In this document: positions 1 to 64,000 of the stretch, one piece after another
Position numbering within the stretch: position 1 is the stretch's first letter
How the letters are laid out: each line of letters starts with the position of its first letter
Source: a phage
Strand: one strand, 5' to 3'
DNA length: 64,000 nucleotides
Assembly (NCBI GenBank): GCA_025677605.1
Contig: GCA_025677605.1_4110.1
Program-made: the position numbers and the translations under genes
Notes under the pieces: model-generated
What the model saw: only the letters and a program-made list of their open reading frames with translations
Told to the model about the DNA's origin: nothing
Database searches by the model: none

Positions 1-219
1 TAAGTGTTTTGCATCTTCATCAATCCAATCCTGAAACTGACCATTGTTTACGAGATGTTTATTAACATCACAACAGTTAGGTTGCTTTGATGGTGTACCG
101 TTATATCCAGTACTCAATACTCGGTTATTCTTTACAATAACACAACCTACTTTCTGGGAAAGACACTTACTTTCCTCAGCAACGACACTGGCTATCTTCA
201 ACCACGTTGTATGTTTCAT
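1..219 (-). CDS. cd: dCMP deaminase, 5' part only (gene continues past window start)
   Basis: Minus-strand frame open from Met codon at 217-219 to position 1; N-terminus MKHTTWLKIASVVAEESKCLSQKVGCVIVKNNRVLSTGYNGTPS closely resembles the T4 Cd N-terminus and the CMP/dCMP deaminase core; absent from ORF track because truncated. Confidence 0.8.
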   Translation of the reverse strand, partial: MKHTTWLKIASVVAEESKCLSQKVGCVIVKNNRVLSTGYNGTPSKQPNCCDVNKHLVNNGQFQDWIDEDAKHL

Positions 220-697
220 CATATGTCCCTAAATTGGTTAATAGTTCTTTACAGATCTGATGTGTACGTAAAATACGCATATAGTCTACTATATCTTTCT
301 GTGTAATGTCAAATGGTTTTGAGCTATAAACATTCCAGCAACGAACGATTTCCAGAATGAAATCCACTTCCTTATTCATAATCTTATCAACTGCCACGAT
401 AACATCTTTTTCGTTTTGTTCTAATGTACGACCAGTATCTGAAAAAATCCCACCTAATGTGAACATCGCCCCACTATACAACCCAATAAAAATATCAGAT
501 GGTTTGTACATATTATACATAGTAAGTGCATAAATTTTCATGAAGATATTACGGTGAAAGTGTTTGTATGTTTTTTCTTTAGCTTCGTCTGATACACGGT
601 CAGCTTCCGAAATACATTGTCGCACAAGTTCCAACGTATTGTTTACGTTCTTTAGCCAAATATCAGTATCTTCTTGTGATAATTGATTATAGTTCAT
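176..697 (-). CDS. hypothetical protein (173 aa)
   Basis: Long minus-strand ORF in gene tiling; 3' end overlaps cd start by ~44 nt in another frame. Confidence 0.5.
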   Translation of the reverse strand: MNYNQLSQEDTDIWLKNVNNTLELVRQCISEADRVSDEAKEKTYKHFHRNIFMKIYALTMYNMYKPSDIFIGLYSGAMFTLGGIFSDTGRTLEQNEKDVIVAVDKIMNKEVDFILEIVRCWNVYSSKPFDITQKDIVDYMRILRTHQICKELLTNLGTYDETYNVVEDSQCRC

Positions 698-698
698 A

Positions 699-1208
699 TC
701 ACTCCTTTAATTTTAAAGATTCAACCATCTCTTCACACATTTTCATGTGATGATATTGTTTTTCATCTAAAGTATATGGGATATTACGACCTTGTAAATC
801 CATACTAATATCATAATTTCTATACATAAATGACGAGTGCTTAATCATAAATGTTACAGCTTCCCAAACTTTACCCGATTCTTCATATATTTCCTTAGTA
901 TTGATTGATGTTAATTTTCTAATTTTTTTAATATCCATACCAACAATTGTTGAATTGAAATCAAGTCCAATGTAATTAAAATTCATACAATTATATCTTA
1001 ATACTAGTCCATCTCCCTCAGTTATAGTAGTAAGAAACCACTGGTAATCATTAATTTTATGATACCATTTTCTTGTATTCAAATAATTATCGTACCATTT
1101 CTTGGTTATTTCTATTGCTTCAGTACTGATATTTTTTGCGTACTCATTTATTAAAAACATATTTTTTGAGAACTCAATACTGCTTTCTTTAGTGATTTTA
1201 AAGATCAT
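699..1208 (-). CDS. hypothetical protein (169 aa)
   Basis: Minus-strand ORF, abuts neighbours. Confidence 0.55.
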   Translation of the reverse strand: MIFKITKESSIEFSKNMFLINEYAKNISTEAIEITKKWYDNYLNTRKWYHKINDYQWFLTTITEGDGLVLRYNCMNFNYIGLDFNSTIVGMDIKKIRKLTSINTKEIYEESGKVWEAVTFMIKHSSFMYRNYDISMDLQGRNIPYTLDEKQYHHMKMCEEMVESLKLKE

Positions 1209-1561
1209 TAAAGTATTACCTCCTTCCTAGTGTTACTTGCGTCGCACCAATAAAAGACGTGCCAGTCAGGAAACTCCTTCTTTATTTGTACTGCACAAGC
1301 TTGACTTAATATATGTGATGCTTGTTGGATCATAAACATCCCAGGTGCTTCCACATTTATCATATCCGATGGTGACAGATATGAACTCCAATTGGATGCC
1401 TCCCAAATTTGCTGGTAAACATACAAGCTATGCATTAAACCTGCACTAAAAAGTTTTTTGTATCCATCAAGATCATCATTAATCCAATAGTCTCCTGTTT
1501 CAGAAGTCCATATAGGATCAGATGAATAATCCATATCAACAGAAATGTAAACTTTACTCAT
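1208..1561 (-). CDS. hypothetical protein (117 aa)
   Basis: Minus-strand ORF, 1-nt overlap with downstream gene. Confidence 0.55.
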   Translation of the reverse strand: MSKVYISVDMDYSSDPIWTSETGDYWINDDLDGYKKLFSAGLMHSLYVYQQIWEASNWSSYLSPSDMINVEAPGMFMIQQASHILSQACAVQIKKEFPDWHVFYWCDASNTRKEVIL

Positions 1562-1609
1562 ATAATTTACCTATGCGAAAAGGGAGTACAATGACTCCCA
1601 TTTATTTAA

Positions 1610-2056
1610 TCACTTTTCGGTCGGTGTATAGTTATATTGTTGACAATCTTCAACAGTTAATACACCTTCATCGTAGCCGTACTGAAGTACAATATCAAAT
1701 GCTTCATCTACCATAGTAACAACATCACGATAACGGACAATAGTATGTGCACGTTTTTCAACAGCTTTCATGATACCCATTAGCAGCCATTTACCTTCGT
1801 CGGTATGTAGTTTTGCAAAACGTGGTCGTTTAGTTGCTGCCATAATATCAGTCCAATCAGCCTTAAAGACTTCAGGACGTTTAGGTATATCAAACAATGT
1901 AGTTGGGAAGGTTACATTGTTTTTCTTCATTGCGTCAGCTTGTGCAGCACGATAGCCTTGACGGAAAATTGGATGCTGCATTTTAAGTTGTTCTGGTGAC
2001 AATACTAGTTTATTTTTAAACGCATCATAACCATCTTTGTATTGTTCATTAGCCAT
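1610..2056 (-). CDS. hypothetical protein
   Basis: Track ORF 1610..2149; start moved to internal Met (MANEQYKDG) at 2056, preceded by AAGGA and abutting upstream stop at 2061. Confidence 0.5.
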   Translation of the reverse strand: MANEQYKDGYDAFKNKLVLSPEQLKMQHPIFRQGYRAAQADAMKKNNVTFPTTLFDIPKRPEVFKADWTDIMAATKRPRFAKLHTDEGKWLLMGIMKAVEKRAHTIVRYRDVVTMVDEAFDIVLQYGYDEGVLTVEDCQQYNYTPTEK

Positions 2057-2060
2057 TGTA

Positions 2061-2354
2061 TTATTCCTTATCTTCTGTGCTGACAGCTTTTTTCTCGTTG
2101 AATGAACCGTGTTCGGCTCGCAAATTTGCAGCATATTGCACCGCATCAATTGGTTTAATATTGTTCTTCATAAGAACTTCTTGCATCAATTCAAGAATTT
2201 CAGCCATACCAACCAGTAGGTCTTCTGATTCTTTAATGTCTTTTAGTGCTAACGCTTGAGTACTGATCTGCTCTAGTGCAGTACTGATGAATTCCGAATC
2301 ATCAAGAATTTCAACTTCTTCAGTGCTAGAGTTTCGTACAAGTTTCTTTGACAT
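2061..2354 (-). CDS. hypothetical acidic protein (97 aa)
   Basis: Minus-strand ORF with AAGGAG RBS upstream of ATG at 2352-2354; immediately downstream of ClpP-like gene. Confidence 0.55.
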   Translation of the reverse strand: MSKKLVRNSSTEEVEILDDSEFISTALEQISTQALALKDIKESEDLLVGMAEILELMQEVLMKNNIKPIDAVQYAANLRAEHGSFNEKKAVSTEDKE

Positions 2355-2417
2355 TTTAACTCCTTAGAAAATGCCCCACAAAGTGAGGCATAATATATTT
2401 TAAGTTTTAGTACTGAA

Positions 2418-3113
2418 TTATACCCACTCTTCCACGCCACCGCGACGTTTAACTAGGTATTGACCTTTTTCATTACGTGGACCAAGGATAATACCATCGA
2501 TAAATCCAAGTTCACCATACTCAAGTGCTTCATCTGCACTCAACCACAAATCGCGGTCCGCATCTTCTAGTAGTTTTTCATGAGAAACACCTACAGCTTC
2601 AGCGATTTCTTTCGTCAGCAATGTGTTCAATGCATCAGAGTGTTTTAGTGCAATTTTCTGATCAGTGATCAGACCTTGTGTACCAGAACTTACTTGGTGA
2701 CACATAAAGTACGAGCGTTTACCACCAAGACGATAACCTTTAGTACCAACTACTGATTGTGTGTAGCAACCCATTGATGCTGCATAACCCATCACTACTG
2801 TGCGGATTGGTGATACACAAGATTTAGCAATATCAGAAATACCCAAACCTGCATGAACACTACCACCCGGCGAGGAAATATAAAGAGTAATTGGTTCAGA
2901 ACCTTGAGAATCCAACCACACCAATTGTTGCTTGATGATATGTGCCATCTGGTCGTTGAAATCAGTATCAAGGAAAATGATACGGTCTTGCATCATACGA
3001 GATGCTAGATCATAAGTACGTTCGTTGCCATTAACTTTTTCAACTACATATGGAATTGAAATGTTAGTTGTTTCACCATTCGCATAACCACCAAACATAA
3101 ATTGTTGAGTCAT
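2418..3113 (-). CDS. clpP: ClpP-like serine protease subunit
   Basis: Ser motif VMGYAASMG, His in FMCHQ, Asp in DADRD; ISSPGGSV block; overall collinear with bacterial ClpP. Confidence 0.85.
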   Translation of the reverse strand: MTQQFMFGGYANGETTNISIPYVVEKVNGNERTYDLASRMMQDRIIFLDTDFNDQMAHIIKQQLVWLDSQGSEPITLYISSPGGSVHAGLGISDIAKSCVSPIRTVVMGYAASMGCYTQSVVGTKGYRLGGKRSYFMCHQVSSGTQGLITDQKIALKHSDALNTLLTKEIAEAVGVSHEKLLEDADRDLWLSADEALEYGELGFIDGIILGPRNEKGQYLVKRRGGVEEWV

Positions 3114-3173
3114 TGTATATTTTCCTCTATTGTTTCATTGATGTGAGTATTATATCACAGTGTTCGTATTTGT

Positions 3174-3557
3174 CTACAATTTTCTTGTAAAATCTAGTAA
3201 ACCGTAAATTGTTTCTTTGTTGTACAGAGTTGGGTCTATCTTCAGTAACCTAACCATACCTGTATCATACACAGAAGTGTTGGTAATGTCAAACAAAGAA
3301 TGCGTATAATATTGGTCAGTACTGACATAAATGAAGAATTCGTTCGATTTATCTAAATCTTCAAAGAAAACTGCATCATAGTATTCAGCACGACCATCAA
3401 TATACACTTCAACTGAATCATCATCCAGCCAGTAGTGAGAGATTTCAGTACTGTTCTGTTGTAACTTTGTTTCACCTCTAGTGTGGTGTAAGTTTGCATT
3501 TAACACGTACTTGATTTCGTTATTATATACAATTGTGTACACAGTAATAATTTTCAT
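3174..3557 (-). CDS. hypothetical protein (127 aa)
   Basis: Minus-strand ORF. Confidence 0.5.
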   Translation of the reverse strand: MKIITVYTIVYNNEIKYVLNANLHHTRGETKLQQNSTEISHYWLDDDSVEVYIDGRAEYYDAVFFEDLDKSNEFFIYVSTDQYYTHSLFDITNTSVYDTGMVRLLKIDPTLYNKETIYGLLDFTRKL

Positions 3558-3952
3558 CAGTACTCCCTAATTGATACCAGTGCGTTAAGAAATTCTAAAC
3601 GAATTCCACATGGTATGGTATCAAAATCAACCTCAATCATTCTTAATGAATCAGGGATTTCATTTCTAAAGAACATATTACATGCAAAAGTACTGAAAGG
3701 TAACACATCACCTTTACTATCATCACAAACAACAACGTACACTTTACCACTAAAAGAATCCAAATCATCTGCTCTCTGGATATCACGACTATAGTGATAC
3801 CTATCTTTCAGTACTGAGTTGATTCCTTTCTTATCATCATAGAATTGAACTTTATCACAATATGTCACCAGACGCATACCATATCTTTGGAACATACGAG
3901 CACTTCCATTGATTACGATCATTTTGTCTTTTGTATGCAATGTATATATCAT
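3557..3952 (-). CDS. hypothetical protein (131 aa)
   Basis: Minus-strand ORF, 1-nt overlap with downstream gene. Confidence 0.5.
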   Translation of the reverse strand: MIYTLHTKDKMIVINGSARMFQRYGMRLVTYCDKVQFYDDKKGINSVLKDRYHYSRDIQRADDLDSFSGKVYVVVCDDSKGDVLPFSTFACNMFFRNEIPDSLRMIEVDFDTIPCGIRLEFLNALVSIREY

Positions 3953-3961
3953 AGTAATCCC

Positions 3962-4753
3962 TTAGATTTCGAATACCAATTTAGGATTGTAATCGAAATT
4001 CTCACAAGCTCCACTATAAGATTCGTAACCTCTTGGATTACAAATGATACGTGTCTTACCGATGTGGTAATCAAAGCTACTATGAACATGACCATGAATC
4101 CAAACATCAGCACCCAAATCTTCAATGTACTGATCCATGTCTGAACAGTAACAACCATTCAGTGAATCGTTTTTATATTTTGGTGAAACACTTTGAAAAC
4201 TCGGTGCGTGATGGGTAATCACGATGACCTTGAAATCATTATCCTGCATTAAGCGTACTGTGTCAACTGAATTTTTGATAAATTGTTTATCTTTGTGATG
4301 CATGAACTCAGTATCTTCTGGTGTCAGTTTCTTACGCCAAGGCTCGGATGTTGTTCCATGACGGATGTGTTTATAATCGTTCATCTTCTGACGAGCATCA
4401 AACTTCGTCATGGAATTACCTTTGTCAAAGTCTGTCCACAGAGTACTACCAACGAGCAAAACACCATCCAGCCATACAAATTTGTTTTGCAAAAAGATGA
4501 AATTAGGAAACTCATCTTGTATATCGGACAGTACTTGATGCGTTTTGTAAATGTTCGAACCGTAGTACTCGTGGTTGCCAGGAACCAGTACTACATTCTT
4601 GAACTGCTTACACAGTGATTCGATGCCAGTACGATAACGGCTGCGTTTAACTTCATCGAAATCCCCTGCAATGATCAGTACTGTGTCACTGTAATCACCA
4701 CTGTGGAGGTAATCAGTGCCACCGTGCACATCAGATGTTACGACAAATTTCAT
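3962..4753 (-). CDS. calcineurin-like metallophosphoesterase
   Basis: Motifs SDVHGG, GDFDE, GNHEYY, HHAP, HGHVH; track ORF 3962..4825 trimmed to Met (MKFVVTSDVHGG) at 4753 preceded by GGAGG. Confidence 0.8.
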   Translation of the reverse strand: MKFVVTSDVHGGTDYLHSGDYSDTVLIIAGDFDEVKRSRYRTGIESLCKQFKNVVLVPGNHEYYGSNIYKTHQVLSDIQDEFPNFIFLQNKFVWLDGVLLVGSTLWTDFDKGNSMTKFDARQKMNDYKHIRHGTTSEPWRKKLTPEDTEFMHHKDKQFIKNSVDTVRLMQDNDFKVIVITHHAPSFQSVSPKYKNDSLNGCYCSDMDQYIEDLGADVWIHGHVHSSFDYHIGKTRIICNPRGYESYSGACENFDYNPKLVFEI

Positions 4754-4772
4754 AATTACCTCCAATAAATGT

Positions 4773-6191
4773 TTAGCCAAGTGATTCAATAATACTGTTT
4801 GAGAAGACCTCAACTGCACTATCACGAATTTCTAAGATACGAGTATAATCGTCACAAGTGTTTTTGTCAAATCTAAATTCAATAAACACTGGTAAGAATA
4901 GTGATGGTTCACCAGTACGCTTATCATATACTACGTCATTGCACTCAATTGTAACAACTTTGCCAATGAGTTCTTGCATTCTTTCCCAAATGGTTTTAAA
5001 TGTCCATTCAGCATCTTTCTCTTTAATGCCTGTTCCTACGCTTACTTTTAGTGTACCACAAGCACTTTCCAGTTGTAAAGAACCAAGCATACCTTTACGC
5101 TTACCTTCACCTTCATTGAAACCAACAATACGCAAGTCCAGTTGCATTTTCAATTTCATTTTCAACTGCTTAGGAGAAGTATGAGATTTCCAGATACCAT
5201 CTTCACATTTCAGTACTGAACCTTCTTCACCTGAACTCATGAGTTCAGAGTTGTAAGCAAAGGCTTCTTTGAGATCCTTCACCTTACGATATCCAACCAT
5301 ACGCACGAATTCACTACCTAATGCATTGATTGCACCTTCAAGAATCTCGCGACGTTCCTTACGTTTCACATCCCAGATACCAGCACAATAAGCATCATAT
5401 GGCACTACATCCCAGAGAACGAATACAGTACGCATTGCTTCGTTTTGGGTGATAGTATCCTTACCAGCTTTCTGAATGATGCCGTTACCAGTTGTACGTG
5501 GAAGAATAGTTTCCCCATCAGTATCCAGTACTAAACCCTCGCCCATAAAGACTACACCACTACTGAAACGTTCATCTGTACTTTGAATATGATGAGCAAG
5601 TCCAGCCATTTCAGCATCACGACAACCGAGGAAGTCATAAATCTTACCATTACGGGAAGTGGATGTTAATGATGCATTGATAACAACGTGGTTCAAGTAC
5701 TGACCATCCATCTTAACTTCAGCAACGGCATAACCATAATCTTTGAAGTTGATGTTCTTAGCAGTTTTCTTGTCAATCAATGAACAACGCATATAAGGTT
5801 CATCTTTAATAAAGCCTTTACCGAATACATCATTACAGTTCTTTTCCTGAATACCACAATCAAGGTTCTTCGTGAGCATTTTACGGAGAACTTCCTGATC
5901 ATCTTCAGATACGGAACCCAGTACTGAAGCAATGAAATCACGCCCCGTATTACCCGTCACACCACGCTTATAGATGCATTCTAGCTTATCAATAGCTTCA
6001 TCTAACGTCATATGTTGATACACGTCAGCAGCGTCTGGTAGCTTCTTATAGCCACTTACGATAGTAGGGTCTAGCGTATATTTCAGTACTTTTTTGAGTG
6101 TTTCATTGTTTTTGTTTTCTTCAAGGATTGCTTTCTTACCAAGTGTACTTGAAGTCTTTTTGATTTGTTCCAGAATTGCTAAAATGCTCAT
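4773..6191 (-). CDS. 30: ATP-dependent DNA ligase (T4 gp30-like)
   Basis: N-terminus ILAILEQIKKTSSTLGKKAILEENKNNETLKK resembles T4 DNA ligase N-terminus as I recall it; KxDG adenylation motif in VAEVKMDGQ; 472 aa. Confidence 0.9.
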   Translation of the reverse strand: MSILAILEQIKKTSSTLGKKAILEENKNNETLKKVLKYTLDPTIVSGYKKLPDAADVYQHMTLDEAIDKLECIYKRGVTGNTGRDFIASVLGSVSEDDQEVLRKMLTKNLDCGIQEKNCNDVFGKGFIKDEPYMRCSLIDKKTAKNINFKDYGYAVAEVKMDGQYLNHVVINASLTSTSRNGKIYDFLGCRDAEMAGLAHHIQSTDERFSSGVVFMGEGLVLDTDGETILPRTTGNGIIQKAGKDTITQNEAMRTVFVLWDVVPYDAYCAGIWDVKRKERREILEGAINALGSEFVRMVGYRKVKDLKEAFAYNSELMSSGEEGSVLKCEDGIWKSHTSPKQLKMKLKMQLDLRIVGFNEGEGKRKGMLGSLQLESACGTLKVSVGTGIKEKDAEWTFKTIWERMQELIGKVVTIECNDVVYDKRTGEPSLFLPVFIEFRFDKNTCDDYTRILEIRDSAVEVFSNSIIESLG

Positions 6192-6200
6192 TATATTCCC

Positions 6201-7397
6201 TTATAGATAATAGGTTCCATAAAAAATAGGACAGTCAGTGCTAATATGAACCATAGTTTTTTTATTAGATTCTGATGAATTATTACTATATCGTTTGGTC
6301 GGTGGATAGAAAGGTGAATTATAACCACGCCATGTATTGAAAGATGTATGTTCATCGATATCAACATCCATTGACATTACACCATTCGCATCAACTTCTA
6401 CTGGGTATCCGCAGTATTTTTCAAAATCACCCTTGTACGCTATAGAATAATCATGGCGATAATATCCATAGGAATTTCTGCTGTTGTTATCTGAAATACC
6501 AAAGAATACACGATATTTTTGACCATTCTGTTCAGTCATGAATAATACGTTTTCATTGAAACGACCATTAACAAGAACGTCTTTAGTGATTTCAGTGTAT
6601 TTTACTTTCATATCAGTACTTTTAAATGATTTAGTACTGATCAGTACTGGCCTATTACATTCACCTAATGCGTTCTCAGTTCGCATTCGGTACGTATTGA
6701 AATATGCATTTGCTTTAACAATTTCAGCTTCCATTGTTGTTTTAACGTTATGGAGTGCTCTGGGTGTTAATTCGTATCGGTCAAGGCTTGCACATACACC
6801 ATATGTACCATCAGCGATACAATACACCATATGATAGAAAGAACTTTTGTTAGGTAAAGAGAATTCTTTAGTTTTCTTCAAACAAAGAGCATGAACGCGA
6901 CCACAATAGTAGTACTCTTTTTTGTTATAAAGGAATCCATCACCAACTTTCAACTCACCAACAACGCTTTTACGTTCTTCAGCTTTTTCTTGCTTCTCTT
7001 GCATCTTAGCAAATGTTTTTGTATTACCATTGATGAGTTCAAGATTATTATTAAAGAACATAGCATCTTGGAATACACCATTAACGATATCATTGTGTGT
7101 GATTAAGTCCAGCATATTGTTTGCAGTGATATTGAACTCAAATCCTTCTGGGTGACGACAAACAAAATAGGTATCACGCCCACTGTGAATCAATTTTTGA
7201 ACAATAGCAAAACCTTTTTTCGGTTCATTGTCGAGTATAAGTGACGGCATATTATTGGTTCTTGCCCAGTACTCAACACGTTCTTTCTTAGTTTCAAATG
7301 CTTTAGTGTGCATTTTAGTTGCGTCGATAATATATCCGTCAACCTGATCCCCACTAACAAAACGTCTTGCGACGAAAATCTTTTCAGGAAAATTCAT
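6201..7397 (-). CDS. hypothetical protein (~399 aa)
   Basis: Track ORF 6201..7460; likely start at Met (MNFPEKIF) at 7397 forming ATGA overlap with upstream stop. Confidence 0.5.
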   Translation of the reverse strand: MNFPEKIFVARRFVSGDQVDGYIIDATKMHTKAFETKKERVEYWARTNNMPSLILDNEPKKGFAIVQKLIHSGRDTYFVCRHPEGFEFNITANNMLDLITHNDIVNGVFQDAMFFNNNLELINGNTKTFAKMQEKQEKAEERKSVVGELKVGDGFLYNKKEYYYCGRVHALCLKKTKEFSLPNKSSFYHMVYCIADGTYGVCASLDRYELTPRALHNVKTTMEAEIVKANAYFNTYRMRTENALGECNRPVLISTKSFKSTDMKVKYTEITKDVLVNGRFNENVLFMTEQNGQKYRVFFGISDNNSRNSYGYYRHDYSIAYKGDFEKYCGYPVEVDANGVMSMDVDIDEHTSFNTWRGYNSPFYPPTKRYSNNSSESNKKTMVHISTDCPIFYGTYYL

Positions 7398-7816
7398 CAA
7401 ATAGTCCTCATTGTACTCATAGCTTTTAGTGTTTCGTACATATGACCGTATTTGTGACATAGCTGTAAATCAGTCATTGGGTCGTTAGTACGCATCAGTG
7501 CCATGTCATCAATCATTTCTTCAGTGCATAGTACTGCTACACTAGTGAGGGTATCGTTCAAACCTGGTTCATTGAATTTAGCAAATGGAACCTTGCCCTG
7601 TTTGGATAGATTCTCGTAATGAGTGGTTAATTTATCTTGGTTGCCAGCATTGAGAATTACAATAGTTTCGTGCTCATTATACCATTTATCGATTAGAGTA
7701 CTGAATACTGAACCTTCATAATCTTTGACGAGTTTAATACCAGCATGAAATGCCTGAATGCCAGCCTGAACACCCTGACAGTACATGTTTGTTAAGCAAT
7801 ATAGTTTCACTTCCAT
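7397..7816 (-). CDS. hypothetical protein (139 aa)
   Basis: Minus-strand ORF. Confidence 0.5.
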   Translation of the reverse strand: MEVKLYCLTNMYCQGVQAGIQAFHAGIKLVKDYEGSVFSTLIDKWYNEHETIVILNAGNQDKLTTHYENLSKQGKVPFAKFNEPGLNDTLTSVAVLCTEEMIDDMALMRTNDPMTDLQLCHKYGHMYETLKAMSTMRTI

Positions 7817-8034
7817 ACCTCTTGTTTTTCTACATATCCTTTACCATCACAATCTGGACATGCATAATATCGACGAAATTCTTCATCGGGAACTTGTTGT
7901 GTTCCGTTACATTTAGGACAAATGCGACGAACACCAGAAATAATACGTTCATGATGCTCAGCTTGTTTAGCTGAATCAAAAATGCGACCATCTTCAGTTT
8001 GATATTTTTCAACCTGAACATAAATTACTTTCAT
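7807..8034 (-). CDS. small zinc-ribbon protein
   Basis: Two CxxCxGxG-type pairs: CPKCNGTQQV and CPDCDGKGYV (DnaJ cysteine-rich-repeat-like). Confidence 0.6.
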   Translation of the reverse strand: MKVIYVQVEKYQTEDGRIFDSAKQAEHHERIISGVRRICPKCNGTQQVPDEEFRRYYACPDCDGKGYVEKQEVWK

Positions 8035-8321
8035 TTTATATCCTTATAAAAAGTTAAATCTTCAGTGCTTAATTGTACAAAACATTTGTTAGTTTCATTG
8101 TCAACCAGAATTTCAACATACACCTTCACTTCATGAATTGTTACAATTCTATGAATCACACCAATAGTAGTTCCATCTATATATGGTAGCTCAACCCAAC
8201 GACCAACCAATTTATCACTTAAATGGTCTTTCATTTGTTGGTTGGTATCATTGATTATTGCATCGAGTGATTTTTTAAAAAAGTTAAATTCGGTTAATGC
8301 ACTATCAATCATGTCATGCAT
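8031..8321 (-). CDS. hypothetical protein (96 aa)
   Basis: Minus-strand ORF. Confidence 0.5.
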   Translation of the reverse strand: MHDMIDSALTEFNFFKKSLDAIINDTNQQMKDHLSDKLVGRWVELPYIDGTTIGVIHRIVTIHEVKVYVEILVDNETNKCFVQLSTEDLTFYKDIK

Positions 8322-8326
8322 AATAA

Positions 8327-9070
8327 TTACCTTTTGAATCGACTAAATGAATATTCGTCTTTTTCTTTACGCAAATAACGCATCTTACCACCTTGTGGGG
8401 TAGCAATAGTCAAATCACCAGTAAGAAACTGACTGTCAATCCAGATACGGTTACCATAAATGAGGGGATCAAACACGGCAGTATGCCCACTAAGTACATA
8501 ATCTACGTTGGTAATACGTGATGCATTAAAGACGTTGTTGGCTTTACAGAAATCAAATGTCTTTCTGTCCCATAGGCATGACTCAATTGTATCACTGGAC
8601 ATTGATTTTGTCCCAGTAATGAACTTATTCCAGTCAGTGTGCTTAAGGTCTACACTTGCATGTACGAGGCCAATCTTGAGTCCTCTGTGATTGATTTGGA
8701 TAATCATAGGTAGCTGGTTCAAGTACTGACGGAAGAATTCCACTCCTGATACACCAACTTCTTCCAGGAACTTATCGCCCCCATTCTGTGTCCAGCAATG
8801 ATACCAGTCACGATGAGTTGCAGAATCAATACACATCGATTCATGATTGCCCATGATCATATATCGATTCTCAGCGAATAAAAACTCAAACAAAAGGTGA
8901 GCACTTTGCTCACCTCTGTCAATTAAATCGCCTAAACTGAATACATAATCTTCAGGAGTAATACCAAATTCTTTCTTGGTATGTTCCCATAGTTTTGCAT
9001 TACCGTGAATGTCTCCTACTATATACAAATCTTTTTCATCAGGAACTGTTACTTCTAAGAAATGTTTCAT
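8327..9070 (-). CDS. Ser/Thr protein phosphatase-family metallophosphatase
   Basis: Motifs GDIHGN, GDLIDRGEQS, GNHE typical of PPP-family / lambda-phosphatase-like enzymes. Confidence 0.8.
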   Translation of the reverse strand: MKHFLEVTVPDEKDLYIVGDIHGNAKLWEHTKKEFGITPEDYVFSLGDLIDRGEQSAHLLFEFLFAENRYMIMGNHESMCIDSATHRDWYHCWTQNGGDKFLEEVGVSGVEFFRQYLNQLPMIIQINHRGLKIGLVHASVDLKHTDWNKFITGTKSMSSDTIESCLWDRKTFDFCKANNVFNASRITNVDYVLSGHTAVFDPLIYGNRIWIDSQFLTGDLTIATPQGGKMRYLRKEKDEYSFSRFKR

Positions 9071-9321
9071 TGTTCTTTAATCCATATAATTTTATCATAG
9101 GTGACAACTTGAGTATTGGCAATTTGGTCATTAACATAGCAATCTACGTAATATCGCACATCACCATAATATGTTCCCATATCTCTTATGCATATTTTTT
9201 GCCAACCTCTGGAGTGTTTAAGAAGAATTTCTTGACCAATATATTTGTGCTTAGCACGTTGGACAAAATCATCAGATAACGATTGTAACATCTTTAACTG
9301 TTCAATTTCCGTCTTTGTCAT
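9067..9321 (-). CDS. hypothetical protein (84 aa)
   Basis: Minus-strand ORF; ATGA-type overlap. Confidence 0.5.
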   Translation of the reverse strand: MTKTEIEQLKMLQSLSDDFVQRAKHKYIGQEILLKHSRGWQKICIRDMGTYYGDVRYYVDCYVNDQIANTQVVTYDKIIWIKEQ

Positions 9322-9544
9322 GTTTCTTCTTCTTGAATTTTGTTAGTGTATCGTAAAAATCTTTACAGATTGAAATGAAAAGATACACCAACGACACAGG
9401 CCACAGTACTGATAACATAGAGCAGGTACTAATATTAATCATTGTGGTAGGGGTATCTTTAAAAGAACCCCAATTGATGATAAGAAAAGTACTGATAAAT
9501 GTACTCAGTACTCCTACACCATACAAAGCAAAAAATAAAATCAT
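9302..9544 (-). CDS. small membrane protein (2 predicted TM helices)
   Basis: Hydrophobic segments LFFALYGVGVLSTFISTFLII and MLSVLWPVSLVYLFISI. Confidence 0.5.
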   Translation of the reverse strand: MILFFALYGVGVLSTFISTFLIINWGSFKDTPTTMINISTCSMLSVLWPVSLVYLFISICKDFYDTLTKFKKKKHDKDGN

Positions 9545-9889
9545 TTATTCCTCTTCTATTAGTTCTAAACGATCTAAACGGTAAGTGAATCCGTACCATT
9601 CAGAACTTTTTGGATTTTCATATTCAACATCAACATAGATTGATGAATTCTTTACTCGCAACAAAGTAATAAACATAACTGTATTTTCGTTGATATGAGA
9701 AGCTTCATCATCACAATAAATCCAGTCAGAATCTACTTCATCCTCCTTAGCCTTATTGATGTGGTCAATATACTCTTGAGTGAATTTTACTTTTTTGCCT
9801 ATTAATTTATTTTTTAAGGTACTAACGAATTCTGATTGAAGATCAAGGAGAGATTCGAAGTACCTTAGTTCAGATGATAACGGAACCAT
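9545..9889 (-). CDS. hypothetical protein (114 aa)
   Basis: Minus-strand ORF. Confidence 0.5.
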   Translation of the reverse strand: MVPLSSELRYFESLLDLQSEFVSTLKNKLIGKKVKFTQEYIDHINKAKEDEVDSDWIYCDDEASHINENTVMFITLLRVKNSSIYVDVEYENPKSSEWYGFTYRLDRLELIEEE

Positions 9890-10506
9890 TAATCACAGCT
9901 TCCTGAACTTGAGCTTGAACTATCACAAGAGCCACTGTCATAAGAGGAAGATGAGTCGCTATAGGATGAAGTACTGATAATTGCGGCAGTTGTTGCTGCT
10001 GTCAGTAGAACAGTGCTTGTACCATCATCAGTACTGGTAGTACTGGAAGATGCTTCCTTATCAGTTTTAGTGCTTTTGCGAGTTGTACTGGTTTTTTTGG
10101 TATTTTTAGTGCTAGTCTTGCGACCTTTTGTTTTCTTAGAAGTTTTTGCTTTTGTTTTAGTTGTTGATGCTTTTGGTTGTGGTTCTTCTTTTACTGGAAC
10201 TTCTTCAACTTCTTCCTGAACTGATTTAACTTCTTCAGCCGCACCATCAATGTAAACGTCATCAACAGTTAAAGTTGGCGTATATCCTTCAAAAACTGGT
10301 ACATCATGTACTGCTTTATCACGATTATCGTCAATGACTGGTGTCATGTCACGGCGACCCATAATAATTAGTAAACCTAGTTCTAGTACTGGCGTAAAAA
10401 TAATACCAAATACTGTGTATGCCAGTGCATTACGGTTGTAAGATTTTGCCAAAAACCAACCAATAACCAGACCAAGTACGTATAGTACGTATAGTGCATA
10501 AATCAT
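9889..10506 (-). CDS. membrane-anchored protein with Ser/Thr/Lys-rich low-complexity tail
   Basis: N-terminal TM helices followed by acidic linker and TSKKTKGRKTSTKNTKK...SSSSYDSGSCDSSSSSSGSCD tail. Confidence 0.55.
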   Translation of the reverse strand: MIYALYVLYVLGLVIGWFLAKSYNRNALAYTVFGIIFTPVLELGLLIIMGRRDMTPVIDDNRDKAVHDVPVFEGYTPTLTVDDVYIDGAAEEVKSVQEEVEEVPVKEEPQPKASTTKTKAKTSKKTKGRKTSTKNTKKTSTTRKSTKTDKEASSSTTSTDDGTSTVLLTAATTAAIISTSSYSDSSSSYDSGSCDSSSSSSGSCD

Positions 10507-10802
10507 AGTATGACTCCTTTAATTACAATTATTTTACCGATATCTTCGATATAATTAGAAAAGTGATAGTTGTCTTGGTATATCAACCACGCACCAAACC
10601 CATCTACTATTTCGATTATATTAATTTCTTCAATTGGATTATTTTTACATTCAGCAACTAACGGACAAAAATAATCATTTAAAATTTGAAGATATATTTT
10701 ACTTACCTCTAACCATTCAGTTCTATTATAGTATTTGTCAAAAGTAAAAGTTTCCCACAGAAGTTTATATGTTTCTTCTGCTTCATATAATATTTTAATC
10801 AT
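10503..10802 (-). CDS. hypothetical protein (99 aa)
   Basis: Minus-strand ORF, ATGA overlap. Confidence 0.5.
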   Translation of the reverse strand: MIKILYEAEETYKLLWETFTFDKYYNRTEWLEVSKIYLQILNDYFCPLVAECKNNPIEEINIIEIVDGFGAWLIYQDNYHFSNYIEDIGKIIVIKGVIL

Positions 10803-11101
10803 ATACTAATAATTTCGTTAGTGGATACTACTCTTCCGTACATCAATGGGATTACGTACACATTTGGAACCGAAATCCCCACTGATTTAATTGTATCACA
10901 TAGCTCATTATTTGTCCTGGCATTTTTGAACTTTATTTCTCTACCTTCAAATGCATCAATAACAGATTGTGAATATGAATCCATTAACACCCTGAAGTTA
11001 ATCATCATAGTTGGGTAGTCTAGTATCCCCTCAAGTCGCATATCATGGCACGTTCTGAATAGCATAATGTATGTTTTATGACAAAGTAATAGTTCATTCA
11101 T
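10799..11101 (-). CDS. hypothetical protein (100 aa)
   Basis: Minus-strand ORF, ATGA overlap. Confidence 0.5.
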   Translation of the reverse strand: MNELLLCHKTYIMLFRTCHDMRLEGILDYPTMMINFRVLMDSYSQSVIDAFEGREIKFKNARTNNELCDTIKSVGISVPNVYVIPLMYGRVVSTNEIISI

Positions 11102-11415
11102 ATGAAAATCTCATCCAGATACAATGTAGTACTGGGTCTGTCTGTATTAACATCAGTACTGCAATCAATCATCAGACCGTAGTCAGTACCCCATATTTGC
11201 TTGATATAAAGGTCATAATCACGACTGGTATTTGCTTCATATACTACATTATTATAAAAAAGATCAGTCAATTCGTAATAGAAATCTTTAACACGTTTAT
11301 TCACCTCTTTTCTGTACATATCCATCTCAACGTTATCAATGTACAATAACCATTTCAGACAATAATTAAAATGATTCTCGTACATTATTAATTTATTATA
11401 TTCTTCTTGTGTCAT
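11098..11415 (-). CDS. hypothetical protein (105 aa)
   Basis: Minus-strand ORF, ATGA overlap. Confidence 0.5.
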   Translation of the reverse strand: MTQEEYNKLIMYENHFNYCLKWLLYIDNVEMDMYRKEVNKRVKDFYYELTDLFYNNVVYEANTSRDYDLYIKQIWGTDYGLMIDCSTDVNTDRPSTTLYLDEIFI

Positions 11416-11735
11416 AGTTCAATCTCTTCTATGTACATACTATTTTCTATGTACGGATCAAATGGGTGTATTTTATAATCAACGAATATTCCATATCCTG
11501 TACCAAAAACACCATGAATATATACAATATCATCTTCGCACTTAATAGTTCTGTACTTAAATCTCTTTTCCAATGATTCATATATTTCACTAATTATACA
11601 GTTAATATAGTTATATAACTGATGGTTTGATTTAGTGCATTGTTCTTCAAGAAGTATATTATATAGAATCAGAAAGTATCTGTTTATATAATTCAAATAA
11701 TCTAATTCACTTTTTGTTATTAACGTGTTGGTCAT
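11412..11735 (-). CDS. hypothetical protein (107 aa)
   Basis: Minus-strand ORF. Confidence 0.5.
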   Translation of the reverse strand: MTNTLITKSELDYLNYINRYFLILYNILLEEQCTKSNHQLYNYINCIISEIYESLEKRFKYRTIKCEDDIVYIHGVFGTGYGIFVDYKIHPFDPYIENSMYIEEIEL

Positions 11736-12123
11736 ATATAATCTCTATCTCATTTGAATCGTAATATGCTTTATGGGTTCTTGTTTTATTTTGGTATTTT
11801 ATTTTGGTTTTGATAAAATATATAACCTTTTTCCATTCATAATACACGTACTCAATTTTACCATAGTCACCAGTACTAAGTAATACTTTTTTACCTTTGT
11901 ACAGTTCTTGTAATTGTGTTTTATAATCCTCAAGAAATCTACTTTCAAAAATTTTTACATCACTTTCCATCACAAGGTCGATAAGAATAGCAAGATGCCT
12001 ATCCAATAATAGTAAGTTCTCTTGATCGTATTGCATAATATCTTTGTCCATTATCAGATTTTGCCGTATACATGTATGCCCCATAAGAATATGATATGTT
12101 GGTAATTTCAACTTCTCTTCCAA
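11707..12123 (-). CDS. hypothetical protein (start uncertain)
   Basis: Minus-strand ORF; overlaps upstream ORF by ~125 nt so true start is probably an internal Met. Confidence 0.4.
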   Translation of the reverse strand: MEEKLKLPTYHILMGHTCIRQNLIMDKDIMQYDQENLLLLDRHLAILIDLVMESDVKIFESRFLEDYKTQLQELYKGKKVLLSTGDYGKIEYVYYEWKKVIYFIKTKIKYQNKTRTHKAYYDSNEIEIIYDQHVNNKK

Positions 12124-12370
12124 GATATATAGCTTTTGTTCCTACGTATTTTTTAAGCAGTGGTGTAGTTAGATCAAGGAGATAGGTTTCAAGGAAATCG
12201 GAAATATCATAACATGGGTCTACTAATTGAGTATGAAAGAAACGACGAGTATCTCTTATCAATTTCACTTGCCTGTCATACAATTCTAATCTCGTCATAT
12301 GTTGCATCCCATAAAAAACCTGCTCGTTCGCACCTGTACAAAATATTACCATTCCAGGTCGCCACTTCAA
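11999..12370 (-). CDS. hypothetical protein (start uncertain)
   Basis: Minus-strand ORF; overlaps upstream ORF, probable internal start. Confidence 0.4.
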   Translation of the reverse strand: MKWRPGMVIFCTGANEQVFYGMQHMTRLELYDRQVKLIRDTRRFFHTQLVDPCYDISDFLETYLLDLTTPLLKKYVGTKAIYLGREVEITNISYSYGAYMYTAKSDNGQRYYAIRSRELTIIG

Positions 12371-12557
12371 TAATTGTCCATGTTAAATCGGTATCATCTA
12401 GAACATTGACACCAAAAACCACTTTTGATAATTCGTTCTCGTAATTATCCATCAGTACTGATAATGATGTTAGTAATCTTTCATCGGATTCTGAAAAATA
12501 TAAACTACGTAAAATACGATAATGATAATAAAAAAACTTCAATGAATCATTATTCAT
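12276..12557 (-). CDS. hypothetical protein (93 aa)
   Basis: Minus-strand ORF. Confidence 0.45.
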   Translation of the reverse strand: MNNDSLKFFYYHYRILRSLYFSESDERLLTSLSVLMDNYENELSKVVFGVNVLDDTDLTWTIIEVATWNGNILYRCERAGFLWDATYDEIRIV

Positions 12558-12859
12558 GAAAAAATAAACCTCGAATATATTCTTGAGCGAAATGTTATAT
12601 TACTTGGGATATATTTGCAACAAAGGTATGGATATCCGTAAGTGCTGGATTCGATTTTGGTAATAATAACATCACTACCTCGATATTTGCACTGAACATT
12701 TGAGTATTTTTTATTCAAAAAGTCAAGATATTCATCATGAAAATGAATGAGTTGTTCTTCAAACTTGTATTGTTTTTCATTATACATTGCAAGAGATTCT
12801 TCTTTAAGAAGATATAATGTTTTCAATAATGCTTGGAATTCATTCGTATTCATATCCAT
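12554..12859 (-). CDS. hypothetical protein (101 aa)
   Basis: Minus-strand ORF, ATGA overlap. Confidence 0.5.
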   Translation of the reverse strand: MDMNTNEFQALLKTLYLLKEESLAMYNEKQYKFEEQLIHFHDEYLDFLNKKYSNVQCKYRGSDVIITKIESSTYGYPYLCCKYIPSNITFRSRIYSRFIFS

Positions 12860-13106
12860 CCACAGTAGTTATTGTTGCTCGCGTTGTGAATTGGTATCTA
12901 TGCCCATACATATCAACGCCAGATACAACTATATTATTGTTAGTATCAAGATATACTGAATCAATTTTAATAATGCGTTCCCAGTCACTTGTATCATAGA
13001 CACATTTAACATATGTATCTTTATATTTTTCTGATAGTTGCTTTACTAAATTTTTCAGTACTTGAATATGTGAATTAACAAATTGGAAATCTATATTAAT
13101 ATTCAT
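12840..13106 (-). CDS. hypothetical protein (88 aa)
   Basis: Minus-strand ORF. Confidence 0.5.
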   Translation of the reverse strand: MNINIDFQFVNSHIQVLKNLVKQLSEKYKDTYVKCVYDTSDWERIIKIDSVYLDTNNNIVVSGVDMYGHRYQFTTRATITTVDGYEYE

Positions 13107-13108
13107 GT

Positions 13109-13369
13109 TTATTCATCCGTTATAGATAATTCAGAGATAATTTTTACCATATGTTCACCCAAGAAATTGTTAGATCCAGTTAGGAATATTTTAGCTTTTA
13201 TTTTAATTTCATCACTAAGTGGAGAATAATAAATCTCTACAATTTGTCCACGTCTCCCAGTTGATAAACATGTAGCAATTTTGCCTATGTACTTGATTCG
13301 CAACTCTTCCATTAGGGAGTGCAAAACCAACTGACATTGTTTGAAATGTACATCATAACTATTATCCAT
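13109..13369 (-). CDS. hypothetical small protein (86 aa), YIGK-type
   Basis: Contains RIKYIGKIATC segment shared with small-protein family at 20.2-22.0 kb. Confidence 0.5.
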   Translation of the reverse strand: MDNSYDVHFKQCQLVLHSLMEELRIKYIGKIATCLSTGRRGQIVEIYYSPLSDEIKIKAKIFLTGSNNFLGEHMVKIISELSITDE

Positions 13370-13384
13370 TATATCACCTAAATT

Positions 13385-13412
13385 AAAAGAAAAGGGATCA
13401 GTACTGATCCCT
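13385..13412 (-). terminator. rho-independent terminator downstream of pseT
   Basis: Perfect palindrome AGGGATCAGT/ACTGATCCCT at 13393-13412 followed on minus strand by U-rich run. Confidence 0.6.
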
Positions 13413-13421
13413 TTGTAATAA

Positions 13422-14354
13422 TCAAAATAGTCCAGGTTCCACCTGAAATACTTTCAAGCCTAGTAGCTTACGCCACATGAATACAACGGCGGCCCTGTCA
13501 TCAAATACTTTCTTAACATCGTAATGATTAACAACGTTATTCATATACAACTCGAATTTGACAACATCATCAGGACGTTTATCATCGATAGCTCGCATTA
13601 ACAATACATCGTAGGGAATGCCCCAATTCTTAAGCCACTGTTCAGTATCAGCACGACACCCTTCAGTACGCCCACTCATGACGATTACCTTACGCTTATG
13701 GAAAACAGCCTCAGCAATGACAGACAGAATTACTTCTTCATCTGGTGTATCCTGAAGGACAGTACTTTCATCAAACGGGTTACGTCCCCACTTATGAGCA
13801 AGAGTACCGTCGATATCAACAATGATAGCAGCTTCACGTGCATTACCATAGTAACCAATGTGTAATGCCTTTCTATAATAGTACGTATCTGCCATTGTGT
13901 CAATGATATCATATTGAACTGAACGCTCACGCTGGAGGTTATATTTCTTACAAAGTTTTACGAACTCTTTAATCTTAAAGAATTCATGAACATCTGCACC
14001 ACGGTCTTCATTAGGCACAAAATCATCATAGAAGTTCTTTTCTTTGTAATCATAACCATTATCTTTAGCCCAACGTTTCCATTCATCACGAAAACCTTGT
14101 TTCAGGTTCGTATCGGACACAATAATATTCCATCCATTCGCTGCTGCGGCGTTTGCTGCACTGAACTGTTGATTAGTTACGTACTTCTCGTTCGCATCAG
14201 TGAATTTATAAGCATCATGTGACCCAGCCATAGACTCTCGAATATCATCACGGTTGATGTTGATAGTCTTGGACTTTGCTTTTTTAATTTCTTGCACTGC
14301 CCACGTGGTTTTACCACATCCTGGCAATCCAACTGTTAGTGTAATAGTTGGCAT
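13422..14354 (-). CDS. pseT: polynucleotide 5'-kinase / 3'-phosphatase
   Basis: P-loop GLPGCGKTT at N-terminus; HAD phosphatase DxDGT motif (IVDIDGTLA); length 310 aa and layout match T4 Pnk as I recall it. Confidence 0.9.
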   Translation of the reverse strand: MPTITLTVGLPGCGKTTWAVQEIKKAKSKTININRDDIRESMAGSHDAYKFTDANEKYVTNQQFSAANAAAANGWNIIVSDTNLKQGFRDEWKRWAKDNGYDYKEKNFYDDFVPNEDRGADVHEFFKIKEFVKLCKKYNLQRERSVQYDIIDTMADTYYYRKALHIGYYGNAREAAIIVDIDGTLAHKWGRNPFDESTVLQDTPDEEVILSVIAEAVFHKRKVIVMSGRTEGCRADTEQWLKNWGIPYDVLLMRAIDDKRPDDVVKFELYMNNVVNHYDVKKVFDDRAAVVFMWRKLLGLKVFQVEPGLF

Positions 14355-14666
14355 TTAATCCTCAATAAATTTCACATTCTTTAGATTGTACCACGAAAAA
14401 CGTTCATGTCGTGTGTTGTGTCCTATAGTTACTTCTACATAGCACTCGTCAGAAATGTGATGAGTAACTACATGAAATTTAACATTAACATCACTAATGA
14501 TAGTTTCGAACCATGTTTTAGTGTTGTAATCCCAGCATTCAACTTTCTTACCAATGAGTGATTTCTTGTATTGTGTAATCATATCATGAACAATTTCAGA
14601 AATAGTATTAGTTAATTCAATTTCTGCATTCATTAAATTATTAAGTTCTTTTAATGCTTTATTCAT
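14355..14666 (-). CDS. hypothetical small protein (103 aa)
   Basis: Minus-strand ORF; KKSLIGKKV segment. Confidence 0.5.
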   Translation of the reverse strand: MNKALKELNNLMNAEIELTNTISEIVHDMITQYKKSLIGKKVECWDYNTKTWFETIISDVNVKFHVVTHHISDECYVEVTIGHNTRHERFSWYNLKNVKFIED

Positions 14667-14938
14667 TAGATTACCTCAATAATATCATCAATTGAGATAC
14701 CAATACAATTATCGACAGTGATATTCAATGTAAAATCATCATCTACATATACATTAGTGATTTTACCATAAACATTCATCCCATCATAAGATGATTTATA
14801 ACGTACTCTTTTGTTAATATATTTTGCACGTAGAGTATTACTCTCACGGTACAATATATCCGTCAAACATTCTGATAGTACTTTATAATATAACAAATCA
14901 CTTGAATGATTGTTTTTCATTGTATTTCCCAACTCCAA
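14666..14938 (-). CDS. hypothetical small protein (90 aa)
   Basis: Minus-strand ORF. Confidence 0.5.
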   Translation of the reverse strand: MELGNTMKNNHSSDLLYYKVLSECLTDILYRESNTLRAKYINKRVRYKSSYDGMNVYGKITNVYVDDDFTLNITVDNCIGISIDDIIEVI

Positions 14939-15134
14939 ATCGCTTGGAGATTTTTACAAGTACAGCTTCATCACAACGAATACTAGCAGTGTCATTGGAT
15001 GAACTGTACTTTAAGGGGGTCCACTGTAATTGAGATTCTTCAAGGAACTTGATACATCTGAAGTAATCTTTCAGAGAAAGAAACTTAACCACTGACATAT
15101 CCTGAACAATACTATGCTGAACTTCAACTTTCAT
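14898..15134 (-). CDS. hypothetical small protein (78 aa)
   Basis: Minus-strand ORF. Confidence 0.45.
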   Translation of the reverse strand: MKVEVQHSIVQDMSVVKFLSLKDYFRCIKFLEESQLQWTPLKYSSSNDTASIRCDEAVLVKISKRFGVGKYNEKQSFK

Positions 15135-15143
15135 ATGAACTCC

Positions 15144-15401
15144 TTATAGTGGATCGAATTTATTTTCACGTTTTGATGTATAGCGAGTTACATCATGTAT
15201 TCTCGGCTTAACATCCTTTGGTTTCCTTTTCTTCTTATATTCAGTACTACTACACCCAAAAGTATTCTCGATTCGCTTCTTACTAATCTTCACACCTTTC
15301 ATTGAGCGTTTGTGCTGTAAATCATCGATTTCTTGTTGTATTTTCCTGAACTCAGTAGGAGAAAGGGAACCATCATTTTTATACTTAGGTTTAGCCATCA
15401 C
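15144..15401 (-). CDS. hypothetical basic protein (85 aa)
   Basis: Lys/Arg-rich ORF between pseT and rnlA. Confidence 0.5.
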   Translation of the reverse strand: MMAKPKYKNDGSLSPTEFRKIQQEIDDLQHKRSMKGVKISKKRIENTFGCSSTEYKKKRKPKDVKPRIHDVTRYTSKRENKFDPL

Positions 15402-15427
15402 TTCTCCTTGTGCTGGGCTAGTTAGTA

Positions 15428-16573
15428 CTAAAAATCCTTTAGTACATCTTTGTAGTACTTTAGTAAAGTCTCTTTATAATCGACACTTTTGCCATTGTAC
15501 AACGCAAAGGCCAAGCCTTGTCGGTTCAATACATTAGGTAAATCTTGCTGAACCTTTTGAGCGAATTCCTTTCGCTCTAAGTGCTTGTATGCATGGACGA
15601 AGCTTTCTACCTCATCTTGTAAAGCATTATAGCACGAAAATACCAATTGTTCCATTCTTAATATCTTATCCATAGCATATGTATCAGTACTGAACAATTG
15701 TTTTAAGTCATCACTTGCACCAGTCAGTACAGCTTCATATAAATGGGAATCAATAAGAATGGAATCTTTTGTTAAATGCAAAGAGCAATACCAGTCAGTT
15801 TTGATTTTGCACATTGTACCATCTTTCATTATACACACAAAACCTTCAATGTCAAGCATAGAACGTACTTTATCGATTGACTCTTTAAATGTAGGCATAA
15901 TCGGGAATGTATGATGAATGTCATTACCTGTCATATTAGTACTGTACTGTGAAAGGCATGGAAACTTATCACGTAGTGCTTTACCGCATAACAACTCACC
16001 ACTAATACGATGACGAACGTTAAGAACAAATAACTGTTCCACCTGATATGGTAACACAATTCGATACTCTGGGCTTGTGTATTCCAGATTCACAGTATAG
16101 CCCAAACGGTCTGCTTCATCAATGTATTGATAGAGATTTTGGTTCTCGTTCAAAAGTCGAGTACTGTTAATAGCATGGTCAGAAGATAACGAAGTGTGTG
16201 ATTTGCAACGGATTTCACCATCATTATCACGGAATGTGCTGATGATAGATCCATCTAGCTTAGGCATTACAACCGCAATATCATCACAGGTAGTATCAGC
16301 ACTGAACATTGTGTACGGGTTTTCATATGCATTGAAGAACTTTTTCATTGTACGTGCTGCACAACGAATCATAATTCCGTTGGAATCAATTTCCCACATA
16401 GAACCACGAGTTTCTAGTGCATTTTTATTTGTGAAATCGGTATAAGATGCCAGACGATAGGTGAATACACGGTATAAACCACCACCAGGGCTTGTGTGAT
16501 CTATATAGAAAAATGCATCATTAGATTCACATAGTTCCATTAAATCATTGTATATTTCTCGTAAATTACTCAT
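15428..16573 (-). CDS. rnlA: RNA ligase 1
   Basis: N-terminus YNDLMELCESNDAFFY...LYRVFTYRLASYTDF...RGSMWEID and KxDG nucleotidyltransferase motif (VMPKLDGSII) resemble T4 Rnl1 as I recall it; 381 aa. Confidence 0.9.
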   Translation of the reverse strand: MSNLREIYNDLMELCESNDAFFYIDHTSPGGGLYRVFTYRLASYTDFTNKNALETRGSMWEIDSNGIMIRCAARTMKKFFNAYENPYTMFSADTTCDDIAVVMPKLDGSIISTFRDNDGEIRCKSHTSLSSDHAINSTRLLNENQNLYQYIDEADRLGYTVNLEYTSPEYRIVLPYQVEQLFVLNVRHRISGELLCGKALRDKFPCLSQYSTNMTGNDIHHTFPIMPTFKESIDKVRSMLDIEGFVCIMKDGTMCKIKTDWYCSLHLTKDSILIDSHLYEAVLTGASDDLKQLFSTDTYAMDKILRMEQLVFSCYNALQDEVESFVHAYKHLERKEFAQKVQQDLPNVLNRQGLAFALYNGKSVDYKETLLKYYKDVLKDF

Positions 16574-16878
16574 CTAATTACCTCTATATCTACATCTGTG
16601 CCATAGTAGGAAACGTAACCATTATCTGACTTACATTGAATTGATAACTCTGATTCATAGTATGTTACTTTGATCACTGTTAGAACTTTTTCTTCAATTT
16701 CTCCCGTTAAATAATCCATTTCACGAACACGAATGTTGGTTCCTTTTGGGAGTTCTTGTGCAATTTTATTAACAAGTTCAAAAGCAGCTTCTTCAAGTGT
16801 GTGCAACAATTGCAATCTATCTTGGATATTCATATTATTTCCACCAACTGGTATCACGTCCATTAGATAAAGACTCAT
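16570..16878 (-). CDS. hypothetical protein (102 aa)
   Basis: Minus-strand ORF, ATGA overlap with rnlA. Confidence 0.5.
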   Translation of the reverse strand: MSLYLMDVIPVGGNNMNIQDRLQLLHTLEEAAFELVNKIAQELPKGTNIRVREMDYLTGEIEEKVLTVIKVTYYESELSIQCKSDNGYVSYYGTDVDIEVIR

Positions 16879-17524
16879 TGTACTGATGCCTGAAATTTGT
16901 ATCAGGATTATTAATCATAGTACTAATAAAATCAAATTTAGTGTTCTCTTGGATATATTCAATAACACTATCTTTAAACTTGATAGTACTGAAATCTAAA
17001 TCCAAATGTTCATACGATACTGGATGACAAAACTCATGTGTACGCAATGATCTCATCGTATCCTTAATGTATTGTACGGTGTTAATCATTGCTTCATAGT
17101 CTGGCATTGCACGCATCATCATAAGCTGGAAGTGTTCTTCCTCTGTCATTGATTCATCTAAATCAATAACAACTTCTTCATTCTTAGAGTCATATACTTT
17201 AATCTTACTATTCGTAGGGTCAAGCATAGCCCAATCAGGGTACAGGCATGTTTTCCAGAAAGGATTATTACACTGAAACATACTGACCAGTACTTGATTT
17301 TTATCGAAGATTGCAAAACCAAGATCATTACTGGGCTGTACTTCACACACATATATATCATATGCAGAGTCTTCAGAGCAGAATGATCCAACTACATTTG
17401 ATATATGTGAATATGGAGTTTCTCTTGATTTTAATTCAAAGGCTCTCTCCATGCGGTTAATCTGTGGTTGTAAAGTAATTACACCCCTTAGTACATATAA
17501 AATTCTATCTAAATCTTTAATCAA
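16835..17524 (-). CDS. FQ-family paralog (outlying copy), hypothetical
   Basis: Motif EEEHFQLMMMR resembling the 29.7-58.9 kb array. Confidence 0.5.
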   Translation of the reverse strand: MIKDLDRILYVLRGVITLQPQINRMERAFELKSRETPYSHISNVVGSFCSEDSAYDIYVCEVQPSNDLGFAIFDKNQVLVSMFQCNNPFWKTCLYPDWAMLDPTNSKIKVYDSKNEEVVIDLDESMTEEEHFQLMMMRAMPDYEAMINTVQYIKDTMRSLRTHEFCHPVSYEHLDLDFSTIKFKDSVIEYIQENTKFDFISTMINNPDTNFRHQYNESLSNGRDTSWWK

Positions 17525-18099
17525 AATTCTATCCCCGTGTCGGTTAATTTTGCCCCGTCCATGTACCTGACAGTTATTTCAATACGACTCTCGGCACTCA
17601 ATTTCTGAAGCTCACTGTAGTACAATTTAAATTCTTCAAAAAACTCAAACGGTGGAATATCGAATAGAGTACTCATCTGGAAGTGCTCAGGTAAGCCAAA
17701 ATCTAATATATTAATCTTAGGAATAAGACCATCTGATGCTGCACCTTCAGGTGTACTGCTGTCTGCTATATAAAACATAGAATCACCATGACGCTGAATG
17801 ACGAATATACAATCATCTTCAGTTACATAAATTATATTTCCTAGGTATGGATCATTATCACACCACTCATCATGGACGAGTTCTTCAACTTGAAGTAAAT
17901 CTTTTATAATTCCCTGACCACTATCATCAACTCGAATATGTAAACCAGAATCATCTTTACTCAACCAGCGGTATCTTGAATCACATCCTGATTCCATAAA
18001 TGGATATTTTGAAAAATCCATGTCAGTACCGTTATAATACCAATTGTACCACTCGTTACGCATAGTAATCAGCTTAGTACTTAATTCTACAATATTCAT
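17521..18099 (-). CDS. hypothetical protein (192 aa)
   Basis: Minus-strand ORF, ATGA overlap. Confidence 0.5.
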   Translation of the reverse strand: MNIVELSTKLITMRNEWYNWYYNGTDMDFSKYPFMESGCDSRYRWLSKDDSGLHIRVDDSGQGIIKDLLQVEELVHDEWCDNDPYLGNIIYVTEDDCIFVIQRHGDSMFYIADSSTPEGAASDGLIPKINILDFGLPEHFQMSTLFDIPPFEFFEEFKLYYSELQKLSAESRIEITVRYMDGAKLTDTGIEF

Positions 18100-18395
18100 T
18101 TTAGTTTTAACCTTTTAGCAACATATTCTCTTAATTTTCCATCTGGAAGTTCTACTACAAAATATGGATGATATGTTAGTCTCAGAGTAACCCTTTTTAT
18201 TACACCTCGGTCATATGATATGGGAATTCCATAGGGATCATCAATTTCAACCTCCTTACCATATAACATTGCATTGCATGTATAGGTGTATTGCGTGAGT
18301 ATACCGAGCATAGTACTAACGGAACCACCACTGCTCCATCTGGCAACATCAGCAAGCATTGTTATAGTACTACTAACTAATTGTATTTTGTCCAT
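18096..18395 (-). CDS. hypothetical protein (99 aa)
   Basis: Minus-strand ORF. Confidence 0.5.
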   Translation of the reverse strand: MDKIQLVSSTITMLADVARWSSGGSVSTMLGILTQYTYTCNAMLYGKEVEIDDPYGIPISYDRGVIKRVTLRLTYHPYFVVELPDGKLREYVAKRLKLK

Positions 18396-18406
18396 AATGT
18401 ACCTAC

Positions 18407-18431
18407 AAAAAAGACCAGCAATCCATGCTGG
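18407..18431 (-). terminator. rho-independent terminator
   Basis: Hairpin CCAGCA-ATCCA-TGCTGG followed on minus strand by UUUUUU. Confidence 0.55.
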
Positions 18432-18438
18432 CCTGTAC

Positions 18439-18717
18439 TTATTTTAATTCTTTATACGTGTATATACCAACAGTATCATTGGAGAAAATAATATAAAAAT
18501 ACACACCATGTGTATCAAAATCAATTTCATCAATGATACCTGATTTATTCATTGATTTATGTGTAACTTCTTTATTAGTATAAAGTGGAATAAACTCAGA
18601 AGAAAAATCATCTATCATAGCCCTTATATCGTCTATGTATGGTTTATTTTTAATATACATATCACCATAAAGTTCTAAAAGATATTCATATGTCCACACA
18701 TCTCTTTGTAAATTCAT
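18439..18717 (-). CDS. hypothetical protein (92 aa)
   Basis: Minus-strand ORF. Confidence 0.5.
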   Translation of the reverse strand: MNLQRDVWTYEYLLELYGDMYIKNKPYIDDIRAMIDDFSSEFIPLYTNKEVTHKSMNKSGIIDEIDFDTHGVYFYIIFSNDTVGIYTYKELK

Positions 18718-18725
18718 AACTTACC

Positions 18726-19454
18726 TTAGAAGTAAATCATACCAAGTAATTCAGAATCGTCTGGTCTGTTATAATCTTGCTTCTTAACTTTGAAGTAGAA
18801 AGACTCATGTTCTTCTAAATTATATCTCTTTTTAAGGCAACGTGTGTAAGTCTGACAGTTCGGATGTACCCATTCATAAATGTGTACACCATTCTCATCA
18901 TAACCATTTACACTACAACGATTGCCTTCGTGCTTTTTGTAGTTTTTACTCTTTTCAGTAAATTCACGAGCACATGTGGTATGAGGCTTTTTATAATCAA
19001 AAGGTACTTCAGTTATACGGAAATAATAGAAAAATTCGTCTTCATCATATCCCAAGAGCACTGTGTTAGTTTCACGTACATTGTAATGATTCTTACTTTT
19101 TGCTTCATTTTCGTATATATCTTTCAGTACTTCATCAAATACTACATCACTTGCAGCATTCGGGTTTGACACACCTGATACACGGCGTTCAATAATAAAA
19201 TCGGTAAACTTACGTTCTTCTTCAATATCGCCGTTCATATACAGACTAACAAACTTATCCTTGTATGTTTTGACTGAATATTGTTTACCTTGCACTTCAC
19301 TGTATACATCAGCTAGTAAATTCTCTTGTCCGCATTGGACACCACTTACTGAATATGCAGTTGCATGTTCTGCCATTACGGATGTTAGCATTTGGAAATT
19401 TGCAATGTTTAATTGGTTTGCTAACTCGCTGGCAAATCTGATACGGTCAATCAC
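18726..19454 (-). CDS. hypothetical protein (242 aa)
   Basis: Minus-strand ORF. Confidence 0.55.
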   Translation of the reverse strand: MIDRIRFASELANQLNIANFQMLTSVMAEHATAYSVSGVQCGQENLLADVYSEVQGKQYSVKTYKDKFVSLYMNGDIEEERKFTDFIIERRVSGVSNPNAASDVVFDEVLKDIYENEAKSKNHYNVRETNTVLLGYDEDEFFYYFRITEVPFDYKKPHTTCAREFTEKSKNYKKHEGNRCSVNGYDENGVHIYEWVHPNCQTYTRCLKKRYNLEEHESFYFKVKKQDYNRPDDSELLGMIYF

Positions 19455-19512
19455 TCTACACGCTCCTTGTGTTAGTTATTATTCCATACCAACAATTATA
19501 TCACTACTTATA

Positions 19513-19815
19513 CTACTGTCCCGCTTTATAACAATAAAGATTCTCTAATTTGAAGTCCGCAAGGTCACATTCAGAACGTACTCGGTTCTTGTTCCAGTAC
19601 AAAATACGAATCCTTTCATAATCACGATAAACACTAATAATGCTTTTGTGCTTGGATTTATAGTATTCCTGCACAGTCACAAGATACACGGTCCTCAATA
19701 AAGACTTAATGGGATAGGGCATATTCTGTGCTGTAGTAATACTATAAATCATCTTCATTGTTTCAGCAATAAGTACTTCATTTGTTTGATTTGTCATTGA
19801 AATCCTTACATACAC
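19513..19815 (-). CDS. hypothetical protein (100 aa)
   Basis: Minus-strand ORF. Confidence 0.45.
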   Translation of the reverse strand: MYVRISMTNQTNEVLIAETMKMIYSITTAQNMPYPIKSLLRTVYLVTVQEYYKSKHKSIISVYRDYERIRILYWNKNRVRSECDLADFKLENLYCYKAGQ

Positions 19816-19960
19816 TATGTAAAGTAAATCCTAAACCTACACCGACAATTGGAAATAGTAAATTGATATACCATGTATTCATTGTTGAAAATGAATAAGC
19901 ACCTGCAACTGTCAGTACTGCAAGAGAAAAAAGACTCCAGATAAAAAATAATGTTCTCAT
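19778..19960 (-). CDS. small membrane protein (60 aa, 2 TM)
   Basis: Hydrophobic helices FFIWSLFSLAVLTVAGA and LLFPIVGVGLGFTLH. Confidence 0.45.
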   Translation of the reverse strand: MRTLFFIWSLFSLAVLTVAGAYSFSTMNTWYINLLFPIVGVGLGFTLHSVCKDFNDKSNK

Positions 19961-20247
19961 AAAAAGGTTACCTCATCGAATGAAAAGTTTAAGTACGTTG
20001 GTGAATTTTGGTCTAAACTATGAATAGTAATATGACCATTGAAATAAAAAGAAACATCCTCTGCTTGAAGTTTTGGATATTTTCTAGTACTGAAATATCT
20101 TCCTACTACTAAGTCAGAAAACATATTTCTGTATTCTTGTGATACGTTTTTGTATAGGTTATGTAGAGCACTTTCTTGTGAATCGAAAGTAATGGAATAA
20201 TCTTTCACCAATATAGCATATGTTTTCTGTATTAAAATGATATTCAT
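19957..20247 (-). CDS. hypothetical protein (96 aa)
   Basis: Minus-strand ORF, ATGA overlaps both sides. Confidence 0.5.
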   Translation of the reverse strand: MNIILIQKTYAILVKDYSITFDSQESALHNLYKNVSQEYRNMFSDLVVGRYFSTRKYPKLQAEDVSFYFNGHITIHSLDQNSPTYLNFSFDEVTFL

Positions 20248-20507
20248 AAATCACCTAATACCTCAAAAATTATTGTTATTGGGTATACTGGGTTATCAGA
20301 TGAAGTAACACATACTATTAGTACGTTTTTTCCAGGTGCTACATCCTTTACAGTGAAATTAATATTATTAAGAATCAGTGATTTACCAATATAATGTTCT
20401 TTCAAAGATTCTATAAAATAGTCCAGTACTGGATTATCTACACTATAGGATAACTCAGTACTGGCTATCATTTTATATGTATGAACTATTAGTTCAGCTT
20501 TAGTCAT
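20244..20507 (-). CDS. small-protein family member (MNYxDL / YIGK family)
   Basis: Track ORF 20244..20630 trimmed to Met (MTKAELIVHTYKM) matching family N-terminus and size; contains KEHYIGKSLIL. Confidence 0.5.
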   Translation of the reverse strand: MTKAELIVHTYKMIASTELSYSVDNPVLDYFIESLKEHYIGKSLILNNINFTVKDVAPGKNVLIVCVTSSDNPVYPITIIFEVLGDL

Positions 20508-20700
20508 GTACACGCTCACAATTAAGGCAATAAATGCACTCAATGTCTGGTCGCCATGATTTATCAAAATCTTTGTGCTGTTCTTCAGTGTATTCCGCAT
20601 CATCATTGATGGGAAAGAAATCCCCAGCACCAGTGGCCCAGTCTGAATCTAAGCGGAAACGAGCTAATTGAGTACTGTTACAGTATGGACATTTATTCAA
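20500..20700 (-). CDS. small zinc-ribbon protein (66 aa)
   Basis: CPYCNS ... CIYCLNC cysteine pairs; start codon in track is TTG, so start uncertain. Confidence 0.4.
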   Translation of the reverse strand: MNKCPYCNSTQLARFRLDSDWATGAGDFFPINDDAEYTEEQHKDFDKSWRPDIECIYCLNCERVHD

Positions 20701-20980
20701 AATTTATTCCTTCTAACTGATATACGTTTAATGAAAATGACCCACTATTATTATCGCATCTGAAACACAGTGTTAAAGAACCATTAAAACTAACGACATC
20801 AGTACAGGTACATTTTTCACCATTGGATATGATAGATTTTCCTATATATAAATCTCTTACTATAGTACGGTAATGTTGCCATAAAAAATAATACACACTT
20901 TCATAGTACTCATCTGTTACATATGACAAGTATAAGAAGCTATAAAATACTTGTATTTCCTTTAAGTTGTTTTTCATCAT
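20693..20980 (-). CDS. small-protein family member (MNYxDL / YIGK family)
   Basis: RDLYIGKSIIS motif; tandem with paralogs. Confidence 0.55.
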   Translation of the reverse strand: MMKNNLKEIQVFYSFLYLSYVTDEYYESVYYFLWQHYRTIVRDLYIGKSIISNGEKCTCTDVVSFNGSLTLCFRCDNNSGSFSLNVYQLEGINFE

Positions 20981-21240
20981 TTAAAATCCAGTAAATTTAT
21001 ACCAATGAAGTCCCCGTCTCTGCGGTAGAATTCTAAACGCAACCTACCTCTATGACTTACTACATCAGTACAACGATAGTTTTTATTATTTCTACGTATT
21101 GGAAGTCCTATAAAATGATGTTGTATCTCAGATAGATAATTTGACCATATTTTATTACGTACTTCATAGTAGAAACCTAATTCGTTATTCATATCATCAT
21201 ATAAAAGTTGATATGTGAATTGTAAATCATGATAGTTCAT
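20977..21240 (-). CDS. small-protein family member (MNYxDL / YIGK family)
   Basis: N-terminus MNYHDLQFTYQLLYDD; QHHFIGLPI motif. Confidence 0.55.
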   Translation of the reverse strand: MNYHDLQFTYQLLYDDMNNELGFYYEVRNKIWSNYLSEIQHHFIGLPIRRNNKNYRCTDVVSHRGRLRLEFYRRDGDFIGINLLDFK

Positions 21241-21509
21241 AGGTACTCCAAATCAACAAATCCGCTTTTCGACTCTTCATTGTTATAGTAAATTCCAACA
21301 AGACTTCCATTATAACTTTTAATTCTGATAATACGTACAGTCATGTCGTCAATCATATATTCTTTATCAACAAAAATCTCGTTAATCATTGCCAAATATT
21401 CACACCACAATGTAAGAAAAAAATCTCGTTCATCGTAAGTTAATATTCCTTCACCACGTTCATATTGTTCATGAAGAATTTTGTACGTGAATTGTAAATC
21501 CTTATAATT
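21237..21509 (-). CDS. small-protein family member (MNYxDL / YIGK family)
   Basis: Track ORF 21237..21584 trimmed to Met giving family N-terminus MNYKDLQFTYK. Confidence 0.5.
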   Translation of the reverse strand, partial: NYKDLQFTYKILHEQYERGEGILTYDERDFFLTLWCEYLAMINEIFVDKEYMIDDMTVRIIRIKSYNGSLVGIYYNNEESKSGFVDLEYL

Positions 21510-21768
21510 CATAGATATAAATCTCATGTAATCCATCACTAGAATCTCTACCCCTGAAGCATAGATCCCCGTTGTAACTATCAACTTGAAATATTTTTAC
21601 TGTTTTACCTTCGTATTGAATTATAGTACCTATAAAATGTTCACGTAAAGATTTTATATAATCACTCCACAAACGATGATAAAATGCATTATCCATGCAG
21701 TTGTTATCAGCGTAACGATACATATAAAATGTTAGTTTATAGGTGAAATGTAAATCCTTATAATTCAT
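21502..21768 (-). CDS. small-protein family member (MNYxDL / YIGK family)
   Basis: N-terminus MNYKDLHFTYK; REHFIGTII motif. Confidence 0.55.
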   Translation of the reverse strand: MNYKDLHFTYKLTFYMYRYADNNCMDNAFYHRLWSDYIKSLREHFIGTIIQYEGKTVKIFQVDSYNGDLCFRGRDSSDGLHEIYIYEL

Positions 21769-22040
21769 TATAATATCTCTAAATTTATAGATTGTTGTCC
21801 AATAATAGAATCAGTATAGAATAACACAATTTCACCACCTATACTATCAACGCGTGTTAGCTTACGCATTTCACCATCTATAAAGATTTCGTTAGCGTAA
21901 AAGTAATTTTGAATCATTGTAAAATATTCATTCCATATAATATAAACTGGATTTTTATAAATGATAGGATTATGTACTTTACTTTCAATATATGTTTTGT
22001 ATAAAGCTTTATATGTTCTATTCAGTACTCGATAATCCAT
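21768..22040 (-). CDS. small-protein family member (MNYxDL / YIGK family)
   Basis: N-terminus MDYRVLNRTYKALY; same size and position in array. Confidence 0.55.
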   Translation of the reverse strand: MDYRVLNRTYKALYKTYIESKVHNPIIYKNPVYIIWNEYFTMIQNYFYANEIFIDGEMRKLTRVDSIGGEIVLFYTDSIIGQQSINLEIL

Positions 22041-22048
22041 TTACTTTT

Positions 22049-22080
22049 CCTTAAAAAGATGCCCGAACTAAGTCGGGCAT
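22049..22080 (-). terminator. rho-independent terminator
   Basis: Hairpin ATGCCCGA-ACTAAG-TCGGGCAT followed on minus strand by CUUUUUA. Confidence 0.55.
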
Positions 22081-22085
22081 AATTA

Positions 22086-22742
22086 TTATTCATCGTCGTC
22101 ATCATCATCCAGTTCGATGTAGATTTCACCATCATCATCATCAAAGCTTTCAACGATAACACCTGGAATGTTTAGAGTACTGAATAATACGTCATATTTT
22201 TCATCTGAAGGAATTAAGACAAATTCTTCAATATCTTGAATATCTGGCATCTTATCTTCAGGGATACCCATCTGAAGAAGTGATTGAACCATCTTTGCTT
22301 TGAATTCTTCAAATTTCTCTTTAGATGCAAAATCCATGATAAGTTGTGCTACATATCCATCTTCATTACCAAAAGCAATTGCCATTTGTGGATCTGTACC
22401 TACTAAACACCATGTAGTTTTTGCTGTGTTAGTTTCAATAAATTTATGAATTTCTTTGATTACATCATGTCTTGAACTGTTTACGATGCAATCTAGATTC
22501 TCAATGCCGTCCATAATACCAGTACTGTCATTGGTTTCTTCAAACTCACCGAAGTCACCCAGAACATACTGTACACCATCATCATAAATGGAATATGCAT
22601 AATCTAAATCAGCAAGAGAATCACATTTACCTCGAATTGGACGAAGGGATAGCCCAAGGCGTAGATAACGAAAATAAGTATTACTGTTTGTATTTGTCAA
22701 AATAGTTCTCCTTGGTGAGATAGAATAAATGATCACTTCCAA
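22086..22742 (-). CDS. hypothetical protein with poly-Asp/Glu C-terminal tail
   Basis: C-terminus DDDDGEIYIELDDDDDDE; 5' end overlaps upstream ORF so start uncertain. Confidence 0.5.
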   Translation of the reverse strand: MEVIIYSISPRRTILTNTNSNTYFRYLRLGLSLRPIRGKCDSLADLDYAYSIYDDGVQYVLGDFGEFEETNDSTGIMDGIENLDCIVNSSRHDVIKEIHKFIETNTAKTTWCLVGTDPQMAIAFGNEDGYVAQLIMDFASKEKFEEFKAKMVQSLLQMGIPEDKMPDIQDIEEFVLIPSDEKYDVLFSTLNIPGVIVESFDDDDGEIYIELDDDDDDE

Positions 22743-22971
22743 GATAAATTATATATCCAGTATATGAAAGACTCGGTGATGACCTCACTGTACACAGTTT
22801 ACCTTCAGTACTGCACGAAGTCAAGAGTTTTTTGCATTCAGTACTGAAGCCATTGATACCACGGCATTTAATGTGCCATAGTTCTATACCGTCTAGTACT
22901 GAAAATGTTTCGTATGATCCTAAAATACACTCATCCAATATGATAGAAGTGATATCATTTATTTCAGACAT
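22681..22971 (-). CDS. hypothetical protein (96 aa)
   Basis: Minus-strand ORF. Confidence 0.45.
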   Translation of the reverse strand: MSEINDITSIILDECILGSYETFSVLDGIELWHIKCRGINGFSTECKKLLTSCSTEGKLCTVRSSPSLSYTGYIIYLGSDHLFYLTKENYFDKYKQ

Positions 22972-23257
22972 GTAAATTGTCCAGTAAGTTGATTACATCA
23001 TCGTGTGTAAGATCAGTATCAGTACAAAGGAAGTTCATAATGAACTGCATTTGTGAATAAAGATTAGCGAGAAATTCAACTTCATCCAGACGATATGAAT
23101 AACCCATTGGAACCACTTGACATGTCCATTCACCTAGGGTTTTGTTCGCAACAACCGATACAATAGTGTTACCTTTGTATTCTACTTGGATATTACGATA
23201 TCCTGAACTTTCATTTTGTTCCCATAGTACTGGGTTAGTTTTGAAGAGTACTGTCAT
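22964..23257 (-). CDS. hypothetical protein (97 aa)
   Basis: Minus-strand ORF, ATGA overlap. Confidence 0.5.
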   Translation of the reverse strand: MTVLFKTNPVLWEQNESSGYRNIQVEYKGNTIVSVVANKTLGEWTCQVVPMGYSYRLDEVEFLANLYSQMQFIMNFLCTDTDLTHDDVINLLDNLHV

Positions 23258-23793
23258 GGTTCTTTCCTCATGTATTTTATTACATCTTTAAAAAGTTTTA
23301 TTTTCAAGTCATTATCATCACCTGGTAGATAAGAACTGAAGCTTTCAAAATCATCACGCTTAGCAAAAGAACGCATTTCAGTTGAACTGTACTTGCTAAC
23401 GGTTCGGTCTATACCAGCTTGGATTGCTTTTATATTACGAAAATTATACAAGTTTCCATTGTATCTGTCAAGTACATTTTGAAAGTTTTCTATCCTGTCT
23501 GAACCACATATGAAAAGAACATCACTGTACTTACCATTCAATTCCTGCATAATATCAAAAAGATTATCTTCAGTACTGATGTTGTGTTGAATTCTTGGAT
23601 AGAAACCCTCAGTGTAATACATTTTCAATTCAGGTGGTAATGGATTCTTAATACAATCTTGTGTAGTACTAAGGTATATTTTTAAATCAGCATTGTATTG
23701 TTCTTTCATCGATACGGCTTTATCAAAAATTAACCCATGTCCCAAATGCACTGGATTTATACGTCCATACGTTACTATACAAGTGTCTTTCAT
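23254..23793 (-). CDS. cytidylyltransferase-family nucleotidyltransferase (NMNAT/PPAT-like)
   Basis: N-terminal GRINPVHLGH (HxGH) motif and C-terminal SSTEMR (ISSTxIR-like) motif. Confidence 0.65.
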   Translation of the reverse strand: MKDTCIVTYGRINPVHLGHGLIFDKAVSMKEQYNADLKIYLSTTQDCIKNPLPPELKMYYTEGFYPRIQHNISTEDNLFDIMQELNGKYSDVLFICGSDRIENFQNVLDRYNGNLYNFRNIKAIQAGIDRTVSKYSSTEMRSFAKRDDFESFSSYLPGDDNDLKIKLFKDVIKYMRKEP

Positions 23794-24311
23794 ATATTCT
23801 TCATCACCTGACCGATAGATTTAAGATGGTTGATTTTAGCTGGTGTTAAGTACTTATCCAGTACTATTAAACAGCTAGGGAATGGAGCACTATCAGTCTT
23901 TTTATCTGGTTCTTCAGGGATGCCAAATTTTAAACGTCCTTTAATAAAACAAATACAGTCACAAAGCTTAGATGCATATTCCTGAAATGCAATTGTATCA
24001 GTACGTGATGGAACAAGTATCAGTACTGTTGCACCATTATTATAAGCATCAACTGCCTTAGATAGCCAAGGTTTCAGGTCGCTGTATGGTGGGTTAAGAA
24101 AGACGATATTGTTTCCCCAATCCTGTGAAAGACTATCATCTTCCGGTGTAAAAAACTTGTCACATAATGCAGTTTCTTTAACACATGCTGCATCAAGTGT
24201 GAATCCCCAGACTTCATCCAAATCTTCAAAGAATTCCTTTGGAGTAGTCCAGTTATCTTTTCCAGTACTGAAGTGTACCGAATGTTTTTTCGAAGCATCC
24301 TTCTTCGACAT
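23790..24311 (-). CDS. DNA N6-adenine methyltransferase (phage Dam-like)
   Basis: NPPY catalytic motif (VFLNPPYSD) and N-terminal DNWTTPKEFF block typical of phage N6-adenine MTase family; GGAG RBS. Confidence 0.75.
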   Translation of the reverse strand: MSKKDASKKHSVHFSTGKDNWTTPKEFFEDLDEVWGFTLDAACVKETALCDKFFTPEDDSLSQDWGNNIVFLNPPYSDLKPWLSKAVDAYNNGATVLILVPSRTDTIAFQEYASKLCDCICFIKGRLKFGIPEEPDKKTDSAPFPSCLIVLDKYLTPAKINHLKSIGQVMKNI

Positions 24312-24327
24312 AATACTTTCTCCATTA

Positions 24328-24942
24328 TTAAATTTTACTTATTGTTTCTGTTATCAAACCATTATCTAAATCATATTGTAAAATATCTATTCTACGCTTT
24401 ATTCCATTAATAACTCTTAAATCGACAACAGAACTGTATTTTTCTATGATTTCATATAGATATTTTATTTTCTCCCTTTGCCATACTTGATGAGCTTCTT
24501 CAGGTGTGTGAAATAACCCAAAGTTTCGTATTTGTTTTCCAAATTTACATATTGCAGGTCTATATTTTTTGGAACACCTATCATCATTGAAATACGACAC
24601 ACCAATATAATTATTACCTCTATTTCCGTCAATTATACAACTGTTAATTAAACCAGGTATAAAGGCACACGTTTCAGGTGAGTAAATATCTTTATCTCCC
24701 CCAATTATATCTTTATCTAATTGATATCCCTCAATATAGTGAAGTTTAAACCATTTTTTGAAATTGGAATAATATTTCCATTCATCACAAACTGTTGTGT
24801 TTATGTATGATAAATTCTTATCAGTTCTTTTAAGACTATAGCAACGCCTAATTATTCCAGTCCATTTATCATATATATGATAATCCAAACTTGATGGTAT
24901 GGAGTCGCCAGGAATGTCATTAATACCAAAATTATATATCAC
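24328..24942 (-). CDS. hypothetical protein (204 aa)
   Basis: Minus-strand ORF. Confidence 0.5.
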   Translation of the reverse strand: MIYNFGINDIPGDSIPSSLDYHIYDKWTGIIRRCYSLKRTDKNLSYINTTVCDEWKYYSNFKKWFKLHYIEGYQLDKDIIGGDKDIYSPETCAFIPGLINSCIIDGNRGNNYIGVSYFNDDRCSKKYRPAICKFGKQIRNFGLFHTPEEAHQVWQREKIKYLYEIIEKYSSVVDLRVINGIKRRIDILQYDLDNGLITETISKI

Positions 24943-24956
24943 TGATTTTCCTTTAA

Positions 24957-25499
24957 TTATAGACAGTTCTGTAAGATATTATCGAACAGTTTACTGTCCA
25001 GGTTGTACTCATATAAAAATTTAAATCTAGAACCGTACTTCATCATTATATTGAATGCTTCATCTTCTGCTAATACATAGAAGTTGAAGTCATCTACTGT
25101 ACCATTGAACCCAATAAAATCCATAATTTCAATAGTAACATCATGTCCTTGATGGAAGTACTTCACTGACAAAGGAAGTCCAAGAACACTATATTGTCTG
25201 GATTCCCCTTCTAATTTCCCATCTACAACATGGAATTTCCTTGATACTGTATTAGAATTATATCGCTCTTCTCCGTAATGTCCATAGCGAACAGAAAAAA
25301 TTACTGGGTTTTTTGTAGGTCTACAAGTGATTTTTGCTAGTTCTACACCTCCCATGTACTCAACAATATGATTGATAGTTCCTTTTTCTTTTACTATTTT
25401 ATATCCATCAAATGAATCTCTATCAAATTCTTCTAGTACTTCAAATTCTTTTGATTTATAAATGATCTCTGTTGTTTTGTTCTTTGAAAATACAGGCAT
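24957..25499 (-). CDS. hypothetical protein (180 aa)
   Basis: Minus-strand ORF; upstream is ~690 bp ORF-free region. Confidence 0.5.
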   Translation of the reverse strand: MPVFSKNKTTEIIYKSKEFEVLEEFDRDSFDGYKIVKEKGTINHIVEYMGGVELAKITCRPTKNPVIFSVRYGHYGEERYNSNTVSRKFHVVDGKLEGESRQYSVLGLPLSVKYFHQGHDVTIEIMDFIGFNGTVDDFNFYVLAEDEAFNIMMKYGSRFKFLYEYNLDSKLFDNILQNCL

Positions 25500-26138
25500 T
25501 ATTATTCCTTTTTAGGAAACATCAAATAATGTACTCGATGTTGATTTCGTTTGCACTCAATCAACATCAGTAGAATTAATTCATCGCTACGCTCTGAATA
25601 ATTCTAATAGTACTAAATGGTTTTAATTAATATTGACGAGGTTTGGAAGAGCATATTTCATCCCCCCACTGGGGGAAAGAATTAAAATTTGACGCTGGTG
25701 GTCTTCACATATTTCATATCACGAATTCTCTTAACGAGGCGAAAGCGGGTTGCTCTGTTTCTCTCTATCGCGGTTCTTGTAGCAACGGTCGTCGGTCTTA
25801 AACATCCCGACACATAATACGAGTACCATATGAACAGTACTGGTATTTGATTTCACCAAATTTTGGACGCAACTATCTTGTACAAATAGTTGACCGCAAT
25901 TTCTAATGAAATCTCCCTTAGCAAATCTGGTAAGGTGCGATCCTTATATGTCTATCTAGGAACTCTCTGTGTGCTTATCGGAGTTCTTTATACAGCCGCA
26001 TTGCCGTGAGGGGTTCATAATATGCCCACATCTGACGGGTTTCATCTGCTGTTCGTACTGAAAGGACTACTCATCTACCCTCTACATTTTCGAGTGGATT
26101 AGGCTCTTAATCATTTCCATATGGAACCTTTCAGGATT

Positions 26139-26172
26139 AAAAAAAAAGAGTGACAAAGATATATTGCCACTC
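26139..26172 (-). terminator. rho-independent terminator
   Basis: Hairpin GAGTGGC...GTCACTC (one G-U pair on minus-strand RNA) followed by nine U. Confidence 0.6.
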
Positions 26173-26192
26173 ATCATTATATCACCAAGAAT

Positions 26193-27032
26193 TTATTTGT
26201 CCTGGGTATTTTCAGTAAATTTCTTCCACAGTAGTAATGTATTTTGACGAATTATTTCAATATGTCTTGAACTAAATTGTCTTTCATTATCGTCCCATAG
26301 TGCATCTGAATTCAAAAATGCCAGAAATACAAATGCAACATCTTCTCGTGGGACATTGAATACTGTATTGTTCGTACATACACGATCCATTGGTACAGGC
26401 ATACCACCAGTACGATCACTGTACTGTAAGTCACGTGCCACCAGATTTACATCTTTGACGAATTTATGATTGATATAAGGCTTCAGAACGTTAAGGAAGT
26501 CATTATATCCATTATTGTGGTCAATTTCAAACATTACATGTTCAGTATTGTCCGCGTCTTCACAGTCGTTATTATTGCTATTTTTGAAATCAAAAAACCT
26601 TTCACTCATTCTACTGGAGTTTGAAGATGAACAATTACGTATACCACCAGAACGGCGTTTAATATTTTCTAAATCTTCATCAGTACTGGAATAATAAGTA
26701 AGATCATATGAATCATTACCAATCATAATACGCTTAGTATAATGGTTATAAACTATAAAGTCATAATCTTTAATACCAAGTAACATGAACTGGAATACTA
26801 ATTCATCCGGTACATCAACGAGTGCATGTTCAAAGTCTTCATATCTGGAACGGAATACAACATCCTTAAATCCACGGTAGATAATAAAATTACCAAAGTC
26901 GAAATAATTTTCATGCATATGGACATTTTCATTTCTGATGTATTCAGACGAAGCTGGTGCAACACGGTCATCTTCTGATGCGTAATGATCGGTTTCTTTA
27001 ACATTAAAGTTGATAATAAAATTTAATTTCAT
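26193..27032 (-). CDS. hypothetical protein (279 aa)
   Basis: Minus-strand ORF. Confidence 0.55.
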   Translation of the reverse strand: MKLNFIINFNVKETDHYASEDDRVAPASSEYIRNENVHMHENYFDFGNFIIYRGFKDVVFRSRYEDFEHALVDVPDELVFQFMLLGIKDYDFIVYNHYTKRIMIGNDSYDLTYYSSTDEDLENIKRRSGGIRNCSSSNSSRMSERFFDFKNSNNNDCEDADNTEHVMFEIDHNNGYNDFLNVLKPYINHKFVKDVNLVARDLQYSDRTGGMPVPMDRVCTNNTVFNVPREDVAFVFLAFLNSDALWDDNERQFSSRHIEIIRQNTLLLWKKFTENTQDK

Positions 27033-27044
27033 AGTGCCTCATAG

Positions 27045-27078
27045 ACAAAAAGGCCGAGAATATTCCCGACCTTTTTTT
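27045..27078 (-). terminator. rho-independent terminator (strand-specific)
   Basis: Stem GGUCGGG/CUCGGCC pairs only on minus-strand RNA (two G-U pairs), followed by UUUUUGU. Confidence 0.5.
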
Positions 27079-27086
27079 ATTATGTA

Positions 27087-27395
27087 TTAGTTTGAGGTTC
27101 CCCAGCAGTAGACTGGTTTCAAATTCTCAAGAGGATTAACTTCAGGTTTCAGTACTGTAACGCGAACTTCATAAGTACTTCCATCTGCACGAGTCATTGT
27201 TTCATAATGAATACTTTCAATGAACGTTTCATATTCTTCTTGTGAACGAGCACGAACTGCTGAAGAGTATTTCTTCTTAGTATCCGATTTTAAGGTAACA
27301 CTTACGAGTTCTGCTTCTTCGCCATTTTCAAGCTTGTTGAAATCAAACTCTGGTACACCTTCAAACATATCAAATTTCATTCCGTTGTCTTCCAT
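27087..27395 (-). CDS. hypothetical protein (102 aa)
   Basis: Minus-strand ORF followed by terminator. Confidence 0.5.
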   Translation of the reverse strand: MEDNGMKFDMFEGVPEFDFNKLENGEEAELVSVTLKSDTKKKYSSAVRARSQEEYETFIESIHYETMTRADGSTYEVRVTVLKPEVNPLENLKPVYCWGTSN

Positions 27396-27448
27396 TTTAA
27401 ATTCCTTTTATATAATGTTTAATTAGTTTGTTTTAATAATCGGAGATA

Positions 27449-27835
27449 TTACAGTACTTCGTATTGTAGTGTTCCGTGACGGAACTTCTCTAGTTGTGAT
27501 AGTACTTCTTTACGTTCAACAATCTCTGGTACTTCTTCTTGAAGTTGATTACACACTTCAACAATGAAATCCCAATCTGAATCACAATTCTGACGAACAG
27601 CTTCAATTGTTTTCCAGTCAGTACTGATTTCACCTTCGTCATTGCGATAGTTAGGCCATGCACGACCGTAGTCACCTACTGTTTTATCATTCAAAACACG
27701 AATTGCATTGAAAATCTGACCAGTACCAAAGAATTTAGTTTGTTTCATATCTTCTAAACAACATAGTTTTGGTTCACCTTGTACCTCGATGAGAAGTACA
27801 CCACCAATTGCTTTTAGAATAGAACTTGTATTCAT
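27449..27835 (-). CDS. hypothetical protein (128 aa)
   Basis: Minus-strand ORF. Confidence 0.5.
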   Translation of the reverse strand: MNTSSILKAIGGVLLIEVQGEPKLCCLEDMKQTKFFGTGQIFNAIRVLNDKTVGDYGRAWPNYRNDEGEISTDWKTIEAVRQNCDSDWDFIVEVCNQLQEEVPEIVERKEVLSQLEKFRHGTLQYEVL

Positions 27836-27901
27836 CTTTATCTCCGTTTATCAAAAAGATGCGAACATTATATCATTGAATTGTCATATGTCCAGATGAT
27901 T

Positions 27902-28204
27902 TTAGACAATATTTTCAATCCAATTTTCAAAGTCTTGAATTGCAAGGATGAACATATTCTCGTCTTGGAAGTCGAGGATGTGCTCGCTATATAGATAACT
28001 GATGTACTTACTGTCCTCTGTCTTTGTATTGTGCTTACAGTTCATGATAAGCATTTCAACAGCACGCTCATATGAACATGGATTCAAATACAATTTAGTA
28101 CCATCAGGGTGAACAACCTCTACTGCTCCTTCAGGAATAAAACGTTTCCCAGTATTAGGAGTATATGGTTGTGTCAAGAATTTAATTTCAAATTTAGTAT
28201 CCAT
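27902..28204 (-). CDS. hypothetical protein (100 aa)
   Basis: Minus-strand ORF. Confidence 0.5.
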   Translation of the reverse strand: MDTKFEIKFLTQPYTPNTGKRFIPEGAVEVVHPDGTKLYLNPCSYERAVEMLIMNCKHNTKTEDSKYISYLYSEHILDFQDENMFILAIQDFENWIENIV

Positions 28205-28224
28205 ACTAAATCTATCTCCATGTA

Positions 28225-29061
28225 TTAACTTACTCTTTCAATATTTTCGAGAATAGTATTAACTATACTCATCTTACCACCTAACTGTTGGTAAGTTTTC
28301 AACTTATTAACTATGCCTTTACGTAAGATATCAAGAATCTCGTACTGCTTAGGGTTCAGTACTAACTCTGCTTGAAATGCTGCCAGCGGATCAAAAATAC
28401 CAAGTAATGATGCATCAGGTACATCCAGTTCTAATGTAAACGAATGTCGGTATCCAGAGGTTATAGTGGCGATTGTTTTATCACCTGTACGAGTGATATC
28501 CAAATCACACATCACTGGACGCCCATCTTCGGTGTTATATCTGAAAAAAGCAACACTACGCATAATAATCCCGTCTGATGACAAACGTTCTTGGAGTGTG
28601 ATGTTGCTTTCTTCTGTACCTTGTGTTAGACGGAAAGTTGTTTCAAATGATCGTACATTATTTTCGACAGTATATTTTGCAAATCTATCAGTACTACGAA
28701 CTGAAACTATACCACTGGCATTAATTCTACGATTAAAAACTATATCATTAATCGTGGTATCTCGGTAACGAATTGTATCTTCTGACTTGTAATAATGGAC
28801 TGATGGTGTGTTGAATATTTCAGACTTAAGATCTGAATCATATTCGTATGATAGTGAAGTTTCATAAGTCTCATTATTACGAATATTAATATCTAGTGTC
28901 GAAGGACGGATATTGTTTTTTACAGAAACAGTATGTCCTGTAATGTTATAAACATCATAAGATTCTCCATTTGCTGTTTTTACTGCACCAAATGTTTCAG
29001 GATTCTCAGATAGAATCTTGATATGATCAAGTACTGAATACTCTTTGAAGTTTAAGAACAT
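28225..29061 (-). CDS. hypothetical protein (278 aa)
   Basis: Minus-strand ORF. Confidence 0.55.
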   Translation of the reverse strand: MFLNFKEYSVLDHIKILSENPETFGAVKTANGESYDVYNITGHTVSVKNNIRPSTLDINIRNNETYETSLSYEYDSDLKSEIFNTPSVHYYKSEDTIRYRDTTINDIVFNRRINASGIVSVRSTDRFAKYTVENNVRSFETTFRLTQGTEESNITLQERLSSDGIIMRSVAFFRYNTEDGRPVMCDLDITRTGDKTIATITSGYRHSFTLELDVPDASLLGIFDPLAAFQAELVLNPKQYEILDILRKGIVNKLKTYQQLGGKMSIVNTILENIERVS

Positions 29062-29083
29062 TTACATTTCCTCGGACAAAAAA

Positions 29084-29221
29084 TTAGTCGAGATAAAATC
29101 TCGACTGGTGTTTAATTTTTCCATTTTTTGCAGCTTTCTTGCGGTCCACGTGCACTTGAGCCTTATTAAACTCATTACAGTGCTTTGCAACAAAGTTGTT
29201 TACTTTAGATTTCTTAGCCAT
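29084..29221 (-). CDS. small basic protein (45 aa), not in ORF track
   Basis: ATG at 29219-29221 preceded by GGAG; MAKKSKVNNFVAKHCNEFNKAQVHVDRKKAAKNGKIKHQSRFYLD; fills gap between neighbouring genes. Confidence 0.3.
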   Translation of the reverse strand: MAKKSKVNNFVAKHCNEFNKAQVHVDRKKAAKNGKIKHQSRFYLD

Positions 29222-29223
29222 AA

Positions 29224-29697
29224 TTACTCCAGGTCTGGATCTTTCACTGTAAGGCTCTCGATATCACTTGCATATAGAACTACGTTGACTTGCTTCTCAG
29301 ATACTTTAAAGTCATGATAACTATCTTTGATTATGAAGTTGTCAAGTAGAAAACCCTTGGTAACGCACATCATAATTTTATCGTCTTTAATAGTATATGT
29401 ATTTTTCTTCTTATGCACTTCACTCTGTGGTGTGATAGAAGGATCATTACGAACAACACAATCAATATATTCTTCATTCGTATTCATTGGTATACCCATT
29501 ATAAATGAGTTTTCAGTACTGATAGTTAGTATAAAAATATTAGTACGTGGGCAATGGAAATGTTCATACATTGACTTGCTGCACAAGAAAAGGCATTGGA
29601 TAATGTCTCTTACGTTAAACATTATATCATGCACTTTGAAAGCGTCCAACTCTAAAATGTCATCAATCTTTCCGTTTTCAACAGTTTTAATCTCCAT
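29224..29697 (-). CDS. hypothetical protein (157 aa)
   Basis: Minus-strand ORF. Confidence 0.5.
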   Translation of the reverse strand: MEIKTVENGKIDDILELDAFKVHDIMFNVRDIIQCLFLCSKSMYEHFHCPRTNIFILTISTENSFIMGIPMNTNEEYIDCVVRNDPSITPQSEVHKKKNTYTIKDDKIMMCVTKGFLLDNFIIKDSYHDFKVSEKQVNVVLYASDIESLTVKDPDLE

Positions 29698-29737
29698 GAT
29701 CTATCCTTGATCGTCATCGCACATCCATGTGCTGGTG

Positions 29738-30238
29738 TTACGACACAGCGTTTTCGTAATATTCTATTGCTTCCGAGATATTTTGAATTGCCTGTGCCTT
29801 TAATGATTTGTTATAGCGACCAGTAAATGAACCTAAATTCTTAATGAGATCAAGAAATAATGGAAGTACTTCAGATGTATCAGTAAAATCACACTGATAT
29901 AAAGTTCCCATCTGGAACAATTCACCGCCGTCTACGCACAACGTGTTAAAGTCTTTTTGTACTCCCTTTTCTTCATTGAAAATGAAATACGAAGTCCCCA
30001 TGTGGTGAAGATAAACACCATGTTCATCCTGAACGTGGCAGGGGGTAATACACATCGCCGTATTGTCAATATTATTTACTATCGTCAAACGGAGGCTATG
30101 TAATCCGAAAACTACAGTACTATTGAGTGTACTGCATTGTAAATGGTCATTGGTGATAGTAACTTTACTTGTCCTTTTGTCATCGAATGAACGCATAATC
30201 AAAGAAATGCAAAGTTTCATATCAGTTGTTAGTTTCAT
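29738..30238 (-). CDS. FQ-family paralog, hypothetical
   Basis: Motif GGELFQMGTLY. Confidence 0.55.
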   Translation of the reverse strand: MKLTTDMKLCISLIMRSFDDKRTSKVTITNDHLQCSTLNSTVVFGLHSLRLTIVNNIDNTAMCITPCHVQDEHGVYLHHMGTSYFIFNEEKGVQKDFNTLCVDGGELFQMGTLYQCDFTDTSEVLPLFLDLIKNLGSFTGRYNKSLKAQAIQNISEAIEYYENAVS

Positions 30239-30680
30239 CTAAAATACCCTTAATATGTTTGATTAAATTGACTAGTACTGATTTATCAAATGGATTATTT
30301 AGACCAATACACTCGTACTGGAATAAGTCACCATCAAGAATAACATCTAAATCAATATCTAACTTCTTATTGTTGGTATCAAACATAGTAACATTATCAG
30401 AAGAAACTGTCAACACTTTTTGTGAATTTTTAATCTTATTACTGATATAAACATCAATAAGTAATTTACTGTTCACTGTAACCGTTTCAAAGATGATTTG
30501 ACTAGTACCGTAAATGTATTTTACTGAATTATGTATTCGTGAATATTTTAATTTGTATAAATTAATACCATTGTACTTACATTTGGTATCAATTTTTAAT
30601 TTGCATGATAAGATAGCATTAACTAATTCATTTATATTAGTTAATCTTGTTTCGGCTATCGATAAAGTTGGTAAATTCAT
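30222..30680 (-). CDS. FQ-family paralog, hypothetical
   Basis: Motif DGDLFQYECIG. Confidence 0.55.
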   Translation of the reverse strand: MNLPTLSIAETRLTNINELVNAILSCKLKIDTKCKYNGINLYKLKYSRIHNSVKYIYGTSQIIFETVTVNSKLLIDVYISNKIKNSQKVLTVSSDNVTMFDTNNKKLDIDLDVILDGDLFQYECIGLNNPFDKSVLVNLIKHIKGILDETNN

Positions 30681-31101
30681 TATGTAATACCTTTAGGCAT
30701 TGTAATGTTTCTGACATGATATTTGAATCGAACTCAATACTATCAAATTTGATAAATGTACTTTGTGTGAAGAAGGTAGATTCCACATCGGTTGAATAAA
30801 ATGATTCATCAAAGAGATTAGTACTGAACATACCAGTTTTCTTTTTAAAGAACATCATGAATTTTGAATTATAACGAATGACGGCTTCATCTTTATTGAT
30901 GATGATACGAGAAATCTGTGTTCTCGTTTGTGTGAGAATATTGATTTGGAAAACATTTTTCTTAACTTCAACAATATCAACCATATAACCATCCCCACTA
31001 TAAAAGTTACTTCTAACTTGGATTGGCTTTGATGTGATATTGATAATTGCGTCTTGAATAAAAAAGTTTACCGTATCAATGTTTCCTAAAATGTCTAACA
31101 T
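30637..31101 (-). CDS. FQ-family paralog (weak), hypothetical
   Basis: Degenerate motif ESTFFTQSTFI. Confidence 0.45.
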   Translation of the reverse strand: MLDILGNIDTVNFFIQDAIINITSKPIQVRSNFYSGDGYMVDIVEVKKNVFQINILTQTRTQISRIIINKDEAVIRYNSKFMMFFKKKTGMFSTNLFDESFYSTDVESTFFTQSTFIKFDSIEFDSNIMSETLQCLKVLHNEFTNFIDSRNKIN

Positions 31102-31619
31102 AAATTCTCCTTAATAGCTGTCATATTTACGAGAAATTCTTCAAGTACTTCCTCTGTAATACGCTCTGTATACCAGAATATCACAATATCTTTTGAAAGA
31201 CGAACATTCATAAAAATATCTACTAACTCTCTGTAGTACTCTAGAGTTTCTATATCTTTTAGAATTAGTGAGTACTGAAACATAGATTCTTCAGTTAACT
31301 TAAATTCTGGATATAGTAATTCGTTAAATTCAATTGATTCAATCTGTACTTTTATTCCTTTGAAGTTATTGGTTATACAACCTGAATAATTATTTCGGTA
31401 CAACGCGGCATAATCCATGAATTTTGCTTTGTGATTAAAATCAAGAACAGTTTCACCTTTATATGACAATCGGTGGAACGCCGAGAACCTTGTAATTTCC
31501 CACGGTTGCTTAATATCTAGTTCTGTAATATCAATTTGATTGTGCATAAGATCTGTGAAAATCTCACCAATCTTCAATAGTAACTTAGTACGTACCAGTA
31601 CTGTCATTGAATCAGTCAT
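31095..31619 (-). CDS. FQ-family paralog, hypothetical
   Basis: Motif EESMFQYSLIL. Confidence 0.55.
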   Translation of the reverse strand: MTDSMTVLVRTKLLLKIGEIFTDLMHNQIDITELDIKQPWEITRFSAFHRLSYKGETVLDFNHKAKFMDYAALYRNNYSGCITNNFKGIKVQIESIEFNELLYPEFKLTEESMFQYSLILKDIETLEYYRELVDIFMNVRLSKDIVIFWYTERITEEVLEEFLVNMTAIKENLC

Positions 31620-32038
31620 TATACACCTTCATATTCATCAAGAAAATCTTCGATAATCATTTCAGCTTCATCCATATGCATAGCATCAACTTCAACAATA
31701 CGAACTTTAGATGTATCCCAAATCATATAACTAGGAACATTGTCCGGCTCGTATTCATTTTTGTACTGAACTGCATCGTAACCTTCAGTATCACAATACT
31801 CAATAAGTGATCGCCATTCGTCATCACTACCCATATCCTCACACAGAAGCACGTTATCAACGTCAACTTCTAAGGTATGCAAGTACACCGTGTCAGCATC
31901 AACAACGTTCAGTGGGCTTCTCAGCTTGCGTAACGCAGCCTCAAGAGCACTATGCTTCCCTCCCATATGTAAACCACCATAAGGAATGTAGAAGTTGTCA
32001 ATTTTAACAGTACTTGCATGGTATAGAATCATCATCAA
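31619..32038 (-). CDS. hypothetical protein (139 aa)
   Basis: Minus-strand ORF inside array; family motif not evident. Confidence 0.5.
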   Translation of the reverse strand: MMMILYHASTVKIDNFYIPYGGLHMGGKHSALEAALRKLRSPLNVVDADTVYLHTLEVDVDNVLLCEDMGSDDEWRSLIEYCDTEGYDAVQYKNEYEPDNVPSYMIWDTSKVRIVEVDAMHMDEAEMIIEDFLDEYEGV

Positions 32039-32634
32039 TCCTCAGTGAGAATACAGTTCAGGTACGAACACAGTTCATCGTAGAAGAGTTTGTCCAGTAC
32101 TGTAAGGTAACAGATACCGTTCTCTTTCATTGCAGCCTGTATCTTATCATAACCATTCACTGTGTCAAGGATTTCTTGATAAGATAATGCATCATCATTA
32201 ACAGTACTACTCTGGAATGCCATTTCTTCTATGTTATCGATGGGTTCCTCATCGGAATTTAAGAAGCCTCCATTTTGATATATAATGTAATCTTCATTCC
32301 ATGATTTAGTGAAACGGAGCAGGATAGGTTCATTAGCGAACATTTCGATATCACCACTTTCAATGTCGTATGAACAATATAGATTACAGTCTTCATCTAT
32401 GAATTCTGCCATAAAGATTGCAGTTCGAGAACCATCATATACATAAACTCCAGTTTTGTTCATCTCAACATCAACTGCCATTCCATTTTTGAATTGCATT
32501 CGAATCGTGATTTTAAGACTTTGGAGTATGTTATTTTCTGTATCTTTAACACTATACAATCCACGATATCGTAACCACAAATCTTTGATAGTACTTAAAG
32601 AATTGATTAAGTCTTCATTGGGATCTTTTTTCAT
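32035..32634 (-). CDS. FQ-family paralog, hypothetical
   Basis: Motif IEEMAFQSSTV. Confidence 0.55.
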   Translation of the reverse strand: MKKDPNEDLINSLSTIKDLWLRYRGLYSVKDTENNILQSLKITIRMQFKNGMAVDVEMNKTGVYVYDGSRTAIFMAEFIDEDCNLYCSYDIESGDIEMFANEPILLRFTKSWNEDYIIYQNGGFLNSDEEPIDNIEEMAFQSSTVNDDALSYQEILDTVNGYDKIQAAMKENGICYLTVLDKLFYDELCSYLNCILTED

Positions 32635-33248
32635 TCAGGTATTACCATATTGTTAATTAGTGTTTCTTTCTTGATGCAATCAGGCTTGATATAAATGAAC
32701 ATCTTTCGTAGACTCTTCACTTTGTACCAATCATTCAGTACTGAAACCATAAGCCATAATTCTTCTGGTGTAGTGGTAACCTCTGTGATTACACCCATCT
32801 GAAACAATGCACCCTTACAATCTTCAAGTGATTTCAGATCAGTCTTATACCCAGATTCAATATCCATTAGTGTTTTAGTTTTGGCATCATATGTGATGAA
32901 CGATTCTTTTAGCGTTTTTCTTCCATCATTTAAGGTTAAAAACACTGGATTACCTGGACTAAACATGCACTCTTCAAATTCAGGAAATAAATCATGTGCT
33001 TCTTCATCATCGTCTTGGGTTAATTCCAGTACTAATTCATCTGTATAGATATTACAAATCCCAACGCTATATCTATTATACAGCGTTGTATATTGTGTGG
33101 GTTTTCCCTTTTTTGATAGCTTGAGTTCACTTTTCGGACCGTACTTGTCAAATAGTGTTTGTTTAGCTCTAATTAAATCTGGTGCAATGTTTAGTAAATC
33201 ACGTAGTGCTTTCTCGTACTTAACATACTCTGTTCTAATGTTAGTCAT
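32631..33248 (-). CDS. FQ-family paralog, hypothetical
   Basis: Motif KGALFQMGVIT. Confidence 0.5.
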   Translation of the reverse strand: MTNIRTEYVKYEKALRDLLNIAPDLIRAKQTLFDKYGPKSELKLSKKGKPTQYTTLYNRYSVGICNIYTDELVLELTQDDDEEAHDLFPEFEECMFSPGNPVFLTLNDGRKTLKESFITYDAKTKTLMDIESGYKTDLKSLEDCKGALFQMGVITEVTTTPEELWLMVSVLNDWYKVKSLRKMFIYIKPDCIKKETLINNMVIPE

Positions 33249-33780
33249 TGTAACCCTCTAAAAAATAATCTAATGTATCAAGTACATCACTATCAAAAAA
33301 ACAATTATTAACTACAACGATACCAGTATTATGTTCTAAATCATAACATTTATCCAGTACATTGATGCATTCATTGTACTCAATGATATCATGAAGAGTA
33401 CTGTGCTGAAAGTGTTCTTCTTCAGTGTACTCACAGTAATTAATATCAACACTGAACGATTGGTCGTTTCTTTTGCACGGATATAATTTAGTAGACTTTC
33501 GTCCAGACCATGTAATTGAATAACAACCAATCGAATTCTGTGGGATTTGTGTACCAGCATGAAGCATAATGTACAGAGCTTGCGAACTGTATGATTCAAC
33601 GTACAAACGGTTCTTATCTGCATTCATAACACAACCATCAATTGACATGCTTAGTGAATGTGACATTCTACTGGCTTTCCTGATGCCACGGCAGAAATTA
33701 ACATAACGCTGACGTAAGCTGTTAACTTTCTCAGGCCATAGCTCAAATTCTTTAGTATTTGATAATGTTGCAATGTGCAT
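33241..33780 (-). CDS. FQ-family paralog, hypothetical
   Basis: Motif EEEHFQHSTLH. Confidence 0.55.
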   Translation of the reverse strand: MHIATLSNTKEFELWPEKVNSLRQRYVNFCRGIRKASRMSHSLSMSIDGCVMNADKNRLYVESYSSQALYIMLHAGTQIPQNSIGCYSITWSGRKSTKLYPCKRNDQSFSVDINYCEYTEEEHFQHSTLHDIIEYNECINVLDKCYDLEHNTGIVVVNNCFFDSDVLDTLDYFLEGYND

Positions 33781-33782
33781 TA

Positions 33783-34385
33783 TTATTCCTTAATAACTGG
33801 TATAGCAGACCAAATTCGTTTCATTAGTTCATCTTCTAATACCACATCAGTACTGATCTTTTTGTAGTTCATTGATAATAGAAAATTACATTTCAGTTCT
33901 GATTTTAATTTTTCATAAAGATCAATGTTCATATACATTTCTTCATACGAAGGTAAAGAATGAATTAATGAATTTTGAAAATACCATTCTTCGCTGAAAT
34001 CTTTCACTTCAACACTTTTGATATTCTTAAATGAATCCTTATCAAAATAATATGAAACATCAGAACCATTATAATGTGAAAATGTTTTGAATAATTTTAT
34101 TTCATTTGTTCTACGAAGAATTCTTTCATAGGACAGAATTTTACTATCTTCTAATTCACCATGAAGTATCAGTGAAATATCAAAATCATTTGCAAGTCCA
34201 GCACCAAGGCGTTTGAATGCTAGTGTAATTCGTTGTTCACATGCCGAGATTTCAATCCTGTAAAAATCAGTTGCATACGTTAACATAGAGTATGGGAGAT
34301 GCAACTTTTCATTATTAGAAATACTTTTAGCTAACGTAATGACAGGGTTAAGCATTTTATTAAGAATAGGCATGTCAATGATCAT
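33783..34385 (-). CDS. FQ-family paralog, hypothetical
   Basis: Motif SEEWYFQNSLIH. Confidence 0.55.
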   Translation of the reverse strand: MIIDMPILNKMLNPVITLAKSISNNEKLHLPYSMLTYATDFYRIEISACEQRITLAFKRLGAGLANDFDISLILHGELEDSKILSYERILRRTNEIKLFKTFSHYNGSDVSYYFDKDSFKNIKSVEVKDFSEEWYFQNSLIHSLPSYEEMYMNIDLYEKLKSELKCNFLLSMNYKKISTDVVLEDELMKRIWSAIPVIKE

Positions 34386-34386
34386 A

Positions 34387-34890
34387 TCATAATTCTCTTA
34401 GTTTTTTCAATACATAGTGTAGTACTTCATCTTCATTTACATACGATGTGTACATGAGAAATTTGCAACAAGTACTGTTAAGATAGCACATGTAGGTGAA
34501 CATTGCACTATAATTATTCACAGTACTGTTCTGAAATTCAACTTCATCAATTTCACCCAATGATACAGGTCGCATGTTGCAATCTACACCATCAATTTTT
34601 ACAACAGTAGTTCCTGGATGAAAGACTGCGGATTGTGAACCTATGGTGCTTGTATCGAAACTTGGTGCATCATAGATAGGACTATTGCTATCAAAGAGCA
34701 TGAAAATGTCATGGTCTAAACCTCTTTTCTGCTCAAATACAACTCGGATCATACCATCTTTTTGTATTTTAAGAATAATATCTGGAGCCAGTTCGAATCG
34801 ACCATATTGTTCATTGATATATTTTTCTTCAAGAATTTTATGCAATTCCACAAAGTCTTTAGTACTAAAGTGTTCCATCATATCCCTCAA
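34387..34890 (-). CDS. FQ-family paralog, hypothetical
   Basis: Motif DEVEFQNSTVN. Confidence 0.55.
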   Translation of the reverse strand: MRDMMEHFSTKDFVELHKILEEKYINEQYGRFELAPDIILKIQKDGMIRVVFEQKRGLDHDIFMLFDSNSPIYDAPSFDTSTIGSQSAVFHPGTTVVKIDGVDCNMRPVSLGEIDEVEFQNSTVNNYSAMFTYMCYLNSTCCKFLMYTSYVNEDEVLHYVLKKLREL

Positions 34891-35323
34891 CTAATTTTGT
34901 AATTTCTGCTCTTCGTACATCAATGTCATGAGCAAATGATATGGATGTGAAACCACGTTCCGCTGCAATGGCTCTCAACTGTAGGAGAAGTAATAACGGA
35001 TATATCACTTCATCAGAATACAAAGTACTTAATTGAAATATGGTTGCTTCATCAATCTCAGTACTTAAATCTATACTTTTAATATCAATGATTAACTGTG
35101 TATTGAAATACCATACATTGTCATTGACATAATCTATAGTAGTATTATCCATTACACTATAATCAATGTATCTTTCATTTGACCATAATGTCATCATATC
35201 ATCGCCGTCCGATGGATAGCTTACGTCAAACCATGAACCTGATTTTCGAGCTTTACCATTATCCAGTTCATTGAGGCAGTACTGGATTAACTTTTTCAGT
35301 AATTCGTAATCGTCTTTATTCAT
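34865..35323 (-). CDS. FQ-family paralog, hypothetical
   Basis: Motif DEATIFQLSTLY. Confidence 0.55.
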   Translation of the reverse strand: MNKDDYELLKKLIQYCLNELDNGKARKSGSWFDVSYPSDGDDMMTLWSNERYIDYSVMDNTTIDYVNDNVWYFNTQLIIDIKSIDLSTEIDEATIFQLSTLYSDEVIYPLLLLLQLRAIAAERGFTSISFAHDIDVRRAEITKLVEGYDGTL

Positions 35324-35801
35324 TGCATTTCCAGAATATAGGATGTTTGTTAAGTGTTTGAAATATCATATCAAATGTAAATTTGTAATAAGAATAAACA
35401 CCGAAATTAATTGATATAGAATTTAAATTAGTTTCATGCACCATAGCACTATGTATCAGAACTGCATTTCTATGAAACTCATTATCAAGGCTCAATTCAG
35501 CCATAAAATCATCTAAAGTTCTGTCGCCGTTCTTTTTCTCGTATATGATTTCACCACTTGGTTCAATGAATACTGAACTTTCCCTTGATAGGATCATGAT
35601 TCGTTTCTCAATGACATTTTGAGATTCTTGACAGTTGAGTTCACAAAATGTCCATGAGCCACAGAACACAGCGATAATGTCGTTGTTTTTCACGAAGTTA
35701 AAGGGAATGCCATCAATCATTATCTGTACTTCGTGCACAAATTTATGAGAATACTTCTCAAGAATTTTACAAAATTTAATAACGTCTGCTGGATTTAACA
35801 T
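35316..35801 (-). CDS. hypothetical protein, possibly diverged FQ-family member
   Basis: Minus-strand ORF in array; motif degenerate. Confidence 0.45.
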   Translation of the reverse strand: MLNPADVIKFCKILEKYSHKFVHEVQIMIDGIPFNFVKNNDIIAVFCGSWTFCELNCQESQNVIEKRIMILSRESSVFIEPSGEIIYEKKNGDRTLDDFMAELSLDNEFHRNAVLIHSAMVHETNLNSISINFGVYSYYKFTFDMIFQTLNKHPIFWKCNE

Positions 35802-36355
35802 TGGATTGCCTTAATATGTTCAATCATTGCCTTGGAGTTAGTACTCATGTACTCAAATATATCATCATTCATGAGTTCTGTCAAGTTCAATTCAACCGTA
35901 CATCCATCTGGTAAGTTCTTCTGACAGAACGGAGCCAGTACTGCACCGTACAGTACATACGGATCATCAATAATTAAACTCTTCTGGAAGCAATCACAAT
36001 CCATATCTTCTTCATTATCGAAGTAAGTACTGATATCTATTGCAGTACTATCTTTACACATCAACTCTACATCACCTTTTTTAATTACTACACGCTTTGT
36101 CTTGGTATTGCGTAATCGGGTGTATTCTTTTATGTGTCGTTGTTGTGTATTGATTTCAATGATATCTTTGTGGTTGTACGTTATTGTGAAGTGCATATCA
36201 TTATTCAAATCACCACTCAGAAAAAAATTAAGATCTCTTAGTACAGTGTGATTGACTTTAATGTATTCACCTTCACGAATTAAACTCAGTGCAGCTACAC
36301 AATCTTCAATAAACTTCTCAAGGAACTTCCCTCTATAGTAAAGACTATATTTCAT
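35795..36355 (-). CDS. FQ-family paralog, hypothetical
   Basis: Motif DCDCFQKSLII. Confidence 0.55.
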   Translation of the reverse strand: MKYSLYYRGKFLEKFIEDCVAALSLIREGEYIKVNHTVLRDLNFFLSGDLNNDMHFTITYNHKDIIEINTQQRHIKEYTRLRNTKTKRVVIKKGDVELMCKDSTAIDISTYFDNEEDMDCDCFQKSLIIDDPYVLYGAVLAPFCQKNLPDGCTVELNLTELMNDDIFEYMSTNSKAMIEHIKAIQC

Positions 36356-36930
36356 GAGAACTCCCCAGTATTGTTGATAAGACTGTCCAGACCTTCATGA
36401 ATTCTTTTAAATTCACTACGTTTAAAACGATGAACAATTTGTTGTAATGGACAGTATTTGTCTTTCTTATCCAGTTCATGATTGACGATTGTACTGAAAA
36501 GTAATAAATCCAATTCGTTAGTACTGTACATAGTACTTAACTGGAATAGTTCTTCTTCTATAGTACTACTGTTAAGATTAATCTTTGGAATTTTTTTACC
36601 TGAAATAACAATCCCTGCAAATTCACTTGTCCCTGGAACTTCAGCATTTCCTCCAATAATATAATCGTAGTTAATGTACCCATCGTTATTGGTTAAATCT
36701 TCTTTATTGTACTTAATTATCAGAAAGACACGTAGATCATTCATCGAAACTACTGCATGATCATACATACCTTCCTGGTCTTTAGTAATCGCCAAACGCA
36801 TATATGGGAGATTAAATGTCTTTTTAGTTTTACATAAATCACTATTAAGAATAGCATTCACTTTCAAAACCATCTTAGTGTAATATTGATACTCTTCGGA
36901 CATGTAATTATAAAGATTTGAGAAAGGCAT
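36352..36930 (-). CDS. FQ-family paralog, hypothetical
   Basis: Motif EEELFQLSTMY. Confidence 0.55.
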   Translation of the reverse strand: MPFSNLYNYMSEEYQYYTKMVLKVNAILNSDLCKTKKTFNLPYMRLAITKDQEGMYDHAVVSMNDLRVFLIIKYNKEDLTNNDGYINYDYIIGGNAEVPGTSEFAGIVISGKKIPKINLNSSTIEEELFQLSTMYSTNELDLLLFSTIVNHELDKKDKYCPLQQIVHRFKRSEFKRIHEGLDSLINNTGEFS

Positions 36931-37480
36931 TTAATTCCTCCAATAATTCTTCTTGTGTTTCAGTACTTTCATTGTATAAATTATTGAAAGCGGAACACTC
37001 CCCACTACCAAGTTGCATTGATAGTTGATATACAAAATCAGCTTTAGCTATCATATCATAACCAGGAAGCAACGACAACTGGAAAAGATATGCTTCTCGC
37101 TCTTCTGGATTTTGTAGCTCAGGTGCAATATGAAGATATTCTTCATCATCATAATAATCATCGTACAAATTTCTGACGATTAATTCGTTAGTTTCTTTGA
37201 GTTTATTCACAGTAAGACTACAATCAGAAACTGAACCCAAAAATTTACTCTCTCTGCCTGATGCCACATAAGAAGCATCAACTGACCATATATTTTTGGT
37301 TTTATGTTGAATGCAGTGTTGTATTTGGATATTAGCATAACGATACAAAGTACTGCAATCAAAAACTAATCGGTACATTGGATTGTTGAAGTAATGAAAA
37401 ATATTCTCTGTTCTTTTTTGTTCATCTAACTTATGAGTAAGTTCTTCTAGTACTTTAAAAATATCAATTAGTGTTTTCAT
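36908..37480 (-). CDS. FQ-family paralog, hypothetical
   Basis: Motif EREAYLFQLSLL. Confidence 0.55.
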   Translation of the reverse strand: MKTLIDIFKVLEELTHKLDEQKRTENIFHYFNNPMYRLVFDCSTLYRYANIQIQHCIQHKTKNIWSVDASYVASGRESKFLGSVSDCSLTVNKLKETNELIVRNLYDDYYDDEEYLHIAPELQNPEEREAYLFQLSLLPGYDMIAKADFVYQLSMQLGSGECSAFNNLYNESTETQEELLEELNAFLKSL

Positions 37481-38018
37481 GTTCTTTTCTCGTTTGTGCG
37501 TAGTTTTTCAAGTCCTTGAGTAATACTACTAATTGATCATCAGTGAGTAATGATGCTGTTGCACTATATGACATATAATAATTATTGAGATTGAAATCAA
37601 ATTTATAGTTACGTGCTAAAGCTTCAATCGTAAGTGCATCAGTGATTAATTTATCGTGAGTTACAGAACTCTGGAAATTTTGTTCTTCTAAATTCTCAGT
37701 ACTGAACAACGCAATAGGATCATATGATGGTTCTTTGTAATCCACTGCCTCTTTCATTCGAGGATTACGTGAAATAAAAGCCCAAGAACTGTCATATGAA
37801 AAATCAACAACACAGTCTTCCTCATCACCTTCATGTGGGTAAACGCACAGAATAGTTTTATTTTCTTCTGTGAACATCTGCTGCGTTGCAATACCCTCTC
37901 CTGTGTATTCAATTTCATAATCGAAACCGATTCTTAATTTACGTCCCTGTGAATTACACGTTTCAAGAAGTTTTCCCAGTTCGTTGTAAATTTGTAAGAT
38001 TAATAGGTAATTGTCCAT
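37464..38018 (-). CDS. FQ-family paralog, hypothetical
   Basis: Motif EEQNFQSSVTH; track ORF 37464..38075 trimmed to Met at 38018 (GAGGA RBS) because the 5' extension runs through the MCP terminator hairpin. Confidence 0.55.
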   Translation of the reverse strand: MDNYLLILQIYNELGKLLETCNSQGRKLRIGFDYEIEYTGEGIATQQMFTEENKTILCVYPHEGDEEDCVVDFSYDSSWAFISRNPRMKEAVDYKEPSYDPIALFSTENLEEQNFQSSVTHDKLITDALTIEALARNYKFDFNLNNYYMSYSATASLLTDDQLVVLLKDLKNYAQTRKEHENTN

Positions 38019-38052
38019 ATGATATCCTCGGTTAAATAATATTAAAATAATA

Positions 38053-38087
38053 GCAAAGAAAAAAGCCAGAGTCAATACCCTGGCTTT
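38053..38087 (-). terminator. rho-independent terminator downstream of MCP gene
   Basis: Hairpin AAAGCCAG...CTGGCTTT with U-run on minus strand, directly after MCP stop codon. Confidence 0.6.
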
Positions 38088-38091
38088 AAAA

Positions 38092-39504
38092 TTATTTCAC
38101 GTTAAAAATCGAAGTGGCTTTTTGTAAAGCATGTACTTCAGACTGTTGATTGTCTACCATCATCATTGTGTCCTTGACATGCTCCGCATTTTGCTGTACT
38201 GAACGGTCCATCATATTAACACTCTCGGTAACCTGAAGGATTGCAATGCTTTGTTGTTCAGCCATTATAGCTAAATCATCAATGAACTGCAAGAGAGAAT
38301 CAACATTTTTTACAATAGAATCAATATCACTTGCAGTTTCGTTGATTTGTTCTATTCCTTGGTTGTTGTTTTTTACAGAGTTATCAACGATTTCTTTAAT
38401 TTCTTTACTACATGCATCACATTTCATTGCTAAGTTACGAACTTCCTGTGCAACAACAGAGAATCCACGTCCATGTTCACCCGCTTTAGCAGCCTCAATA
38501 CTGGCATTTAAAGAAAGAATATTAGTCTGGAAAGCAATAGTTTCTATATTTTTGAGTATAGCAACTATAGCATTAGAATCTTCTTTAATTCTATCCATCT
38601 GCTCTTTGCAATTATTAATACTTTCAATTGCATTAGTACTGGATTCTTTTGTAGTTTTAACCATACTTTTTGCAGTATTGGAGTTATCAGATGTATTTGC
38701 AGATGTAGCACTTAATTCTTCCATAGCAGCAGCGATTTGAGTAAGTGCCTGTCCTTGTGTTTCAGTTCTGAAAGCTAAATCATTACTTTTACTTTCGAGA
38801 TGATAGGAGTTGCTTTTCATTGACTGAACTGTAATTTGTACTTGTTCAATTGCCTCACGCATAGCTGATATTGTTTTACTAAAAGTCTGTGCAAATTCTG
38901 AGTTGAAATGATTATTTTGTATTTCTAAAGTAATATTGCCGTCTTCAGAATTCACCGAATGGGCAATTCGTTGAATTTCATCTGCTTCATTTGCATCTTT
39001 CTCCATAATATACGCAACGTACATCAGAACTATTGCCTGTACTACTACATATATTGCGTGCTCTATAATGTGCCATAACGAAATATGGTGAAAAGAAAAC
39101 ACGAATAATATTGGAATTCCAGCACCCTGTAACAATCCAAATAATAAATGATGTATAGCAATCAGTACTGAACCTGCTAATACACAACGCCAGTCACGCC
39201 ATACAATCAATAAACTTAAAAAGACAAAAACTGTAAAGTGCCATTCCACCATCCCTAAGCCAAGATGTATTAGTAACGCACTCCAGCACATCACATTTAT
39301 ACTTAACAACGTTCGAGTGAACGCATTACTTTCAACAAATAGTAAAGGAGTTAGCATTACTAATAATAAAACTGCACCGATTAGTGCAATAATAAAACTA
39401 CCATGAACAACACCGGAAACTAAAGTAACAGCAAATAAAGCCCCTATACAACATAGTACTAAATTATCGGCTTTTTTGCGTATATTTTCTAAATTACTTT
39501 TCAA
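38092..39504 (-). CDS. methyl-accepting chemotaxis protein-like transducer with multi-TM N-terminal domain
   Basis: C-terminal MCP signalling domain: highly conserved [25 protein letters not shown] block and [14 protein letters not shown]; ~6-7 hydrophobic helices in first 170 aa; track start codon is TTG so exact start uncertain. Confidence 0.8.
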
Positions 39505-40049
39505 CGTACTTCTCCATAATTTAAATTATCATCAATATATTTTTTTAATAACAAATGCATTTTCTCTAGTTCCTCTTGGCTTTTGGTAAGTAACTTGTCC
39601 ATAATTGTAATTTCATAATGATCTTCTAATAACCTAAGTAATTTATAACCCATTTCTAGCTTATTATAAGTTAATTGATCATATGACATAGCAGCCATGA
39701 ACATTTGTTCTTTGAAAGTGTTTGAATCAATTTTAGCTACAGCTAACTTCTCGTCATCTTCATAAGAATGTTTTACCAGTATCTTAGTGTAGCGTGATAC
39801 ATTATATAGACGAATTTCACTATCTCCGCGTAGAATTTCCATCTTGTATTCTTGTCTACGTTGTGTTGCATTAATGATCTTTACGACATAACCTAAACCA
39901 CTAATGAACAATGTAATATTAGAATATACTGATGGAGATTCTTTTGGGTTGATATTTAATTCACCTAACTCAAAATTAACAGTCTTATTATCAGGACTGT
40001 TTTTAAAAATATAAATCATGCATTCAATAATATTTACAATGCTATCCAT
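39501..40049 (-). CDS. FQ-family paralog (weak), hypothetical
   Basis: Degenerate motif [11 protein letters not shown]; overlaps MCP start by 4 nt. Confidence 0.45.
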
Positions 40050-40119
40050 AAAATACGCTCTCTTTTAAATAGGTTACAATATTCTAACACTCTACATTAC
40101 TAATGTCAACCTATAAACG

Positions 40120-40143
40120 AAAAAAGACCCATCAGGGTCTTTT
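40120..40143 (-). terminator. rho-independent terminator
   Basis: Hairpin AAAGACCC-ATCA-GGGTCTTT followed on minus strand by UUUUUUCG; overlaps stop of 40132..40683. Confidence 0.6.
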
Positions 40144-40683
40144 AAATGCTCGTAAGTCTCTCAGAATGTTTGGTAGAGTGCCTTGTTCCATTACAGAATT
40201 CAGTACATTAAGATCCATTGTAAGATAGAAACCATCAGGGATGTAATCACGCACTAACTTATCCAACTCAATGATATCCATTGTTAACTGATCATATAGA
40301 GTACTGTACTGGAAAAGCACCCCATCGTCAACATTTAAATCTATTAAGTTATCACCGTGATTGCATTGGCAAAAGTTATTAGCAAGATTTTTATGTTTAA
40401 TGCTGCTTATGTACACATATGGATAACGTGTGAGTACACGATTCTGTGCCTCCGAACAACCATCTGCAATTTCTTCATCTGATAACTCAGGGTGCAAAAG
40501 AAACAATGAACTATCACTAATGTACAAAGTACCTATAGAACCGTTTTTATTATTACTGTGTCGAATATAACATGAACCAAGATTTGATATAGGTTTTATA
40601 TCTTGTAGTACAATAGGAAAAAAGTTAATAATAACTTTAGATAGATCTTTTAGTACTGGGTTTATTGTTAATGGTAGACTCAT
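40132..40683 (-). CDS. FQ-family paralog, hypothetical
   Basis: Motif DGVLFQYSTLY. Confidence 0.55.
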   Translation of the reverse strand: MSLPLTINPVLKDLSKVIINFFPIVLQDIKPISNLGSCYIRHSNNKNGSIGTLYISDSSLFLLHPELSDEEIADGCSEAQNRVLTRYPYVYISSIKHKNLANNFCQCNHGDNLIDLNVDDGVLFQYSTLYDQLTMDIIELDKLVRDYIPDGFYLTMDLNVLNSVMEQGTLPNILRDLRAFKRP

Positions 40684-41312
40684 TTCATTATCCTTGAACC
40701 GCCTATATAGGTATCGTTAAAATAATTATCATTTTCAAACGCCATGTTATTCAAATCAGCAAGGTCATCGAAGTAACCGCCTTCAATACATATTTCTTTG
40801 AATACGTCACTGTACTTGAATAAATTTACTAAACTAAAGGTAATGTCTGCTCTTTGAACTTTAGTACATTTAAGGTGCTCATGTAGATATGGGAAAACAA
40901 TAGTATATAATAAATCATTCGGTTCATATATTAAACTATTTTGAAAGAATGATTCTTCTGAATAATCCATAACATTGAGGTTCAATCTAAGTACCTCATT
41001 ACTATCCAGTACTAATGTTTTATCTGACAAATCGAAGTTCAAGCAGTGCGTATAAAATGGTCCCAAATTACCAACTCTATTTTTATCTAAACCACTAGGA
41101 CTGAAATCAAGCCATACTTCATTCAACTCACTATCATCTGATTCTATGTACTCAAGAACATTGTTATGAAAACGCATGTCATAACATTCAAGGAACTTAT
41201 CATCCTTCAGACGTGGTAATATGTCCGTTAATGCTCGTGCATACGCAATGCAGTGCTTATACTCTAGGCGATGAAAAACGTACTTTGAAATTGGTTTTCT
41301 TTTTGTACTCAT
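40680..41312 (-). CDS. FQ-family paralog, hypothetical
   Basis: Motif EESFFQNSLIY. Confidence 0.55.
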   Translation of the reverse strand: MSTKRKPISKYVFHRLEYKHCIAYARALTDILPRLKDDKFLECYDMRFHNNVLEYIESDDSELNEVWLDFSPSGLDKNRVGNLGPFYTHCLNFDLSDKTLVLDSNEVLRLNLNVMDYSEESFFQNSLIYEPNDLLYTIVFPYLHEHLKCTKVQRADITFSLVNLFKYSDVFKEICIEGGYFDDLADLNNMAFENDNYFNDTYIGGSRIMK

Positions 41313-41316
41313 TCAA

Positions 41317-41931
41317 TTAATCTCCAATTGTACATATGTTTTCTTCAGTAATACTTTTTAATTTAAGTAATAAACCATCCCAGTCCTGTTCTTTGAATAT
41401 TTCAGGTTCTAATTTGATATACTTTGTTAATGGTAATTTAGGGGATAGATTTTTACAAAATTTAATAGCATCAATAACACAGGCGTTGTGAATTAATGAG
41501 TACTGAAACAATGTTTCGTCGAGTACATCATCATCTGGAATATCCAGAAATTCAGGTTCATGTGTTGTGACATAGTATTCTTCTTCTTCATCCATATCAA
41601 TGTAGACTTTATTAAGATAATTAAGTCCAGATGAACTAATAAAAATACCATCGCTTCTTGAGATACAAATATAAGAACTGGGCATATATATATCTAAATC
41701 TCTTTCTCTGTTGTGGTCGGTCAATTCTGTTCTTACGCAGATGATAGCTTTACAATTTTCATCCATTAAATCAAACCATTTGTCACCACGGTCAAATTTG
41801 TATGTAGAATTTTGTTCAGTACTGGTATGAAATGAAATAACACGATTTGTTAGACGCCATGCAAATTCATGAATACGAATTAGTTCTAAACTTATCTGAC
41901 TAATTTTATCTATTGTTTCGTTTGTCAGCAT
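41317..41931 (-). CDS. FQ-family paralog, hypothetical
   Basis: Motif DETLFQYSLIH. Confidence 0.55.
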   Translation of the reverse strand: MLTNETIDKISQISLELIRIHEFAWRLTNRVISFHTSTEQNSTYKFDRGDKWFDLMDENCKAIICVRTELTDHNRERDLDIYMPSSYICISRSDGIFISSSGLNYLNKVYIDMDEEEEYYVTTHEPEFLDIPDDDVLDETLFQYSLIHNACVIDAIKFCKNLSPKLPLTKYIKLEPEIFKEQDWDGLLLKLKSITEENICTIGD

Positions 41932-42412
41932 TTTTTAAAATCCTTACTTGTTTAATAAAGTGCTTCATTGAAGCAAATTCAAAACTAATTCTCTGAAACT
42001 CACTATATTTTTTAAAGTACGATAGAATAAACATAGCTTTAAGTTCAGAGTCATTGTAAATTAATGAATTTTGGAAATAATTTTCATCCGTTAAATCCGT
42101 AATGTACGGAAGTATATGATTAATAAATTGGGCTTTTCCTCTTTGGTGTGAAATATATTTTATATCAGAACCATCTGAACGAAATAGAATATAGTCTGTT
42201 TTACCTTTCTCAAACATAGAATGAGCCAGACGATCTTCAGCTTTAGTATGAAAATATATACTATGAGCACCGTGACGAATATTGAAAGACGATTCAGTAC
42301 TGTGATGGATAGCGAAATATCTATGCAAATTAACTTCATTAACGTACAAATAAGTTATTGTATCAAGACAATCCTTTGCGAACTTTATTAGTTCTGATAG
42401 TTTCCTCGACAT
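41906..42412 (-). CDS. FQ-family paralog, hypothetical
   Basis: Motif DENYFQNSLIY. Confidence 0.55.
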   Translation of the reverse strand: MSRKLSELIKFAKDCLDTITYLYVNEVNLHRYFAIHHSTESSFNIRHGAHSIYFHTKAEDRLAHSMFEKGKTDYILFRSDGSDIKYISHQRGKAQFINHILPYITDLTDENYFQNSLIYNDSELKAMFILSYFKKYSEFQRISFEFASMKHFIKQVRILKNADKRNNR

Positions 42413-42421
42413 ATAGCACCT

Positions 42422-42892
42422 TTATAAATGTTCCAAAAATGTATTAAAGAAATCCAAATCAATATAAAAGGAATTAAGTCCTTCGCTTCTTAAGTATGTT
42501 ACAATCACAGATAGTAAAAGTATATTACTTGTATATAATAATGAGTTTTGAAAGTACATCTCTTCATTACATATTTCAATATATGAAGGTAATACTTTAA
42601 AATCACTGTCATGAACACAAATTTTATCAAGGTATGAATGGTACTGAATATAATAGTAATCAAAGCTCATGAATGATTCATTATCACACACTGATTCCCC
42701 TATGTTTAAAACTTCAGTACCAGCGTAATACCATGCATTATGAGTATTTGATTTTTCAAACACTTTGTCAAATTTACCATTATTACCAGCATGATAAATC
42801 TTCATCAAAATCTTTGCAAAATCAATACACGCCGCATATGAATCGTATCGGATAACGTGACCATCCAGTACTAACTCGTCGGATTCTATCAT
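42422..42892 (-). CDS. FQ-family paralog, hypothetical
   Basis: Motif EEMYFQNSLLY. Confidence 0.55.
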   Translation of the reverse strand: MIESDELVLDGHVIRYDSYAACIDFAKILMKIYHAGNNGKFDKVFEKSNTHNAWYYAGTEVLNIGESVCDNESFMSFDYYYIQYHSYLDKICVHDSDFKVLPSYIEICNEEMYFQNSLLYTSNILLLSVIVTYLRSEGLNSFYIDLDFFNTFLEHL

Positions 42893-43371
42893 AGAGAAAG
42901 TTCCTCTGCAAGTAATTCCTCAATAAGTTCAAGATGTACTAAATCCAGATAGAAAGCACTGGCATTTACACTATTGAGATATGAATACAACATTATAGCA
43001 CGAACTGTTTCTTCTGTATAGATCAAAGATAACTGAAAGTGCGTCTCTTCAGTAGGCTTATAAGAACCTATATTATCAAGTACAATTGTCTCTTCCTCCC
43101 ATTGGAAGTAACATACAAGTGTATTCCCTGGGGTAAAGGTCATGTACAAATCCATTAGATTGTATTCTGAATCATCATAAATCGTAGCGTAGATGGCCTC
43201 TCTTTTGGATTTGAATGTAGGTAGTTTTATGACAAATGAACTTTTATCACAGCTTTTAATCTTATCGACATATGAACGCTTTTGGAACTCAGTACTTTCC
43301 ATTATAAGATGAATTTTGTAAATCTTTTTTGCAAAATCAATATCTTCCTGGAATGTCATTAATCTCTCCAT
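42889..43371 (-). CDS. FQ-family paralog, hypothetical
   Basis: Motif EETHFQLSLIY. Confidence 0.55.
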   Translation of the reverse strand: MERLMTFQEDIDFAKKIYKIHLIMESTEFQKRSYVDKIKSCDKSSFVIKLPTFKSKREAIYATIYDDSEYNLMDLYMTFTPGNTLVCYFQWEEETIVLDNIGSYKPTEETHFQLSLIYTEETVRAIMLYSYLNSVNASAFYLDLVHLELIEELLAEELSL

Positions 43372-43790
43372 TTTTTTCCTGGGAAATGCTTATCGTAGAA
43401 CTCATCATCACTAAGCATATAATCAGGAATTTCTCTTTCGATCTTTAAAAACTCTACATTAGTTGAAAAATATTCAGGGCTAGACTTAGGCACAAAGTCC
43501 ATTAAACCCTCCTGAATCTTCTTGAGAAGGTCAATATCACCACGGTAAGGACATACTAAGCTGTACTGAAATAGCTCGTCAGGTGGCATTACAGCGAGAT
43601 TCTCAATGTCATATTGTGAGTTATCTTTGTGAGAATAGATATAGAATTTATTCTCCGGTACTGGTTGTGTTACTTTAGAATAATACAATTCGTTATTATC
43701 ATCCAGCATTACACTATGAGTGCAACCATACGTTTGAAATCTTGTATTAAGTAAAGCCTTTGATTTAACTTTTATAATTTCAAAATACAT
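43359..43790 (-). CDS. FQ-family paralog, hypothetical
   Basis: Motif PDELFQYSLVC. Confidence 0.55.
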   Translation of the reverse strand: MYFEIIKVKSKALLNTRFQTYGCTHSVMLDDNNELYYSKVTQPVPENKFYIYSHKDNSQYDIENLAVMPPDELFQYSLVCPYRGDIDLLKKIQEGLMDFVPKSSPEYFSTNVEFLKIEREIPDYMLSDDEFYDKHFPGKKWRD

Positions 43791-44128
43791 TAATCCACCT
43801 CAAGTGTAAATTTGTGCATCATAAATGATTTAACCAGAAATAAATCTTTGTGTTTTAGTTTCTGAAGAGACTCCAACAAAATATTCTGTACATCTAATAA
43901 TTCGTATACATCATATTCAAATGCAGTGCTCATTTGAAATAGTTCTTCTTCACTTAAATTGTAAAGAAGTTCCAAATTCGTATCTTTATGTTTAGTAGAA
44001 ATAAAAGATACAATGGATTCATCCTCTTCTACAGAGAAGATAACCCAATGTCCAGCCTTGCATTCTTTTTGGACAATAAAAATTTCATCACCATCGTGCA
44101 TGTACTCAATATCAACTACTTTTCCCAT
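43790..44128 (-). CDS. FQ-family paralog, hypothetical
   Basis: Motif EEELFQMSTAF. Confidence 0.55.
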   Translation of the reverse strand: MGKVVDIEYMHDGDEIFIVQKECKAGHWVIFSVEEDESIVSFISTKHKDTNLELLYNLSEEELFQMSTAFEYDVYELLDVQNILLESLQKLKHKDLFLVKSFMMHKFTLEVD

Positions 44129-44615
44129 TTAGATATCCCTTGCATACTTCAAAATCATTCAAATCAAAATAGAAGTCAGTTTCAATTTCATGCTTATATC
44201 GGAGAAAACCGTAGAGTGTTATGACATTCAATACCAACATATTCATAGTAGTACTGAACTGAAAGTAATCTTCTTCAGAAATTAGTTTTACATCTTCTTC
44301 CTTGATACTACTCTTTTTATTACGACCATTTTCATCACGTAAATCTACTACAACTTCACCTTCTTTTGAGTAAGATAGGTAATTCATGCCTACACTATAT
44401 TCACTATCATCAAATGATTCACAGAAGATTTCCATCATTTCGCCTGATTTCTGTGTATATGTTAAACAACTTTTCCTATCCCTGTTAAGACTCTTTTTTC
44501 GAGAATACATTGAACCAAATGCTGTAGTATTGTTCTTGAATTCATCATAGATTTCGTAGATATCTTTTGCGTACTGTTCAATCTCATCGTAATTAAGTTT
44601 GCTAATATCAGGCAT
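44112..44615 (-). CDS. FQ-family paralog, hypothetical
   Basis: Motif EEDYFQFSTTM. Confidence 0.55.
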   Translation of the reverse strand: MPDISKLNYDEIEQYAKDIYEIYDEFKNNTTAFGSMYSRKKSLNRDRKSCLTYTQKSGEMMEIFCESFDDSEYSVGMNYLSYSKEGEVVVDLRDENGRNKKSSIKEEDVKLISEEDYFQFSTTMNMLVLNVITLYGFLRYKHEIETDFYFDLNDFEVCKGYLNGKSS

Positions 44616-45112
44616 TACAATTCTCCTACACGATTAATATGATCCAACATGATATCATAATCACTAAGGTCAAAGTAAAATTGGGCATCTGGTGGTAATT
44701 TTTTATGCAATTCAGATATTGCAGTTAATGCAAAAACCACATCTTCTGAATAGATTGTGCAGTACTGAAAGTATTCACACTCATCATTGATATCAATGAG
44801 ATCTATCTCTTCGCACTCCAAAAATTCTTTATAAAAACGAAGAGTACCTTTCGCTTTCGCATTGAATCCAAAGAATGACGAACCAAGAATTCTGACATTA
44901 TTATGTGCTTCAACTTTGCTGTATAACATATGCATACGAAATGACAGGATACTGGATACCTGTACTGTATCGGTAAACATTTCACCACTTTTGGGGTCCA
45001 CATATGTAACGTCAAAATTAGTTTCAACATCTCTTAAAAAGTTATGAATGCGAATTAAATTGTCTGCAAAAGTTATAGCATTACTGTATGAGAGTTCAGG
45101 ATTGAATTGCAT
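44615..45112 (-). CDS. FQ-family paralog, hypothetical
   Basis: Motif ECEYFQYCTIY. Confidence 0.55.
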   Translation of the reverse strand: MQFNPELSYSNAITFADNLIRIHNFLRDVETNFDVTYVDPKSGEMFTDTVQVSSILSFRMHMLYSKVEAHNNVRILGSSFFGFNAKAKGTLRFYKEFLECEEIDLIDINDECEYFQYCTIYSEDVVFALTAISELHKKLPPDAQFYFDLSDYDIMLDHINRVGEL

Positions 45113-45168
45113 GATATGATCCTTTTCGTATTAGATGAAAAAGATTATATCATGCACAGAAGGAGGTG

Positions 45169-45705
45169 TCAAGATGGATTACGAACAAAATTCCAAATTA
45201 GATCGTAAAAAGTAAGGTCAACATAAAAAGGAGGGAAGTTATTCTGTTTAAGCCAAGAGAACATGAATTGTACACCAACTATGTACGGGTCGTCAACAGT
45301 ACTCATCTGAAAGAACAGTTCTTCGGTAAGTTCTTCTTCTATAAATGGTATAACAATGTCTGCCTCTTCATAAAAGAACTTTATTCTGTCATAGTCAGGT
45401 GAATAACTTAAAAAGCCACCGCTGTATTTTGGATCATATTCAGGGTCATTAAATTTGTTGATATTGAACATATCAACACTGTACCCGTCATCATCCAGAC
45501 CTCTTGAACGAATACTGAAGTAATCATAACTTGAATCAATAAATCTGTCAGATTTTACCCAAATAGAAGTCTCTCTGTTATTACAAATGAACTCATGGAT
45601 TTGCATAAGATCTTGAGCAGTACTGCGAGCGTGTTCAAAAGTGTCAACCTTTAAATGGTGAGTACCGTCCCAATCATCTTTCTCTATTCTGTCATAATCT
45701 AACAT
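45169..45705 (-). CDS. FQ-family paralog, hypothetical
   Basis: Motif EELFFQMSTVD. Confidence 0.55.
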   Translation of the reverse strand: MLDYDRIEKDDWDGTHHLKVDTFEHARSTAQDLMQIHEFICNNRETSIWVKSDRFIDSSYDYFSIRSRGLDDDGYSVDMFNINKFNDPEYDPKYSGGFLSYSPDYDRIKFFYEEADIVIPFIEEELTEELFFQMSTVDDPYIVGVQFMFSWLKQNNFPPFYVDLTFYDLIWNFVRNPS

Positions 45706-45707
45706 AA

Positions 45708-46046
45708 TTAAACCTCTTTGTATTGGACAATAAATTCCAGTTCTCTTTGTAGTTCACATGGATAGTTATTCATTATATCTTTCATTAGTTGTTGATACTT
45801 AAATAACTTTTCAATATCTACAATTCTATTATACTCCCATACTAATGATTCCTGAAATAACTCTTCTTCACTATAATCACTGTAATCAAAAATATGAAAT
45901 ACATCTCGTGCTAAATTATTAGTGATTATCTTGAACATATTCTTTTCATATGTAAGATAATAAAAATGTTCTTTCTTGTGGTTATAACCTAACTCAATCA
46001 TTACATAGTACTGATGTTTGGCTATAGTAACTTTAACTAAATCCAT
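45708..46046 (-). CDS. FQ-family paralog, hypothetical
   Basis: Motif EEELFQESLVW. Confidence 0.55.
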   Translation of the reverse strand: MDLVKVTIAKHQYYVMIELGYNHKKEHFYYLTYEKNMFKIITNNLARDVFHIFDYSDYSEEELFQESLVWEYNRIVDIEKLFKYQQLMKDIMNNYPCELQRELEFIVQYKEV

Positions 46047-46459
46047 CAGTACTCAACCTCTACATGAATAGATTCAGGAAACTTAGTCATATGATCTTCT
46101 GGATAGTTCTGCATTGCTTTGATCATCTCTACCTGTGTAGCACGGACGTATTCAATTGGTGCTCCTGGTAAATCCCAAACTGTACTTTCCTGAAAGAATT
46201 CCTCTTCTGACAGTACTGTAAGATTTACAAAATCATTACGATAATTTTTTGAATCATCATATGTGAAGATTTTAAAAGACCCATTTTCATATAGTACAAG
46301 AACAAAATGGGAGAATTTTTGTAATGCATCAAACCTTTCCACGACCGCATGATTCAGTGTACAAATGACCTCTTTTTTCCTCATACCGAATTGGATTCTA
46401 ATTTCTTTTTTCATAAAATCTCCTTCAGATGAGTACAAAATTTGTACAGTATATTGCAA
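46046..46459 (-). CDS. FQ-family paralog, hypothetical
   Basis: Motif EEEFFQESTVW. Confidence 0.55.
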   Translation of the reverse strand: MQYTVQILYSSEGDFMKKEIRIQFGMRKKEVICTLNHAVVERFDALQKFSHFVLVLYENGSFKIFTYDDSKNYRNDFVNLTVLSEEEFFQESTVWDLPGAPIEYVRATQVEMIKAMQNYPEDHMTKFPESIHVEVEY

Positions 46460-47061
46460 TCCGCAATGTACAATAACTCAAGAATTTTGGAATTCTGAAA
46501 TTCCTTACACAGAACATTAGAACTGTATACTGATGCTGAATCCACATTCATAATCAAATCCTGTTGGAATGCAACATCAGTACTTGGATTGAGATCCACA
46601 TCTTGTACTGCACCTTTATTATAAAATGAAGTACCTGTGCCTAAATTCTTACCCAATCCAATAATGAAAGAAGTACTGGAATTTAATGTAAGTTGATACA
46701 GATTGCTTCTTACATCGTAGAAGAAACGATTTAAATCACGATCAATCTTGAAATCATCATTGCATTTAATCAAATCACGCTTTGACATATATGGTTTAAT
46801 ATACATAAAGTTCACACCATTATATGAAAGCTCACATTCTTTTTGTGTTTTATTAAATGATTTAACTAAATCACGAAATGTAGAAGGTGATTGACTCAGT
46901 ACTGTATCGTAATAATATTCAGCAGTACTGATGAGTAGCTTAGCTTTCTCGTGAATATCAAATGTGGAAGTTTTGTTTAAATTGATCAATTCTTCTCTCC
47001 ATTTCATCAATACAAGTATCAATGTCTTCATAATTTGCATATACAAATACAGGAGCATCAT
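46411..47061 (-). CDS. FQ-family paralog, hypothetical (start uncertain)
   Basis: Motif DVAFQQDLIM; 5' end overlaps upstream gene. Confidence 0.45.
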   Translation of the reverse strand: MMLLYLYMQIMKTLILVLMKWREELINLNKTSTFDIHEKAKLLISTAEYYYDTVLSQSPSTFRDLVKSFNKTQKECELSYNGVNFMYIKPYMSKRDLIKCNDDFKIDRDLNRFFYDVRSNLYQLTLNSSTSFIIGLGKNLGTGTSFYNKGAVQDVDLNPSTDVAFQQDLIMNVDSASVYSSNVLCKEFQNSKILELLYIADCNILYKFCTHLKEIL

Positions 47062-47506
47062 CCCTTAAACGAAGGATATTCCACAAAGAAATACCAAACA
47101 CTTCAATATCATTGTGCACTGTACTTAACTGAAAAACACTTTCTTCATTAATTTCAAGGTGTGGTAAATCTATGTGTTTGTCAACATCACTCAACGATGT
47201 AACATCAACTGCACTCGCTCCTGCATTAAAAGTATTCAGTACTGTCGAATCTTTTCTGTACACTAATCCATACAATTCCCCATTGTTATGGGTGCACATA
47301 GATAATTTTCCATTTGTTTCAGGAACAGAACCGAACTTAATAAGTGTTCGGCCTGAAGATCTGAAAGACATATACGTCATGTAATCGTGTTGTGAAACAT
47401 CTAGCTCACTACGGGCAAGTATACGCTCATCTTGCAGTACTACTTCCGTCAATTTGGTTAGTGTACTTAACTTATTTGCAAAAGAAATTATCTCATCATA
47501 GGTCAT
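46958..47506 (-). CDS. FQ-family paralog, hypothetical
   Basis: Motif EESVFQLSTVH. Confidence 0.55.
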   Translation of the reverse strand: MTYDEIISFANKLSTLTKLTEVVLQDERILARSELDVSQHDYMTYMSFRSSGRTLIKFGSVPETNGKLSMCTHNNGELYGLVYRKDSTVLNTFNAGASAVDVTSLSDVDKHIDLPHLEINEESVFQLSTVHNDIEVFGISLWNILRLRDDAPVFVYANYEDIDTCIDEMERRIDQFKQNFHI

Positions 47507-47732
47507 AGTGTTCGCTCATTTCATTCATATATTCATAGCACGATAGGTATATAATTTTTTTAATCATAAAAGACATATCAGATTTATCACTGTCCTCTGC
47601 AATACGAAAAATATAACGCATATTAGCAAAGATATAAAGAGGTATATCAGATGCTTCAGTACCAGAAAATATATCTATAATAAACCCATAACTGAAATCC
47701 GATGCTGGTGCTTGTTCAAAAGTATTGTCCAT
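47496..47732 (-). CDS. hypothetical small protein (78 aa)
   Basis: Minus-strand ORF between array members. Confidence 0.45.
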   Translation of the reverse strand: MDNTFEQAPASDFSYGFIIDIFSGTEASDIPLYIFANMRYIFRIAEDSDKSDMSFMIKKIIYLSCYEYMNEMSEHYDL

Positions 47733-47922
47733 TTTTCATCCTTATAATACCCAATAGGTACTTAATATACGTCTCAACTGAAGCCTCCTGGTATTGTGTC
47801 CCTATGTACATCAGTAACTGTAATTCCGACACGTCATTTTGATTGGAAGACCTGATTGCAGTGAACATTTGAGCACTGTATTGGTTAAGAATATCTTGCA
47901 TGTCTCTGTGTCTTATACCCAC
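47716..47922 (-). CDS. GTNYQ-family small protein, hypothetical
   Basis: Motif LMYIGTQYQEA. Confidence 0.5.
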   Translation of the reverse strand: MGIRHRDMQDILNQYSAQMFTAIRSSNQNDVSELQLLMYIGTQYQEASVETYIKYLLGIIRMKNGQYF

Positions 47923-48140
47923 GGTGACTCCCCCTTTCCTTGAACTTTATTCTGAATTAATTTCTGAAGGTTAAAAATGTAATCTTTCATCACAACCTCT
48001 TGATAATTAGTTCCAAGAAAATGATTCAACTTGTAATCATGATATGGTCGCCTCTTCTTCAAAAGGGGATGAAATGTATTCCATTTTGTGTAAATGTCAG
48101 AACACATCCTGTAGTACTGGTGTTTTGGAATATACTTCAT
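47913..48140 (-). CDS. GTNYQ-family small protein, hypothetical
   Basis: Motif HFLGTNYQEV. Confidence 0.5.
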   Translation of the reverse strand: MKYIPKHQYYRMCSDIYTKWNTFHPLLKKRRPYHDYKLNHFLGTNYQEVVMKDYIFNLQKLIQNKVQGKGESPWV

Positions 48141-48706
48141 AGTATACCATCAACGAATACATCTTCGAATTCAAATGTTGAAGTATCAATGTATAAATTA
48201 CTTCTGAAGTTCATTTGCATCTCCATATATAGACGTAGAATCATGTACATGTCATCAGTACATGACAATTGAAACATCTGCTCTTCAAATGCGTTGTAAT
48301 TGTATTTCGGGATTTCAATAGTACTACTCTTTACTGTATCCCACCAGTTCTGAATACCAAAATATAATTCAGTACTTTTTCCTGTATAAAACAAATTCAT
48401 GATTTGATTTTTTTCATTCAAGTACAAACGGTTCGTGCCGCATACGGCAATACCAATACCAATAAGTGTAAGTGCAGGAAGACCGTCACGTAATACACGA
48501 CAACGATGAAATGTACCACCCTTATAGACTGACTGTAGGTAGTATCCTTCTTTAATAATGTCTCGTGATGGAATCAAACCAGTACTGCAATCCTTAAGCA
48601 AAGGAACTATAATGTTGATTTTACGAGATAATTCCTGCATTTCCTCTGCATTGTAAGCATCAATAATCATTTCATGTGCACCTTTTGAATTAATATTACT
48701 GTGCAT
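48137..48706 (-). CDS. FQ-family paralog, hypothetical
   Basis: Motif EEQMFQLSCTD. Confidence 0.55.
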   Translation of the reverse strand: MHSNINSKGAHEMIIDAYNAEEMQELSRKINIIVPLLKDCSTGLIPSRDIIKEGYYLQSVYKGGTFHRCRVLRDGLPALTLIGIGIAVCGTNRLYLNEKNQIMNLFYTGKSTELYFGIQNWWDTVKSSTIEIPKYNYNAFEEQMFQLSCTDDMYMILRLYMEMQMNFRSNLYIDTSTFEFEDVFVDGIL

Positions 48707-48742
48707 TGTAACACAGTACAGGCTCTTGTCAATAGCATGAAC

Positions 48743-49189
48743 TCATTTTTTAGAACTAATCTTACGTAAGTACTCAAAGTAATCTAAATCAATGTATACC
48801 TGATCGTGCTTCAAGTTCATAGTACTAATAAGATAAAACAAACGTAATACATGTAGTTCTTCATGATTCAGTACTGTACTCAATTGAAAGTATCCTTCTT
48901 CATTACCTACACTTTGTATTGTCTCTCTGGTATACACTGTACGGTCATCACTACTGTCACGTACCACAATCAACTCGTCTGCAAGTGCATTATAGGAGAT
49001 GTAATTTGAATAAGAATTGAAAAATGATTGCTCTTCCGAGCACCCACCACAGAAAGTAAAATATACACACCCACCTTTCTCGTATTCAAGCTCACTACCC
49101 AATACGTTAGGATTATCATTGAAGTACTTGATTATTTGTACAATATCCTGAACCAACTTATCATTTACTTCATAATAATAAAAAAACAT
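48743..49189 (-). CDS. FQ-family paralog, hypothetical
   Basis: Motif EEGYFQLSTVL. Confidence 0.55.
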   Translation of the reverse strand: MFFYYYEVNDKLVQDIVQIIKYFNDNPNVLGSELEYEKGGCVYFTFCGGCSEEQSFFNSYSNYISYNALADELIVVRDSSDDRTVYTRETIQSVGNEEGYFQLSTVLNHEELHVLRLFYLISTMNLKHDQVYIDLDYFEYLRKISSKK

Positions 49190-49194
49190 TACAA

Positions 49195-49650
49195 TTACCT
49201 CTTATATTTCTGTGTCTCTATGTATTCATAATCCATATAGAAACATGTTGAATCTATACTTTTAAAGTACCACATAATGACCAGAGTATCGAGTTCATGT
49301 TCAGTATATACAGTACTTTGCTGAAAGTAATACTCTTCACTATCCCACGGACCATCCAGTACTGAAAACGGAATTGTCAAATCTTTAGCATAATAATCAG
49401 GGTTGTATACGGTTATATCTGACCCTGGGTAGTAATTGATAAAGTAGTACAAAGGGTTATAACCACAATTATCATGATCATAATCATCACATTGCAGTAC
49501 TAATGTATCAGAACCATCAAAATCCTCAATATTCTTCGTGCAATATTCAGTCTCTGACATTTTGAAGATACCTGGAATTTCTCCACCTTTGACCTTAATC
49601 ATGTACTCATGAATCTTCTTTGCTTCTTTTAATGCACTTTGTAACGACAT
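49195..49650 (-). CDS. FQ-family paralog, hypothetical
   Basis: Motif EEYYFQQSTVY; N-terminus MSLQSALKEAKKIHEY. Confidence 0.6.
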   Translation of the reverse strand: MSLQSALKEAKKIHEYMIKVKGGEIPGIFKMSETEYCTKNIEDFDGSDTLVLQCDDYDHDNCGYNPLYYFINYYPGSDITVYNPDYYAKDLTIPFSVLDGPWDSEEYYFQQSTVYTEHELDTLVIMWYFKSIDSTCFYMDYEYIETQKYKR

Positions 49651-50093
49651 TACAAATCCCCTGTACTTAAATATTCACATGCTCCCCAGTCAAGAAAGAA
49701 TGGTTCAAAATTCAATTCCTTAAAGTACCACAACACAACCAAGGAATCAAGCATTTCTTGGTTAAAAATGAGACTCTGTTGGAAGTAATACTCTTCAGTA
49801 CCCCACGGGCCATCAAGTACCCCGAAGTCAACAGGTGAATTTGATGTGTCAAAAGTAATCTTAGTACCTGGAATATATACCATAAAACTAGTATATTGAC
49901 TACATGAAGAGTACTGTATAGTATTGTCTTTATCATGACCCATAAGTAAAATATCAGCAGAGTATGTCTTTATACCTGATAGATAATACTCATTACCAAA
50001 TGCACTTACTTTATCACCATAGAACCCACTTTTTATGTTATCGTGGAAGTGATGTATTTTGTTGGCTAGTTCTAGTGCTCTTTCTAAACTCAT
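49650..50093 (-). CDS. FQ-family paralog, hypothetical
   Basis: Motif EEYYFQQSLIF; N-terminus MSLERALELANKIHHF. Confidence 0.6.
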   Translation of the reverse strand: MSLERALELANKIHHFHDNIKSGFYGDKVSAFGNEYYLSGIKTYSADILLMGHDKDNTIQYSSCSQYTSFMVYIPGTKITFDTSNSPVDFGVLDGPWGTEEYYFQQSLIFNQEMLDSLVVLWYFKELNFEPFFLDWGACEYLSTGDL

Positions 50094-50094
50094 T

Positions 50095-50577
50095 TCAACC
50101 CCTGTGAAGTTTATTAATACCGTTATCTACAGTTTTCTTTACGTATCTGTAATCGAAATAGAAGTTCTCAGAACCAATACTTTTAAAGTACCACATAATT
50201 ACAATACAATCAAGTTCTTCTTCATTGTATACAGTACTTTGTTGGAAGTAATACTCTTCACTATCCCACGGACCATCCAGTACTGCACACGGAATTATAA
50301 TGTCATCGGTATCGTGGACAGTACTGTAGATGGTAATATCTCCACCATTAACATAGACCATGTACTCATTATGCATATCAATGAAACATTCATAATCATT
50401 AGGGTCGGTATCTAGTACGCACGTTTCTGTATCTGGGAAGTCATTATCAATGAGGTTATCAGAGACATAATATTGAGTACTTGTGTCTTTGAAAATACCG
50501 TAAACTGAACCTTCTTTTGCCATATTCATGTACTCATGAATCTTCTTTGCTTCTTGTAATGCTCTTTTTAAACTCAT
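50095..50577 (-). CDS. FQ-family paralog, hypothetical
   Basis: Motif EEYYFQQSTVY; N-terminus MSLKRALQEAKKIHEY. Confidence 0.6.
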   Translation of the reverse strand: MSLKRALQEAKKIHEYMNMAKEGSVYGIFKDTSTQYYVSDNLIDNDFPDTETCVLDTDPNDYECFIDMHNEYMVYVNGGDITIYSTVHDTDDIIIPCAVLDGPWDSEEYYFQQSTVYNEEELDCIVIMWYFKSIGSENFYFDYRYVKKTVDNGINKLHRG

Positions 50578-50578
50578 T

Positions 50579-50749
50579 TCAACCCCTGTGAAGTGTCTTG
50601 ATATATTCTCTGTACGCCATGTGAATATTAGCTATATACAATTCTATACCGTACTTGTCATTTGTAATACAGTTCTTGTGTTGGATATCATTAACAAAAC
50701 GACGAATAACTGCATTCATTAATGATTCCATTTGTTCTTTTTTAAGCAT
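50579..50749 (-). CDS. small protein (56 aa), not in ORF track
   Basis: ATG at 50747-50749 overlapping upstream stop (TGATG); MLKKEQMESLMNAVIRRFVNDIQHKNCITNDKYGIELYIANIHMAYREYIKTLHRG; fills otherwise empty gap. Confidence 0.35.
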   Translation of the reverse strand: MLKKEQMESLMNAVIRRFVNDIQHKNCITNDKYGIELYIANIHMAYREYIKTLHRG

Positions 50750-51075
50750 CAGTACTCCAGATTAATAGAATAAATGCAAGAACGAACTATTTGGTCCTTG
50801 TTATCTCTGTAGTACTTTTGTAATGCAAGGTACATAAAGAAATCGATTTCTTTATCCCATACTAATGATTCCTGAAATATAAAACTTTCATAGTTCTCCA
50901 TGTATTCACATTCGATGTAATTAGGAAGCTTATCTGTTTTGGATACGTACTCAATATTACATTCATTGAAATCACGAATAATCAATATAGGTGTTTTATT
51001 CAATGTAGTAAAAAAGCACGTATAAGTAAAACCACTTCCCATTGTACTTGAAGAAACATATATTTTAGTATTCAT
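50749..51075 (-). CDS. FQ-family paralog, hypothetical
   Basis: Motif ESFIFQESLVW. Confidence 0.55.
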   Translation of the reverse strand: MNTKIYVSSSTMGSGFTYTCFFTTLNKTPILIIRDFNECNIEYVSKTDKLPNYIECEYMENYESFIFQESLVWDKEIDFFMYLALQKYYRDNKDQIVRSCIYSINLEY

Positions 51076-51419
51076 TAGAATCTACTCTTAAGAAGTTTAT
51101 TACAGTGCTCATTGTATTCTTCCTCGGAAATAACTTGAGTACTGCTATTGTTGAAATGATTTCTATAATGACCAGTATTCAAACAGAATGATGCGTTATT
51201 GCGAGTTATAATGTATTTCACAATTTCTCCGCACCAGACTTCTCCAGTGAAAGTCTTTATTTTAATTTTAGTACCATTATGTTTTTTCTGAAGTACTACT
51301 TTTATTTCTTCGAACATTTCATTAAAGAACGAAAGACTTGTCCATCCGTGCATTAAATCTTCAATTTCATATAATGTATTCTGAAGAAGATCTATTTCAC
51401 GGTATTCATTGTATGTCAT
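51075..51419 (-). CDS. hypothetical protein (114 aa)
   Basis: Minus-strand ORF; family motif not evident. Confidence 0.5.
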   Translation of the reverse strand: MTYNEYREIDLLQNTLYEIEDLMHGWTSLSFFNEMFEEIKVVLQKKHNGTKIKIKTFTGEVWCGEIVKYIITRNNASFCLNTGHYRNHFNNSSTQVISEEEYNEHCNKLLKSRF

Positions 51420-51430
51420 AGTTAAGACCC

Positions 51431-51787
51431 CTATAGATTGAAATAGTACTGAACAGTCTTGTGCTTATCTTGAGTTAATTCTATCATGCACTTCGCAGAG
51501 TATTCTTTCATGATATTCTGAATACCAATAACTTCATCTAGTGTACAAATATATTTCTTATCGAACACTAATGACTCCTGAAATAGAGTCGCCTCATCCA
51601 TTTCTGTATAGTCCAGTAGAGGTTCATTAACACCACCACCCACTCGACCGTAATCAATAAAAGAAAATCCATTTGAGGTGTACTTAATATATTGGTCCAA
51701 CGAATGATTGGTATCACCCTTAACGAGATTACAATAGAACTCAACCTTTTTGTAGAAAAAACTGTGAATAGCAAAATCATTGCTCAT
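51431..51787 (-). CDS. FQ-family paralog, hypothetical
   Basis: Motif EATLFQESLVF. Confidence 0.55.
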   Translation of the reverse strand: MSNDFAIHSFFYKKVEFYCNLVKGDTNHSLDQYIKYTSNGFSFIDYGRVGGGVNEPLLDYTEMDEATLFQESLVFDKKYICTLDEVIGIQNIMKEYSAKCMIELTQDKHKTVQYYFNL

Positions 51788-52000
51788 AATAACCTCTACT
51801 ATAATTAATAAGGTAAACTACAATATAAGGAGCACGTTCGGCGGCGGGGTATTTTTTTGTTTAAGGAAACATGAACTGTACTCTGAAAAACACAATATAA
51901 AATTTTATATTAAACATATACCTTAACATGTTTTTCAGCGAAAATTTTTTTGACCCCCCAAAACGCCCCCAAAAACAAGCCTATATTTATCATTTTAAAA

Positions 52001-52567
52001 TTACCCCTTTTCCGCGACCTTATCAAACACGTACTGTATGTACTGATTCAATGCAATGAGATCGATATCTCTGTCAAATCTCAACGTTAACTTCTCTGTC
52101 AACTCCCCGAAGGTATCATAATAATGCTTAACAAAATAACGATATCGTATTGAATTATAATCGTGCAATGTACTGTACTGAAACACTACATCAGGACTAT
52201 ATGGCATCAAATCAATAAGCTCACTTACTTTTAATTTCTCATTTTCGCCATTATTTTTAACTGTTATATATTCATTTGAACTGAACCATGCACATGATAC
52301 ATCTGAACAAATTGATGTTGTACTGTAAAATCTATCTGTACTCACAAATAATACACTATGTGATTTGTTGGATTTTCTTTCGTAAATCGATAAATCCGAC
52401 ATAAGCGTAATGATTGGTTCGTGTCGAAATTTATTATGCTGGTACGTTTCCTGAAACGCATTCGGATTTTTGTAAATCCTATCTACAATTAAATACAACC
52501 CCTTGATGTATTCTAAATCATCTTCTATCGCTTTGCATGTACTTTCTATGTCCTGAAGGTCCAGCAT
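52001..52567 (-). CDS. FQ-family paralog, hypothetical
   Basis: Motif PDVVFQYSTLH. Confidence 0.55.
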   Translation of the reverse strand: MLDLQDIESTCKAIEDDLEYIKGLYLIVDRIYKNPNAFQETYQHNKFRHEPIITLMSDLSIYERKSNKSHSVLFVSTDRFYSTTSICSDVSCAWFSSNEYITVKNNGENEKLKVSELIDLMPYSPDVVFQYSTLHDYNSIRYRYFVKHYYDTFGELTEKLTLRFDRDIDLIALNQYIQYVFDKVAEKG

Positions 52568-53103
52568 TACTCCCCCTTAATCTCTTTGAGATCTTTTACT
52601 AACCTATCGTACCACGTTAAAGCTAAAAAGAAATTCGTTTTCACATTAGCACGTAATACATTATATACTTGCTGCACCTGTAAAACATAAGGATCTTGTA
52701 CTAAGGACTCCTGAAAATATTCTTCAGGACTCAGGATGTTAGGATTCAAGGTTGCAATATCAACGTGCTTTGTTAAACCAAAAAAGGTTTCTTCCTCTCT
52801 CTTGCTCATATCCAAATAACGAATCCAATTCACTGGAGCGAACTCTTCAGATGCTGATGTAGCCGATGTAATAGCATTGAACAAAAGACAATACTCTAAC
52901 TGCATCTTCTCACCTACAGCGTGCATTACCGTATCTCTCCTGTAATACACAATAGAGGGATACTTTTCAATATCGCTCTTAGGCTCAAGCCATCCTTCCT
53001 TGTGCTTAGGATAGATGTGGTCAAAATCCCCAGCCTCAAACGCCTGTACGATTTTTACTAAATTGTCAGCGAACTCGTACTCAAAATGTTTGTGCTGGAT
53101 CAT
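52567..53103 (-). CDS. FQ-family paralog, hypothetical
   Basis: Motif PEEYFQESLVQ. Confidence 0.55.
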   Translation of the reverse strand: MIQHKHFEYEFADNLVKIVQAFEAGDFDHIYPKHKEGWLEPKSDIEKYPSIVYYRRDTVMHAVGEKMQLEYCLLFNAITSATSASEEFAPVNWIRYLDMSKREEETFFGLTKHVDIATLNPNILSPEEYFQESLVQDPYVLQVQQVYNVLRANVKTNFFLALTWYDRLVKDLKEIKGE

Positions 53104-53134
53104 CTAAATCACTCCCGTCTTTGTTGTATTGTGT

Positions 53135-53164
53135 GTTATTGCATGTTATTGCATGTTATTGCGT
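53135..53164. repeat. three tandem copies of a 10-bp unit (GTTATTGCAT x2, GTTATTGCGT)
   Basis: Direct tandem repeat in the 62-bp intergenic gap between two array genes. Confidence 0.7.
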
Positions 53165-53165
53165 A

Positions 53166-53804
53166 TTATAACACAATCTCTTTTAACTTCAAAATGAAAT
53201 CTTCATATACTTTTATCTGAAAATGCGGACTCTGTGCACTGAAACTAAACCCAGGTTCAATCAATTTCTTGTACTCATTTGCATATTTGCACAACTTCAG
53301 GATTTCGGTAGGGTCCACCATATCCTTCTGTACTAAGGACATTTGAAAAAGCACTTCCTCTACACCCTCGTACTCTTGACCTGCAATGTAACATATGTCA
53401 TCGTCTAACGATAATGATATGAACGTCTTTGTACTTATTACATTACCATCTTTTGAAACACCATAATCTGCAACTGAATCCACAAAGGAATCCGGCTTAG
53501 ATGAACCTGCTATGTCGCAAATGTACTTGTCAATGTATGTGATGTTATTGTTGTTATCGAATATACCAAATGCTAATGACGTGTCAAATACTTCCCTGAA
53601 ACCAATTCTGTCACTACCGATAACTAAAACTAATTTACCACAGGATGCACTGTATCTGGATGCGGAATCAAATGGAATCTCCAATTTTGAATTCTCAGGG
53701 AAAATAGCATTGAACTTCTTTAGCATTTCAAACATATAAGGAACATGAGGCTCCATGAACTTCATCACCTCATACGGTGAAGCATTTCTGGGAAAATTAT
53801 GCAT
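53166..53804 (-). CDS. FQ-family paralog, hypothetical
   Basis: Motif EEVLFQMSLVQ. Confidence 0.55.
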   Translation of the reverse strand: MHNFPRNASPYEVMKFMEPHVPYMFEMLKKFNAIFPENSKLEIPFDSASRYSASCGKLVLVIGSDRIGFREVFDTSLAFGIFDNNNNITYIDKYICDIAGSSKPDSFVDSVADYGVSKDGNVISTKTFISLSLDDDICYIAGQEYEGVEEVLFQMSLVQKDMVDPTEILKLCKYANEYKKLIEPGFSFSAQSPHFQIKVYEDFILKLKEIVL

Positions 53805-54366
53805 ATGTACTTACCCTTAAATTTTCGAAATCCCATACATCACTGATTGTACCATTGTGCCTGTAATCATAATATTGTACTAATACATTATACAATAACT
53901 TCAACGATACAAATTCATGATTCCACGGGGCTTTATTCTCATGAACACATTTAGAGATATAAGGTATCATATATAAAGCAACCATCTCTAATGGTTCATG
54001 TACACATTGCTTTTGAAAATATTCTTCTTCTTGCATACAATGCTCAGGAATAATTAGATCACCATGTTTACCGAAGACATATGAACCTACTGTGTATTTT
54101 TTCACATCGCAAGCGAACCATATTGTACTATCCGAAACAAATGGAATGATACCATTATTGTTTGCAATGTACATCATATGGTAAGAGCTATTTGACTTGT
54201 TAAATACCTCTATACTTTTAATATTACTACAAATCGCGTATTCAATACAATCAATAATCTTATCTTTAAATACACCAATTTCATTGAATGTCATTGCTTT
54301 CTGTACTTGCGATGTTTGCGATGTTTGCATGGGGTTCTCCTTAAAAATGTTCAGGTATATTAGCAC
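53797..54366 (-). CDS. FQ-family paralog, hypothetical
   Basis: Motif EEEYFQKQCVH. Confidence 0.55.
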   Translation of the reverse strand: MLIYLNIFKENPMQTSQTSQVQKAMTFNEIGVFKDKIIDCIEYAICSNIKSIEVFNKSNSSYHMMYIANNNGIIPFVSDSTIWFACDVKKYTVGSYVFGKHGDLIIPEHCMQEEEYFQKQCVHEPLEMVALYMIPYISKCVHENKAPWNHEFVSLKLLYNVLVQYYDYRHNGTISDVWDFENLRVSTYA

Positions 54367-54410
54367 CGATTCGGTACTGTGTCAATACCAAAACGAAAAA
54401 AGCCCATATC

Positions 54411-54908
54411 TTACGATACAGGCTCGGTTGGGTAAAAGGACTCATATACATTTTTCATTTGCTGGAAATAAAAATATACATGATTCTTAAGCACACCATT
54501 CTCATAAAGCATCTTGTATATTGCGTAGAAAAAGATATCAATTTCTTCATGTATTGTACTGTACTGGAACCACAACTCCGGTGTCAAGGGTTCTGGACTG
54601 TATTTGATTTCCAACAAAGCATCATCCATTGGCTTATCACGTCCTGGATACATATACCAAAGGTCATCTCTTTCCAGACGAAGATCATCTTCATCAGGAT
54701 ATACATTGTCAGGAGCAAAATTTAAAAAACTAAAAAGCACTTTACCTGAATTTGATTCTTCTAACTGATTGTTAATATAATCATATTTGTGATTTATTGA
54801 AGCATATCCTTTTCCTTCATATGCTTTCATTATATTGTATACACCTTCAATGTACTTAACGTACTGTACAGCACTCTCTAAACTAAATTCCACTTTACAT
54901 TTTTGCAT
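54411..54908 (-). CDS. FQ-family paralog, hypothetical
   Basis: Motif PELWFQYSTIH. Confidence 0.55.
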   Translation of the reverse strand: MQKCKVEFSLESAVQYVKYIEGVYNIMKAYEGKGYASINHKYDYINNQLEESNSGKVLFSFLNFAPDNVYPDEDDLRLERDDLWYMYPGRDKPMDDALLEIKYSPEPLTPELWFQYSTIHEEIDIFFYAIYKMLYENGVLKNHVYFYFQQMKNVYESFYPTEPVS

Positions 54909-55279
54909 AATAAAATAATCTCAACTAAAGCAAGAACTGTATTGAATTCCACTATACTTGTAATTCCCTGAAGGTACATGTACTTTGCTATTACATATTT
55001 CTGTACTAAATTATCATTCTTCTTGAATTCATCAAACGCATCATTACAACGTGTCATGTATTCTGTACTCAAAAATATCTTATGCATCTCTAATGCACTC
55101 TGATAATATGCATACAACTCACGAATATCTATACTACGTAAATCACGTTGTTCGTACTTGTGATACGGAATAGCTTCAATTTCAATATTATAAAACCATT
55201 CTGTTAACTTATTAATATCAAATGTATTATTGTACTTCGAGGTCATAATATTTCCTTTCCCATTCGGATACATGGGCAT
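54878..55279 (-). CDS. hypothetical protein (133 aa)
   Basis: Minus-strand ORF; family motif not evident. Confidence 0.45.
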   Translation of the reverse strand: MPMYPNGKGNIMTSKYNNTFDINKLTEWFYNIEIEAIPYHKYEQRDLRSIDIRELYAYYQSALEMHKIFLSTEYMTRCNDAFDEFKKNDNLVQKYVIAKYMYLQGITSIVEFNTVLALVEIILLCKNVKWNLV

Positions 55280-55535
55280 TAAAATTCATAACAGCTTTCT
55301 GTATCTTTTTTAATAATAACACATCATATCCACCTGTGTCAATCACTAATTGCTGTTGAAACAATTCTTCGTCGGATAATGTATTGAAATCTACAAAATA
55401 ATCTGTGACTTCGTTATCATTTAAATGTGCCATGTACCAACCTGAACTACATGAATAAATCAAATTCCAACCGTCTTCATCGCCTTCTAATTCAACATAA
55501 ATCATATCTTTTGTATAAAGCATTCTATACTTCAT
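55227..55535 (-). CDS. FQ-family paralog, hypothetical
   Basis: Motif DEELFQQQLVI. Confidence 0.5.
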   Translation of the reverse strand: MKYRMLYTKDMIYVELEGDEDGWNLIYSCSSGWYMAHLNDNEVTDYFVDFNTLSDEELFQQQLVIDTGGYDVLLLKKIQKAVMNFNAHVSEWERKYYDLEVQ

Positions 55536-56040
55536 AACTATATCCTTGCATCAAAATATCATAAACTGCTTGAATGTCAGGAACTTTTATATAAAATTTA
55601 AAACCCTTAATTAAAGGATTCGCGTACAATGAACTGAATAACTTTAGATAATGCATTTGACGAGGACTATATAATAACGATTTCTGAAATAATTCAGCAC
55701 TACAATCTGTACTAATATCAATTAAATCAATTCGTTCTTCTACTTCATCATCTTGTTTCAAATCATAAAAGAAATAATCGTTTGTGTTTACCCACAAATA
55801 CCCTTCTTTATTTTCGTATACAACAGGAGATGTTTGTACCGGATTGGCTTGGGTAAATGCTGCAATACAAACGTTAACATTCCCTGCATTATTTGCATTG
55901 TGAAACATAAACGATAATTTACCATGCCTATCTTCTATGCGTAATTCATCTATATCAATGTACTTATGTATAGGATGATTATTTTTGAGCATAAGCATTA
56001 TTGTACTAATCTTGTGCGTTAATAATTCAATTTCATTCAT
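55525..56040 (-). CDS. FQ-family paralog, hypothetical
   Basis: Motif SAELFQKSLLY. Confidence 0.55.
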   Translation of the reverse strand: MNEIELLTHKISTIMLMLKNNHPIHKYIDIDELRIEDRHGKLSFMFHNANNAGNVNVCIAAFTQANPVQTSPVVYENKEGYLWVNTNDYFFYDLKQDDEVEERIDLIDISTDCSAELFQKSLLYSPRQMHYLKLFSSLYANPLIKGFKFYIKVPDIQAVYDILMQGYSYEV

Positions 56041-56046
56041 ATATTA

Positions 56047-56430
56047 TTACCTATAGCATTTGAGCACTGTAACCAATCCCTCTGCATTCTTGAAATGCAT
56101 TAAAGACAATGAACTATCAACGTACTGCAATGATATAATTACATCCTGTTCTGTGTGTTTGAATAAAAATTCCTGTACCGAATTCGTACCATAATACATG
56201 TACTTCGTTGCTTCAATCTGCAAATAAGGCACTTCTGTATTGTGTAAAAAGATATTGATTATTTCATTATTCTGTAATCTGCAATCAAATTTGTATGTTT
56301 CATATAACGGTACATCCGATGATGCCTGTACTGCCTGTACTGCCTGTGCTGCATGAGCGGTGTTTATAAATGATAAAAACACAAATGTTAAAATGAATAT
56401 GATTTTATTGAACATGTTTTGTTTCCTCAA
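56047..56430 (-). CDS. secreted protein with N-terminal signal peptide
   Basis: Basic N-terminus, hydrophobic core IIFILTFVFLSFI, AHA-AQ cleavage-like site, then AQAVQAVQA repeat. Confidence 0.55.
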   Translation of the reverse strand: MRKQNMFNKIIFILTFVFLSFINTAHAAQAVQAVQASSDVPLYETYKFDCRLQNNEIINIFLHNTEVPYLQIEATKYMYYGTNSVQEFLFKHTEQDVIISLQYVDSSLSLMHFKNAEGLVTVLKCYR

Positions 56431-56624
56431 TAATGTTTGTACTTGTGTAAAATTCTATCCTGTACTGAAAGATGCTCAAATATAATTACACTCAAATAAT
56501 AATTGTAATCATTGATACCACCCCTCAAATGCATATTGTAATACAGCTTAATACTATCTAATAATGAATCCTGTAATGCATGTAATGCATTTAATGTCTT
56601 TGCATCTATCATCATCTTTCCCAT
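56427..56624 (-). CDS. hypothetical small protein (65 aa)
   Basis: Minus-strand ORF, ATGA overlap. Confidence 0.45.
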   Translation of the reverse strand: MGKMMIDAKTLNALHALQDSLLDSIKLYYNMHLRGGINDYNYYLSVIIFEHLSVQDRILHKYKHY

Positions 56625-57013
56625 TTAATAGGGTATTCCGTTTCATTCACTACATACGACATAATCCATCCGTAATGGATAGGATGATATTTGTCTGAAT
56701 CAGGAATAAAATATAAAGCTGTACTGGGATTATAACTGAAGAAATCCCTCTCGTCAAATGTTAATCTGGCTAACTTAATTTTCCTTGGAATTGCATGAGG
56801 ACGAACTGCATTCTTTACACAGAATATACCATCTTTGTATTTTGGTTCGATAACACCCAATGCACTCTGGATTAACTCCTGAAAGACTAAATTGATTTGT
56901 GCAAATGAATCCTTGTTGTTATGCATTTCGTGCCATAAATCTCGTCTTGCATTTAACATCATTATTACTGGTCTAAGATCCTGTACTATTGTTAGATTCT
57001 GCATTGTATTCAT
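56612..57013 (-). CDS. hypothetical protein (133 aa)
   Basis: Minus-strand ORF. Confidence 0.5.
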   Translation of the reverse strand: MNTMQNLTIVQDLRPVIMMLNARRDLWHEMHNNKDSFAQINLVFQELIQSALGVIEPKYKDGIFCVKNAVRPHAIPRKIKLARLTFDERDFFSYNPSTALYFIPDSDKYHPIHYGWIMSYVVNETEYPIKWER

Positions 57014-57230
57014 TTATCTCATTCTGTAACTTAACAACCAAAATTTGCGTATGAATTTTTCGCTCAAGGTGCTTGATAAATTTCTGTACCATTTCTTCTT
57101 GTACTGATGTACCAAGATAAAATAACATATTAAATTCTGATAATCGCAGAGCAAAATCTTCATCGCCCCCCTGTAAACAAAAATCCCTGTACTTCGATGC
57201 GTACAAATGATGGTTTACATTTTTGTACAT
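56973..57230 (-). CDS. GTNYQ-family small protein (diverged), hypothetical
   Basis: Motif FYLGTSVQEE. Confidence 0.45.
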   Translation of the reverse strand: MYKNVNHHLYASKYRDFCLQGGDEDFALRLSEFNMLFYLGTSVQEEMVQKFIKHLERKIHTQILVVKLQNEINEYNAESNNSTGS

Positions 57231-57433
57231 TTAGACTCCTTTGGTGTGCATACTATCTCTGTTCGTAAAGCCCTTATGTATGCATCAACGAATTGTGGCT
57301 GTGCTCTCGTTCCTAGATAAAATAATAAATCGAACTCTGCCATTTTAACATTAAAAGGATCTGAATCTACATTTCGAATAAACTGTCTGTACTTCAATTC
57401 ATATCCGTTAGGCATCTTCTTGTATACTATCAT
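57215..57433 (-). CDS. GTNYQ-family small protein (diverged), hypothetical
   Basis: Motif FYLGTRAQPQ. Confidence 0.45.
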   Translation of the reverse strand: MIVYKKMPNGYELKYRQFIRNVDSDPFNVKMAEFDLLFYLGTRAQPQFVDAYIRALRTEIVCTPKESKCTKM

Positions 57434-57743
57434 ATTCTATACAATCACCTCTTTTAATCGAATCCCAAACTTCTTTCATCCTCTTCTGTAAACTGCACAT
57501 AATATCTATATCAAACATATAAGGGTCATGAATTAGACTGTACTGAAATAATTCATCTTCCTGCATAAGAGAAAGATCCTGAAGCAACTCGTACTTACCT
57601 AAACTCCTGGGACTCAAATAAGCAAAATATTCTTTACCGTCCTCAAAAACATAATGTACTTCATGATTCATGTACTTCTTGTAATTCTCATGCGTATAAG
57701 CAAATATACAACCGGAATTAATTCGGTGAATGTTGAATTTCAT
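57408..57743 (-). CDS. FQ-family paralog, hypothetical
   Basis: Motif EDELFQYSLIH. Confidence 0.55.
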   Translation of the reverse strand: MKFNIHRINSGCIFAYTHENYKKYMNHEVHYVFEDGKEYFAYLSPRSLGKYELLQDLSLMQEDELFQYSLIHDPYMFDIDIMCSLQKRMKEVWDSIKRGDCIEYDSIQEDA

Positions 57744-57752
57744 ATTAATCTC

Positions 57753-58109
57753 TTATACGTAAATTGGATGAATATTTTGAAGGAAATGCTTAGAAATATT
57801 CATACATGATATCATCTGCCTTTGTACTTCCTTCATCTCTTTGTATGTCAACCCAAAAGAATCATCGTATACTAACATGTACTGAAACTCTTCTTCTTCA
57901 GAGATATCAACTAGATTCGGTACTGCTATCGTATTTTCATATGATTTGATACCTTCTACCCAATAGAAACAATTATCAACTTTATTGTACTCAAATATCT
58001 TAACCCCAGGCCCACCCTGTACATTGGTCAACGCAATGAAACATGTATTCGCTCTTTTTATACAATTGATCTTACGCATTATCGCATTATCTCCATCTCT
58101 CTCCGTCAT
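57753..58109 (-). CDS. FQ-family paralog, hypothetical
   Basis: Motif EEEEFQYMLVY. Confidence 0.55.
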   Translation of the reverse strand: MTERDGDNAIMRKINCIKRANTCFIALTNVQGGPGVKIFEYNKVDNCFYWVEGIKSYENTIAVPNLVDISEEEEFQYMLVYDDSFGLTYKEMKEVQRQMISCMNISKHFLQNIHPIYV

Positions 58110-58332
58110 CGCAAGAGTACTGGTACGTTGTCGTTAGGGTAGGAATCATGTTCGTAATCGGCATATTATTCACAATAACCGTTACGGGCATCATAACCGT
58201 CTCTTTTCTACTCTGTCCTGTCTTTGTGCAATTCATCTTGTGCATTTCATCTGAATCCAGATACGCTAATACAAACGGTGCAATCCCAAGAACAATACAC
58301 AAGACGATAAGGAAATTTAAAAATTTTAACAT
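58087..58332 (-). CDS. small membrane protein (81 aa)
   Basis: N-terminal TM helix FLNFLIVLCIVLGIAPFVLAYL. Confidence 0.45.
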   Translation of the reverse strand: MLKFLNFLIVLCIVLGIAPFVLAYLDSDEMHKMNCTKTGQSRKETVMMPVTVIVNNMPITNMIPTLTTTYQYSCDDGERWR

Positions 58333-58370
58333 AATCTGTACCCTATGATTAACGTTAGTGTACTATAGCA

Positions 58371-58601
58371 CTACAATAGAGTACTGTCAACTGCTTTGTT
58401 CTCTATTATACTCATTAAACCCCAAATTAGATAACGAACACTATCAGCTTGATAGTTAGTACCTACTGTGCATTTTAAAATTAACTCATCTTTCAGTACT
58501 GCACGTTCTTCTTGGGATATAGGAAGAGAATTTATTTGTTTTATTTGTGGTTGTAAAGTATTAATAAGCTTGCAGTACTCTTCGAATGATAATCTTTTCA
58601 T
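58371..58601 (-). CDS. GTNYQ-family small protein, hypothetical
   Basis: Motif KCTVGTNYQAD. Confidence 0.5.
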   Translation of the reverse strand: MKRLSFEEYCKLINTLQPQIKQINSLPISQEERAVLKDELILKCTVGTNYQADSVRYLIWGLMSIIENKAVDSTLL

Positions 58602-58604
58602 GGT

Positions 58605-58946
58605 TCAGTACTCAATAATGTGTTCTTCATAAGCACTATTAGGCTCCTGTTTAGTTTCTTTTATTAGTACTATCATCTTATGTGCCAATGGCATAGGAAA
58701 CTCTAAATCCCATACTAATGATTCTTGAAAGTATTCTTCTTCAGATAAAGTACTTAAATCTTCAATGTCAATGTGTTCGTACATGTTATATTTGTAATCA
58801 GCAAAAGATATATAAAAACCTCTTGTAGAATCGTAAGTAATCGTGAATGGCTTACCTTTGTAGTCCATTACATCTTTACATAGACTGCATTTGATATATG
58901 TACTTGCAAATGATTTATAAACCTTAAGTTGAATATTAGTTTTCAT
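58605..58946 (-). CDS. FQ-family paralog, hypothetical
   Basis: Motif EEEYFQESLVW. Confidence 0.55.
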   Translation of the reverse strand: MKTNIQLKVYKSFASTYIKCSLCKDVMDYKGKPFTITYDSTRGFYISFADYKYNMYEHIDIEDLSTLSEEEYFQESLVWDLEFPMPLAHKMIVLIKETKQEPNSAYEEHIIEY

Positions 58947-58948
58947 TT

Positions 58949-59170
58949 TTAAACACCTATTCCATTAGCAATAGCAGTACTTAACGCTAACAAATACTTC
59001 TGTACTGCTTGCTCTTGATGATCTGTACCTAAAAGTATATACACCCATAATTCACTGTAGTGTACATCTTCTGTATAAGGGTTGTTGTAACTTTTTGATA
59101 ATATAGCATCAAATTCAGATGCATGAACCCTTGTGAACTTAAGAATATCTTGTTGTGTTATGATTCTCAT
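58949..59170 (-). CDS. GTNYQ-family small protein, hypothetical
   Basis: Motif ILLGTDHQEQ. Confidence 0.5.
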   Translation of the reverse strand: MRIITQQDILKFTRVHASEFDAILSKSYNNPYTEDVHYSELWVYILLGTDHQEQAVQKYLLALSTAIANGIGV

Positions 59171-59382
59171 AGCTTTTCCTGTATAAGCTTCTTAAGTATT
59201 TCTATGTGTGAATTAACAGTTCTTTCTTGATGCTGTGTTCCTAAGAGTATCAGTACTATCATCTCTGAACGCAAAAGATTTTTTTCAAGTTCCCCTATAT
59301 CAGTTCTTGTATCAAGTACTAAAAATTTGTGATTATTCTTTCTGAATAGTTCTAAGTACTCTTGATTTGATATTGTCTTCAT
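59167..59382 (-). CDS. GTNYQ-family small protein, hypothetical
   Basis: Motif ILLGTQHQER. Confidence 0.5.
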   Translation of the reverse strand: MKTISNQEYLELFRKNNHKFLVLDTRTDIGELEKNLLRSEMIVLILLGTQHQERTVNSHIEILKKLIQEKL

Positions 59383-59609
59383 AGTTTATCCCTGATGCCA
59401 TTTAAAAGTGCTCTAATATGCTCCTGTACGAATTTGTACTGACTGTCTGTTCCTAGAGTGAGTAACAATCTTAAATCTGAACTTTTGATATGATATTCTA
59501 AATCATTATTTGATTCTTGCCTCAGTTTCTGAAAGGATGAGAAGTTTGCTGCCATTAGTTCAATGTATTCTGCTGTTCCTAGGGGTTTGTGTATGTGCTG
59601 TCTGTGCAT
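59379..59609 (-). CDS. GTNYQ-family small protein, hypothetical
   Basis: Motif LTLGTDSQYK. Confidence 0.5.
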   Translation of the reverse strand: MHRQHIHKPLGTAEYIELMAANFSSFQKLRQESNNDLEYHIKSSDLRLLLTLGTDSQYKFVQEHIRALLNGIRDKL

Positions 59610-59815
59610 TTTAATTGTATTACCCTTTTAAGTGTATTAATATAATCCACGATGATGTGTTCTTGATAGTTAGTTCCTATAGTAGCTAGAACATAGATTT
59701 CACTTATTAGAATATTTTTTTCATCCTGTGATAATTCTTCTGACCAGCTACGATGCAACTTTGGAATTAAACTACTTAATAGTTGGTTGTATTCAGTAGG
59801 TGAAATGATTTTCAT
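59579..59815 (-). CDS. GTNYQ-family small protein, hypothetical
   Basis: Motif ATIGTNYQEH. Confidence 0.5.
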   Translation of the reverse strand: MKIISPTEYNQLLSSLIPKLHRSWSEELSQDEKNILISEIYVLATIGTNYQEHIIVDYINTLKRVIQLKCTDSTYTNP

Positions 59816-60027
59816 TTACATCTTCTCAGTACTGATTCTTTAAGTTCATCGATGTAGTCCTCAACAAATTGTTCTTGTAGGTTTGTTCCGAGATGTAACA
59901 GTACTCTTAAATCTGCTCTAAGTACTTCTTTGTCATCTTCATCTATATCAGACAGTGATATGTTTAAGAATTTACTTGAATTCTCTATAAGTAATATTAC
60001 TTCATCACCTTCGCTTAAAATTTTCAT
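59812..60027 (-). CDS. GTNYQ-family small protein, hypothetical
   Basis: Motif LHLGTNLQEQ. Confidence 0.5.
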   Translation of the reverse strand: MKILSEGDEVILLIENSSKFLNISLSDIDEDDKEVLRADLRVLLHLGTNLQEQFVEDYIDELKESVLRRCK

Positions 60028-60239
60028 AATCTTTGTGTTTTCCTCGACAGTAGGTACAGGTAACGTTCAGTGCATTGTTCTTGATAGTTTGTTCCTAATA
60101 AATGAACTAATTGTTGTTCAGCTATAGAAAGCTGTTTATCTTCATAACAAGCGTATCGTTGTTTCCTATGGTATTCTTTATTGATAACATCAAGGATGAT
60201 AACACCGTATTCGTCATCTGTCAAGTGTTTCATGTGCAT
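60024..60239 (-). CDS. GTNYQ-family small protein, hypothetical
   Basis: Motif HLLGTNYQEQ. Confidence 0.5.
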   Translation of the reverse strand: MHMKHLTDDEYGVIILDVINKEYHRKQRYACYEDKQLSIAEQQLVHLLGTNYQEQCTERYLYLLSRKTQRL

Positions 60240-60471
60240 TTCTTTTTCTTATATGTTTAGTTAAAAGGTATATTAGTTTTCTTACGTACTCGTCTTGATA
60301 GTTAGTCCCTAATAGTGCAAGAAGTTTTGCTTCAACTAAAGCTAATTGTCGTTCTTCAAATGTGTGTTCCAGAATGTACTTGGGGTTTGATTTTTTAGAA
60401 ATTGCACTATTAGTCTTCATTATAATCTTATGATATTCATTGACTGTTAAGATTTTTATATATTTGGTCAT
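60214..60471 (-). CDS. GTNYQ-family small protein, hypothetical
   Basis: Motif ALLGTNYQDE. Confidence 0.5.
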   Translation of the reverse strand: MTKYIKILTVNEYHKIIMKTNSAISKKSNPKYILEHTFEERQLALVEAKLLALLGTNYQDEYVRKLIYLLTKHIRKRNAHETLDR

Positions 60472-60727
60472 GTATCTTTTCCTGAATAGTCATTTTAAGA
60501 TATCTAAGAATCGATCGAACATAATACTCCTGTCTATCGGTTCCAAGAAAGTACAGGAGTTGTTGATATAATACTTCTGCACTCCTTGCAGCAGGGGTTT
60601 GATTTGGGTCTTTTGGAAGTTGATTTGTATGTTTTCTGGATTTAATTATTCTTTCTTTTATTTCATCGTCTGTTAAGTATATCATTTGCATTTTATGTTC
60701 CTCACATGAATTGTTTGGATTAAACAT
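60437..60727 (-). CDS. GTNYQ-family small protein, hypothetical
   Basis: Motif YFLGTDRQEY. Confidence 0.5.
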   Translation of the reverse strand: MFNPNNSCEEHKMQMIYLTDDEIKERIIKSRKHTNQLPKDPNQTPAARSAEVLYQQLLYFLGTDRQEYYVRSILRYLKMTIQEKIHDQIYKNLNSQ

Positions 60728-60918
60728 TCAATCCAAGATGTAACATATCTTGTTTGATATTGTGTGCCTAAGAGACTCTGCATTTTAAACTCTGCTTCAA
60801 GTTCATATCTCTTTTCTATCGTAAAGCTTAAATGACCATATTCTGCATCGTATCTTCTCAGTGATTCCCCAATTCTATCAAATCTTTCTGCTAAGTTGAT
60901 GTTATTCACAGTATTCAT
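60682..60918 (-). CDS. GTNYQ-family small protein, hypothetical
   Basis: Motif SLLGTQYQTR. Confidence 0.5.
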   Translation of the reverse strand: MNTVNNINLAERFDRIGESLRRYDAEYGHLSFTIEKRYELEAEFKMQSLLGTQYQTRYVTSWIECLIQTIHVRNIKCK

Positions 60919-61178
60919 CGATCAGTACACCTCAGTGGTTGGGTCATTTGATAAAAGTACAGCTTACCTCTGATTTCCATTAACAACTCGGCTATGACGC
61001 GATTTACTTCTGTCTCTTGATAGTTTGTTCCTAAGAAGACACCCATCTTTAACTCACGATGCATAATCATCTTCTTACTGTGTTGAATTTCTTGGCTGTA
61101 ATAGATTGCATTACGTTTAGGTGAGATTTTTGCTAGTCGCTCGTTATATTCATCTTGACTTAAATTAATCATTTGCAT
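60915..61178 (-). CDS. GTNYQ-family small protein, hypothetical
   Basis: Motif VFLGTNYQET. Confidence 0.5.
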   Translation of the reverse strand: MQMINLSQDEYNERLAKISPKRNAIYYSQEIQHSKKMIMHRELKMGVFLGTNYQETEVNRVIAELLMEIRGKLYFYQMTQPLRCTDR

Positions 61179-61393
61179 TTACTTTGGACCTCATTTTGAA
61201 GTGCATTAATGACCTTCAGTACAGCACTCGCTTGATAGTTTGTTCCTAAGACTGAAAGCATCTTGATCTCATTTACTACAATCCACTTATTTGATTGTTC
61301 AATAATGTGACTTTCATAAATGGCCTTGCGTAATGAATAAGTTTTTGCAAGACGTACATAATATTCATCTTTACTTAAATTAATCATTTGCAT
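61169..61393 (-). CDS. GTNYQ-family small protein, hypothetical
   Basis: Motif SVLGTNYQAS. Confidence 0.5.
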   Translation of the reverse strand: MQMINLSKDEYYVRLAKTYSLRKAIYESHIIEQSNKWIVVNEIKMLSVLGTNYQASAVLKVINALQNEVQSKCK

Positions 61394-61602
61394 TTACTTT
61401 TAACCTCTTTCTGGAGTGCATCAATCCATAGGTCTATATACGTTTGTTGATAGTTTGTGCCTAAGAGTGCCTCTACATAGAGTTCAGCTACCTTTGCGTG
61501 CTTTAGGTCAACAGGGATGCTCTTATCGCTTGATAACATTCTCCTTCTGCTGGTGCATGTTTTCAGAAGCCTGATGTATTCAACACCTTGTAATTTTCTC
61601 AT
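61384..61602 (-). CDS. GTNYQ-family small protein, hypothetical
   Basis: Motif ALLGTNYQQT. Confidence 0.5.
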   Translation of the reverse strand: MRKLQGVEYIRLLKTCTSRRRMLSSDKSIPVDLKHAKVAELYVEALLGTNYQQTYIDLWIDALQKEVKSKCK

Positions 61603-61814
61603 TCTCTGGATATCACCTTGTTACGTAGACTTGCTAACCATGCGTCAGTATAGATGTTTTGATAGTTTGTCCCAATGAAGATAGATAGCTTCATTTCAGT
61701 TATTATAACACATTTGTCCACTTGTGCAATAGATTTGTTTAAAGAAATACTAGAAACTTTTGCTTGTATAGTTCGCAACAGCCTGTAATATTCATACCCA
61801 CTAAGGATTTTCAT
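61599..61814 (-). CDS. GTNYQ-family small protein, hypothetical
   Basis: Motif IFIGTNYQNI. Confidence 0.5.
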   Translation of the reverse strand: MKILSGYEYYRLLRTIQAKVSSISLNKSIAQVDKCVIITEMKLSIFIGTNYQNIYTDAWLASLRNKVISRE

Positions 61815-62061
61815 TCTCTCGTCTCCAGACTTCCGTTCTTATATGTTGTTGATATGCTTCCAGATAGTTCTCTATTGCCTTAGAGATTGTTTGTGTATCG
61901 TCGCCCGTCATCAGTACAAGCATCTCTGCTTCACAGTGTATAAGTCTGCTAATATCATTAGTGAGTTTATCAGATACCGTATCATAGTGTTTGTGGATTA
62001 GTTTCTGAAATAGTTTAACGTACATAATGTGATTTATTCTGGATCGCATTGTCTTTTCCAT
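61801..62061 (-). CDS. GTNYQ-family small protein (diverged), hypothetical
   Basis: Motif LMTGDDTQTI. Confidence 0.45.
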   Translation of the reverse strand: MEKTMRSRINHIMYVKLFQKLIHKHYDTVSDKLTNDISRLIHCEAEMLVLMTGDDTQTISKAIENYLEAYQQHIRTEVWRRENENP

Positions 62062-62285
62062 TCTCTTTTGGCCTGTCGGGTTTTATACGCTACAAGGTTT
62101 CTTAGTGCATTGATATAACGATCAGTGAAGATATCTTGTTTATTAGTTCCAACGAATTTAAGAAGAAACACGTCACCATTAACTACATCATTCTCAGGGG
62201 AAGGATAAAGTTCATTGTTCTTGCGAAGGGTGTTTAGTAAAGAGAATAGGGCAGATTGATACTCAGTGCTTGATAATACTTTCAT
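62034..62285 (-). CDS. GTNYQ-family small protein, hypothetical
   Basis: Motif KFVGTNKQDI. Confidence 0.5.
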   Translation of the reverse strand: MKVLSSTEYQSALFSLLNTLRKNNELYPSPENDVVNGDVFLLKFVGTNKQDIFTDRYINALRNLVAYKTRQAKREWKRQCDPE

Positions 62286-62509
62286 TAGTTCATTCCCTTT
62301 CTTTCTATATGTTTCATAAGAACATTAAGATACTCACCCACAAACCTATTCTGATACTGCGTCCCCATGAATTCAAACAGCCATACTTCAGCAACCATTT
62401 CTTCAATTTCATTCCAAGATAAGTACATCATAGTGAAGTAAATGTGGTTCTCTTTTTGAGATGCACTCCTTGAGCGAGCCTCGTATTCAAAGTTATTAAT
62501 GCAGTTCAT
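62285..62509 (-). CDS. GTNYQ-family small protein, hypothetical
   Basis: Motif EFMGTQYQNR. Confidence 0.5.
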   Translation of the reverse strand: MNCINNFEYEARSRSASQKENHIYFTMMYLSWNEIEEMVAEVWLFEFMGTQYQNRFVGEYLNVLMKHIERKGMN

Positions 62510-62718
62510 AGTTTACTCCTGATGTATTTCTCAAGAGCTATTAGATACTCTTGGACATAAGATTTCTGGTGGTCAGTTCCTAAGAAGACACCCAGAAGTA
62601 ATTCTTTTTCCATAACTTTTGATAAGTATACATCATCCCTGTCTGCATATATCAGCAAGATTTCAATCTGCTTAGAATTGTAACGTTTCCTATATTGCTC
62701 TGGTGTTAATATAATCAT
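62506..62718 (-). CDS. GTNYQ-family small protein, hypothetical
   Basis: Motif VFLGTDHQKS. Confidence 0.5.
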   Translation of the reverse strand: MIILTPEQYRKRYNSKQIEILLIYADRDDVYLSKVMEKELLLGVFLGTDHQKSYVQEYLIALEKYIRSKL

Positions 62719-62924
62719 AGTTTACTCTTTATATCTTCAATTAAAAATCCAATACAATCATTGACATACTCTTCCTGAAAGTTAGTCCCCAGTACAGCCA
62801 ACATGCGATACTCTGCTGACCTTATCGCTCTTTCAGTTTTTGGTAAGTTACGTGGTATAGTTACCATCAATTCAAGATACTCCACCATACGACTCAATGC
62901 TTGTCTTTGTGTTATAGTTTTCAT
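62715..62924 (-). CDS. GTNYQ-family small protein, hypothetical
   Basis: Motif AVLGTNFQEE. Confidence 0.5.
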   Translation of the reverse strand: MKTITQRQALSRMVEYLELMVTIPRNLPKTERAIRSAEYRMLAVLGTNFQEEYVNDCIGFLIEDIKSKL

Positions 62925-63121
62925 AATTTACACCTCGCTCGTATGTCAGCTTTCAAAGATTCCAAATAGTGCGTTACCCACACTTCCTGATAGTTGGTTC
63001 CCATCGTAATCAACAGGTACAACTCAACTCTTTCTAAGTGCACATTGCTTTGGTAAATCCTTGCCGTGTTTTTACGTAGTATATGATGATATTCATCTTG
63101 GGTTAATGTACGCATTTTCAT
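62921..63121 (-). CDS. GTNYQ-family small protein, hypothetical
   Basis: Motif ITMGTNYQEV. Confidence 0.5.
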   Translation of the reverse strand: MKMRTLTQDEYHHILRKNTARIYQSNVHLERVELYLLITMGTNYQEVWVTHYLESLKADIRARCKL

Positions 63122-63315
63122 AGTTTACCATTTATCTCTAAACATAACTCTTTTACATATAGTTTAACATATTCATTTTGTAAGTTAGTTCCTAAGAATA
63201 GTTCCATAACTAATTCACGTTTATAGGCATTACCACGTTTATGAGACTTATACATTATCATAGCCATGTTATTGATAAGTCTTTCGTGATGCTCTTCTTG
63301 TGTTAAAATACGCAT
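63118..63315 (-). CDS. GTNYQ-family small protein, hypothetical
   Basis: Motif LFLGTNLQNE. Confidence 0.5.
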   Translation of the reverse strand: MRILTQEEHHERLINNMAMIMYKSHKRGNAYKRELVMELFLGTNLQNEYVKLYVKELCLEINGKL

Positions 63316-63342
63316 AGGGCAAATTCCATAGGTTCATATATG

Positions 63343-63371
63343 AAAAAACATCATACCCCATATGAGGCATG
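63343..63371 (-). terminator. putative rho-independent terminator
   Basis: Imperfect hairpin (G-U pairs on minus-strand RNA) at 63352-63371 followed by UUUUUU. Confidence 0.4.
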
Positions 63372-63381
63372 ATGTCAAGTG

Positions 63382-63966
63382 TTAAAGCTTACCCATGTAA
63401 GTAAGTTCTTCCATAATAAATTTTAGTCCAGCTTCGTCGGTGAGTTCAGTACAGCCATCTTTGATTTTAACATGTTGCATATGATTAATTAAATTAGTAT
63501 ACTTCAACATATCCTCAAGGTCAGCAGCTTCAACTGAGTTTTCAAACAGTACAGCTATGATTTCTTCAGAATCGAACCTATTGTTATATTTGAATAGTTC
63601 ACGACGATTTGTTAAATTATGAGTAACTCCGTATTTGTAAACAACTTCACTATTGTGGATGAACTTATTGACATAGAAATAAGCTTCATGCGAACCATTG
63701 AATGTCTTACGCTTATAACAATCTGGGCAGTTTGTTATATTACCATTTTCAACTATATGACACATTTTTCGTTCAAAAATACAACCACATTTACATTCAA
63801 GATTGCATGTGTAATTACCATATACTCCATGTCTATTTGATTTACCTGACGGAATATACCCATTACATCTTATATCATTTCCCTGAAATTCTAGAATGCA
63901 ATTAGCAACGTAAACTATATCTTTATCAGTATATCGTATACGAGAAATATTATTAGCTTTCATCAA
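63382..63966 (-). CDS. Cys-rich putative zinc-binding protein (194 aa)
   Basis: Cluster CNGY...CNLECKCGC...CHIVENGN...CPDC in N-terminal half; possibly nuclease-like but fold not recognised. Confidence 0.5.
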   Translation of the reverse strand: MMKANNISRIRYTDKDIVYVANCILEFQGNDIRCNGYIPSGKSNRHGVYGNYTCNLECKCGCIFERKMCHIVENGNITNCPDCYKRKTFNGSHEAYFYVNKFIHNSEVVYKYGVTHNLTNRRELFKYNNRFDSEEIIAVLFENSVEAADLEDMLKYTNLINHMQHVKIKDGCTELTDEAGLKFIMEELTYMGKL

Positions 63967-64000
63967 ATAATTAGCTGACCTTGTAAGTAAAACACCATTA

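Follow-up and report, generated by a model that had tools for sequence, protein, structure and literature searches.

Introduction

Large RNAs that fold intricately but lack an assigned function are seldom encountered, and every new class has been rewarding to study. The described systems close to the RNA reported here include GOLLD, ROOL and OLE, with which it shares a size of several hundred nt, many covarying helices, pseudoknots and invariant junction nucleotides, an own promoter and often an own terminator, the association with phage genomes, and the discovery through conservation. It also resembles ColE1 RNA II and the T4 origins oriF and oriG, in which a promoter of the host-polymerase type likewise leads via a folded RNA of ~500 nt into a G-run and an AT-rich tract; as in T4, there are several sites per genome, and the phage carries T4-like replication genes including RNase H. 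Put RNAs, riboswitches and T-box leaders are similarly situated just past a promoter and before an intrinsic terminator and genes, with the same sensor-like core before different genes and 3' 'platforms' that vary by copy. Finally, four ORF-free transcripts of 236-619 nt, ncRNA001-004, were defined by RNA-seq in PA5oct, a Rak2-related jumbo phage, two of which are highly expressed throughout infection (PMC7318152).

Here, a 64-kb stretch of phage DNA, in the following called the window, was analysed; its phage is an Asteriusvirus close to Escherichia phage A4. Our comparative analysis shows that the minus strand from about 26203 to 25633 is, as judged from its sequence, a large non-coding RNA gene complete in itself. 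The RNA belongs to a hitherto undescribed family carried by one clade of giant enterobacterial phages; a literature search found no published description of it.

Results

An ORF-free, GC-rich gap between two genes

The gap at 25500-26192 comprises 693 bp and lies exactly between two genes of the minus strand:

26193..27032, minus strand: upstream flanking gene, 279 aa, phrog_15199
24957..25499, minus strand: downstream flanking gene, 180 aa, phrog_16210

At an ORF cutoff of 60 aa it is the sole gap of at least 250 bp in the window, and the longest ORF inside it has 52 aa, which bears out an earlier sequence-only reading that had singled it out as the only long ORF-free stretch. The GC-elevated island described there was found as well: the core at 25620-26115 has 41.7% GC compared with 33.7 ± 3.0% in 500-bp windows, a value attained by just 0.4% of them. 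GC enrichment within an AT-rich genome is usual in stable RNAs and was therefore counted in favour of an RNA identity. An HNH-family ORF is situated at 24328-24942, two genes away from the RNA. The 62 phage records that contain the RNA do not annotate it; dozens of deposited genomes show spurious small ORFs over the RNA gene and should carry an ncRNA feature.

A protein-coding gene or pseudogene was rejected on the basis of the short longest ORF, the 6-12 stops in each of the six frames of the RNA body (alignment columns 61-715), and indels that are mostly not multiples of three (8 of 8 against the 121Q ortholog, 12-15 against other copies). Rfam 15 (4227 models) gave no match at the gathering threshold in the whole window, and only unrelated sub-threshold noise was obtained at E <=10 for the region and at E <=5 for five other copies; with the Rfam models, no homology to GOLLD, ROOL, OLE, HEARO or raiA was detected. 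ARAGORN predicted no tRNA or tmRNA gene in the window, in agreement with the earlier inspection by eye. By-eye similarities to RNase P conserved regions and group I R/S elements are supported by no model, and the four ncRNAs of PA5oct gave no nhmmer match to the family profile.

Promoter, 5' hairpin and strand

Three elements mark the beginning of the transcription unit:

26198..26203, minus strand: -35-like box AGGACA, 16 nt upstream of the -10 element (promoter scan)
26176..26185, minus strand: extended -10 element gTGaTATAAT (TGATATAAT, 26184-26176), flagged by the scan as TG plus TATAAT
26139..26172, minus strand: 5'-proximal hairpin GAGTGGCA...TGTCACTC followed by U9 (terminator scan; 9-bp stem, T9 run)

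The T, G and TA.AAT positions of the -10 element are invariant in 36/36 copies (alignment A1, columns 10-19), and the extended element recurs in 15 of 17 further metagenomic copies as well as in a copy from an E. coli genomic island. At the -35-like box the family reads TGRRAC, with TGAAAC in 20 of the 36 upstream regions, and a promoter is kept by each of these copies. The same promoter class, with a -35 TGAAACG and a -10 TATA, is present in the phages CBB and GAP32 and was reported in the CBB paper to be enriched near DNA-synthesis genes (PMC5259590). Initiation near 26170 and a transcript of about 500-540 nt are predicted.

The hairpin at 26139-26172 had previously been read as a strong terminator bounding the region, with no strand assigned. 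The hairpin is real and scores as terminator solely on the minus strand. As it is located downstream of the RNA's promoter, it belongs to the transcription unit, either internally or at its 5' end, and does not simply bound it. It reads as a putative intrinsic terminator of the upstream gene and also as the first structure of the predicted transcript, where it may serve as attenuator or 5' stabiliser. Eleven orthologous copies of type I, drawn from several genera, keep this succession of promoter, hairpin with U-run, and RNA.

Among helices defined by Watson-Crick covariation, the minus orientation yields 161 G-U cells versus 25 A-C cells, while helices predicted in both orientations are uninformative on the strand (39 versus 37 wobble cells). 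The U-run terminators of the family, namely the window hairpin and those of the paralogs c2 and c3, also sit on the RNA's strand. A plus-strand TTGACG was ruled out as promoter, because it lacks a usable -10 and the wobble pairs speak for the minus strand.

A covarying fold with three pseudoknots

The fold comprises at least 16 helices, three of them pseudoknots, with a compact body of ~420 nt (26134-25713):

25948..26134, minus strand: 5' domain of the RNA (alignment folding, mutual-information scan, pair counts), including the helices Hb and Hc
26134-26127 with 26065-26058, minus strand: S1, 5' domain
26070-26068 with 26057-26055, minus strand: pseudoknot PK1, 5' domain
26052-26048 with 25996-25992, minus strand: S2, 5' domain
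26038-26035 with 26007-26004, minus strand: S3, 5' domain
25986-25960, minus strand: hairpin S4, 5' domain
26001-25999 with 25950-25948, minus strand: pseudoknot PK2, 5' domain
25840..25947, minus strand: central region (alignment A1, columns 314-432) with a small AAGG...CCUU hairpin
25922-25915, minus strand: motif UAAGGGAG of the central region, AAGGGAG invariant
25713..25839, minus strand: 3' domain of the RNA (covariation, pair counts, column-to-window map)
25839-25824, minus strand: hairpin S5, whose loop pairs with 25719-25713 to form S6
25786-25782 with 25753-25749, minus strand: pseudoknot PK3, 3' domain
25772-25768 with 25724-25720, minus strand: Hj, 3' domain
25765-25741, minus strand: Hc', 3' domain
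25738-25728, minus strand: Hk, 3' domain

In 36 distinct copies, standard pairs occupy 97.9% of the pair cells compared with 78.2% in shuffles, of which 0/500 reached the observed value, and sliding the helix partners lowered the share to ~40%. Two-sided compensatory changes occur at 49 of 73 pairs (488 cells versus 138 in shuffles), including 3-5 pairs each in S6, Hj, Hc' and Hk; many pairs show three to four Watson-Crick types, and the three pseudoknots are 100% paired and covarying. The minimum free energy has a z of -2.57. In the central region, where the alignment is too gappy for firm pair counts, the hairpin lengths differ between paralogs. The peripheral hairpins peculiar to individual paralogs point to a division of roles more than to a mere dosage effect.

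A structured non-coding RNA, one of several candidates named beforehand, is thus strongly supported by the invariant promoter, the 16 covarying helices and the three pseudoknots. A decayed acquired gene, another candidate, is not supported, given the indel pattern, the constraint of changes through base pairing instead of codons, and the retention of the element in several genera. Nothing but the missing annotation in the 62 records speaks for a mere long spacer, or a decayed gene, that would contain only promoter and terminator signals. It is refuted by a conservation above that of the flanking genes, the 49 covarying pairs and the pseudoknots, and we assign it virtually no probability; instead of lacking structure and aligning to nothing, the region covaries and aligns at 66-88% identity in these phage records.

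Paralogs in jumbo phages and a copy in E. coli

The family occurs at 4-5 places in each of the 62 records. Four paralogs were mapped in A4, and related genera carry 5-6 per genome. Within a genome, all copies are on one strand, 40-115 kb apart and at syntenic sites, for example at 21/105/187/251/311 kb of 371 kb or at 24/93/174/260/335 kb of 354 kb; the probability of such a minimum gap on a circle, calculated from the copy positions, is ~0.001-0.03 per genome. Copies from IMG/VR and metagenomes are almost all on contigs of 350-380 kb, and roughly 270 copies are known in all. The window contains no further copy, plasmids gave no match to the family, and RaK2 and K64-1 were not hit by blastn. 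A single strict two-block motif match in bacterial and archaeal species genomes was judged to be chance, because it does not fit the profile.

The full ~590-bp unit from S1 to R2, the second of two repeats behind the fold, was found in a rare genomic island of E. coli (LR-29-1), where it is 80.6% identical to the Serratia phage BF copy and situated upstream of co-oriented genes. The island also carries a candidate defence system. For the two neighbouring island proteins examined, of 303 aa and 257 aa, these jumbo phages contain no homolog, indicating that the island took up no larger phage fragment.

Multiple dispersed copies with precise unit boundaries, the transfer to a bacterial island and the HNH-family ORF nearby would also be compatible with a functionless remnant of a mobile or self-splicing element, i.e. 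a group I/II intron, a homing-endonuclease cassette or an IS-derived guide RNA. Introns are abundant in T4-like phages. However, all copies are intergenic between complete ORFs: in the window, the upstream ORF ends at a stop of its own (26193) and the downstream ORF begins at a start of its own (25499), and 4/4 A4 copies are located between unrelated genes. Group I/II introns were therefore rejected. As far as inspection can tell, the pseudoknots do not map onto a P3/P7 topology, and no intron, HEARO or other Rfam model matches even at E <=10. Moreover, decay is difficult to reconcile with ancient paralogs that are syntenic across genera and evolve under purifying and compensatory change, and the promoter is kept throughout. 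The intron or homing-endonuclease leftover named earlier as a candidate is thus not supported, and we consider any such remnant very improbable.

The 3' module

Behind the compact body, the conserved unit continues as follows:

25689..25701, minus strand: repeat R1, CCACCAGCGUCAA here and CUAUCAUCGUCAG in most copies
25658..25680, minus strand: C-run/G-run hairpin UUCUUUCCCCC AGU GGGGGGAUGAA
25633..25645, minus strand: repeat R2, CAAACCUCGUCAA, direct repeat of R1 and 3' end of the unit shared with the island
25593..25632, minus strand: AT-rich tract right after R2
25537..25568, minus strand: 10-bp hairpin GAUGUUGAUU...AAUCAACAUC within the downstream gene's leader

Half of the copies (18/36) have an inserted intrinsic terminator immediately behind R1, and terminators after the RNA were confirmed in the paralogs c2 and c3. 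The window copy has none, hence the downstream gene at 24957..25499 is probably co-transcribed with the RNA here. In types I and IV the RNA is not followed by a terminator, type I having its terminator ahead of the RNA, and type VI copies use R1 as the 5' terminator arm. In the C/G hairpin, the five pairing G (GGGGG) never vary, the flanking G and the A, G and A of AUGA are nearly invariant, and the C-arm varies only from C to U (helix 16: CG-to-UG only, 44 cells). This restriction is the clearest strand indicator and implies that the RNA reaches beyond the position of the terminator. The repeats R1 and R2 vary in concert (columns 614/704: UU in 27, CC in 9, discordant in 0 copies). RNAduplex detected no consistent RNA partner that would explain these concerted changes, with the G-run region recurring weakly, and no consistent antiterminator partner for R1, R2 or the terminator arms. 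The mean AT content in 36 copies is 73-85% in the first four 10-nt bins past R2 compared with ~60-67% further on. Elsewhere, ~65-110 nt downstream of R2, the loci of other paralogs have a conserved hairpin ahead of the RBS (UUCUUGAC-arm-loop-arm-GGCAAAU). The conserved GGGGGGAUGA was ruled out as an RBS with start codon of a small peptide, because the AUG is absent from c4-type copies and indels of 1 nt change the reading frame.

The succession of promoter, fold, terminator (18/36), post-terminator hairpin, pre-RBS hairpin and locus-specific genes (ADP-ribosylglycohydrolase-like, DPPY methyltransferase and unassigned ones, varying by locus) could point to a cis-acting transcription module. In such a module, the RNA being made would influence its own polymerase or sense a factor and thereby control terminator read-through, either as a processive antitermination element like HK022 put or as a very large riboswitch- or T-box-like leader. 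The post-terminator hairpin, varying only from C to U, is evidently selected as RNA, so that transcripts must pass the terminator; the double use of R1 in type VI, the orientation of the copies with long same-strand gene arrays and the position of the island unit before co-oriented genes also fit. Nevertheless, the paralogs of c3/type V (A4_c3, L028, L026 and L047) keep the fold while being followed by a convergent gene and a bidirectional terminator, without any co-oriented gene, as annotated for A4 and read from the sequence for the other three. This arrangement occurs in Asteriusvirus, Serratia phage BF and a third lineage, and it excludes a riboswitch, attenuator or T-box defined as always preceding a co-oriented gene. 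In addition, types I and IV deviate in their terminators, consistent antiterminator partners are missing from the RNAduplex results, and the RNA is ~6x the size of put and ~2x that of T-box leaders. A put-type RNA was rejected as well, since its position fits in 18/36 copies but size and architecture (~420 nt, 16 helices) do not. Overall, such a cis-acting module appears rather improbable to us.

By analogy with ColE1 RNA II and T4 oriF/oriG, the unit might instead be a replication-origin element and its promoter-driven, folded RNA a pre-primer. The RNA would stay hybridised to the template near the G-run, R2 and the AT-rich tract and would prime leading-strand synthesis; the identity of R1 and R2 would follow from pairing of the RNA's R1 segment with the template strand at R2. 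The near-invariant run of six G followed by the 73-85% AT tract, both present, like the promoter, in all copies, and the direct covariation of R1 and R2, for which no RNA partner was found, are in line with such a role. The same applies to the 4-6 well-spread copies on one strand of each genome, every paralog being fixed at a syntenic site, to the TGAAACG promoter class near DNA-synthesis genes (PMC5259590), and to the T4-type replication/recombination gene set, including RNase H, of these phages; a captured unit would, furthermore, allow an integrative island to ride on phage replication. Against it stand the intrinsic terminator that separates the RNA body from the putative site of hybridisation in 18/36 copies, and the three-pseudoknot fold with invariant junction bases, which is far more elaborate than known primer RNAs. 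GC and AT skews of the A4 genome follow gene orientation only and are featureless at the RNA copies. The spacing may merely reflect that direct repeats survive when essential genes separate them, and the shared orientation is weak evidence, given that most genes are on that strand. An origin function is regarded as unlikely, but an origin primer RNA and an antitermination leader are the serious rivals of the reading favoured below; of the candidates named beforehand, a replication origin or regulatory region accordingly stands as a competing view of the RNA's role.

Discussion

With moderate confidence, we favour the reading that the locus is a large minus-strand ncRNA gene whose RNA acts as a folded molecule itself, most likely in trans. 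A sigma-70-type promoter (extended -10 TGnTATAAT, TGRRAC -35-like box) would initiate near 26170, and host RNA polymerase would probably make the RNA from the start of infection or together with the DNA-synthesis gene class. The transcript would open with the hairpin and U-run, fold into the ~420-nt body and run on through R1, the C/G hairpin and R2. As a trans-acting RNA it might bind a conserved protein or nucleic-acid partner and act as RNP scaffold, decoy or ribozyme. It is one of four ancient paralogs in this phage genome. That the fold is kept in c3/type V copies without a co-oriented downstream gene favours an RNA working in its own right, and the presence of the S1-to-R2 unit alone in the E. 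coli island was likewise counted for its autonomy. We infer that it is not a regulator of the gene behind it.

Several observations are, however, left unexplained by a trans-acting RNA: the copies' regular spacing and shared orientation, the fixation of each paralog at its own syntenic site without homogenisation, the inclusion of the post-terminator module (C/G hairpin and R2) in the conserved unit, and the in-step changes of R1 and R2. The terminator-like hairpin of type I right after the promoter should lower the output, and neither a partner protein nor a catalytic motif has been identified. More tentatively, the family might be a new class of large pseudoknotted RNA operating at the genome scale, whose evenly spaced, co-oriented copies would act in cis on replication or long-range transcription of ~70-kb domains. 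It would then be either an RNA-primed origin, with R1 pairing to the template at R2, or a giant antitermination RNA, and the island with its candidate defence system would have captured one copy to exploit or sabotage the mechanism.

The 4-6 ancient, regularly spaced paralogs on one strand hint at a link to the replication or transcription of the 350-kb chromosome of Rak2-like jumbo phages. That an E. coli island with a candidate defence system has taken up a copy suggests that phage-host conflict may have a new interface at the RNA level. Since the RNA is present in cultivable E. coli phages (121Q, PBECO4, phAPEC6, A4), these ideas are directly testable.

Comparison with known systems

The ncRNA001-004 of PA5oct differ from the present family in that they are non-homologous to it, unrelated to each other and devoid of the TGnTATAAT promoter. 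Compared with put, a two-stem RNA of ~70 nt, the present RNA is at least six times larger, and it departs from riboswitch and T-box leaders by one paralog class without a downstream gene, the RNAduplex search having yielded no alternative terminator/antiterminator pairing. Differences from ColE1 RNA II and the T4 origins include the terminators in half of the copies, the three pseudoknots and the lack of a compositional origin signal at the copies (A4 skew); moreover, the T4 origins share no homology among themselves and do not depend on a conserved RNA fold. From GOLLD, ROOL and OLE the RNA is distinguished by the lack of a sequence or structure match to their Rfam models, by its occurrence in Gram-negative jumbo myoviruses and not beside tRNA genes, and by its 4-6 diverged, evenly spread and co-oriented paralogs per genome, an arrangement of which we know no description for these three RNAs. 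Nevertheless, being longer than 400 nt and non-coding, with many covarying helices and pseudoknots, it belongs descriptively with the large ornate ncRNAs, and a trans-acting role would put it beside the other phage-associated members of that group.

The ORF-free interval and its RNA gene

The minus strand of the window carries, at about 26203-25633, a promoter-equipped, non-coding and highly structured RNA gene. The sequence-only reading had described the interval 25500-26192 as an ORF-free island of about 690 bp with raised GC content, and both points hold: the longest internal ORF has 52 aa, the interval is the sole ORF-free gap of at least 250 bp in the window at a 60-aa cutoff, and its core (25620-26115) has 41.7% GC compared to 33.7 +/- 3.0% in 500-bp windows and so ranks among the top 0.4%. 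The absence of tRNA hallmarks was confirmed by ARAGORN, which found no tRNA or tmRNA, and an Rfam 15 scan of the whole window returned no hit at the gathering score and only noise at E <=10. The strong terminator placed at 26139-26172 is real as a hairpin with T9; however, it is terminator-like on the minus strand only and sits between promoter and RNA rather than bounding the island. Neither flanking gene has a known function.

Features of the RNA gene and its flanks (window coordinates)
26193-27032, minus: flanking gene, 279 aa
26203-26198, minus: -35-like box
26185-26176, minus: extended -10
26172-26139, minus: hairpin and U9
26134-25948, minus: 5' domain (helices S1, Hb, Hc, S2, S3, S4; pseudoknots PK1, PK2)
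25947-25840, minus: central variable region
25922-25915, minus: motif UAAGGGAG (AAGGGAG invariant), inside the central variable region
25839-25713, minus: 3' domain (helices S5/S6, Hj, Hc', Hk; pseudoknot PK3)
25701-25689, minus: repeat R1 (alignment columns 611-623)
25680-25658, minus: C/G hairpin
25645-25633, minus: repeat R2 (alignment columns 700-712)
25632-25593, minus: AT-rich tract
25568-25537, minus: 10-bp leader hairpin
25499, minus: start of the 180-aa gene
24957-25499, minus: flanking gene, 180 aa

Elsewhere in the window, a 204-aa ORF (24328-24942, minus) matches HNH endonuclease families (phrog_953, E 1e-64) over the C-terminal half of the profile only; it may be a homing endonuclease gene, either free-standing or truncated, and adjoins an annotated DNA N6-adenine methyltransferase (23790-24311, minus). 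Over the 4.4 kb of 58947-63381 no ORF reaches 100 aa; in the annotation of Escherichia phage A4 the corresponding region is densely packed with genes of roughly 60-130 aa on a single strand.

Fold, strand and promoter

The four paralogs in phage A4 (c1 to c4) share strongly conserved blocks, with insertions of differing length in between, and compensatory changes such as GTTGC/GCAAC versus GTCAT/ATGAC are evident by eye. For 36 distinct copies aligned in sense orientation, the RNAalifold prediction comprised 62 pairs, of which 37 show compensatory double changes; a loop-to-strand helix and three pseudoknots came in addition from a mutual-information scan and a stem search. The tested model, hand-assembled from 73 pairs in 16 helices, was scored on these copies against shuffles and slid partners. 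It paired 97.9% of the cells compared to 78.2% after shuffling, a value reached by 0 of 500 shuffles, and 38-44% with partners slid. Two-sided changes occurred in 49 pairs, compensatory cells numbered 488 versus 138 +/- 10 in shuffles, and the covariation score was 0.54 versus 0.18. The pseudoknots PK1, PK2 and PK3 are 100% paired and covary, and the window copy folds with a minimum-free-energy z of -2.57. Among 17 extra metagenomic copies, 16 fit 62-73 of 64-73 scorable pairs; the remaining one, L055, fits 30 of 65 pairs, fails the family profile and was set aside as a chance motif match.

In helices with Watson-Crick covariation the wobble pairs make sense on the minus strand only (161 G-U versus 25 A-C cells; 117 versus 25 without the C/G hairpin, with some bias since the helices were chosen in minus orientation). 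In the C/G hairpin the G-run is invariant, and the opposite arm changes from C to U only. Promoter, U-run terminators and C/G hairpin point the same way as the wobble count. An extended -10, TGnTATAAT, precedes all 36 copies on the minus strand, with a -35-like TGRRAC box 16-17 nt upstream (TGAAAC in 20 of 36; AGGACA in the window). Phages CBB and GAP32 have a 'divergent RpoD-like' promoter class with -35 TGAAACG and -10 TATA (PMC5259590), to which the RNA-family promoter is assigned by its predicted boxes. In CBB, 11 of the 18 such promoters lie in a region rich in DNA-synthesis genes (PMC5259590). Among the candidates proposed for the island, a structured non-coding RNA is the one supported, by covariation over 36 copies, pseudoknots and an invariant promoter, and we regard an intron or mobile-element remnant or a plain spacer, even taken together, as very improbable.

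Distribution of the RNA family

The RNA region is 99.6-99.7% identical to that of Escherichia phage A4 (ON286972.1), a jumbo myovirus with a 355-kb genome that belongs to the genus Asteriusvirus; the window phage is a close relative of it. The two are not identical; over the interval matching A4 50-91 kb, the window has about 630 bp less. By blastn the region was found in 62 phage records, all of Rak2-related jumbo phages with hosts in Escherichia, Salmonella, Yersinia, Erwinia, Klebsiella, Serratia, Cronobacter, Pectobacterium and Xanthomonas. Identity was 84-88% in all Escherichia-phage records but one and in 4 of 8 Salmonella-phage records, and 66-74% in the remaining records, other host genera included. 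The matches are intergenic DNA, not flanking genes, at four to five places per record. Motif scanning of IMG/VR gave 37 more instances, located on contigs of 350-380 kb and on fragments, besides six chance matches, and a two-block motif found 32 similar loci in metagenomes; in 185,579 prokaryotic species genomes it had one match, which does not fit the family profile.

Small 'hypothetical protein' ORFs are annotated over copies in several GenBank records (fHe-Yen9-04 g047/g048; A4_511), some with ribosome-binding-site features; because of the covariation they are most probably spurious. Two further observations concern parts of the A4 record that lie outside the window. Amid an array of tiny genes, 2 kb of DNA (L002 4139-6138) have no annotated gene and do not match the RNA family. 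The large terminase subunit is split into two ORFs with a 275-bp gap (230273-232584; L005 39273-39971 and 40247-41584), which may be due to a frameshift or to an interruption of the intron or intein-like kind.

A full-length copy also exists in 2 of 5,426 complete E. coli genomes. In strain LR-29-1 (NZ_AP027515.1) the ORF-free gap around it measures 1.4 kb and is part of an island of about 10 kb inserted beside ffs (L088 7956-18300), which also encodes the candidate defence system PDC-M45 (DuOB, DUF488, mSLOG/DUF4326), a resolvase and an IS3-split integrase. About 700 bp of further ORF-free DNA with ATCGATCG-type repeats follow the copy. It retains the promoter (TGATATAAT), the fold (65 of 72 model pairs), a weakened terminator, the C/G hairpin and R2. 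The homology to phages spans exactly S1 to R2, about 590 bp, and then ends (best 80.6%, Serratia phage BF copy), and the neighbouring island proteins have no homologs in jumbo phages. The functional unit is thereby defined as S1 to R2, and it is shown to be capable of moving and persisting by itself. As far as searched, the family is confined to the Rak2-related clade and this one rare E. coli island.

Genome-scale layout

Copies within each genome all lie on one strand, as do c1-c4 of A4, and are well dispersed; c2, c3 and c4 fall outside the window.

Positions of RNA copies (family-profile search of collected loci)
Yersinia phage fHe-Yen9-04: 24, 93, 174, 260, 335 kb
371-kb contig: 21, 105, 187, 251, 311 kb
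355-kb contig: 13, 70, 109, 166, 233, 329 kb
Phage A4: 65, 126, 206, 321 kb (c1, the window copy, c2, c3 and c4, at about these record positions)

A minimum gap this large among random points on a circle has P of about 0.001-0.03 per genome, the genomes being related and the tests not independent. The paralog types look as if they recur across genera in the same order at similar positions; the paralogs therefore arose before these genera diverged and have escaped homogenisation since. Spacing, orientation and positional conservation would be accounted for by a primer-RNA replication origin, as would the promoter class, the G-run with the AT tract and, provided that the RNA of R1 pairs with R2 on the template strand, the direct covariation of these repeats. 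The terminators, the lack of an origin signal and a structural complexity in excess speak against an origin, which we consider unlikely; GC and AT skew in A4 track gene orientation, with no feature at the copies.

Terminators, repeats and downstream genes

An intrinsic terminator directly follows R1 in 18 of 36 copies (scan-confirmed in c2 and c3). The 11 type I copies, the window included, lack it and have a hairpin with U-run between promoter and RNA instead; the seven type IV copies have neither. The C/G hairpin beyond the terminator is under RNA-type (U-G) constraint also in terminator-bearing copies, hence some transcripts must read through. The direct repeats R1 and R2 flank terminator site and C/G hairpin and vary in step between copies, even inside one genome (AUCAUCGUCAG with AUC-UCGUCAG, ACCAGUGUCAG with ACC-GUGUCAA, ACCACCGUCAG with ACC-CCGUCAG); a search for a complementary RNA partner found none.

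After R2 follow about 40 nt at 73-85% AT and then long hairpins with repeated ACGAA motifs. Many paralogs have a covarying hairpin, UUCUUGAC-arm-loop-arm-GGCAAAU, 10-25 nt ahead of the next gene's ribosome-binding site and roughly 65-110 nt 3' of R2 (L012, L017, L026, L041, L044, L054 and other loci; window analogue 25537-25568), which could be a processing site or stabilising element parting the ncRNA from the mRNA. The downstream genes, read from translated DNA, vary by locus and are otherwise unrelated, among them an ADP-ribosylglycohydrolase-like GDALG protein, a DPPY methyltransferase and several unknowns. The order promoter, fold, terminator, gene and the RNA-level selection past the terminator would fit a cis-acting antitermination or attenuation module. 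This explanation fails for the c3/type V copies (A4, 121Q, Serratia phage BF and one further contig), where the terminator of a convergent gene, annotated in A4 only, comes next and no co-oriented gene follows, and no alternative pairing was found; we rate it somewhat below the replication origin. Since these copies still retain the fold, the RNA cannot be only the leader of a downstream gene.

Function and comparison with known RNAs

Three points favour an RNA that would act in its own right, as trans-acting RNP, scaffold, decoy or ribozyme: the fold is elaborate and has invariant nucleotides at its junctions, the unit is autonomous, and it persists where no downstream gene follows. Counted jointly with the claims on its identity, this reading, whose functional part we infer, stands at or just short of an even chance.

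In descriptive terms the family belongs with the large ornate RNAs GOLLD, ROOL and OLE. It matches none of their models, and we found no comparable multi-paralog genome layout described for them. In the related phage PA5oct, the ncRNAs defined by RNA-seq (PMC7318152) are not homologous to it, and the literature, as far as it is searchable, which is incompletely, yielded no description. On these grounds, the lack of a model match, of homology to the PA5oct ncRNAs and of a published description, we rate the RNA family as an undescribed, multi-copy RNA of a new class.

Follow-up and report, generated by a model that had tools for sequence, protein, structure and literature searches.

The minus strand of the window, the 64-kb stretch of phage DNA that we analyzed as a whole, carries an array in which strongly diverged copies of a single, previously undescribed protein family stand head to tail. 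The window comes from an Asteriusvirus jumbo phage of E. coli with 98.7-98.9% identity to Escherichia phage A4, and the array occupies ~8% of the 355-kb genome.

Family membership and gene order

A profile HMM iterated within the window converged on 42 ORFs of 102-212 aa, all on the minus strand from 30222 to 58946 and scoring at E ~3e-11 to 1e-29 (Table 1), so that the relatedness proposed in the earlier note on this DNA is borne out by profile statistics. Of the minus-strand ORFs from 31 to 59 kb, 26 contain the strict motif [DE][DE]xxFQxS, against ~0.05 expected by chance according to our own estimate from amino-acid frequencies. The count of ~48 copies given in that note is corrected here to 42-46, namely 42 robust members and three to four weak ones. 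Members make up 42 of the 62 non-nested minus-strand ORFs (68%) between 29738 and 58946 and cover 70% of the bases in that interval, with 20 unrelated ORFs interleaved; at 41 of the 61 junctions the adjacent ORFs overlap, and at 11 they lie 0-15 nt apart. The head-to-tail, overlapping order described previously therefore stands, whereas the statement that almost every gene in the interval belongs to the family does not. Gene 5' ends are longest-ORF starts, a few of which are probably 10-20 codons too long relative to the A4 annotation.

The outlying copy already reported at 16835-17524 was recovered, albeit weakly. Its neighbor at 17521-18099, absent from the earlier list, is likewise a weakly supported, probable copy. 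The possible member at 32631-33248 occupies a family slot within the array. Searches of Pfam, NCBIfam, PADLOC and PDB sequences returned no match for the family, and its PHROGs matches were confined to groups of unknown function, in agreement with the earlier failure to place it among characterized families. No member resembles any known anti-defense or host-takeover protein by sequence or fold. The A4 orthologue of member 52567-53103, A4_348, is annotated as a 'DNA ligase'; Pfam gives no ligase domain.

Table 1. Family members, promoters and terminator-like hairpins in the window.
Feature	Length (aa)	Position	Strand	Sequence	Evidence and remarks
Probable outlying member	229	16835..17524	-	TEEEHFQLMMMR	Pooled-profile E 8.8e-7; hhalign probability 44%, 33 columns
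Probable outlying member	192	17521..18099	-	LPEHFQMSTLFD	HMM E 5e-4; pooled-profile E 2.6e-5
Probable diverged member	166	29738..30238	-	GGELFQMGTLYQ	HMM E 0.0035; hhalign probability 47%, motif region only
Member	152	30222..30680	-	..GDLFQYECIG..	HMM E 6.8e-14; motif
Member	174	31095..31619	-	TEESMFQYSLIL	HMM E 1.4e-15; 79% to same-position 121Q copy
Member	199	32035..32634	-	IEEMAFQSSTVN	HMM E 4.3e-13
Possible diverged member	205	32631..33248	-	GALFQMGVITE	HMM E 0.018; hhalign probability 2.5%
Member	179	33241..33780	-	TEEEHFQHSTLH	HMM E 5.9e-14
Member	200	33783..34385	-	SEEWYFQNSLIH	HMM E 4e-17
Member	167 (longest ORF)	34387..34890	-	IDEVEFQNSTVN	HMM E 1.7e-15
Member	152	34865..35323	-	DEATIFQLSTLY	HMM E 2.4e-19
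Member	186	35795..36355	-	MDCDCFQKSLII	HMM E 1.2e-17
Sigma-70-type promoter, 11/12, TG-extended		35856..35884	-		55 nt upstream of 35316-35801
Member	192	36352..36930	-	IEEELFQLSTMY	HMM E 1.4e-21
Member	190	36908..37480	-	REAYLFQLSLLP	HMM E 1.5e-13
Member	203 (longest ORF)	37464..38075	-	LEEQNFQSSVTH	HMM E 3.7e-19
Terminator-like hairpin, 11 bp stem + T run		38062..38087	-		Just downstream of MCP-domain gene
Sigma-70-type promoter, 11/12, TG-extended		40081..40109	-		82-nt gap, 32 nt upstream of 39501-40049
Terminator-like hairpin, 9 bp stem + T run		40122..40143	-		3' end of member 40132-40683
Member	183	40132..40683	-	DDGVLFQYSTLY	HMM E 1.4e-14
Member	210	40680..41312	-	SEESFFQNSLIY	HMM E 4.6e-18; best RaK2 relative 33% over 191 aa
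Member	204	41317..41931	-	LDETLFQYSLIH	HMM E 1.6e-16
Member	168	41906..42412	-	TDENYFQNSLIY	HMM E 1.1e-19; basic, pI 9.3
Member	156	42422..42892	-	NEEMYFQNSLLY	HMM E 4.1e-19
Member	160	42889..43371	-	TEETHFQLSLIY	HMM E 8.2e-22
Member	143	43359..43790	-	PPDELFQYSLVC	HMM E 3.8e-13
Member, short form	112	43790..44128	-	SEEELFQMSTAF	HMM E 2.6e-13
Member	167	44112..44615	-	SEEDYFQFSTTM	HMM E 8.5e-23; protein modeled
Member	165	44615..45112	-	DECEYFQYCTIY	HMM E 2e-25
Sigma-70-type promoter, 12/12, TG-extended		45144..45172	-		Intergenic gap, 32 nt upstream of 44615-45112
Member	178	45169..45705	-	TEELFFQMSTVD	HMM E 1.6e-24
Member, short form	112	45708..46046	-	SEEELFQESLVW	HMM E 4.1e-15
Member	137 (longest ORF)	46046..46459	-	SEEEFFQESTVW	HMM E 1.1e-16; 91% to a 121Q copy
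Member	182	46958..47506	-	NEESVFQLSTVH	HMM E 5.8e-22
Member	189 (longest ORF)	48137..48706	-	FEEQMFQLSCTD	HMM E 1.2e-15
Sigma-70-type promoter, 11/12, TG-extended		48705..48732	-		Gap upstream of 48137-48706
Member	148	48743..49189	-	NEEGYFQLSTVL	HMM E 2.4e-16
Member	151	49195..49650	-	SEEYYFQQSTVY	HMM E 4.5e-25; 53% to 50095-50577
Member	147	49650..50093	-	TEEYYFQQSLIF	HMM E 5.3e-24
Member	160	50095..50577	-	SEEYYFQQSTVY	HMM E 1.1e-29; phrog_9317 E 6.7e-61, unknown function
Member, short form	108	50749..51075	-	YESFIFQESLVW	HMM E 3.3e-11
Member, short form	118	51431..51787	-	DEATLFQESLVF	HMM E 6.5e-13
Member	188	52001..52567	-	SPDVVFQYSTLH	HMM E 9.9e-19
Member	178	52567..53103	-	SPEEYFQESLVQ	HMM E 1.2e-20
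Member	212	53166..53804	-	VEEVLFQMSLVQ	HMM E 4.3e-19
Member	189 (longest ORF)	53797..54366	-	QEEEYFQKQCVH	HMM E 1.3e-25
Member	165	54411..54908	-	TPELWFQYSTIH	HMM E 8.5e-16
Member, short form	102	55227..55535	-	SDEELFQQQLVI	HMM E 9.1e-14
Sigma-70-type promoter, 11/12, TG-extended		55313..55342	-		34 nt upstream of 54878-55279
Member	171	55525..56040	-	CSAELFQKSLLY	HMM E 5.2e-25
Member, short form	111	57408..57743	-	QEDELFQYSLIH	HMM E 1.2e-14
Member, short form	118	57753..58109	-	SEEEEFQYMLVY	HMM E 2.4e-13
Sigma-70-type promoter, 11/12, TG-extended		58362..58390	-		30 nt upstream of 58087-58332
Member, short form	113	58605..58946	-	SEEEYFQESLVW	HMM E 1.4e-13; 80% to a 121Q copy

Age, variation and selection

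Copy number and synteny were compared across related phages, as had been suggested earlier, and the array was found next to the same flanking genes in A4 (44 copies), 121Q (41) and Klebsiella phage RaK2 (at least 32). Copies stand at the same position in all three phages, which makes the array ancient, and sequence comparison points to a multigene family confined to jumbo phages of the RaK2/121Q clade. Most of the duplications are likewise ancient. Paralogues share 10-20% pairwise identity, BLASTP detects only 34 of the 861 paralogue pairs, and 19 of the 42 copies have a closer relative in RaK2 than among their paralogues in the window; member 49195-49650 belongs to the array's only fairly recent duplicate cluster.

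Among the related phages compared, no other part of the region varies nearly as much as the array. At the DNA level, no more than 9% of it has a match in other Asteriusvirus genomes, compared with 47-56% of the flank, and the same-position copies of 121Q are collinear and mostly 23-40% identical, while the flanking genes are ~70% identical. The protein encoded at 44112-44615 has at most 31% identity to that of any phage other than A4. Whole copies differ even between 99%-identical phages: A4_355 and A4_345 are both missing from the window, where their places adjoin members 49650-50093 and 53797-54366, respectively, and one of the junctions relative to A4 lies at a 5' coding repeat shared by neighboring genes. 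This variation looks like whole-allele replacement combined with gain and loss of whole genes.

Each copy is under purifying selection (pN/pS ~0.2). The ratio was 0.22 for the window against A4 and 0.19-0.29 per protein region in two independent close phage pairs, and positive selection was not seen at such short range. The idea that the array consists of decaying, functionless products of tandem duplication that inflate the genome is one to which we give next to no credence. Enlargement of jumbo phage genomes through tandem duplication has been proposed, as cited in a passage of PMC7247149, but all copies retain intact reading frames, and the low pN/pS, the traceability of individual copies between genera and the conservation at the protein level largely refute this reading. 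The arms-race module envisaged in the earlier note is supported in part: the hypervariability of the array and the low identity of the 121Q copies are in its favor, while the low pN/pS speaks against fast point mutation. As no positive selection was seen at short range and the copy number is fairly stable (41-44 in Asteriusvirus), a long-kept toolkit fits better than a live arms race.

The array might instead serve the phage itself, as chaperones, assembly factors or regulators for phage components, and a similar array size in two genera under purifying selection is what phage-needed functions would predict. We nevertheless judge this quite improbable, as same-position copies are far more divergent than neighboring genes, whole copies are lost between nearly identical phages with no obvious harm, and the array lies away from the structural genes and carries early-type promoters.

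Conserved blocks and predicted fold

The three conserved blocks described earlier proved real in alignment: an N-terminal helix ([YF]..[FY]A[K]xIxxI), the core ([ST]EEx[Y]FQxS[TL][VIL][YH][D]) and a C-terminal F-Y-[LFI]-D-L segment. In the core consensus, [ST]-E-E-x-x-F-Q-x-S-[TL]-[VIL]-[YH], the Phe and Gln are invariant in the 42-sequence alignment and also in a wider, 111-sequence alignment with distant relatives, and the motif is present in 166 of 166 retrieved homologues. Codons at the invariant positions differ synonymously (TTT/TTC 31/11, CAG/CAA 28/14 and six different Ser codons), which implies selection on the protein and not on the DNA. The short forms (102-118 aa) are without the N-terminal helix and keep the motif.

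An AlphaFold model of the 44112-44615 protein (pLDDT 90.4, pTM 0.87) has the order helix, six strands, two helices, one strand and one helix, with the core block in an internal helix at pLDDT 96-98. A viral structure search with this model matched only uncharacterized proteins of the same phage clade, and the predicted fold is apparently a new alpha/beta fold without a solved counterpart. Indels in the family alignment are concentrated among the strands, whereas helices and motif show full occupancy; the members have a median pI of 4.9 and a mean net charge of -10. We picture the members as small, mostly acidic, single-domain cytoplasmic proteins on a common scaffold (N-terminal helix, strand aromatics, [ST]EExxFQxS[TL] helix, C-terminal F-Y-x-D-L strand and helix), in which the loops between the six strands would hold most of the variation in length and sequence.

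With its invariant Gln and near-invariant Glu-Glu and Ser, the motif has more polarity than a core of purely structural role would normally call for, and the conserved block may therefore be a shared functional site. It could be exposed and serve as the docking surface for a single shared partner, such as ClpP or a host hub, to which the variable strand loops would recruit different substrates, for example for targeted degradation. The polarity of the block (E114, E115, Q119 and S121) and its invariance in every relative found exceed what hydrophobic packing alone would lead one to expect, a scaffold with variable loops would be suitable, and the ClpP gene shares the early region (the ClpP-like gene at 2418-3113 noted previously matches Pfam CLP_protease at E 7.7e-42). 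We consider this role unlikely, however, because the block lies in what is confidently predicted as a well-packed internal helix, beside conserved hydrophobic residues, its [ST]-E-E start reads to us as an ordinary helix N-cap, and nothing ties the family to ClpP beyond a place in the same window at a distance of 27 kb. Alternatively, the conserved Glu-Glu, Gln, Ser, Tyr/His and Asp could form the active site of an enzyme family whose paralogues modify different substrates. We regard this as very unlikely: the conserved polar residues are clustered and each copy is under purifying selection, but the family matched no known enzyme fold or family, more than 40 paralogous enzymes of 100-210 aa at 10-20% pairwise identity would be unusual, and the short forms keep the motif while dispensing with the N-terminal helix.

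Expression and proposed role

Near-consensus sigma-70 promoters in the array number 20 on the coding strand, compared with two on the opposite strand and 2.3 in shuffled sequence, and the same coding-strand bias is found in 121Q, RaK2 and phAPEC6. Because these are strong promoters of the type used by host RNA polymerase, the array is probably expressed early in infection, and the authors of the related phage CBB made the same early-region inference (PMC5259590). None of the phAPEC6 array genes gp404c-gp460c is represented among 62 virion proteins, and nothing was detected between gp347 and gp549, in a proteome of another phage of the genus, where low-abundance proteins can escape detection (PMC7247149). 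The richness of the region in host-type promoters and this absence from the virion support the earlier view that the genes do not belong to the replication or structural machinery.

That the proteins are virion internal proteins or injected effectors, with the block as a protease or packaging signal, is highly improbable. The block bears a loose resemblance to an E-x-x-Y-x-Q/[SG] protease site, and T4-type phages offer a precedent, but the residue after the Gln is variable and the Ser lies one position too far, the promoters are early, host-type ones and not late, and the block is neither N-terminal nor disordered. With no member in the phAPEC6 virion and the block in a confidently predicted internal helix, the processing or packaging signal tied to ClpP that had been suggested earlier is not upheld.

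The explanation that we tentatively favor, with a little less than even confidence, is that the array is an early cytoplasmic repertoire of binding proteins for host takeover or anti-defense. Host RNA polymerase would transcribe the genes from the strong sigma-70-type promoters, and the proteins would stay unpackaged. Each copy would bind a different target, whether of the host or of a host defense system or rival phage, and inhibit or redirect it, with the invariant block mainly holding the fold together; the early timing, the binding function, the assignment of one target per copy and the structural role of the motif are what we infer. The repertoire would be retained across phages owing to purifying selection on every copy, and reshuffled between phages by whole-allele replacement and by gene loss and gain, the latter as neighbors recombine at their similar 5' ends.

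T4-type phages carry hypervariable arrays of internal proteins that share a short conserved signal, and packaged or processed members would be analogous to these T4 internal-protein loci. A docking role for the block, with variable loops recruiting substrates, would instead be comparable to the F-box, BTB or ankyrin expansions seen in large eukaryotic viruses.

Census, packing and age of the array

The window is 98.7-98.9% identical across its length to Escherichia phage A4 (ON286972, 355,528 bp, genus Asteriusvirus), with 121Q, PBECO4, phAPEC6 and ~30 further E. coli/Salmonella jumbo phages as more remote kin; nearly all of its genes lie on the minus strand and its GC content is ~33%. The strict pattern [DE][DE]xxFQxS occurs in 26 minus-strand ORFs between 31 and 59 kb, against a chance expectation, estimated from amino-acid frequencies, of ~0.05 ORFs. 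A family profile built from these 26 strict-motif ORFs and iterated within the window until convergence recovered 42 members (30222-58946; E 3e-11 to 1e-29), with matches over the whole domain. Mean column identity in an alignment of the 42 is 11%, F and Q nonetheless being invariant, and BLASTP at E < 1e-3 detects only 34 of the 861 member pairs; we therefore regard this FQ-motif family as real but very old.

The earlier note had described about 48 paralogs of one family; the single family is borne out, whereas the count falls to 42 robust copies and a total of 42-46. Its outlying copy at 16835-17524 was supported by a pooled profile search (E 8.8e-7), which also drew in the neighbouring ORF at 17521-18099 (E 2.6e-5). 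Among the 20 interleaved non-member ORFs checked for hidden membership, 29738-30238 alone was plausible and is, judged by its sequence, a probable member; 32631-33248 is weaker and a possible one. Members account for 42 of the 62 non-nested minus-strand ORFs in 29738-58946 and for 70% of the bases, with 20 unrelated ORFs interspersed, so that "almost every gene" was too strong a description, while the tight head-to-tail packing is just as described (41 of 61 junctions overlap). At ~29 kb, the array occupies ~8% of the 355-kb genome and 7% of its genes.

When 1.84 billion representative proteins were searched exhaustively with HMMER, 151 clusters (50% identity) emerged at E <= 1e-3, every one of them 65-213 aa long, single-domain and motif-bearing. 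The homologues that carry a name belong to Asteriusvirus genomes or to contigs of phage size within E. coli assemblies; the rest are unnamed metagenomic proteins. Copy number and synteny could be traced across relatives, with a same-strand tandem array and the same flanking genes in A4, 121Q, phAPEC6 and RaK2 (copy numbers are in the table). A Dam-type DNA N6-adenine methyltransferase and a putative cytidylyltransferase (23254-24311, minus strand; functions taken solely from GenBank annotations) lie ~5.4 kb past the low-coordinate end of the array and keep that place relative to it in A4, 121Q, phAPEC6 and RaK2; the pair is a handy synteny anchor. Because 19 of the 42 window members are nearer to a RaK2 protein than to any window paralogue, in roughly collinear order, most duplications are older than the split between Asteriusvirus and Alcyoneusvirus. 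Nearest paralogues show only a weak tendency to be neighbours (mean rank distance 12 vs 14.3 for random order), a pattern that duplication of recent, local origin would lead one to expect.

The conserved block and the predicted fold

The three sequence blocks that the earlier note had picked out, at the N-terminus, around the motif and at the C-terminus, are all seen in an alignment of 111 sequences. In this alignment F and Q of the motif are invariant, S is present in 101 of 111 sequences and the two E in 90 and 98, and the motif was found in all 166 of the 166 homologues retrieved. The block, [ST]-E-E-x-x-F-Q-x-S-[TL]-[VIL]-[YH] in full, lies about two-thirds along the protein, at residues 113-125 of 167 in the member at 44112-44615. 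An AlphaFold model of this member, with the 111 aligned sequences as input, reached a pLDDT of 90.4 and a pTM of 0.87, and the motif segment is modelled as helical at pLDDT 96-98 (the predicted elements are listed in the table). Conserved columns comprise hydrophobic residues of the helices, Tyr or Phe in the strands and a polar set (T/S113, E114, E115, Q119, S121), and insertions and deletions concentrate between strands. Eight short members (102-118 aa) retain the motif and lack the N-terminal part. The members are mostly acidic, with a median pI of 4.9 and a mean net charge of -10. Synonymous codons vary freely at the invariant motif positions; the constraint therefore acts on the protein, and conservation of the motif at the DNA level is ruled out. 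The codon for the invariant Gln is CAG in 28 of the 42 members, CAG being the minority elsewhere in the same genes (66 CAG vs 102 CAA), which amounts to a codon bias at the motif.

Beta-clamp-binding motifs are flexible peptides of the Q-L-[SD]-L-F type, with hydrophobic L or M at positions two and four. The FQ block does not appear to be one of them, since position four is Thr in 60 of 111 sequences, position two is usually Tyr, Leu or Gln, and the segment is structured in the model. An E-x-x-Y-x-Q/[SG] protease site, which would need Gly or Ser immediately following the Gln in an extended and accessible stretch, was likewise set aside: the Ser lies one residue too far, the residue after the motif Q is variable (most commonly Y33, L17 and Q13 of 111), and the segment is predicted to be helical.

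Our preferred reading, held tentatively and a little short of an even chance, is that the array encodes a repertoire of cytoplasmic binding proteins that share one scaffold and are expressed early, the doubt attaching mostly to function and not to the description. Every copy would have its own target, in the host, in a defence system or in a rival phage, and the invariant block would mainly hold the fold together. In its main rival, a new-fold adaptor model that we consider unlikely, the invariant polar block [ST]EExxFQxS[TL] is instead exposed and docks one shared partner, which would be a protease (of phage or host) or some other hub. The variable strand-loop surfaces, more than 40 in number, would then bring separate host or defence proteins to that partner, one each, and these surfaces would have been kept for longer than the split of the E. 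coli and Klebsiella phage genera. Such a system would parallel, in phages, the expanded substrate-adaptor families of large eukaryotic viruses, and docking of the motif to a common partner, if it occurs, would represent a new adaptor logic in phages. That the conserved polar positions mark a family of enzymes we judge to be decidedly improbable.

Predicted elements of the modelled member, array copies in related phages and further genes of the early region
Feature	Position or copies	Context
N-terminal helix	residues 9-28	AlphaFold model of 44112-44615
Six strands	residues 37-104	AlphaFold model of 44112-44615
Short helix with E-E-x-x-F-Q-x-S	residues 114-121	AlphaFold model of 44112-44615
Second helix	residues 126-141	AlphaFold model of 44112-44615
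Strand with F-Y-x-D	residues 148-151	AlphaFold model of 44112-44615
Final helix	residues 152-162	AlphaFold model of 44112-44615
Array in A4	44 copies	same genome position; profile scan
Array in 121Q	41 copies	same genome position; profile scan
Array in Klebsiella phage RaK2 (genus Alcyoneusvirus)	at least 32 copies	same genome position; profile scan
ATP-dependent DNA ligase	4773-6191	same early region
Calcineurin-like phosphoesterases, two	3962-4825, 8327-9070	same early region
ClpP	2418-3113	same early region

Predicted expression, proposed replacement of copies and neighbouring genes

Matches to the sigma-70 consensus at 11 or more of 12 positions number 20 on the coding strand; the opposite strand has 2, and shuffles yield 2.3. 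An extended TG is present in half of the 20, and the best matches occupy the few gaps between genes, with the next gene start 30-35 nt downstream. This strand bias is repeated in 121Q (14 vs 2), RaK2 (8 vs 1) and phAPEC6 (6 vs 1). For the related phage CBB, RpoD-like promoters were likewise reported among short hypothetical ORFs, and its authors took the genes of that region to serve early host takeover (PMC5259590). The earlier note had also entertained the block as a recognition element for a processing or packaging partner. In phAPEC6 the array corresponds to gp404c-gp460c, and the virion proteome of that phage, another member of the same genus, lists 62 proteins with nothing between gp347 and gp549 and hence no array gene (PMC7247149), which speaks, indirectly, against members being packaged; that they are packaged or processed proteins now seems very improbable.

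Between the window members and A4 we counted 112.5 synonymous and 104.5 non-synonymous differences (pN/pS 0.22), and when pN/pS was calculated by protein region, also for 121Q vs phAPEC6, it stayed at 0.19-0.29 throughout, the strand region lying only slightly above the rest. Purifying selection acts on each copy, and we find it hardly credible that the copies are leftovers of neutral duplication. Short-range positive selection was not seen in either comparison (window/A4, 121Q/phAPEC6), overall or in the variable strand region.

The array is collinear with that of 121Q, same-position copies being mostly 23-40% identical, a minority 77-91% identical and some unmatched; the flanking genes and the adjoining small-ORF family are typically 60-90% identical to those of 121Q. 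In DNA comparisons, coverage by other Asteriusvirus genomes is 47-56% for the 25-kb flank vs at most 9% for the array, and one member is 98.8% identical in A4 but does not exceed 31% identity in any of the 32 other records. Complete gene units differ between the window and A4 despite ~99% identity: two whole members, A4_355 and A4_345, are missing from the window at ~50093 and 54309-54377, and as both have orthologues in 121Q (87% and 77%) they were lost in the window lineage. One loss junction falls in a 5' coding repeat shared by the neighbouring genes, ATGAGTTTAG. The mix of older and younger alleles at fixed positions suggests to us that entire alleles have been exchanged for others drawn from a diverse pool. 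Copies that are ancient and individually constrained, yet swapped wholesale among close relatives, point to many distinct host-dependent functions; a role confined to the phage's own life cycle we consider quite unlikely. Entire phage genera with E. coli, Salmonella and Klebsiella as hosts share the array, and several such phages are under development for therapy. If the members are host-takeover or counter-defence binders, as in the repertoire that we favour, the more than 150 natural variants on one scaffold would constitute a library for new host targets and defence inhibitors and might help explain host-range differences among nearly identical therapeutic phages.

Several other genes of the window deserve description. 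Mid-array, 38092-39504 (minus strand) encodes a 470-aa protein with a methyl-accepting chemotaxis signalling domain (Pfam MCPsignal, E 6.3e-37) that is ~35% identical to Salmonella and E. coli chemoreceptors; among real phage records it occurs in A4 only, and it is absent from 121Q. Together with its upstream neighbour (39501-40049) it is bracketed by predicted terminator-like hairpins on both sides, with a strong predicted promoter ahead, suggesting a host-derived insertion. At the array edge (window 29061-29078 vs A4 L001 7421-8079) A4 is longer by ~657 bp encoding a putative HNH endonuclease (A4_397) and a small ORF, which looks like a mobile homing-endonuclease insertion. A second tandem family adjoins the array at 58371-63315 (minus strand), with 20 head-to-tail copies of ~65-96 aa and a conserved [LF][LV]GT[ND]YQ; 121Q has this family too (47-92% identity), and profile comparison shows it to be no relative of the FQ-motif family (hhalign probability 0.3%). 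Polynucleotide kinase-phosphatase and T4-type RNA ligase 1, the classic tRNA-repair pair against anticodon nucleases, are both encoded (13422-14354 and 15428-16573, minus strand). For 52567-53103 (minus strand) the A4 orthologue, A4_348, is annotated in GenBank as 'DNA ligase'. The protein lacks a detectable ligase domain, the real ligase being encoded elsewhere (table), and the label is probably an annotation error.

Comparison with named families and known systems

Pfam gave no accepted match, either for eight members or for all 42 at E <= 1. ArdA (PF07275) matched one of the 42 members at 14.1 bits (E 0.074) against a gathering score of 27 bits, and this and the other weak Pfam matches (DUF4467, BsuPI and others), which involve one member apiece and fall below cut-offs, were taken as chance. 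PADLOC, searched for known anti-phage defence proteins, returned six different single-member matches (best E 1.6e-4), none common to two members; these and the single-member NCBIfam matches were dismissed in the same way, NCBIfam holding nothing for the family as a whole. PDB sequences yielded nothing with two profiles. In PHROGs the members are spread over at least 34 groups of unknown function (phrog_12674, phrog_9317, phrog_13866, phrog_15629, phrog_34017 and ~29 others), with E-values as low as 1e-101; these groups are the same proteins, kept there as separate families without a superfamily, name, motif or fold. A search of predicted viral structures retrieved only uncharacterised proteins of the same clade (SP27, 121Q, RaK2), with weaker matches in Yersinia phages fHe-Yen9-03/04, Cronobacter GAP32 and Serratia BF. 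On present evidence from the family libraries, PDB sequences and predicted viral structures, the family and its predicted fold are both undescribed, the fold having no solved counterpart.

SUKH/SMI1-KNR4 immunity proteins are small alpha+beta single-domain proteins that occur in tandem arrays and bind diverse toxins. The array resembles them in its small, predicted alpha+beta single-domain proteins and its tandem arrangement, but none of the 42 members matched a SUKH-type Pfam model at E <= 1, and no fold is shared with solved SUKH structures. Tandem diverged paralogues with a conserved core and a copy number that shifts from strain to strain are also known from African swine fever virus (MGF360/505) and from poxviruses (ankyrin/F-box proteins), where they act in host range and immune evasion; the likeness is one of analogy and not homology, with hosts in another domain of life. 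Closer to hand, the hyperplastic early and accessory regions and internal-protein loci of T4-type phages contain clusters of small early genes of unknown function that vary sharply among near relatives and are linked to host-specific adaptation. Those regions are mixtures of unrelated genes, and T4-type internal proteins are packaged via an N-terminal signal, a short conserved targeting sequence with a protease site at its end. In the array, by contrast, one family dominates, the conserved block is internal and the members are absent from a virion proteome. A T4-type internal protein was rejected as an identity for the members, on the grounds that the block is internal and helical, the N-termini vary in length and the virion proteome of phAPEC6 lists no array gene.

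The searchable literature on Asteriusvirus, RaK2, phAPEC6, CBB, Sharanji and fEgEco12, together with jumbo-phage reviews, gave no account of the family, its motif, fold, size or cross-genus conservation. Paralogues have been put at ~10% of RaK2 proteins (PMC3622015), and the other related remark in this literature is that arrays of related genes exist. The nearest precedent is the lineage-specific expansion of ~35 zinc-ribbon proteins in Bacillus phage G, termed "unprecedented" (Iyer et al. 2021, PMC7824862), which like the array is a very large one-family set of small jumbo-phage proteins whose function is guessed. A zinc-ribbon identity, which would call for conserved Cys/His metal-binding pairs, is ruled out for our family, as there is no conserved Cys column in the 111-sequence alignment. 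By the yardstick of phage G the array is the larger expansion, with more copies (42-46), a strictly tandem order and an occurrence common to whole genera instead of a single phage. Large paralogue expansions in big viruses are already known as a kind; the protein family that makes up this one is itself new.

Follow-up and report, generated by a model that had tools for sequence, protein, structure and literature searches.

The stretch of phage DNA analysed here, referred to as the window, comprises 64,000 nucleotides (contig GCA_025677605.1_4110.1 of GenBank assembly GCA_025677605.1) and carries a complete gene for a methyl-accepting chemotaxis protein (MCP) at positions 38092..39504 of the minus strand, on which all features described below are located. 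The open reading frame encodes 470 amino acids followed by a stop codon, and together with its own terminator it makes up the interval 38053-39504 that had been singled out in an earlier note on this DNA. The source phage is 99% identical to Escherichia phage A4 (window versus A4), a strictly lytic jumbo phage of the genus Asteriusvirus with a genome of 355 kb and E. coli as its host. Owing to this identity, the T4 group against which the earlier note had set the gene is not the proper frame of reference. Asteriusvirus represents the 121Q/PBECO4 group. In the GenBank record of phage A4, the gene A4_379 is already labelled as MCP and has exactly the extent of the open reading frame in the window; chemotaxis is not mentioned in the A4 paper.

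The gene sits among diverged paralogous small genes, as had been noticed earlier, and the region around it is hypervariable and rich in lineage-specific small genes. Immediately upstream lies a gene of 182 amino acids (39501..40049), which has many similar paralogues in the array. It is assigned to phrog_36809, a group of no assigned function, and contains no Pfam family above the curated cut-off. Relatives of this gene were not found by tblastn outside phage A4. The same applied to the gene flanking the MCP gene on its other side, and the insertion could not be dated by synteny. Moreover, neither Pfam, NCBIfam nor PHROG provided names for the neighbouring genes, and the DNA-level alignment of other Asteriusvirus genomes is limited to positions of about 29-32 kb in the window.

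The two genes appear to form one transcription unit. A scan detected a terminator-like hairpin at 40122..40143 (9-bp stem with 4 G-C pairs, then a T-run), ending the preceding transcription unit, and a second one at 38062..38087 (11 pairs, then TTTTCTTT) behind the MCP gene. Both hairpins of the earlier note were thus recovered, but the pair encloses two genes and not the MCP gene alone. Between them, a putative sigma-70-like promoter is located at 40081..40109 (TTGACA-17-TAGAAT with an upstream TG, 11 of 12 consensus matches), and this site would serve the two-gene unit. The window contains seven sites of the form TTGAC-N17-19-TANAAT, each of them on the coding strand, where 1.8 would be expected; none of 100 shuffles reached seven. 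The MCP start codon is TTG and overlaps the stop of the 182-aa gene by 4 nt; a GGAG Shine-Dalgarno sequence is placed 7 nt upstream of it (39512..39515, within ...ATGGAGAAGTACGTTG). From their sequence, the two genes are predicted to be co-transcribed and translationally coupled. A further promoter-like site for the next gene (38047..38075, TTGACT-17-TATTAT with TG, 10 of 12 matches) overlaps the MCP terminator. The description of the locus as a self-contained moron accordingly agrees with the promoter-like site, the terminator and the absence from other Asteriusvirus genomes, but has to be amended in that the unit consists of two genes.

The N-terminal part of the protein is a membrane sensor (6TM; aa 1-170, 38995..39504). 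AlphaFold2 predicts exactly six transmembrane helices (pLDDT 91, pTM 0.86) at aa 4-33, 37-56, 61-81, 86-102, 105-127 and 143-177, where six to seven had been estimated before. The longest loop of the sensor has 15 residues in this model, so that a periplasmic domain is absent, as had been suspected. An exhaustive HMMER profile search gathered 5,816 related clusters, and the cluster of the phage lineage itself (P0001, 99% identical) matches the 6TM profile at E 8.5e-55. A word-index profile search with the same domain returned only 13 matches. Over 130 diverse family members, residues G84, H89, F90, F93, H119, H149 and V153 are invariant and E87, H118, Q126 and R103 nearly so, and every one of them is kept in the phage protein, whose signature reads E87-x-H89-F90, H118-H119-x2-F122-x3-Q126 and H149. 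The Glu/His/Gln cluster lies on the periplasmic half of the bundle, where it would read the input of the receptor; this may be a metal ion, a signal from haem or redox state, or pH. The 6TM domain has no Pfam model, and neither Pfam, NCBIfam nor PHROG supplied a name for it. A search of viral structures in BFVD gave no match at E 1e-3, and no MCP was among the entries listed, which comprised a lipase and tail fibre proteins as well as SMC proteins and nucleases.

Structure comparison of the AlphaFold2 model showed that the predicted 6TM fold resembles the membrane anchors of class III cyclases (human AC9, 6r3q, and AC5, 8sl3; Mycobacterium tuberculosis Rv1625c, 7yzi) and of Pseudomonas aeruginosa ImcA (8wcn). 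In all of them, a six-helix bundle passes from TM6 through a cytoplasmic helix into the output, although the sequence identity to the phage 6TM is only 10-13% and the phage side of the comparison is a predicted model. The output of AC9, AC5, Rv1625c and ImcA is a cyclase, whereas that of the phage protein is an MCP hairpin. A six-TM transducer is also known from archaea, namely HtrVIII, an aerotaxis transducer of Halobacterium salinarum (Brooun et al. 1998, as summarised in PMC13401364). Going by the description in that summary, the likeness is one of architecture alone: six TM helices lead into an MCP module with no extracellular domain, and conserved membrane histidines are proposed to bind a cofactor, haem being putative in both proteins. 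HtrVIII differs in being archaeal and in its length class.

TM6 runs on as a helix to residue 184 and is followed by a connector (185-202), both within a linker (aa 171-202, 38899..38994) of HAMP-like length and position. The linker aligns weakly to Tsr HAMP residues 216-264, and the model predicts a helix-connector-helix of HAMP length. However, Pfam HAMP was absent at E <= 1 from all 32 family members searched, and the phage protein differs from Tsr and Tar in having no Pfam-detectable HAMP domain.

The remainder of the protein is the kinase-control module (aa 203-470, 38095..38898), an antiparallel helical hairpin with helices at 203-340 and 342-464 (pLDDT about 90, AlphaFold2 monomer). Its identity as an MCP signalling domain, proposed from inspection in the earlier note, was borne out by profile searches: Pfam PF00015 (MCPsignal) matches aa 281-434 with 127.5 bits (cut-off 34.6, E 6.3e-37), and the conserved motif remarked on earlier is located at aa 335-359. 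The NCBIfam models Tcp, Tar, Tap and Tsr match with E values between 1e-41 and 1e-50, none of them reaching its equivalog cut-off, and Tsr structures match at E 6e-36, so that the alignment with MCP signalling domains holds across Pfam, NCBIfam and known structures. Compared with the E. coli receptors Tsr and Tar (PDB 6s1k, 8c5v, 3zx6, 1qu7), the module is 32% identical to Tsr 251-517. Its offset to this segment is constant at 48 residues with no net indel, which places it in heptad class 36H, the length class to which every E. coli receptor (Tsr, Tar, Trg, Tap and Aer) belongs. The sensors are different: two TM helices and a periplasmic four-helix bundle in Tsr and Tar, a 6TM bundle in the phage protein.

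The hairpin tip (aa 322-362, equal to Tsr 370-410; 38419..38541) is the CheA/CheW and trimer-contact region, and here the identity to Tsr rises to 73%. Identical residues include F373, I377, N381, E385, G390, E391, G393, R394, G395, F396, V398, E402 and R404 in Tsr numbering. R388 is replaced by K, a residue found at this position in one of 131 family members. Together with the 36H length, the tip suggests that the phage MCP can enter mixed trimers of dimers and bind the CheA and CheW of the host.

Other parts of the module have departed from the E. coli receptors. The glycine hinge (Tsr G340, G341 and G439) is replaced by A292, I293 and A391, while most of the closest enterobacterial homologues have GGG. 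Of the 131 family members, 14 lack every hinge glycine (13 if the P0001 copy of the phage itself is set aside), and glycine makes up 1.9% of the AT-rich phage copy versus 5.6%. Replacements at the hinge positions of Tsr impair or abolish chemotaxis, and the kinase-OFF state needs hinge bending (PMC6606802); normal on/off switching of the phage MCP is therefore doubtful. A single strict methylation site ([ASTG]2-x2-[EQ]2-x2-[ASTG]2) is present at 262/E263, the equivalent of E310/Q311 in Tsr, compared with four in Tsr and zero to two in the nearest homologues. The protein also lacks the linker/NWETF of Tsr and Tar: it ends with ...ATSIFNVK at the position of Tsr 517-518, and the C-terminal NWETF pentapeptide, which tethers CheR and CheB in the high-abundance receptors Tsr and Tar, is absent. 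With few methylation sites, no tether and no hinge, the receptor probably adapts poorly and may favour one output state.

Homologues that match at full length with 38-40% identity occur in Enterobacter, Pantoea and their relatives, where the MCP gene stands alone on the chromosome, and the phage protein belongs with them to a bacterial MCP subfamily that has a six-helix membrane bundle as its sensor. Members from Proteobacteria (Enterobacter soli, E. wuhouensis, Pseudocitrobacter corydidari, Siccibacter turicensis, Pantoea) are collinear with it over 99% of the length at 36-40% identity, with six TM helices, the Glu/His/Gln signature and the same linker and 36H module; Cupriavidus and Paraburkholderia contribute more distant members. 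No named or characterised member was found among the database matches. The phage protein differs from the subfamily in coming from a lytic phage with 34% GC, in its long branch, the missing hinge glycines, the R388 to K exchange and an N-terminus 13 residues shorter. As for the donor lineage, a neighbour-joining tree placed it on this long branch as sister to the Enterobacter/Pantoea/Siccibacter clade. The DNA coding for the Enterobacter 6TM had no match in 5,426 complete E. coli genomes. The five E. coli receptors are known to have other sensor architectures.

The GC content of the gene is 34.5%, versus 33.7% for the window, with 25% at third codon positions; since these values match the phage and the branch is long, residence in the phage has been long. 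The gene is an intact chemoreceptor, captured by an ancestor of the Asteriusvirus lineage of A4 from an enterobacterial relative of its host. Its context is the same in three independent assemblies, being identical in GenBank A4 and two independent SRA assemblies. Compared with phage A4, there are 21 synonymous and 4 non-synonymous codon differences (pN/pS 0.05), and pN/pS is 0.07-0.10 against the third genome. In the 6TM half, no non-synonymous differences were found against 5-7 synonymous ones per pair of the three phage genomes.

What the receptor may do for the phage can be put forward as a tentative proposal, which we favour while considering it somewhat short of probable: an early receptor joins the CheA/CheW arrays of the host and changes the taxis of the infected cell. 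Host RNA polymerase would transcribe the MCP and 182-aa genes early from the sigma-70-like promoter, and the MCP would enter the inner membrane and dimerise. Its hairpin, being of the 36H class with a tip nearly the same as that of Tsr, would then join mixed trimers of dimers and bind host CheA and CheW. The infected cell could thereby gain an input unavailable from any E. coli receptor of known architecture, read by the Glu/His/Gln cluster, and this input would shift CheA activity and hence the run/tumble bias during the infection cycle. The presumed gain for the phage is that the infected cell is steered to, or held in, conditions favouring production or onward transmission. The wider claim that a lytic jumbo phage with its own receptor rewires navigation while the infection lasts, making the cell seek or avoid a signal for which uninfected E. 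coli lacks a receptor of this type, is a possibility against which the balance leans.

A rather unlikely alternative is that the protein jams the array. The tip would bind CheA and CheW with the output locked, and early strong expression would override or dismantle host chemotaxis whatever the stimulus, so that the infected cell swims smoothly or tumbles constantly. The phage might profit because the cell is kept in place or dispersed, or because phages dependent on flagellar rotation are blocked. The AIA hinge in place of the GGG of the nearest homologues, at positions where changes impair Tsr and bending is needed for the kinase-OFF state (PMC6606802), would fit such a locked receptor, as would the scarcity of methylation sites, the missing NWETF, the conserved tip and the strong putative promoter. 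However, the hinge is also lost elsewhere in the family, which hence tolerates this loss, and the depletion of glycine throughout the phage copy means that the change may be compositional drift; the nearest homologues are also poor in methylation sites. For jamming, the tip alone would suffice, but the 6TM sensor has retained all residues that are invariant in the family and shows zero amino-acid changes in three genomes. A pure tip-only decoy, which the earlier note had considered, is less likely for the same reason, as no other part of the gene is as constrained as the sensor half.

It is improbable that the protein acts outside chemotaxis, as a sensor and coiled-coil scaffold for the phage's own ends, with CheA control not being the selected function. 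It might then sense the membrane or periplasm, provide a scaffold for membrane or polar localisation, or be a partner of the 182-aa protein. The predicted translational coupling to that phage-specific protein would suit such a role, but the neighbour is merely one of many array paralogues. Hinge loss, R388K and the scarcity of methylation sites suggest that the constraint on classical signalling has been relaxed, and adenylyl cyclases, ImcA (a diguanylate cyclase) and a HisKA protein combine the same 6TM fold with different outputs. Nevertheless, the most Tsr-like part is the very tip that contacts CheA/CheW and the trimer, whose retention is hard to explain without partners, and the 36H length, which matters for array fit, has been kept without net indel.

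Still less credible is a neutral passenger, a host gene that was taken up by horizontal transfer, plays no part in infection and was kept by chance in one sub-lineage. In its favour are the restriction of the gene to the A4 lineage, as judged from the Asteriusvirus genomes of the collection, and its position in a hypervariable region of lineage-specific small genes. Against this stand the low pN/pS values in three genomes, full amelioration to phage composition with a frame and key motifs that have all stayed intact while the sequence diverged by about 60% from the donor clade, and the gene's own expression signals. Misassembly of host DNA into the phage contig, which has practically no likelihood and in whose favour nothing was found, is ruled out by the phage-like GC and GC3, the overlap of the start with the stop of the upstream phage gene, the three concordant assemblies and the closest bacterial protein being only 40% identical.

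Chemotaxis genes in viral metagenomes were first highlighted as unexpected and later dismissed as cellular contamination (PMC3877843). The present gene offers a clean case for this old dispute: a lytic coliphage in culture encodes a complete MCP, the composition of its gene is phage-like, and three independent genomes show the gene to be under strong purifying selection. Furthermore, the E. coli host has the best-understood chemotaxis system, and an effect of the phage on swimming is therefore directly testable. The analysis also exposes a large unnamed family of six-helix membrane sensors, with thousands of clusters, an invariant His/Glu signature and an adenylyl-cyclase-like predicted fold. 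If the wider claim of rewired navigation is true, it would mean viral manipulation of the behaviour of a bacterium through its chemotaxis pathway.

With regard to related phages, only A4 carries the gene among cultured phages, and other Asteriusvirus genomes are without it, so that it is dispensable for the genus. An IMG/VR scan gave 179 MCP-like loci that are candidate viral, none of them near the phage MCP; the matches kept were 25-41% identical and nearly all confined to the signalling domain. Literature searches turned up no paper dealing with the function of an MCP from a phage. Other cultured jumbo phages do have full-length MCPs with other sensors, either dCache_1 with HAMP or a HemAT-like protoglobin. 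These phage MCPs (PHROG 8572; Vibrio phage vB_VmeM-Yong XC31, QAX96201.1; Microcystis phage MaAM05, WMU93215.1) are likewise full-length and come from large genomes, but in the signalling domain they match at only 33-37% identity over about 30% of the query, and their sensors are unlike the 6TM bundle. The phage-borne MCPs are independent acquisitions, and if the present receptor indeed rewires the navigation of the infected cell, the captures with dCache and globin sensors by other jumbo phages would point to a recurrent strategy of large-genome phages. In Nitrosospira phages, MCP, CheR and CheY have been reported (bioRxiv 10.64898/2026.05.02.722434).

The gene at 38092-39504 (- strand) is securely identified as a methyl-accepting chemotaxis protein (MCP). 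It encodes 470 aa from a TTG start codon, which is preceded by a Shine-Dalgarno-type GGAG with a 7-nt spacer and overlaps by 4 nt the stop codon of a 182-aa gene directly upstream (39501-40049, - strand). The MCP signalling domain claimed in the earlier note is borne out by Pfam MCPsignal (aa 281-434, E 6.3e-37, 127.5 bits vs a gathering score of 34.6), by PDB Tsr chains (6e-36), and by the NCBIfam Tcp, Tar, Tap, and Tsr models (1e-41 to 1e-50, with scores falling well short of the equivalog cut-off in every case). The motif quoted there is the MCP hairpin tip.

The T4 framing of the earlier note is wrong: at 98.6-99% identity, the region matches Escherichia phage A4 (ON286972), an Asteriusvirus of 355 kb whose isolation host was E. 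coli LF82. A4 has been described as a PBECO4 relative, with chemotaxis nowhere mentioned (PMC9355613). The MCP label is already known from GenBank, where A4_379 is annotated 'methyl-accepting chemotaxis protein'. Among related phages, the gene is present in A4, and it is found in none of 33 further phage genomes, most of them Asteriusvirus (121Q, PBECO4, slurp01, and others), which align only to ~3 kb of a 22-kb test stretch. The two genes flanking MCP have no tblastn matches outside A4. The 182-aa protein itself has no relatives outside the A4 lineage and scores above the curated cut-off for no Pfam family. The MCP gene lies in a hypervariable stretch of the early region that is specific to this lineage.

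Misassembled host DNA, the danger attached to the original claim, is excluded by phage-like composition, translational coupling to a phage gene (the 182-aa gene), and three concordant assemblies. The MCP gene has a GC content of 34.5% (GC3 25%) and the whole window 33.7%. The same context occurs in three independent assemblies, namely the window, GenBank A4, and Logan SRR30543657; Logan ERR7425836 holds an identical protein and was counted with the window as one assembly. Codon differences among the three genomes are 14-21 synonymous and 4-5 non-synonymous (pN/pS 0.05-0.095). Purifying selection is strong and tightest on the sensor half, with zero non-synonymous vs 5-7 synonymous differences there in each genome pair.

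Both terminator-like hairpins of the earlier note were recovered by a scan, at 40143-40122 and 38087-38062. Between them lie, in this order, a promoter-like site (TTGACA-17-TAGAAT with TG upstream, 40109-40081, - strand, 11 of 12 consensus positions), the 182-aa gene, and MCP; the second terminator overlaps the promoter-like site of the next gene. Near-consensus sigma-70-type sites (TTGAC-N17-19-TANAAT) number seven in the window, all on the coding (-) strand, at 15828-15855, 23443-23471, 40081-40109, 45144-45172, 45267-45296, 48705-48732, and 56729-56757. The expected number is 1.8, and none of 100 shuffles reached seven. This enrichment fits transcription of an early region by host RNA polymerase, which would probably transcribe the MCP unit early.

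The N-terminal part is a six-transmembrane-helix (6TM) sensor domain (38995-39504, aa 1-170). AlphaFold2, run on the N-terminal 178 residues with an alignment of 20 sequences, gave a model (pLDDT 91, pTM 0.86) with helices at aa 4-33, 37-56, 61-81, 86-102, 105-127, and 143-177. As the longest loop has 15 residues, the model supports six TM helices without a periplasmic domain, in agreement with the multi-TM sensor first proposed and with the count now set at six. No Pfam model covers this domain. The sensor (with relatives P0121-P0268) belongs to a very large family: an exhaustive HMMER profile search over 1.84 billion cluster representatives returned 5,816 matches at E <= 1e-3 and 503 at <= 1e-30. 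MCPsignal was fused to 6TM in all 10 tested matches of varied length, with HAMP or PAS between in some, and HisKA took its place in one further match (P0274, from a word-index search). The predicted fold resembles the 6TM anchors found in membrane adenylyl cyclases and in the diguanylate cyclase ImcA. Across 130 representatives, G84, H89, F90, F93, H119, H149, and V153 are invariant, and residues at least 92% conserved include D13, L77, I79, E87, L96, R103, A112, A116, H118, F122, and Q126; the phage MCP keeps all conserved residues except for the conservative A112S. Judging from helix boundaries with a cytoplasmic N-terminus, E87/H89 (TM4 start), H118/H119/Q126 (TM5 end), and H149 (TM6 start) would fall within the periplasmic half of the helix bundle. 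Such a Glu/His/Gln cluster could suit a metal ion, a haem, or proton sensing alike. Archaeal HtrVIII, for which haem-based aerotaxis has been proposed (PMC13401364), likewise combines six TM segments with an MCP domain, a likeness in architecture.

From residue 203 onward, the phage MCP can be aligned to Tsr 251-517 with the offset fixed at 48 residues, which makes it a 36H receptor like all five receptors of E. coli. Its tip is 73% identical to Tsr 370-410; F373, I377, N381, E385, E391, F396, V398, E402, and R404 are identical, whereas R388 is replaced by K. The protein ends at the Tsr 517-518 position, and so lacks the linker and NWETF. Strict methylation consensus sites number four in Tsr, 0-2 in the closest homologues, and one in the phage MCP ([10 protein letters not shown], equivalent to Tsr E310/Q311). 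In place of the Tsr hinge glycines G340, G341, and G439, the phage MCP has A292, I293, and A391. GGG is found in most of the closest enterobacterial homologues, and all three glycines are missing in 14 of 131 family members, counting P0001, the phage lineage's own copy; glycine content is low throughout the phage MCP (1.9% vs 5.6%). Chemotaxis is impaired or abolished when hinge residues of Tsr are replaced, and the kinase-OFF state is bent at the hinge (PMC6606802). Pfam HAMP matched 0 of 32 6TM-family members. In the full-length model, TM6 continues to residue 184, followed by a connector (185-202) and a long hairpin, a layout that may be HAMP-like.

A working receptor that would couple a membrane-proximal signal to host CheA is tentatively favoured, at somewhat below even chances, because the array-compatible length and tip are kept, the sensor signature is kept in full, and purifying selection is strong, most of all on the sensor. 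The main rival, a jammer acting independently of any signal, is rather unlikely; it is kept alive by loss of the hinge, the presence of just one methylation site, and the absence of NWETF, features that point to poor adaptation and perhaps biased output. A role outside chemotaxis is less well supported and quite unlikely. Less well supported too, a neutral passenger is very improbable.

The phage MCP belongs both to the MCP family and to an uncharacterised bacterial 6TM subfamily. Its best matches over the full length, MCPs of ~483 aa with 36-40% identity and 94-99% coverage, come from Enterobacter soli, E. wuhouensis, E. chuandaensis, Pseudocitrobacter corydidari, Siccibacter turicensis, and Pantoea, followed by Cupriavidus and Paraburkholderia MCPs at ~31% identity. 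In E. soli and Cupriavidus, the homologues are lone chromosomal genes. A neighbour-joining tree places the phage MCP on a long branch, sister to the enterobacterial clade. A blastn search of 5,426 complete E. coli genomes with the Enterobacter 6TM-coding DNA found nothing, at a sensitivity limited to ~65-70% identity.

Phage-borne MCPs are represented in databases by PHROG 8572, and an MCP is listed in Nitrosospira phages in a 2026 preprint (bioRxiv 10.64898/2026.05.02.722434). IMG/VR holds 179 MCP-like loci, none close to the phage MCP; a BFVD search gave nothing at E <= 1e-3, and its weaker matches include no MCP. A claimed enrichment of chemotaxis genes in viromes has been attributed to contamination (PMC3877843). 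Two cultured jumbo phages encode full-length MCPs annotated merely 'hypothetical protein': QAX96201.1 of Vibrio phage vB_VmeM-Yong XC31 (MK308674, 290 kb; L088:1187-3019; 610 aa, dCache_1-HAMP-MCPsignal) and WMU93215.1 of Microcystis phage MaAM05 (MW495066, 274 kb; L089:1796-3322; 508 aa, HemAT-like protoglobin-MCPsignal). MCP capture with different sensors seems to be a recurring event among large phages. Literature searches found no functional work on any phage MCP.

In the window, 108 of the 114 ORFs of at least 90 aa lie on one strand (-), and 14 BLASTP-linked ORFs form a paralogue family at 40680-58946. Several smaller paralogue families of 2-3 members occur elsewhere. The immediate MCP neighbours are not BLAST-linked to the paralogue families; an F-Q-x-S...Y-like motif is common to them by eye. 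Additionally, 29062-29077 holds 16 bp vs 657 bp in A4, including the putative HNH endonuclease A4_397, which looks like presence or absence of a homing endonuclease between phages otherwise 99% identical.
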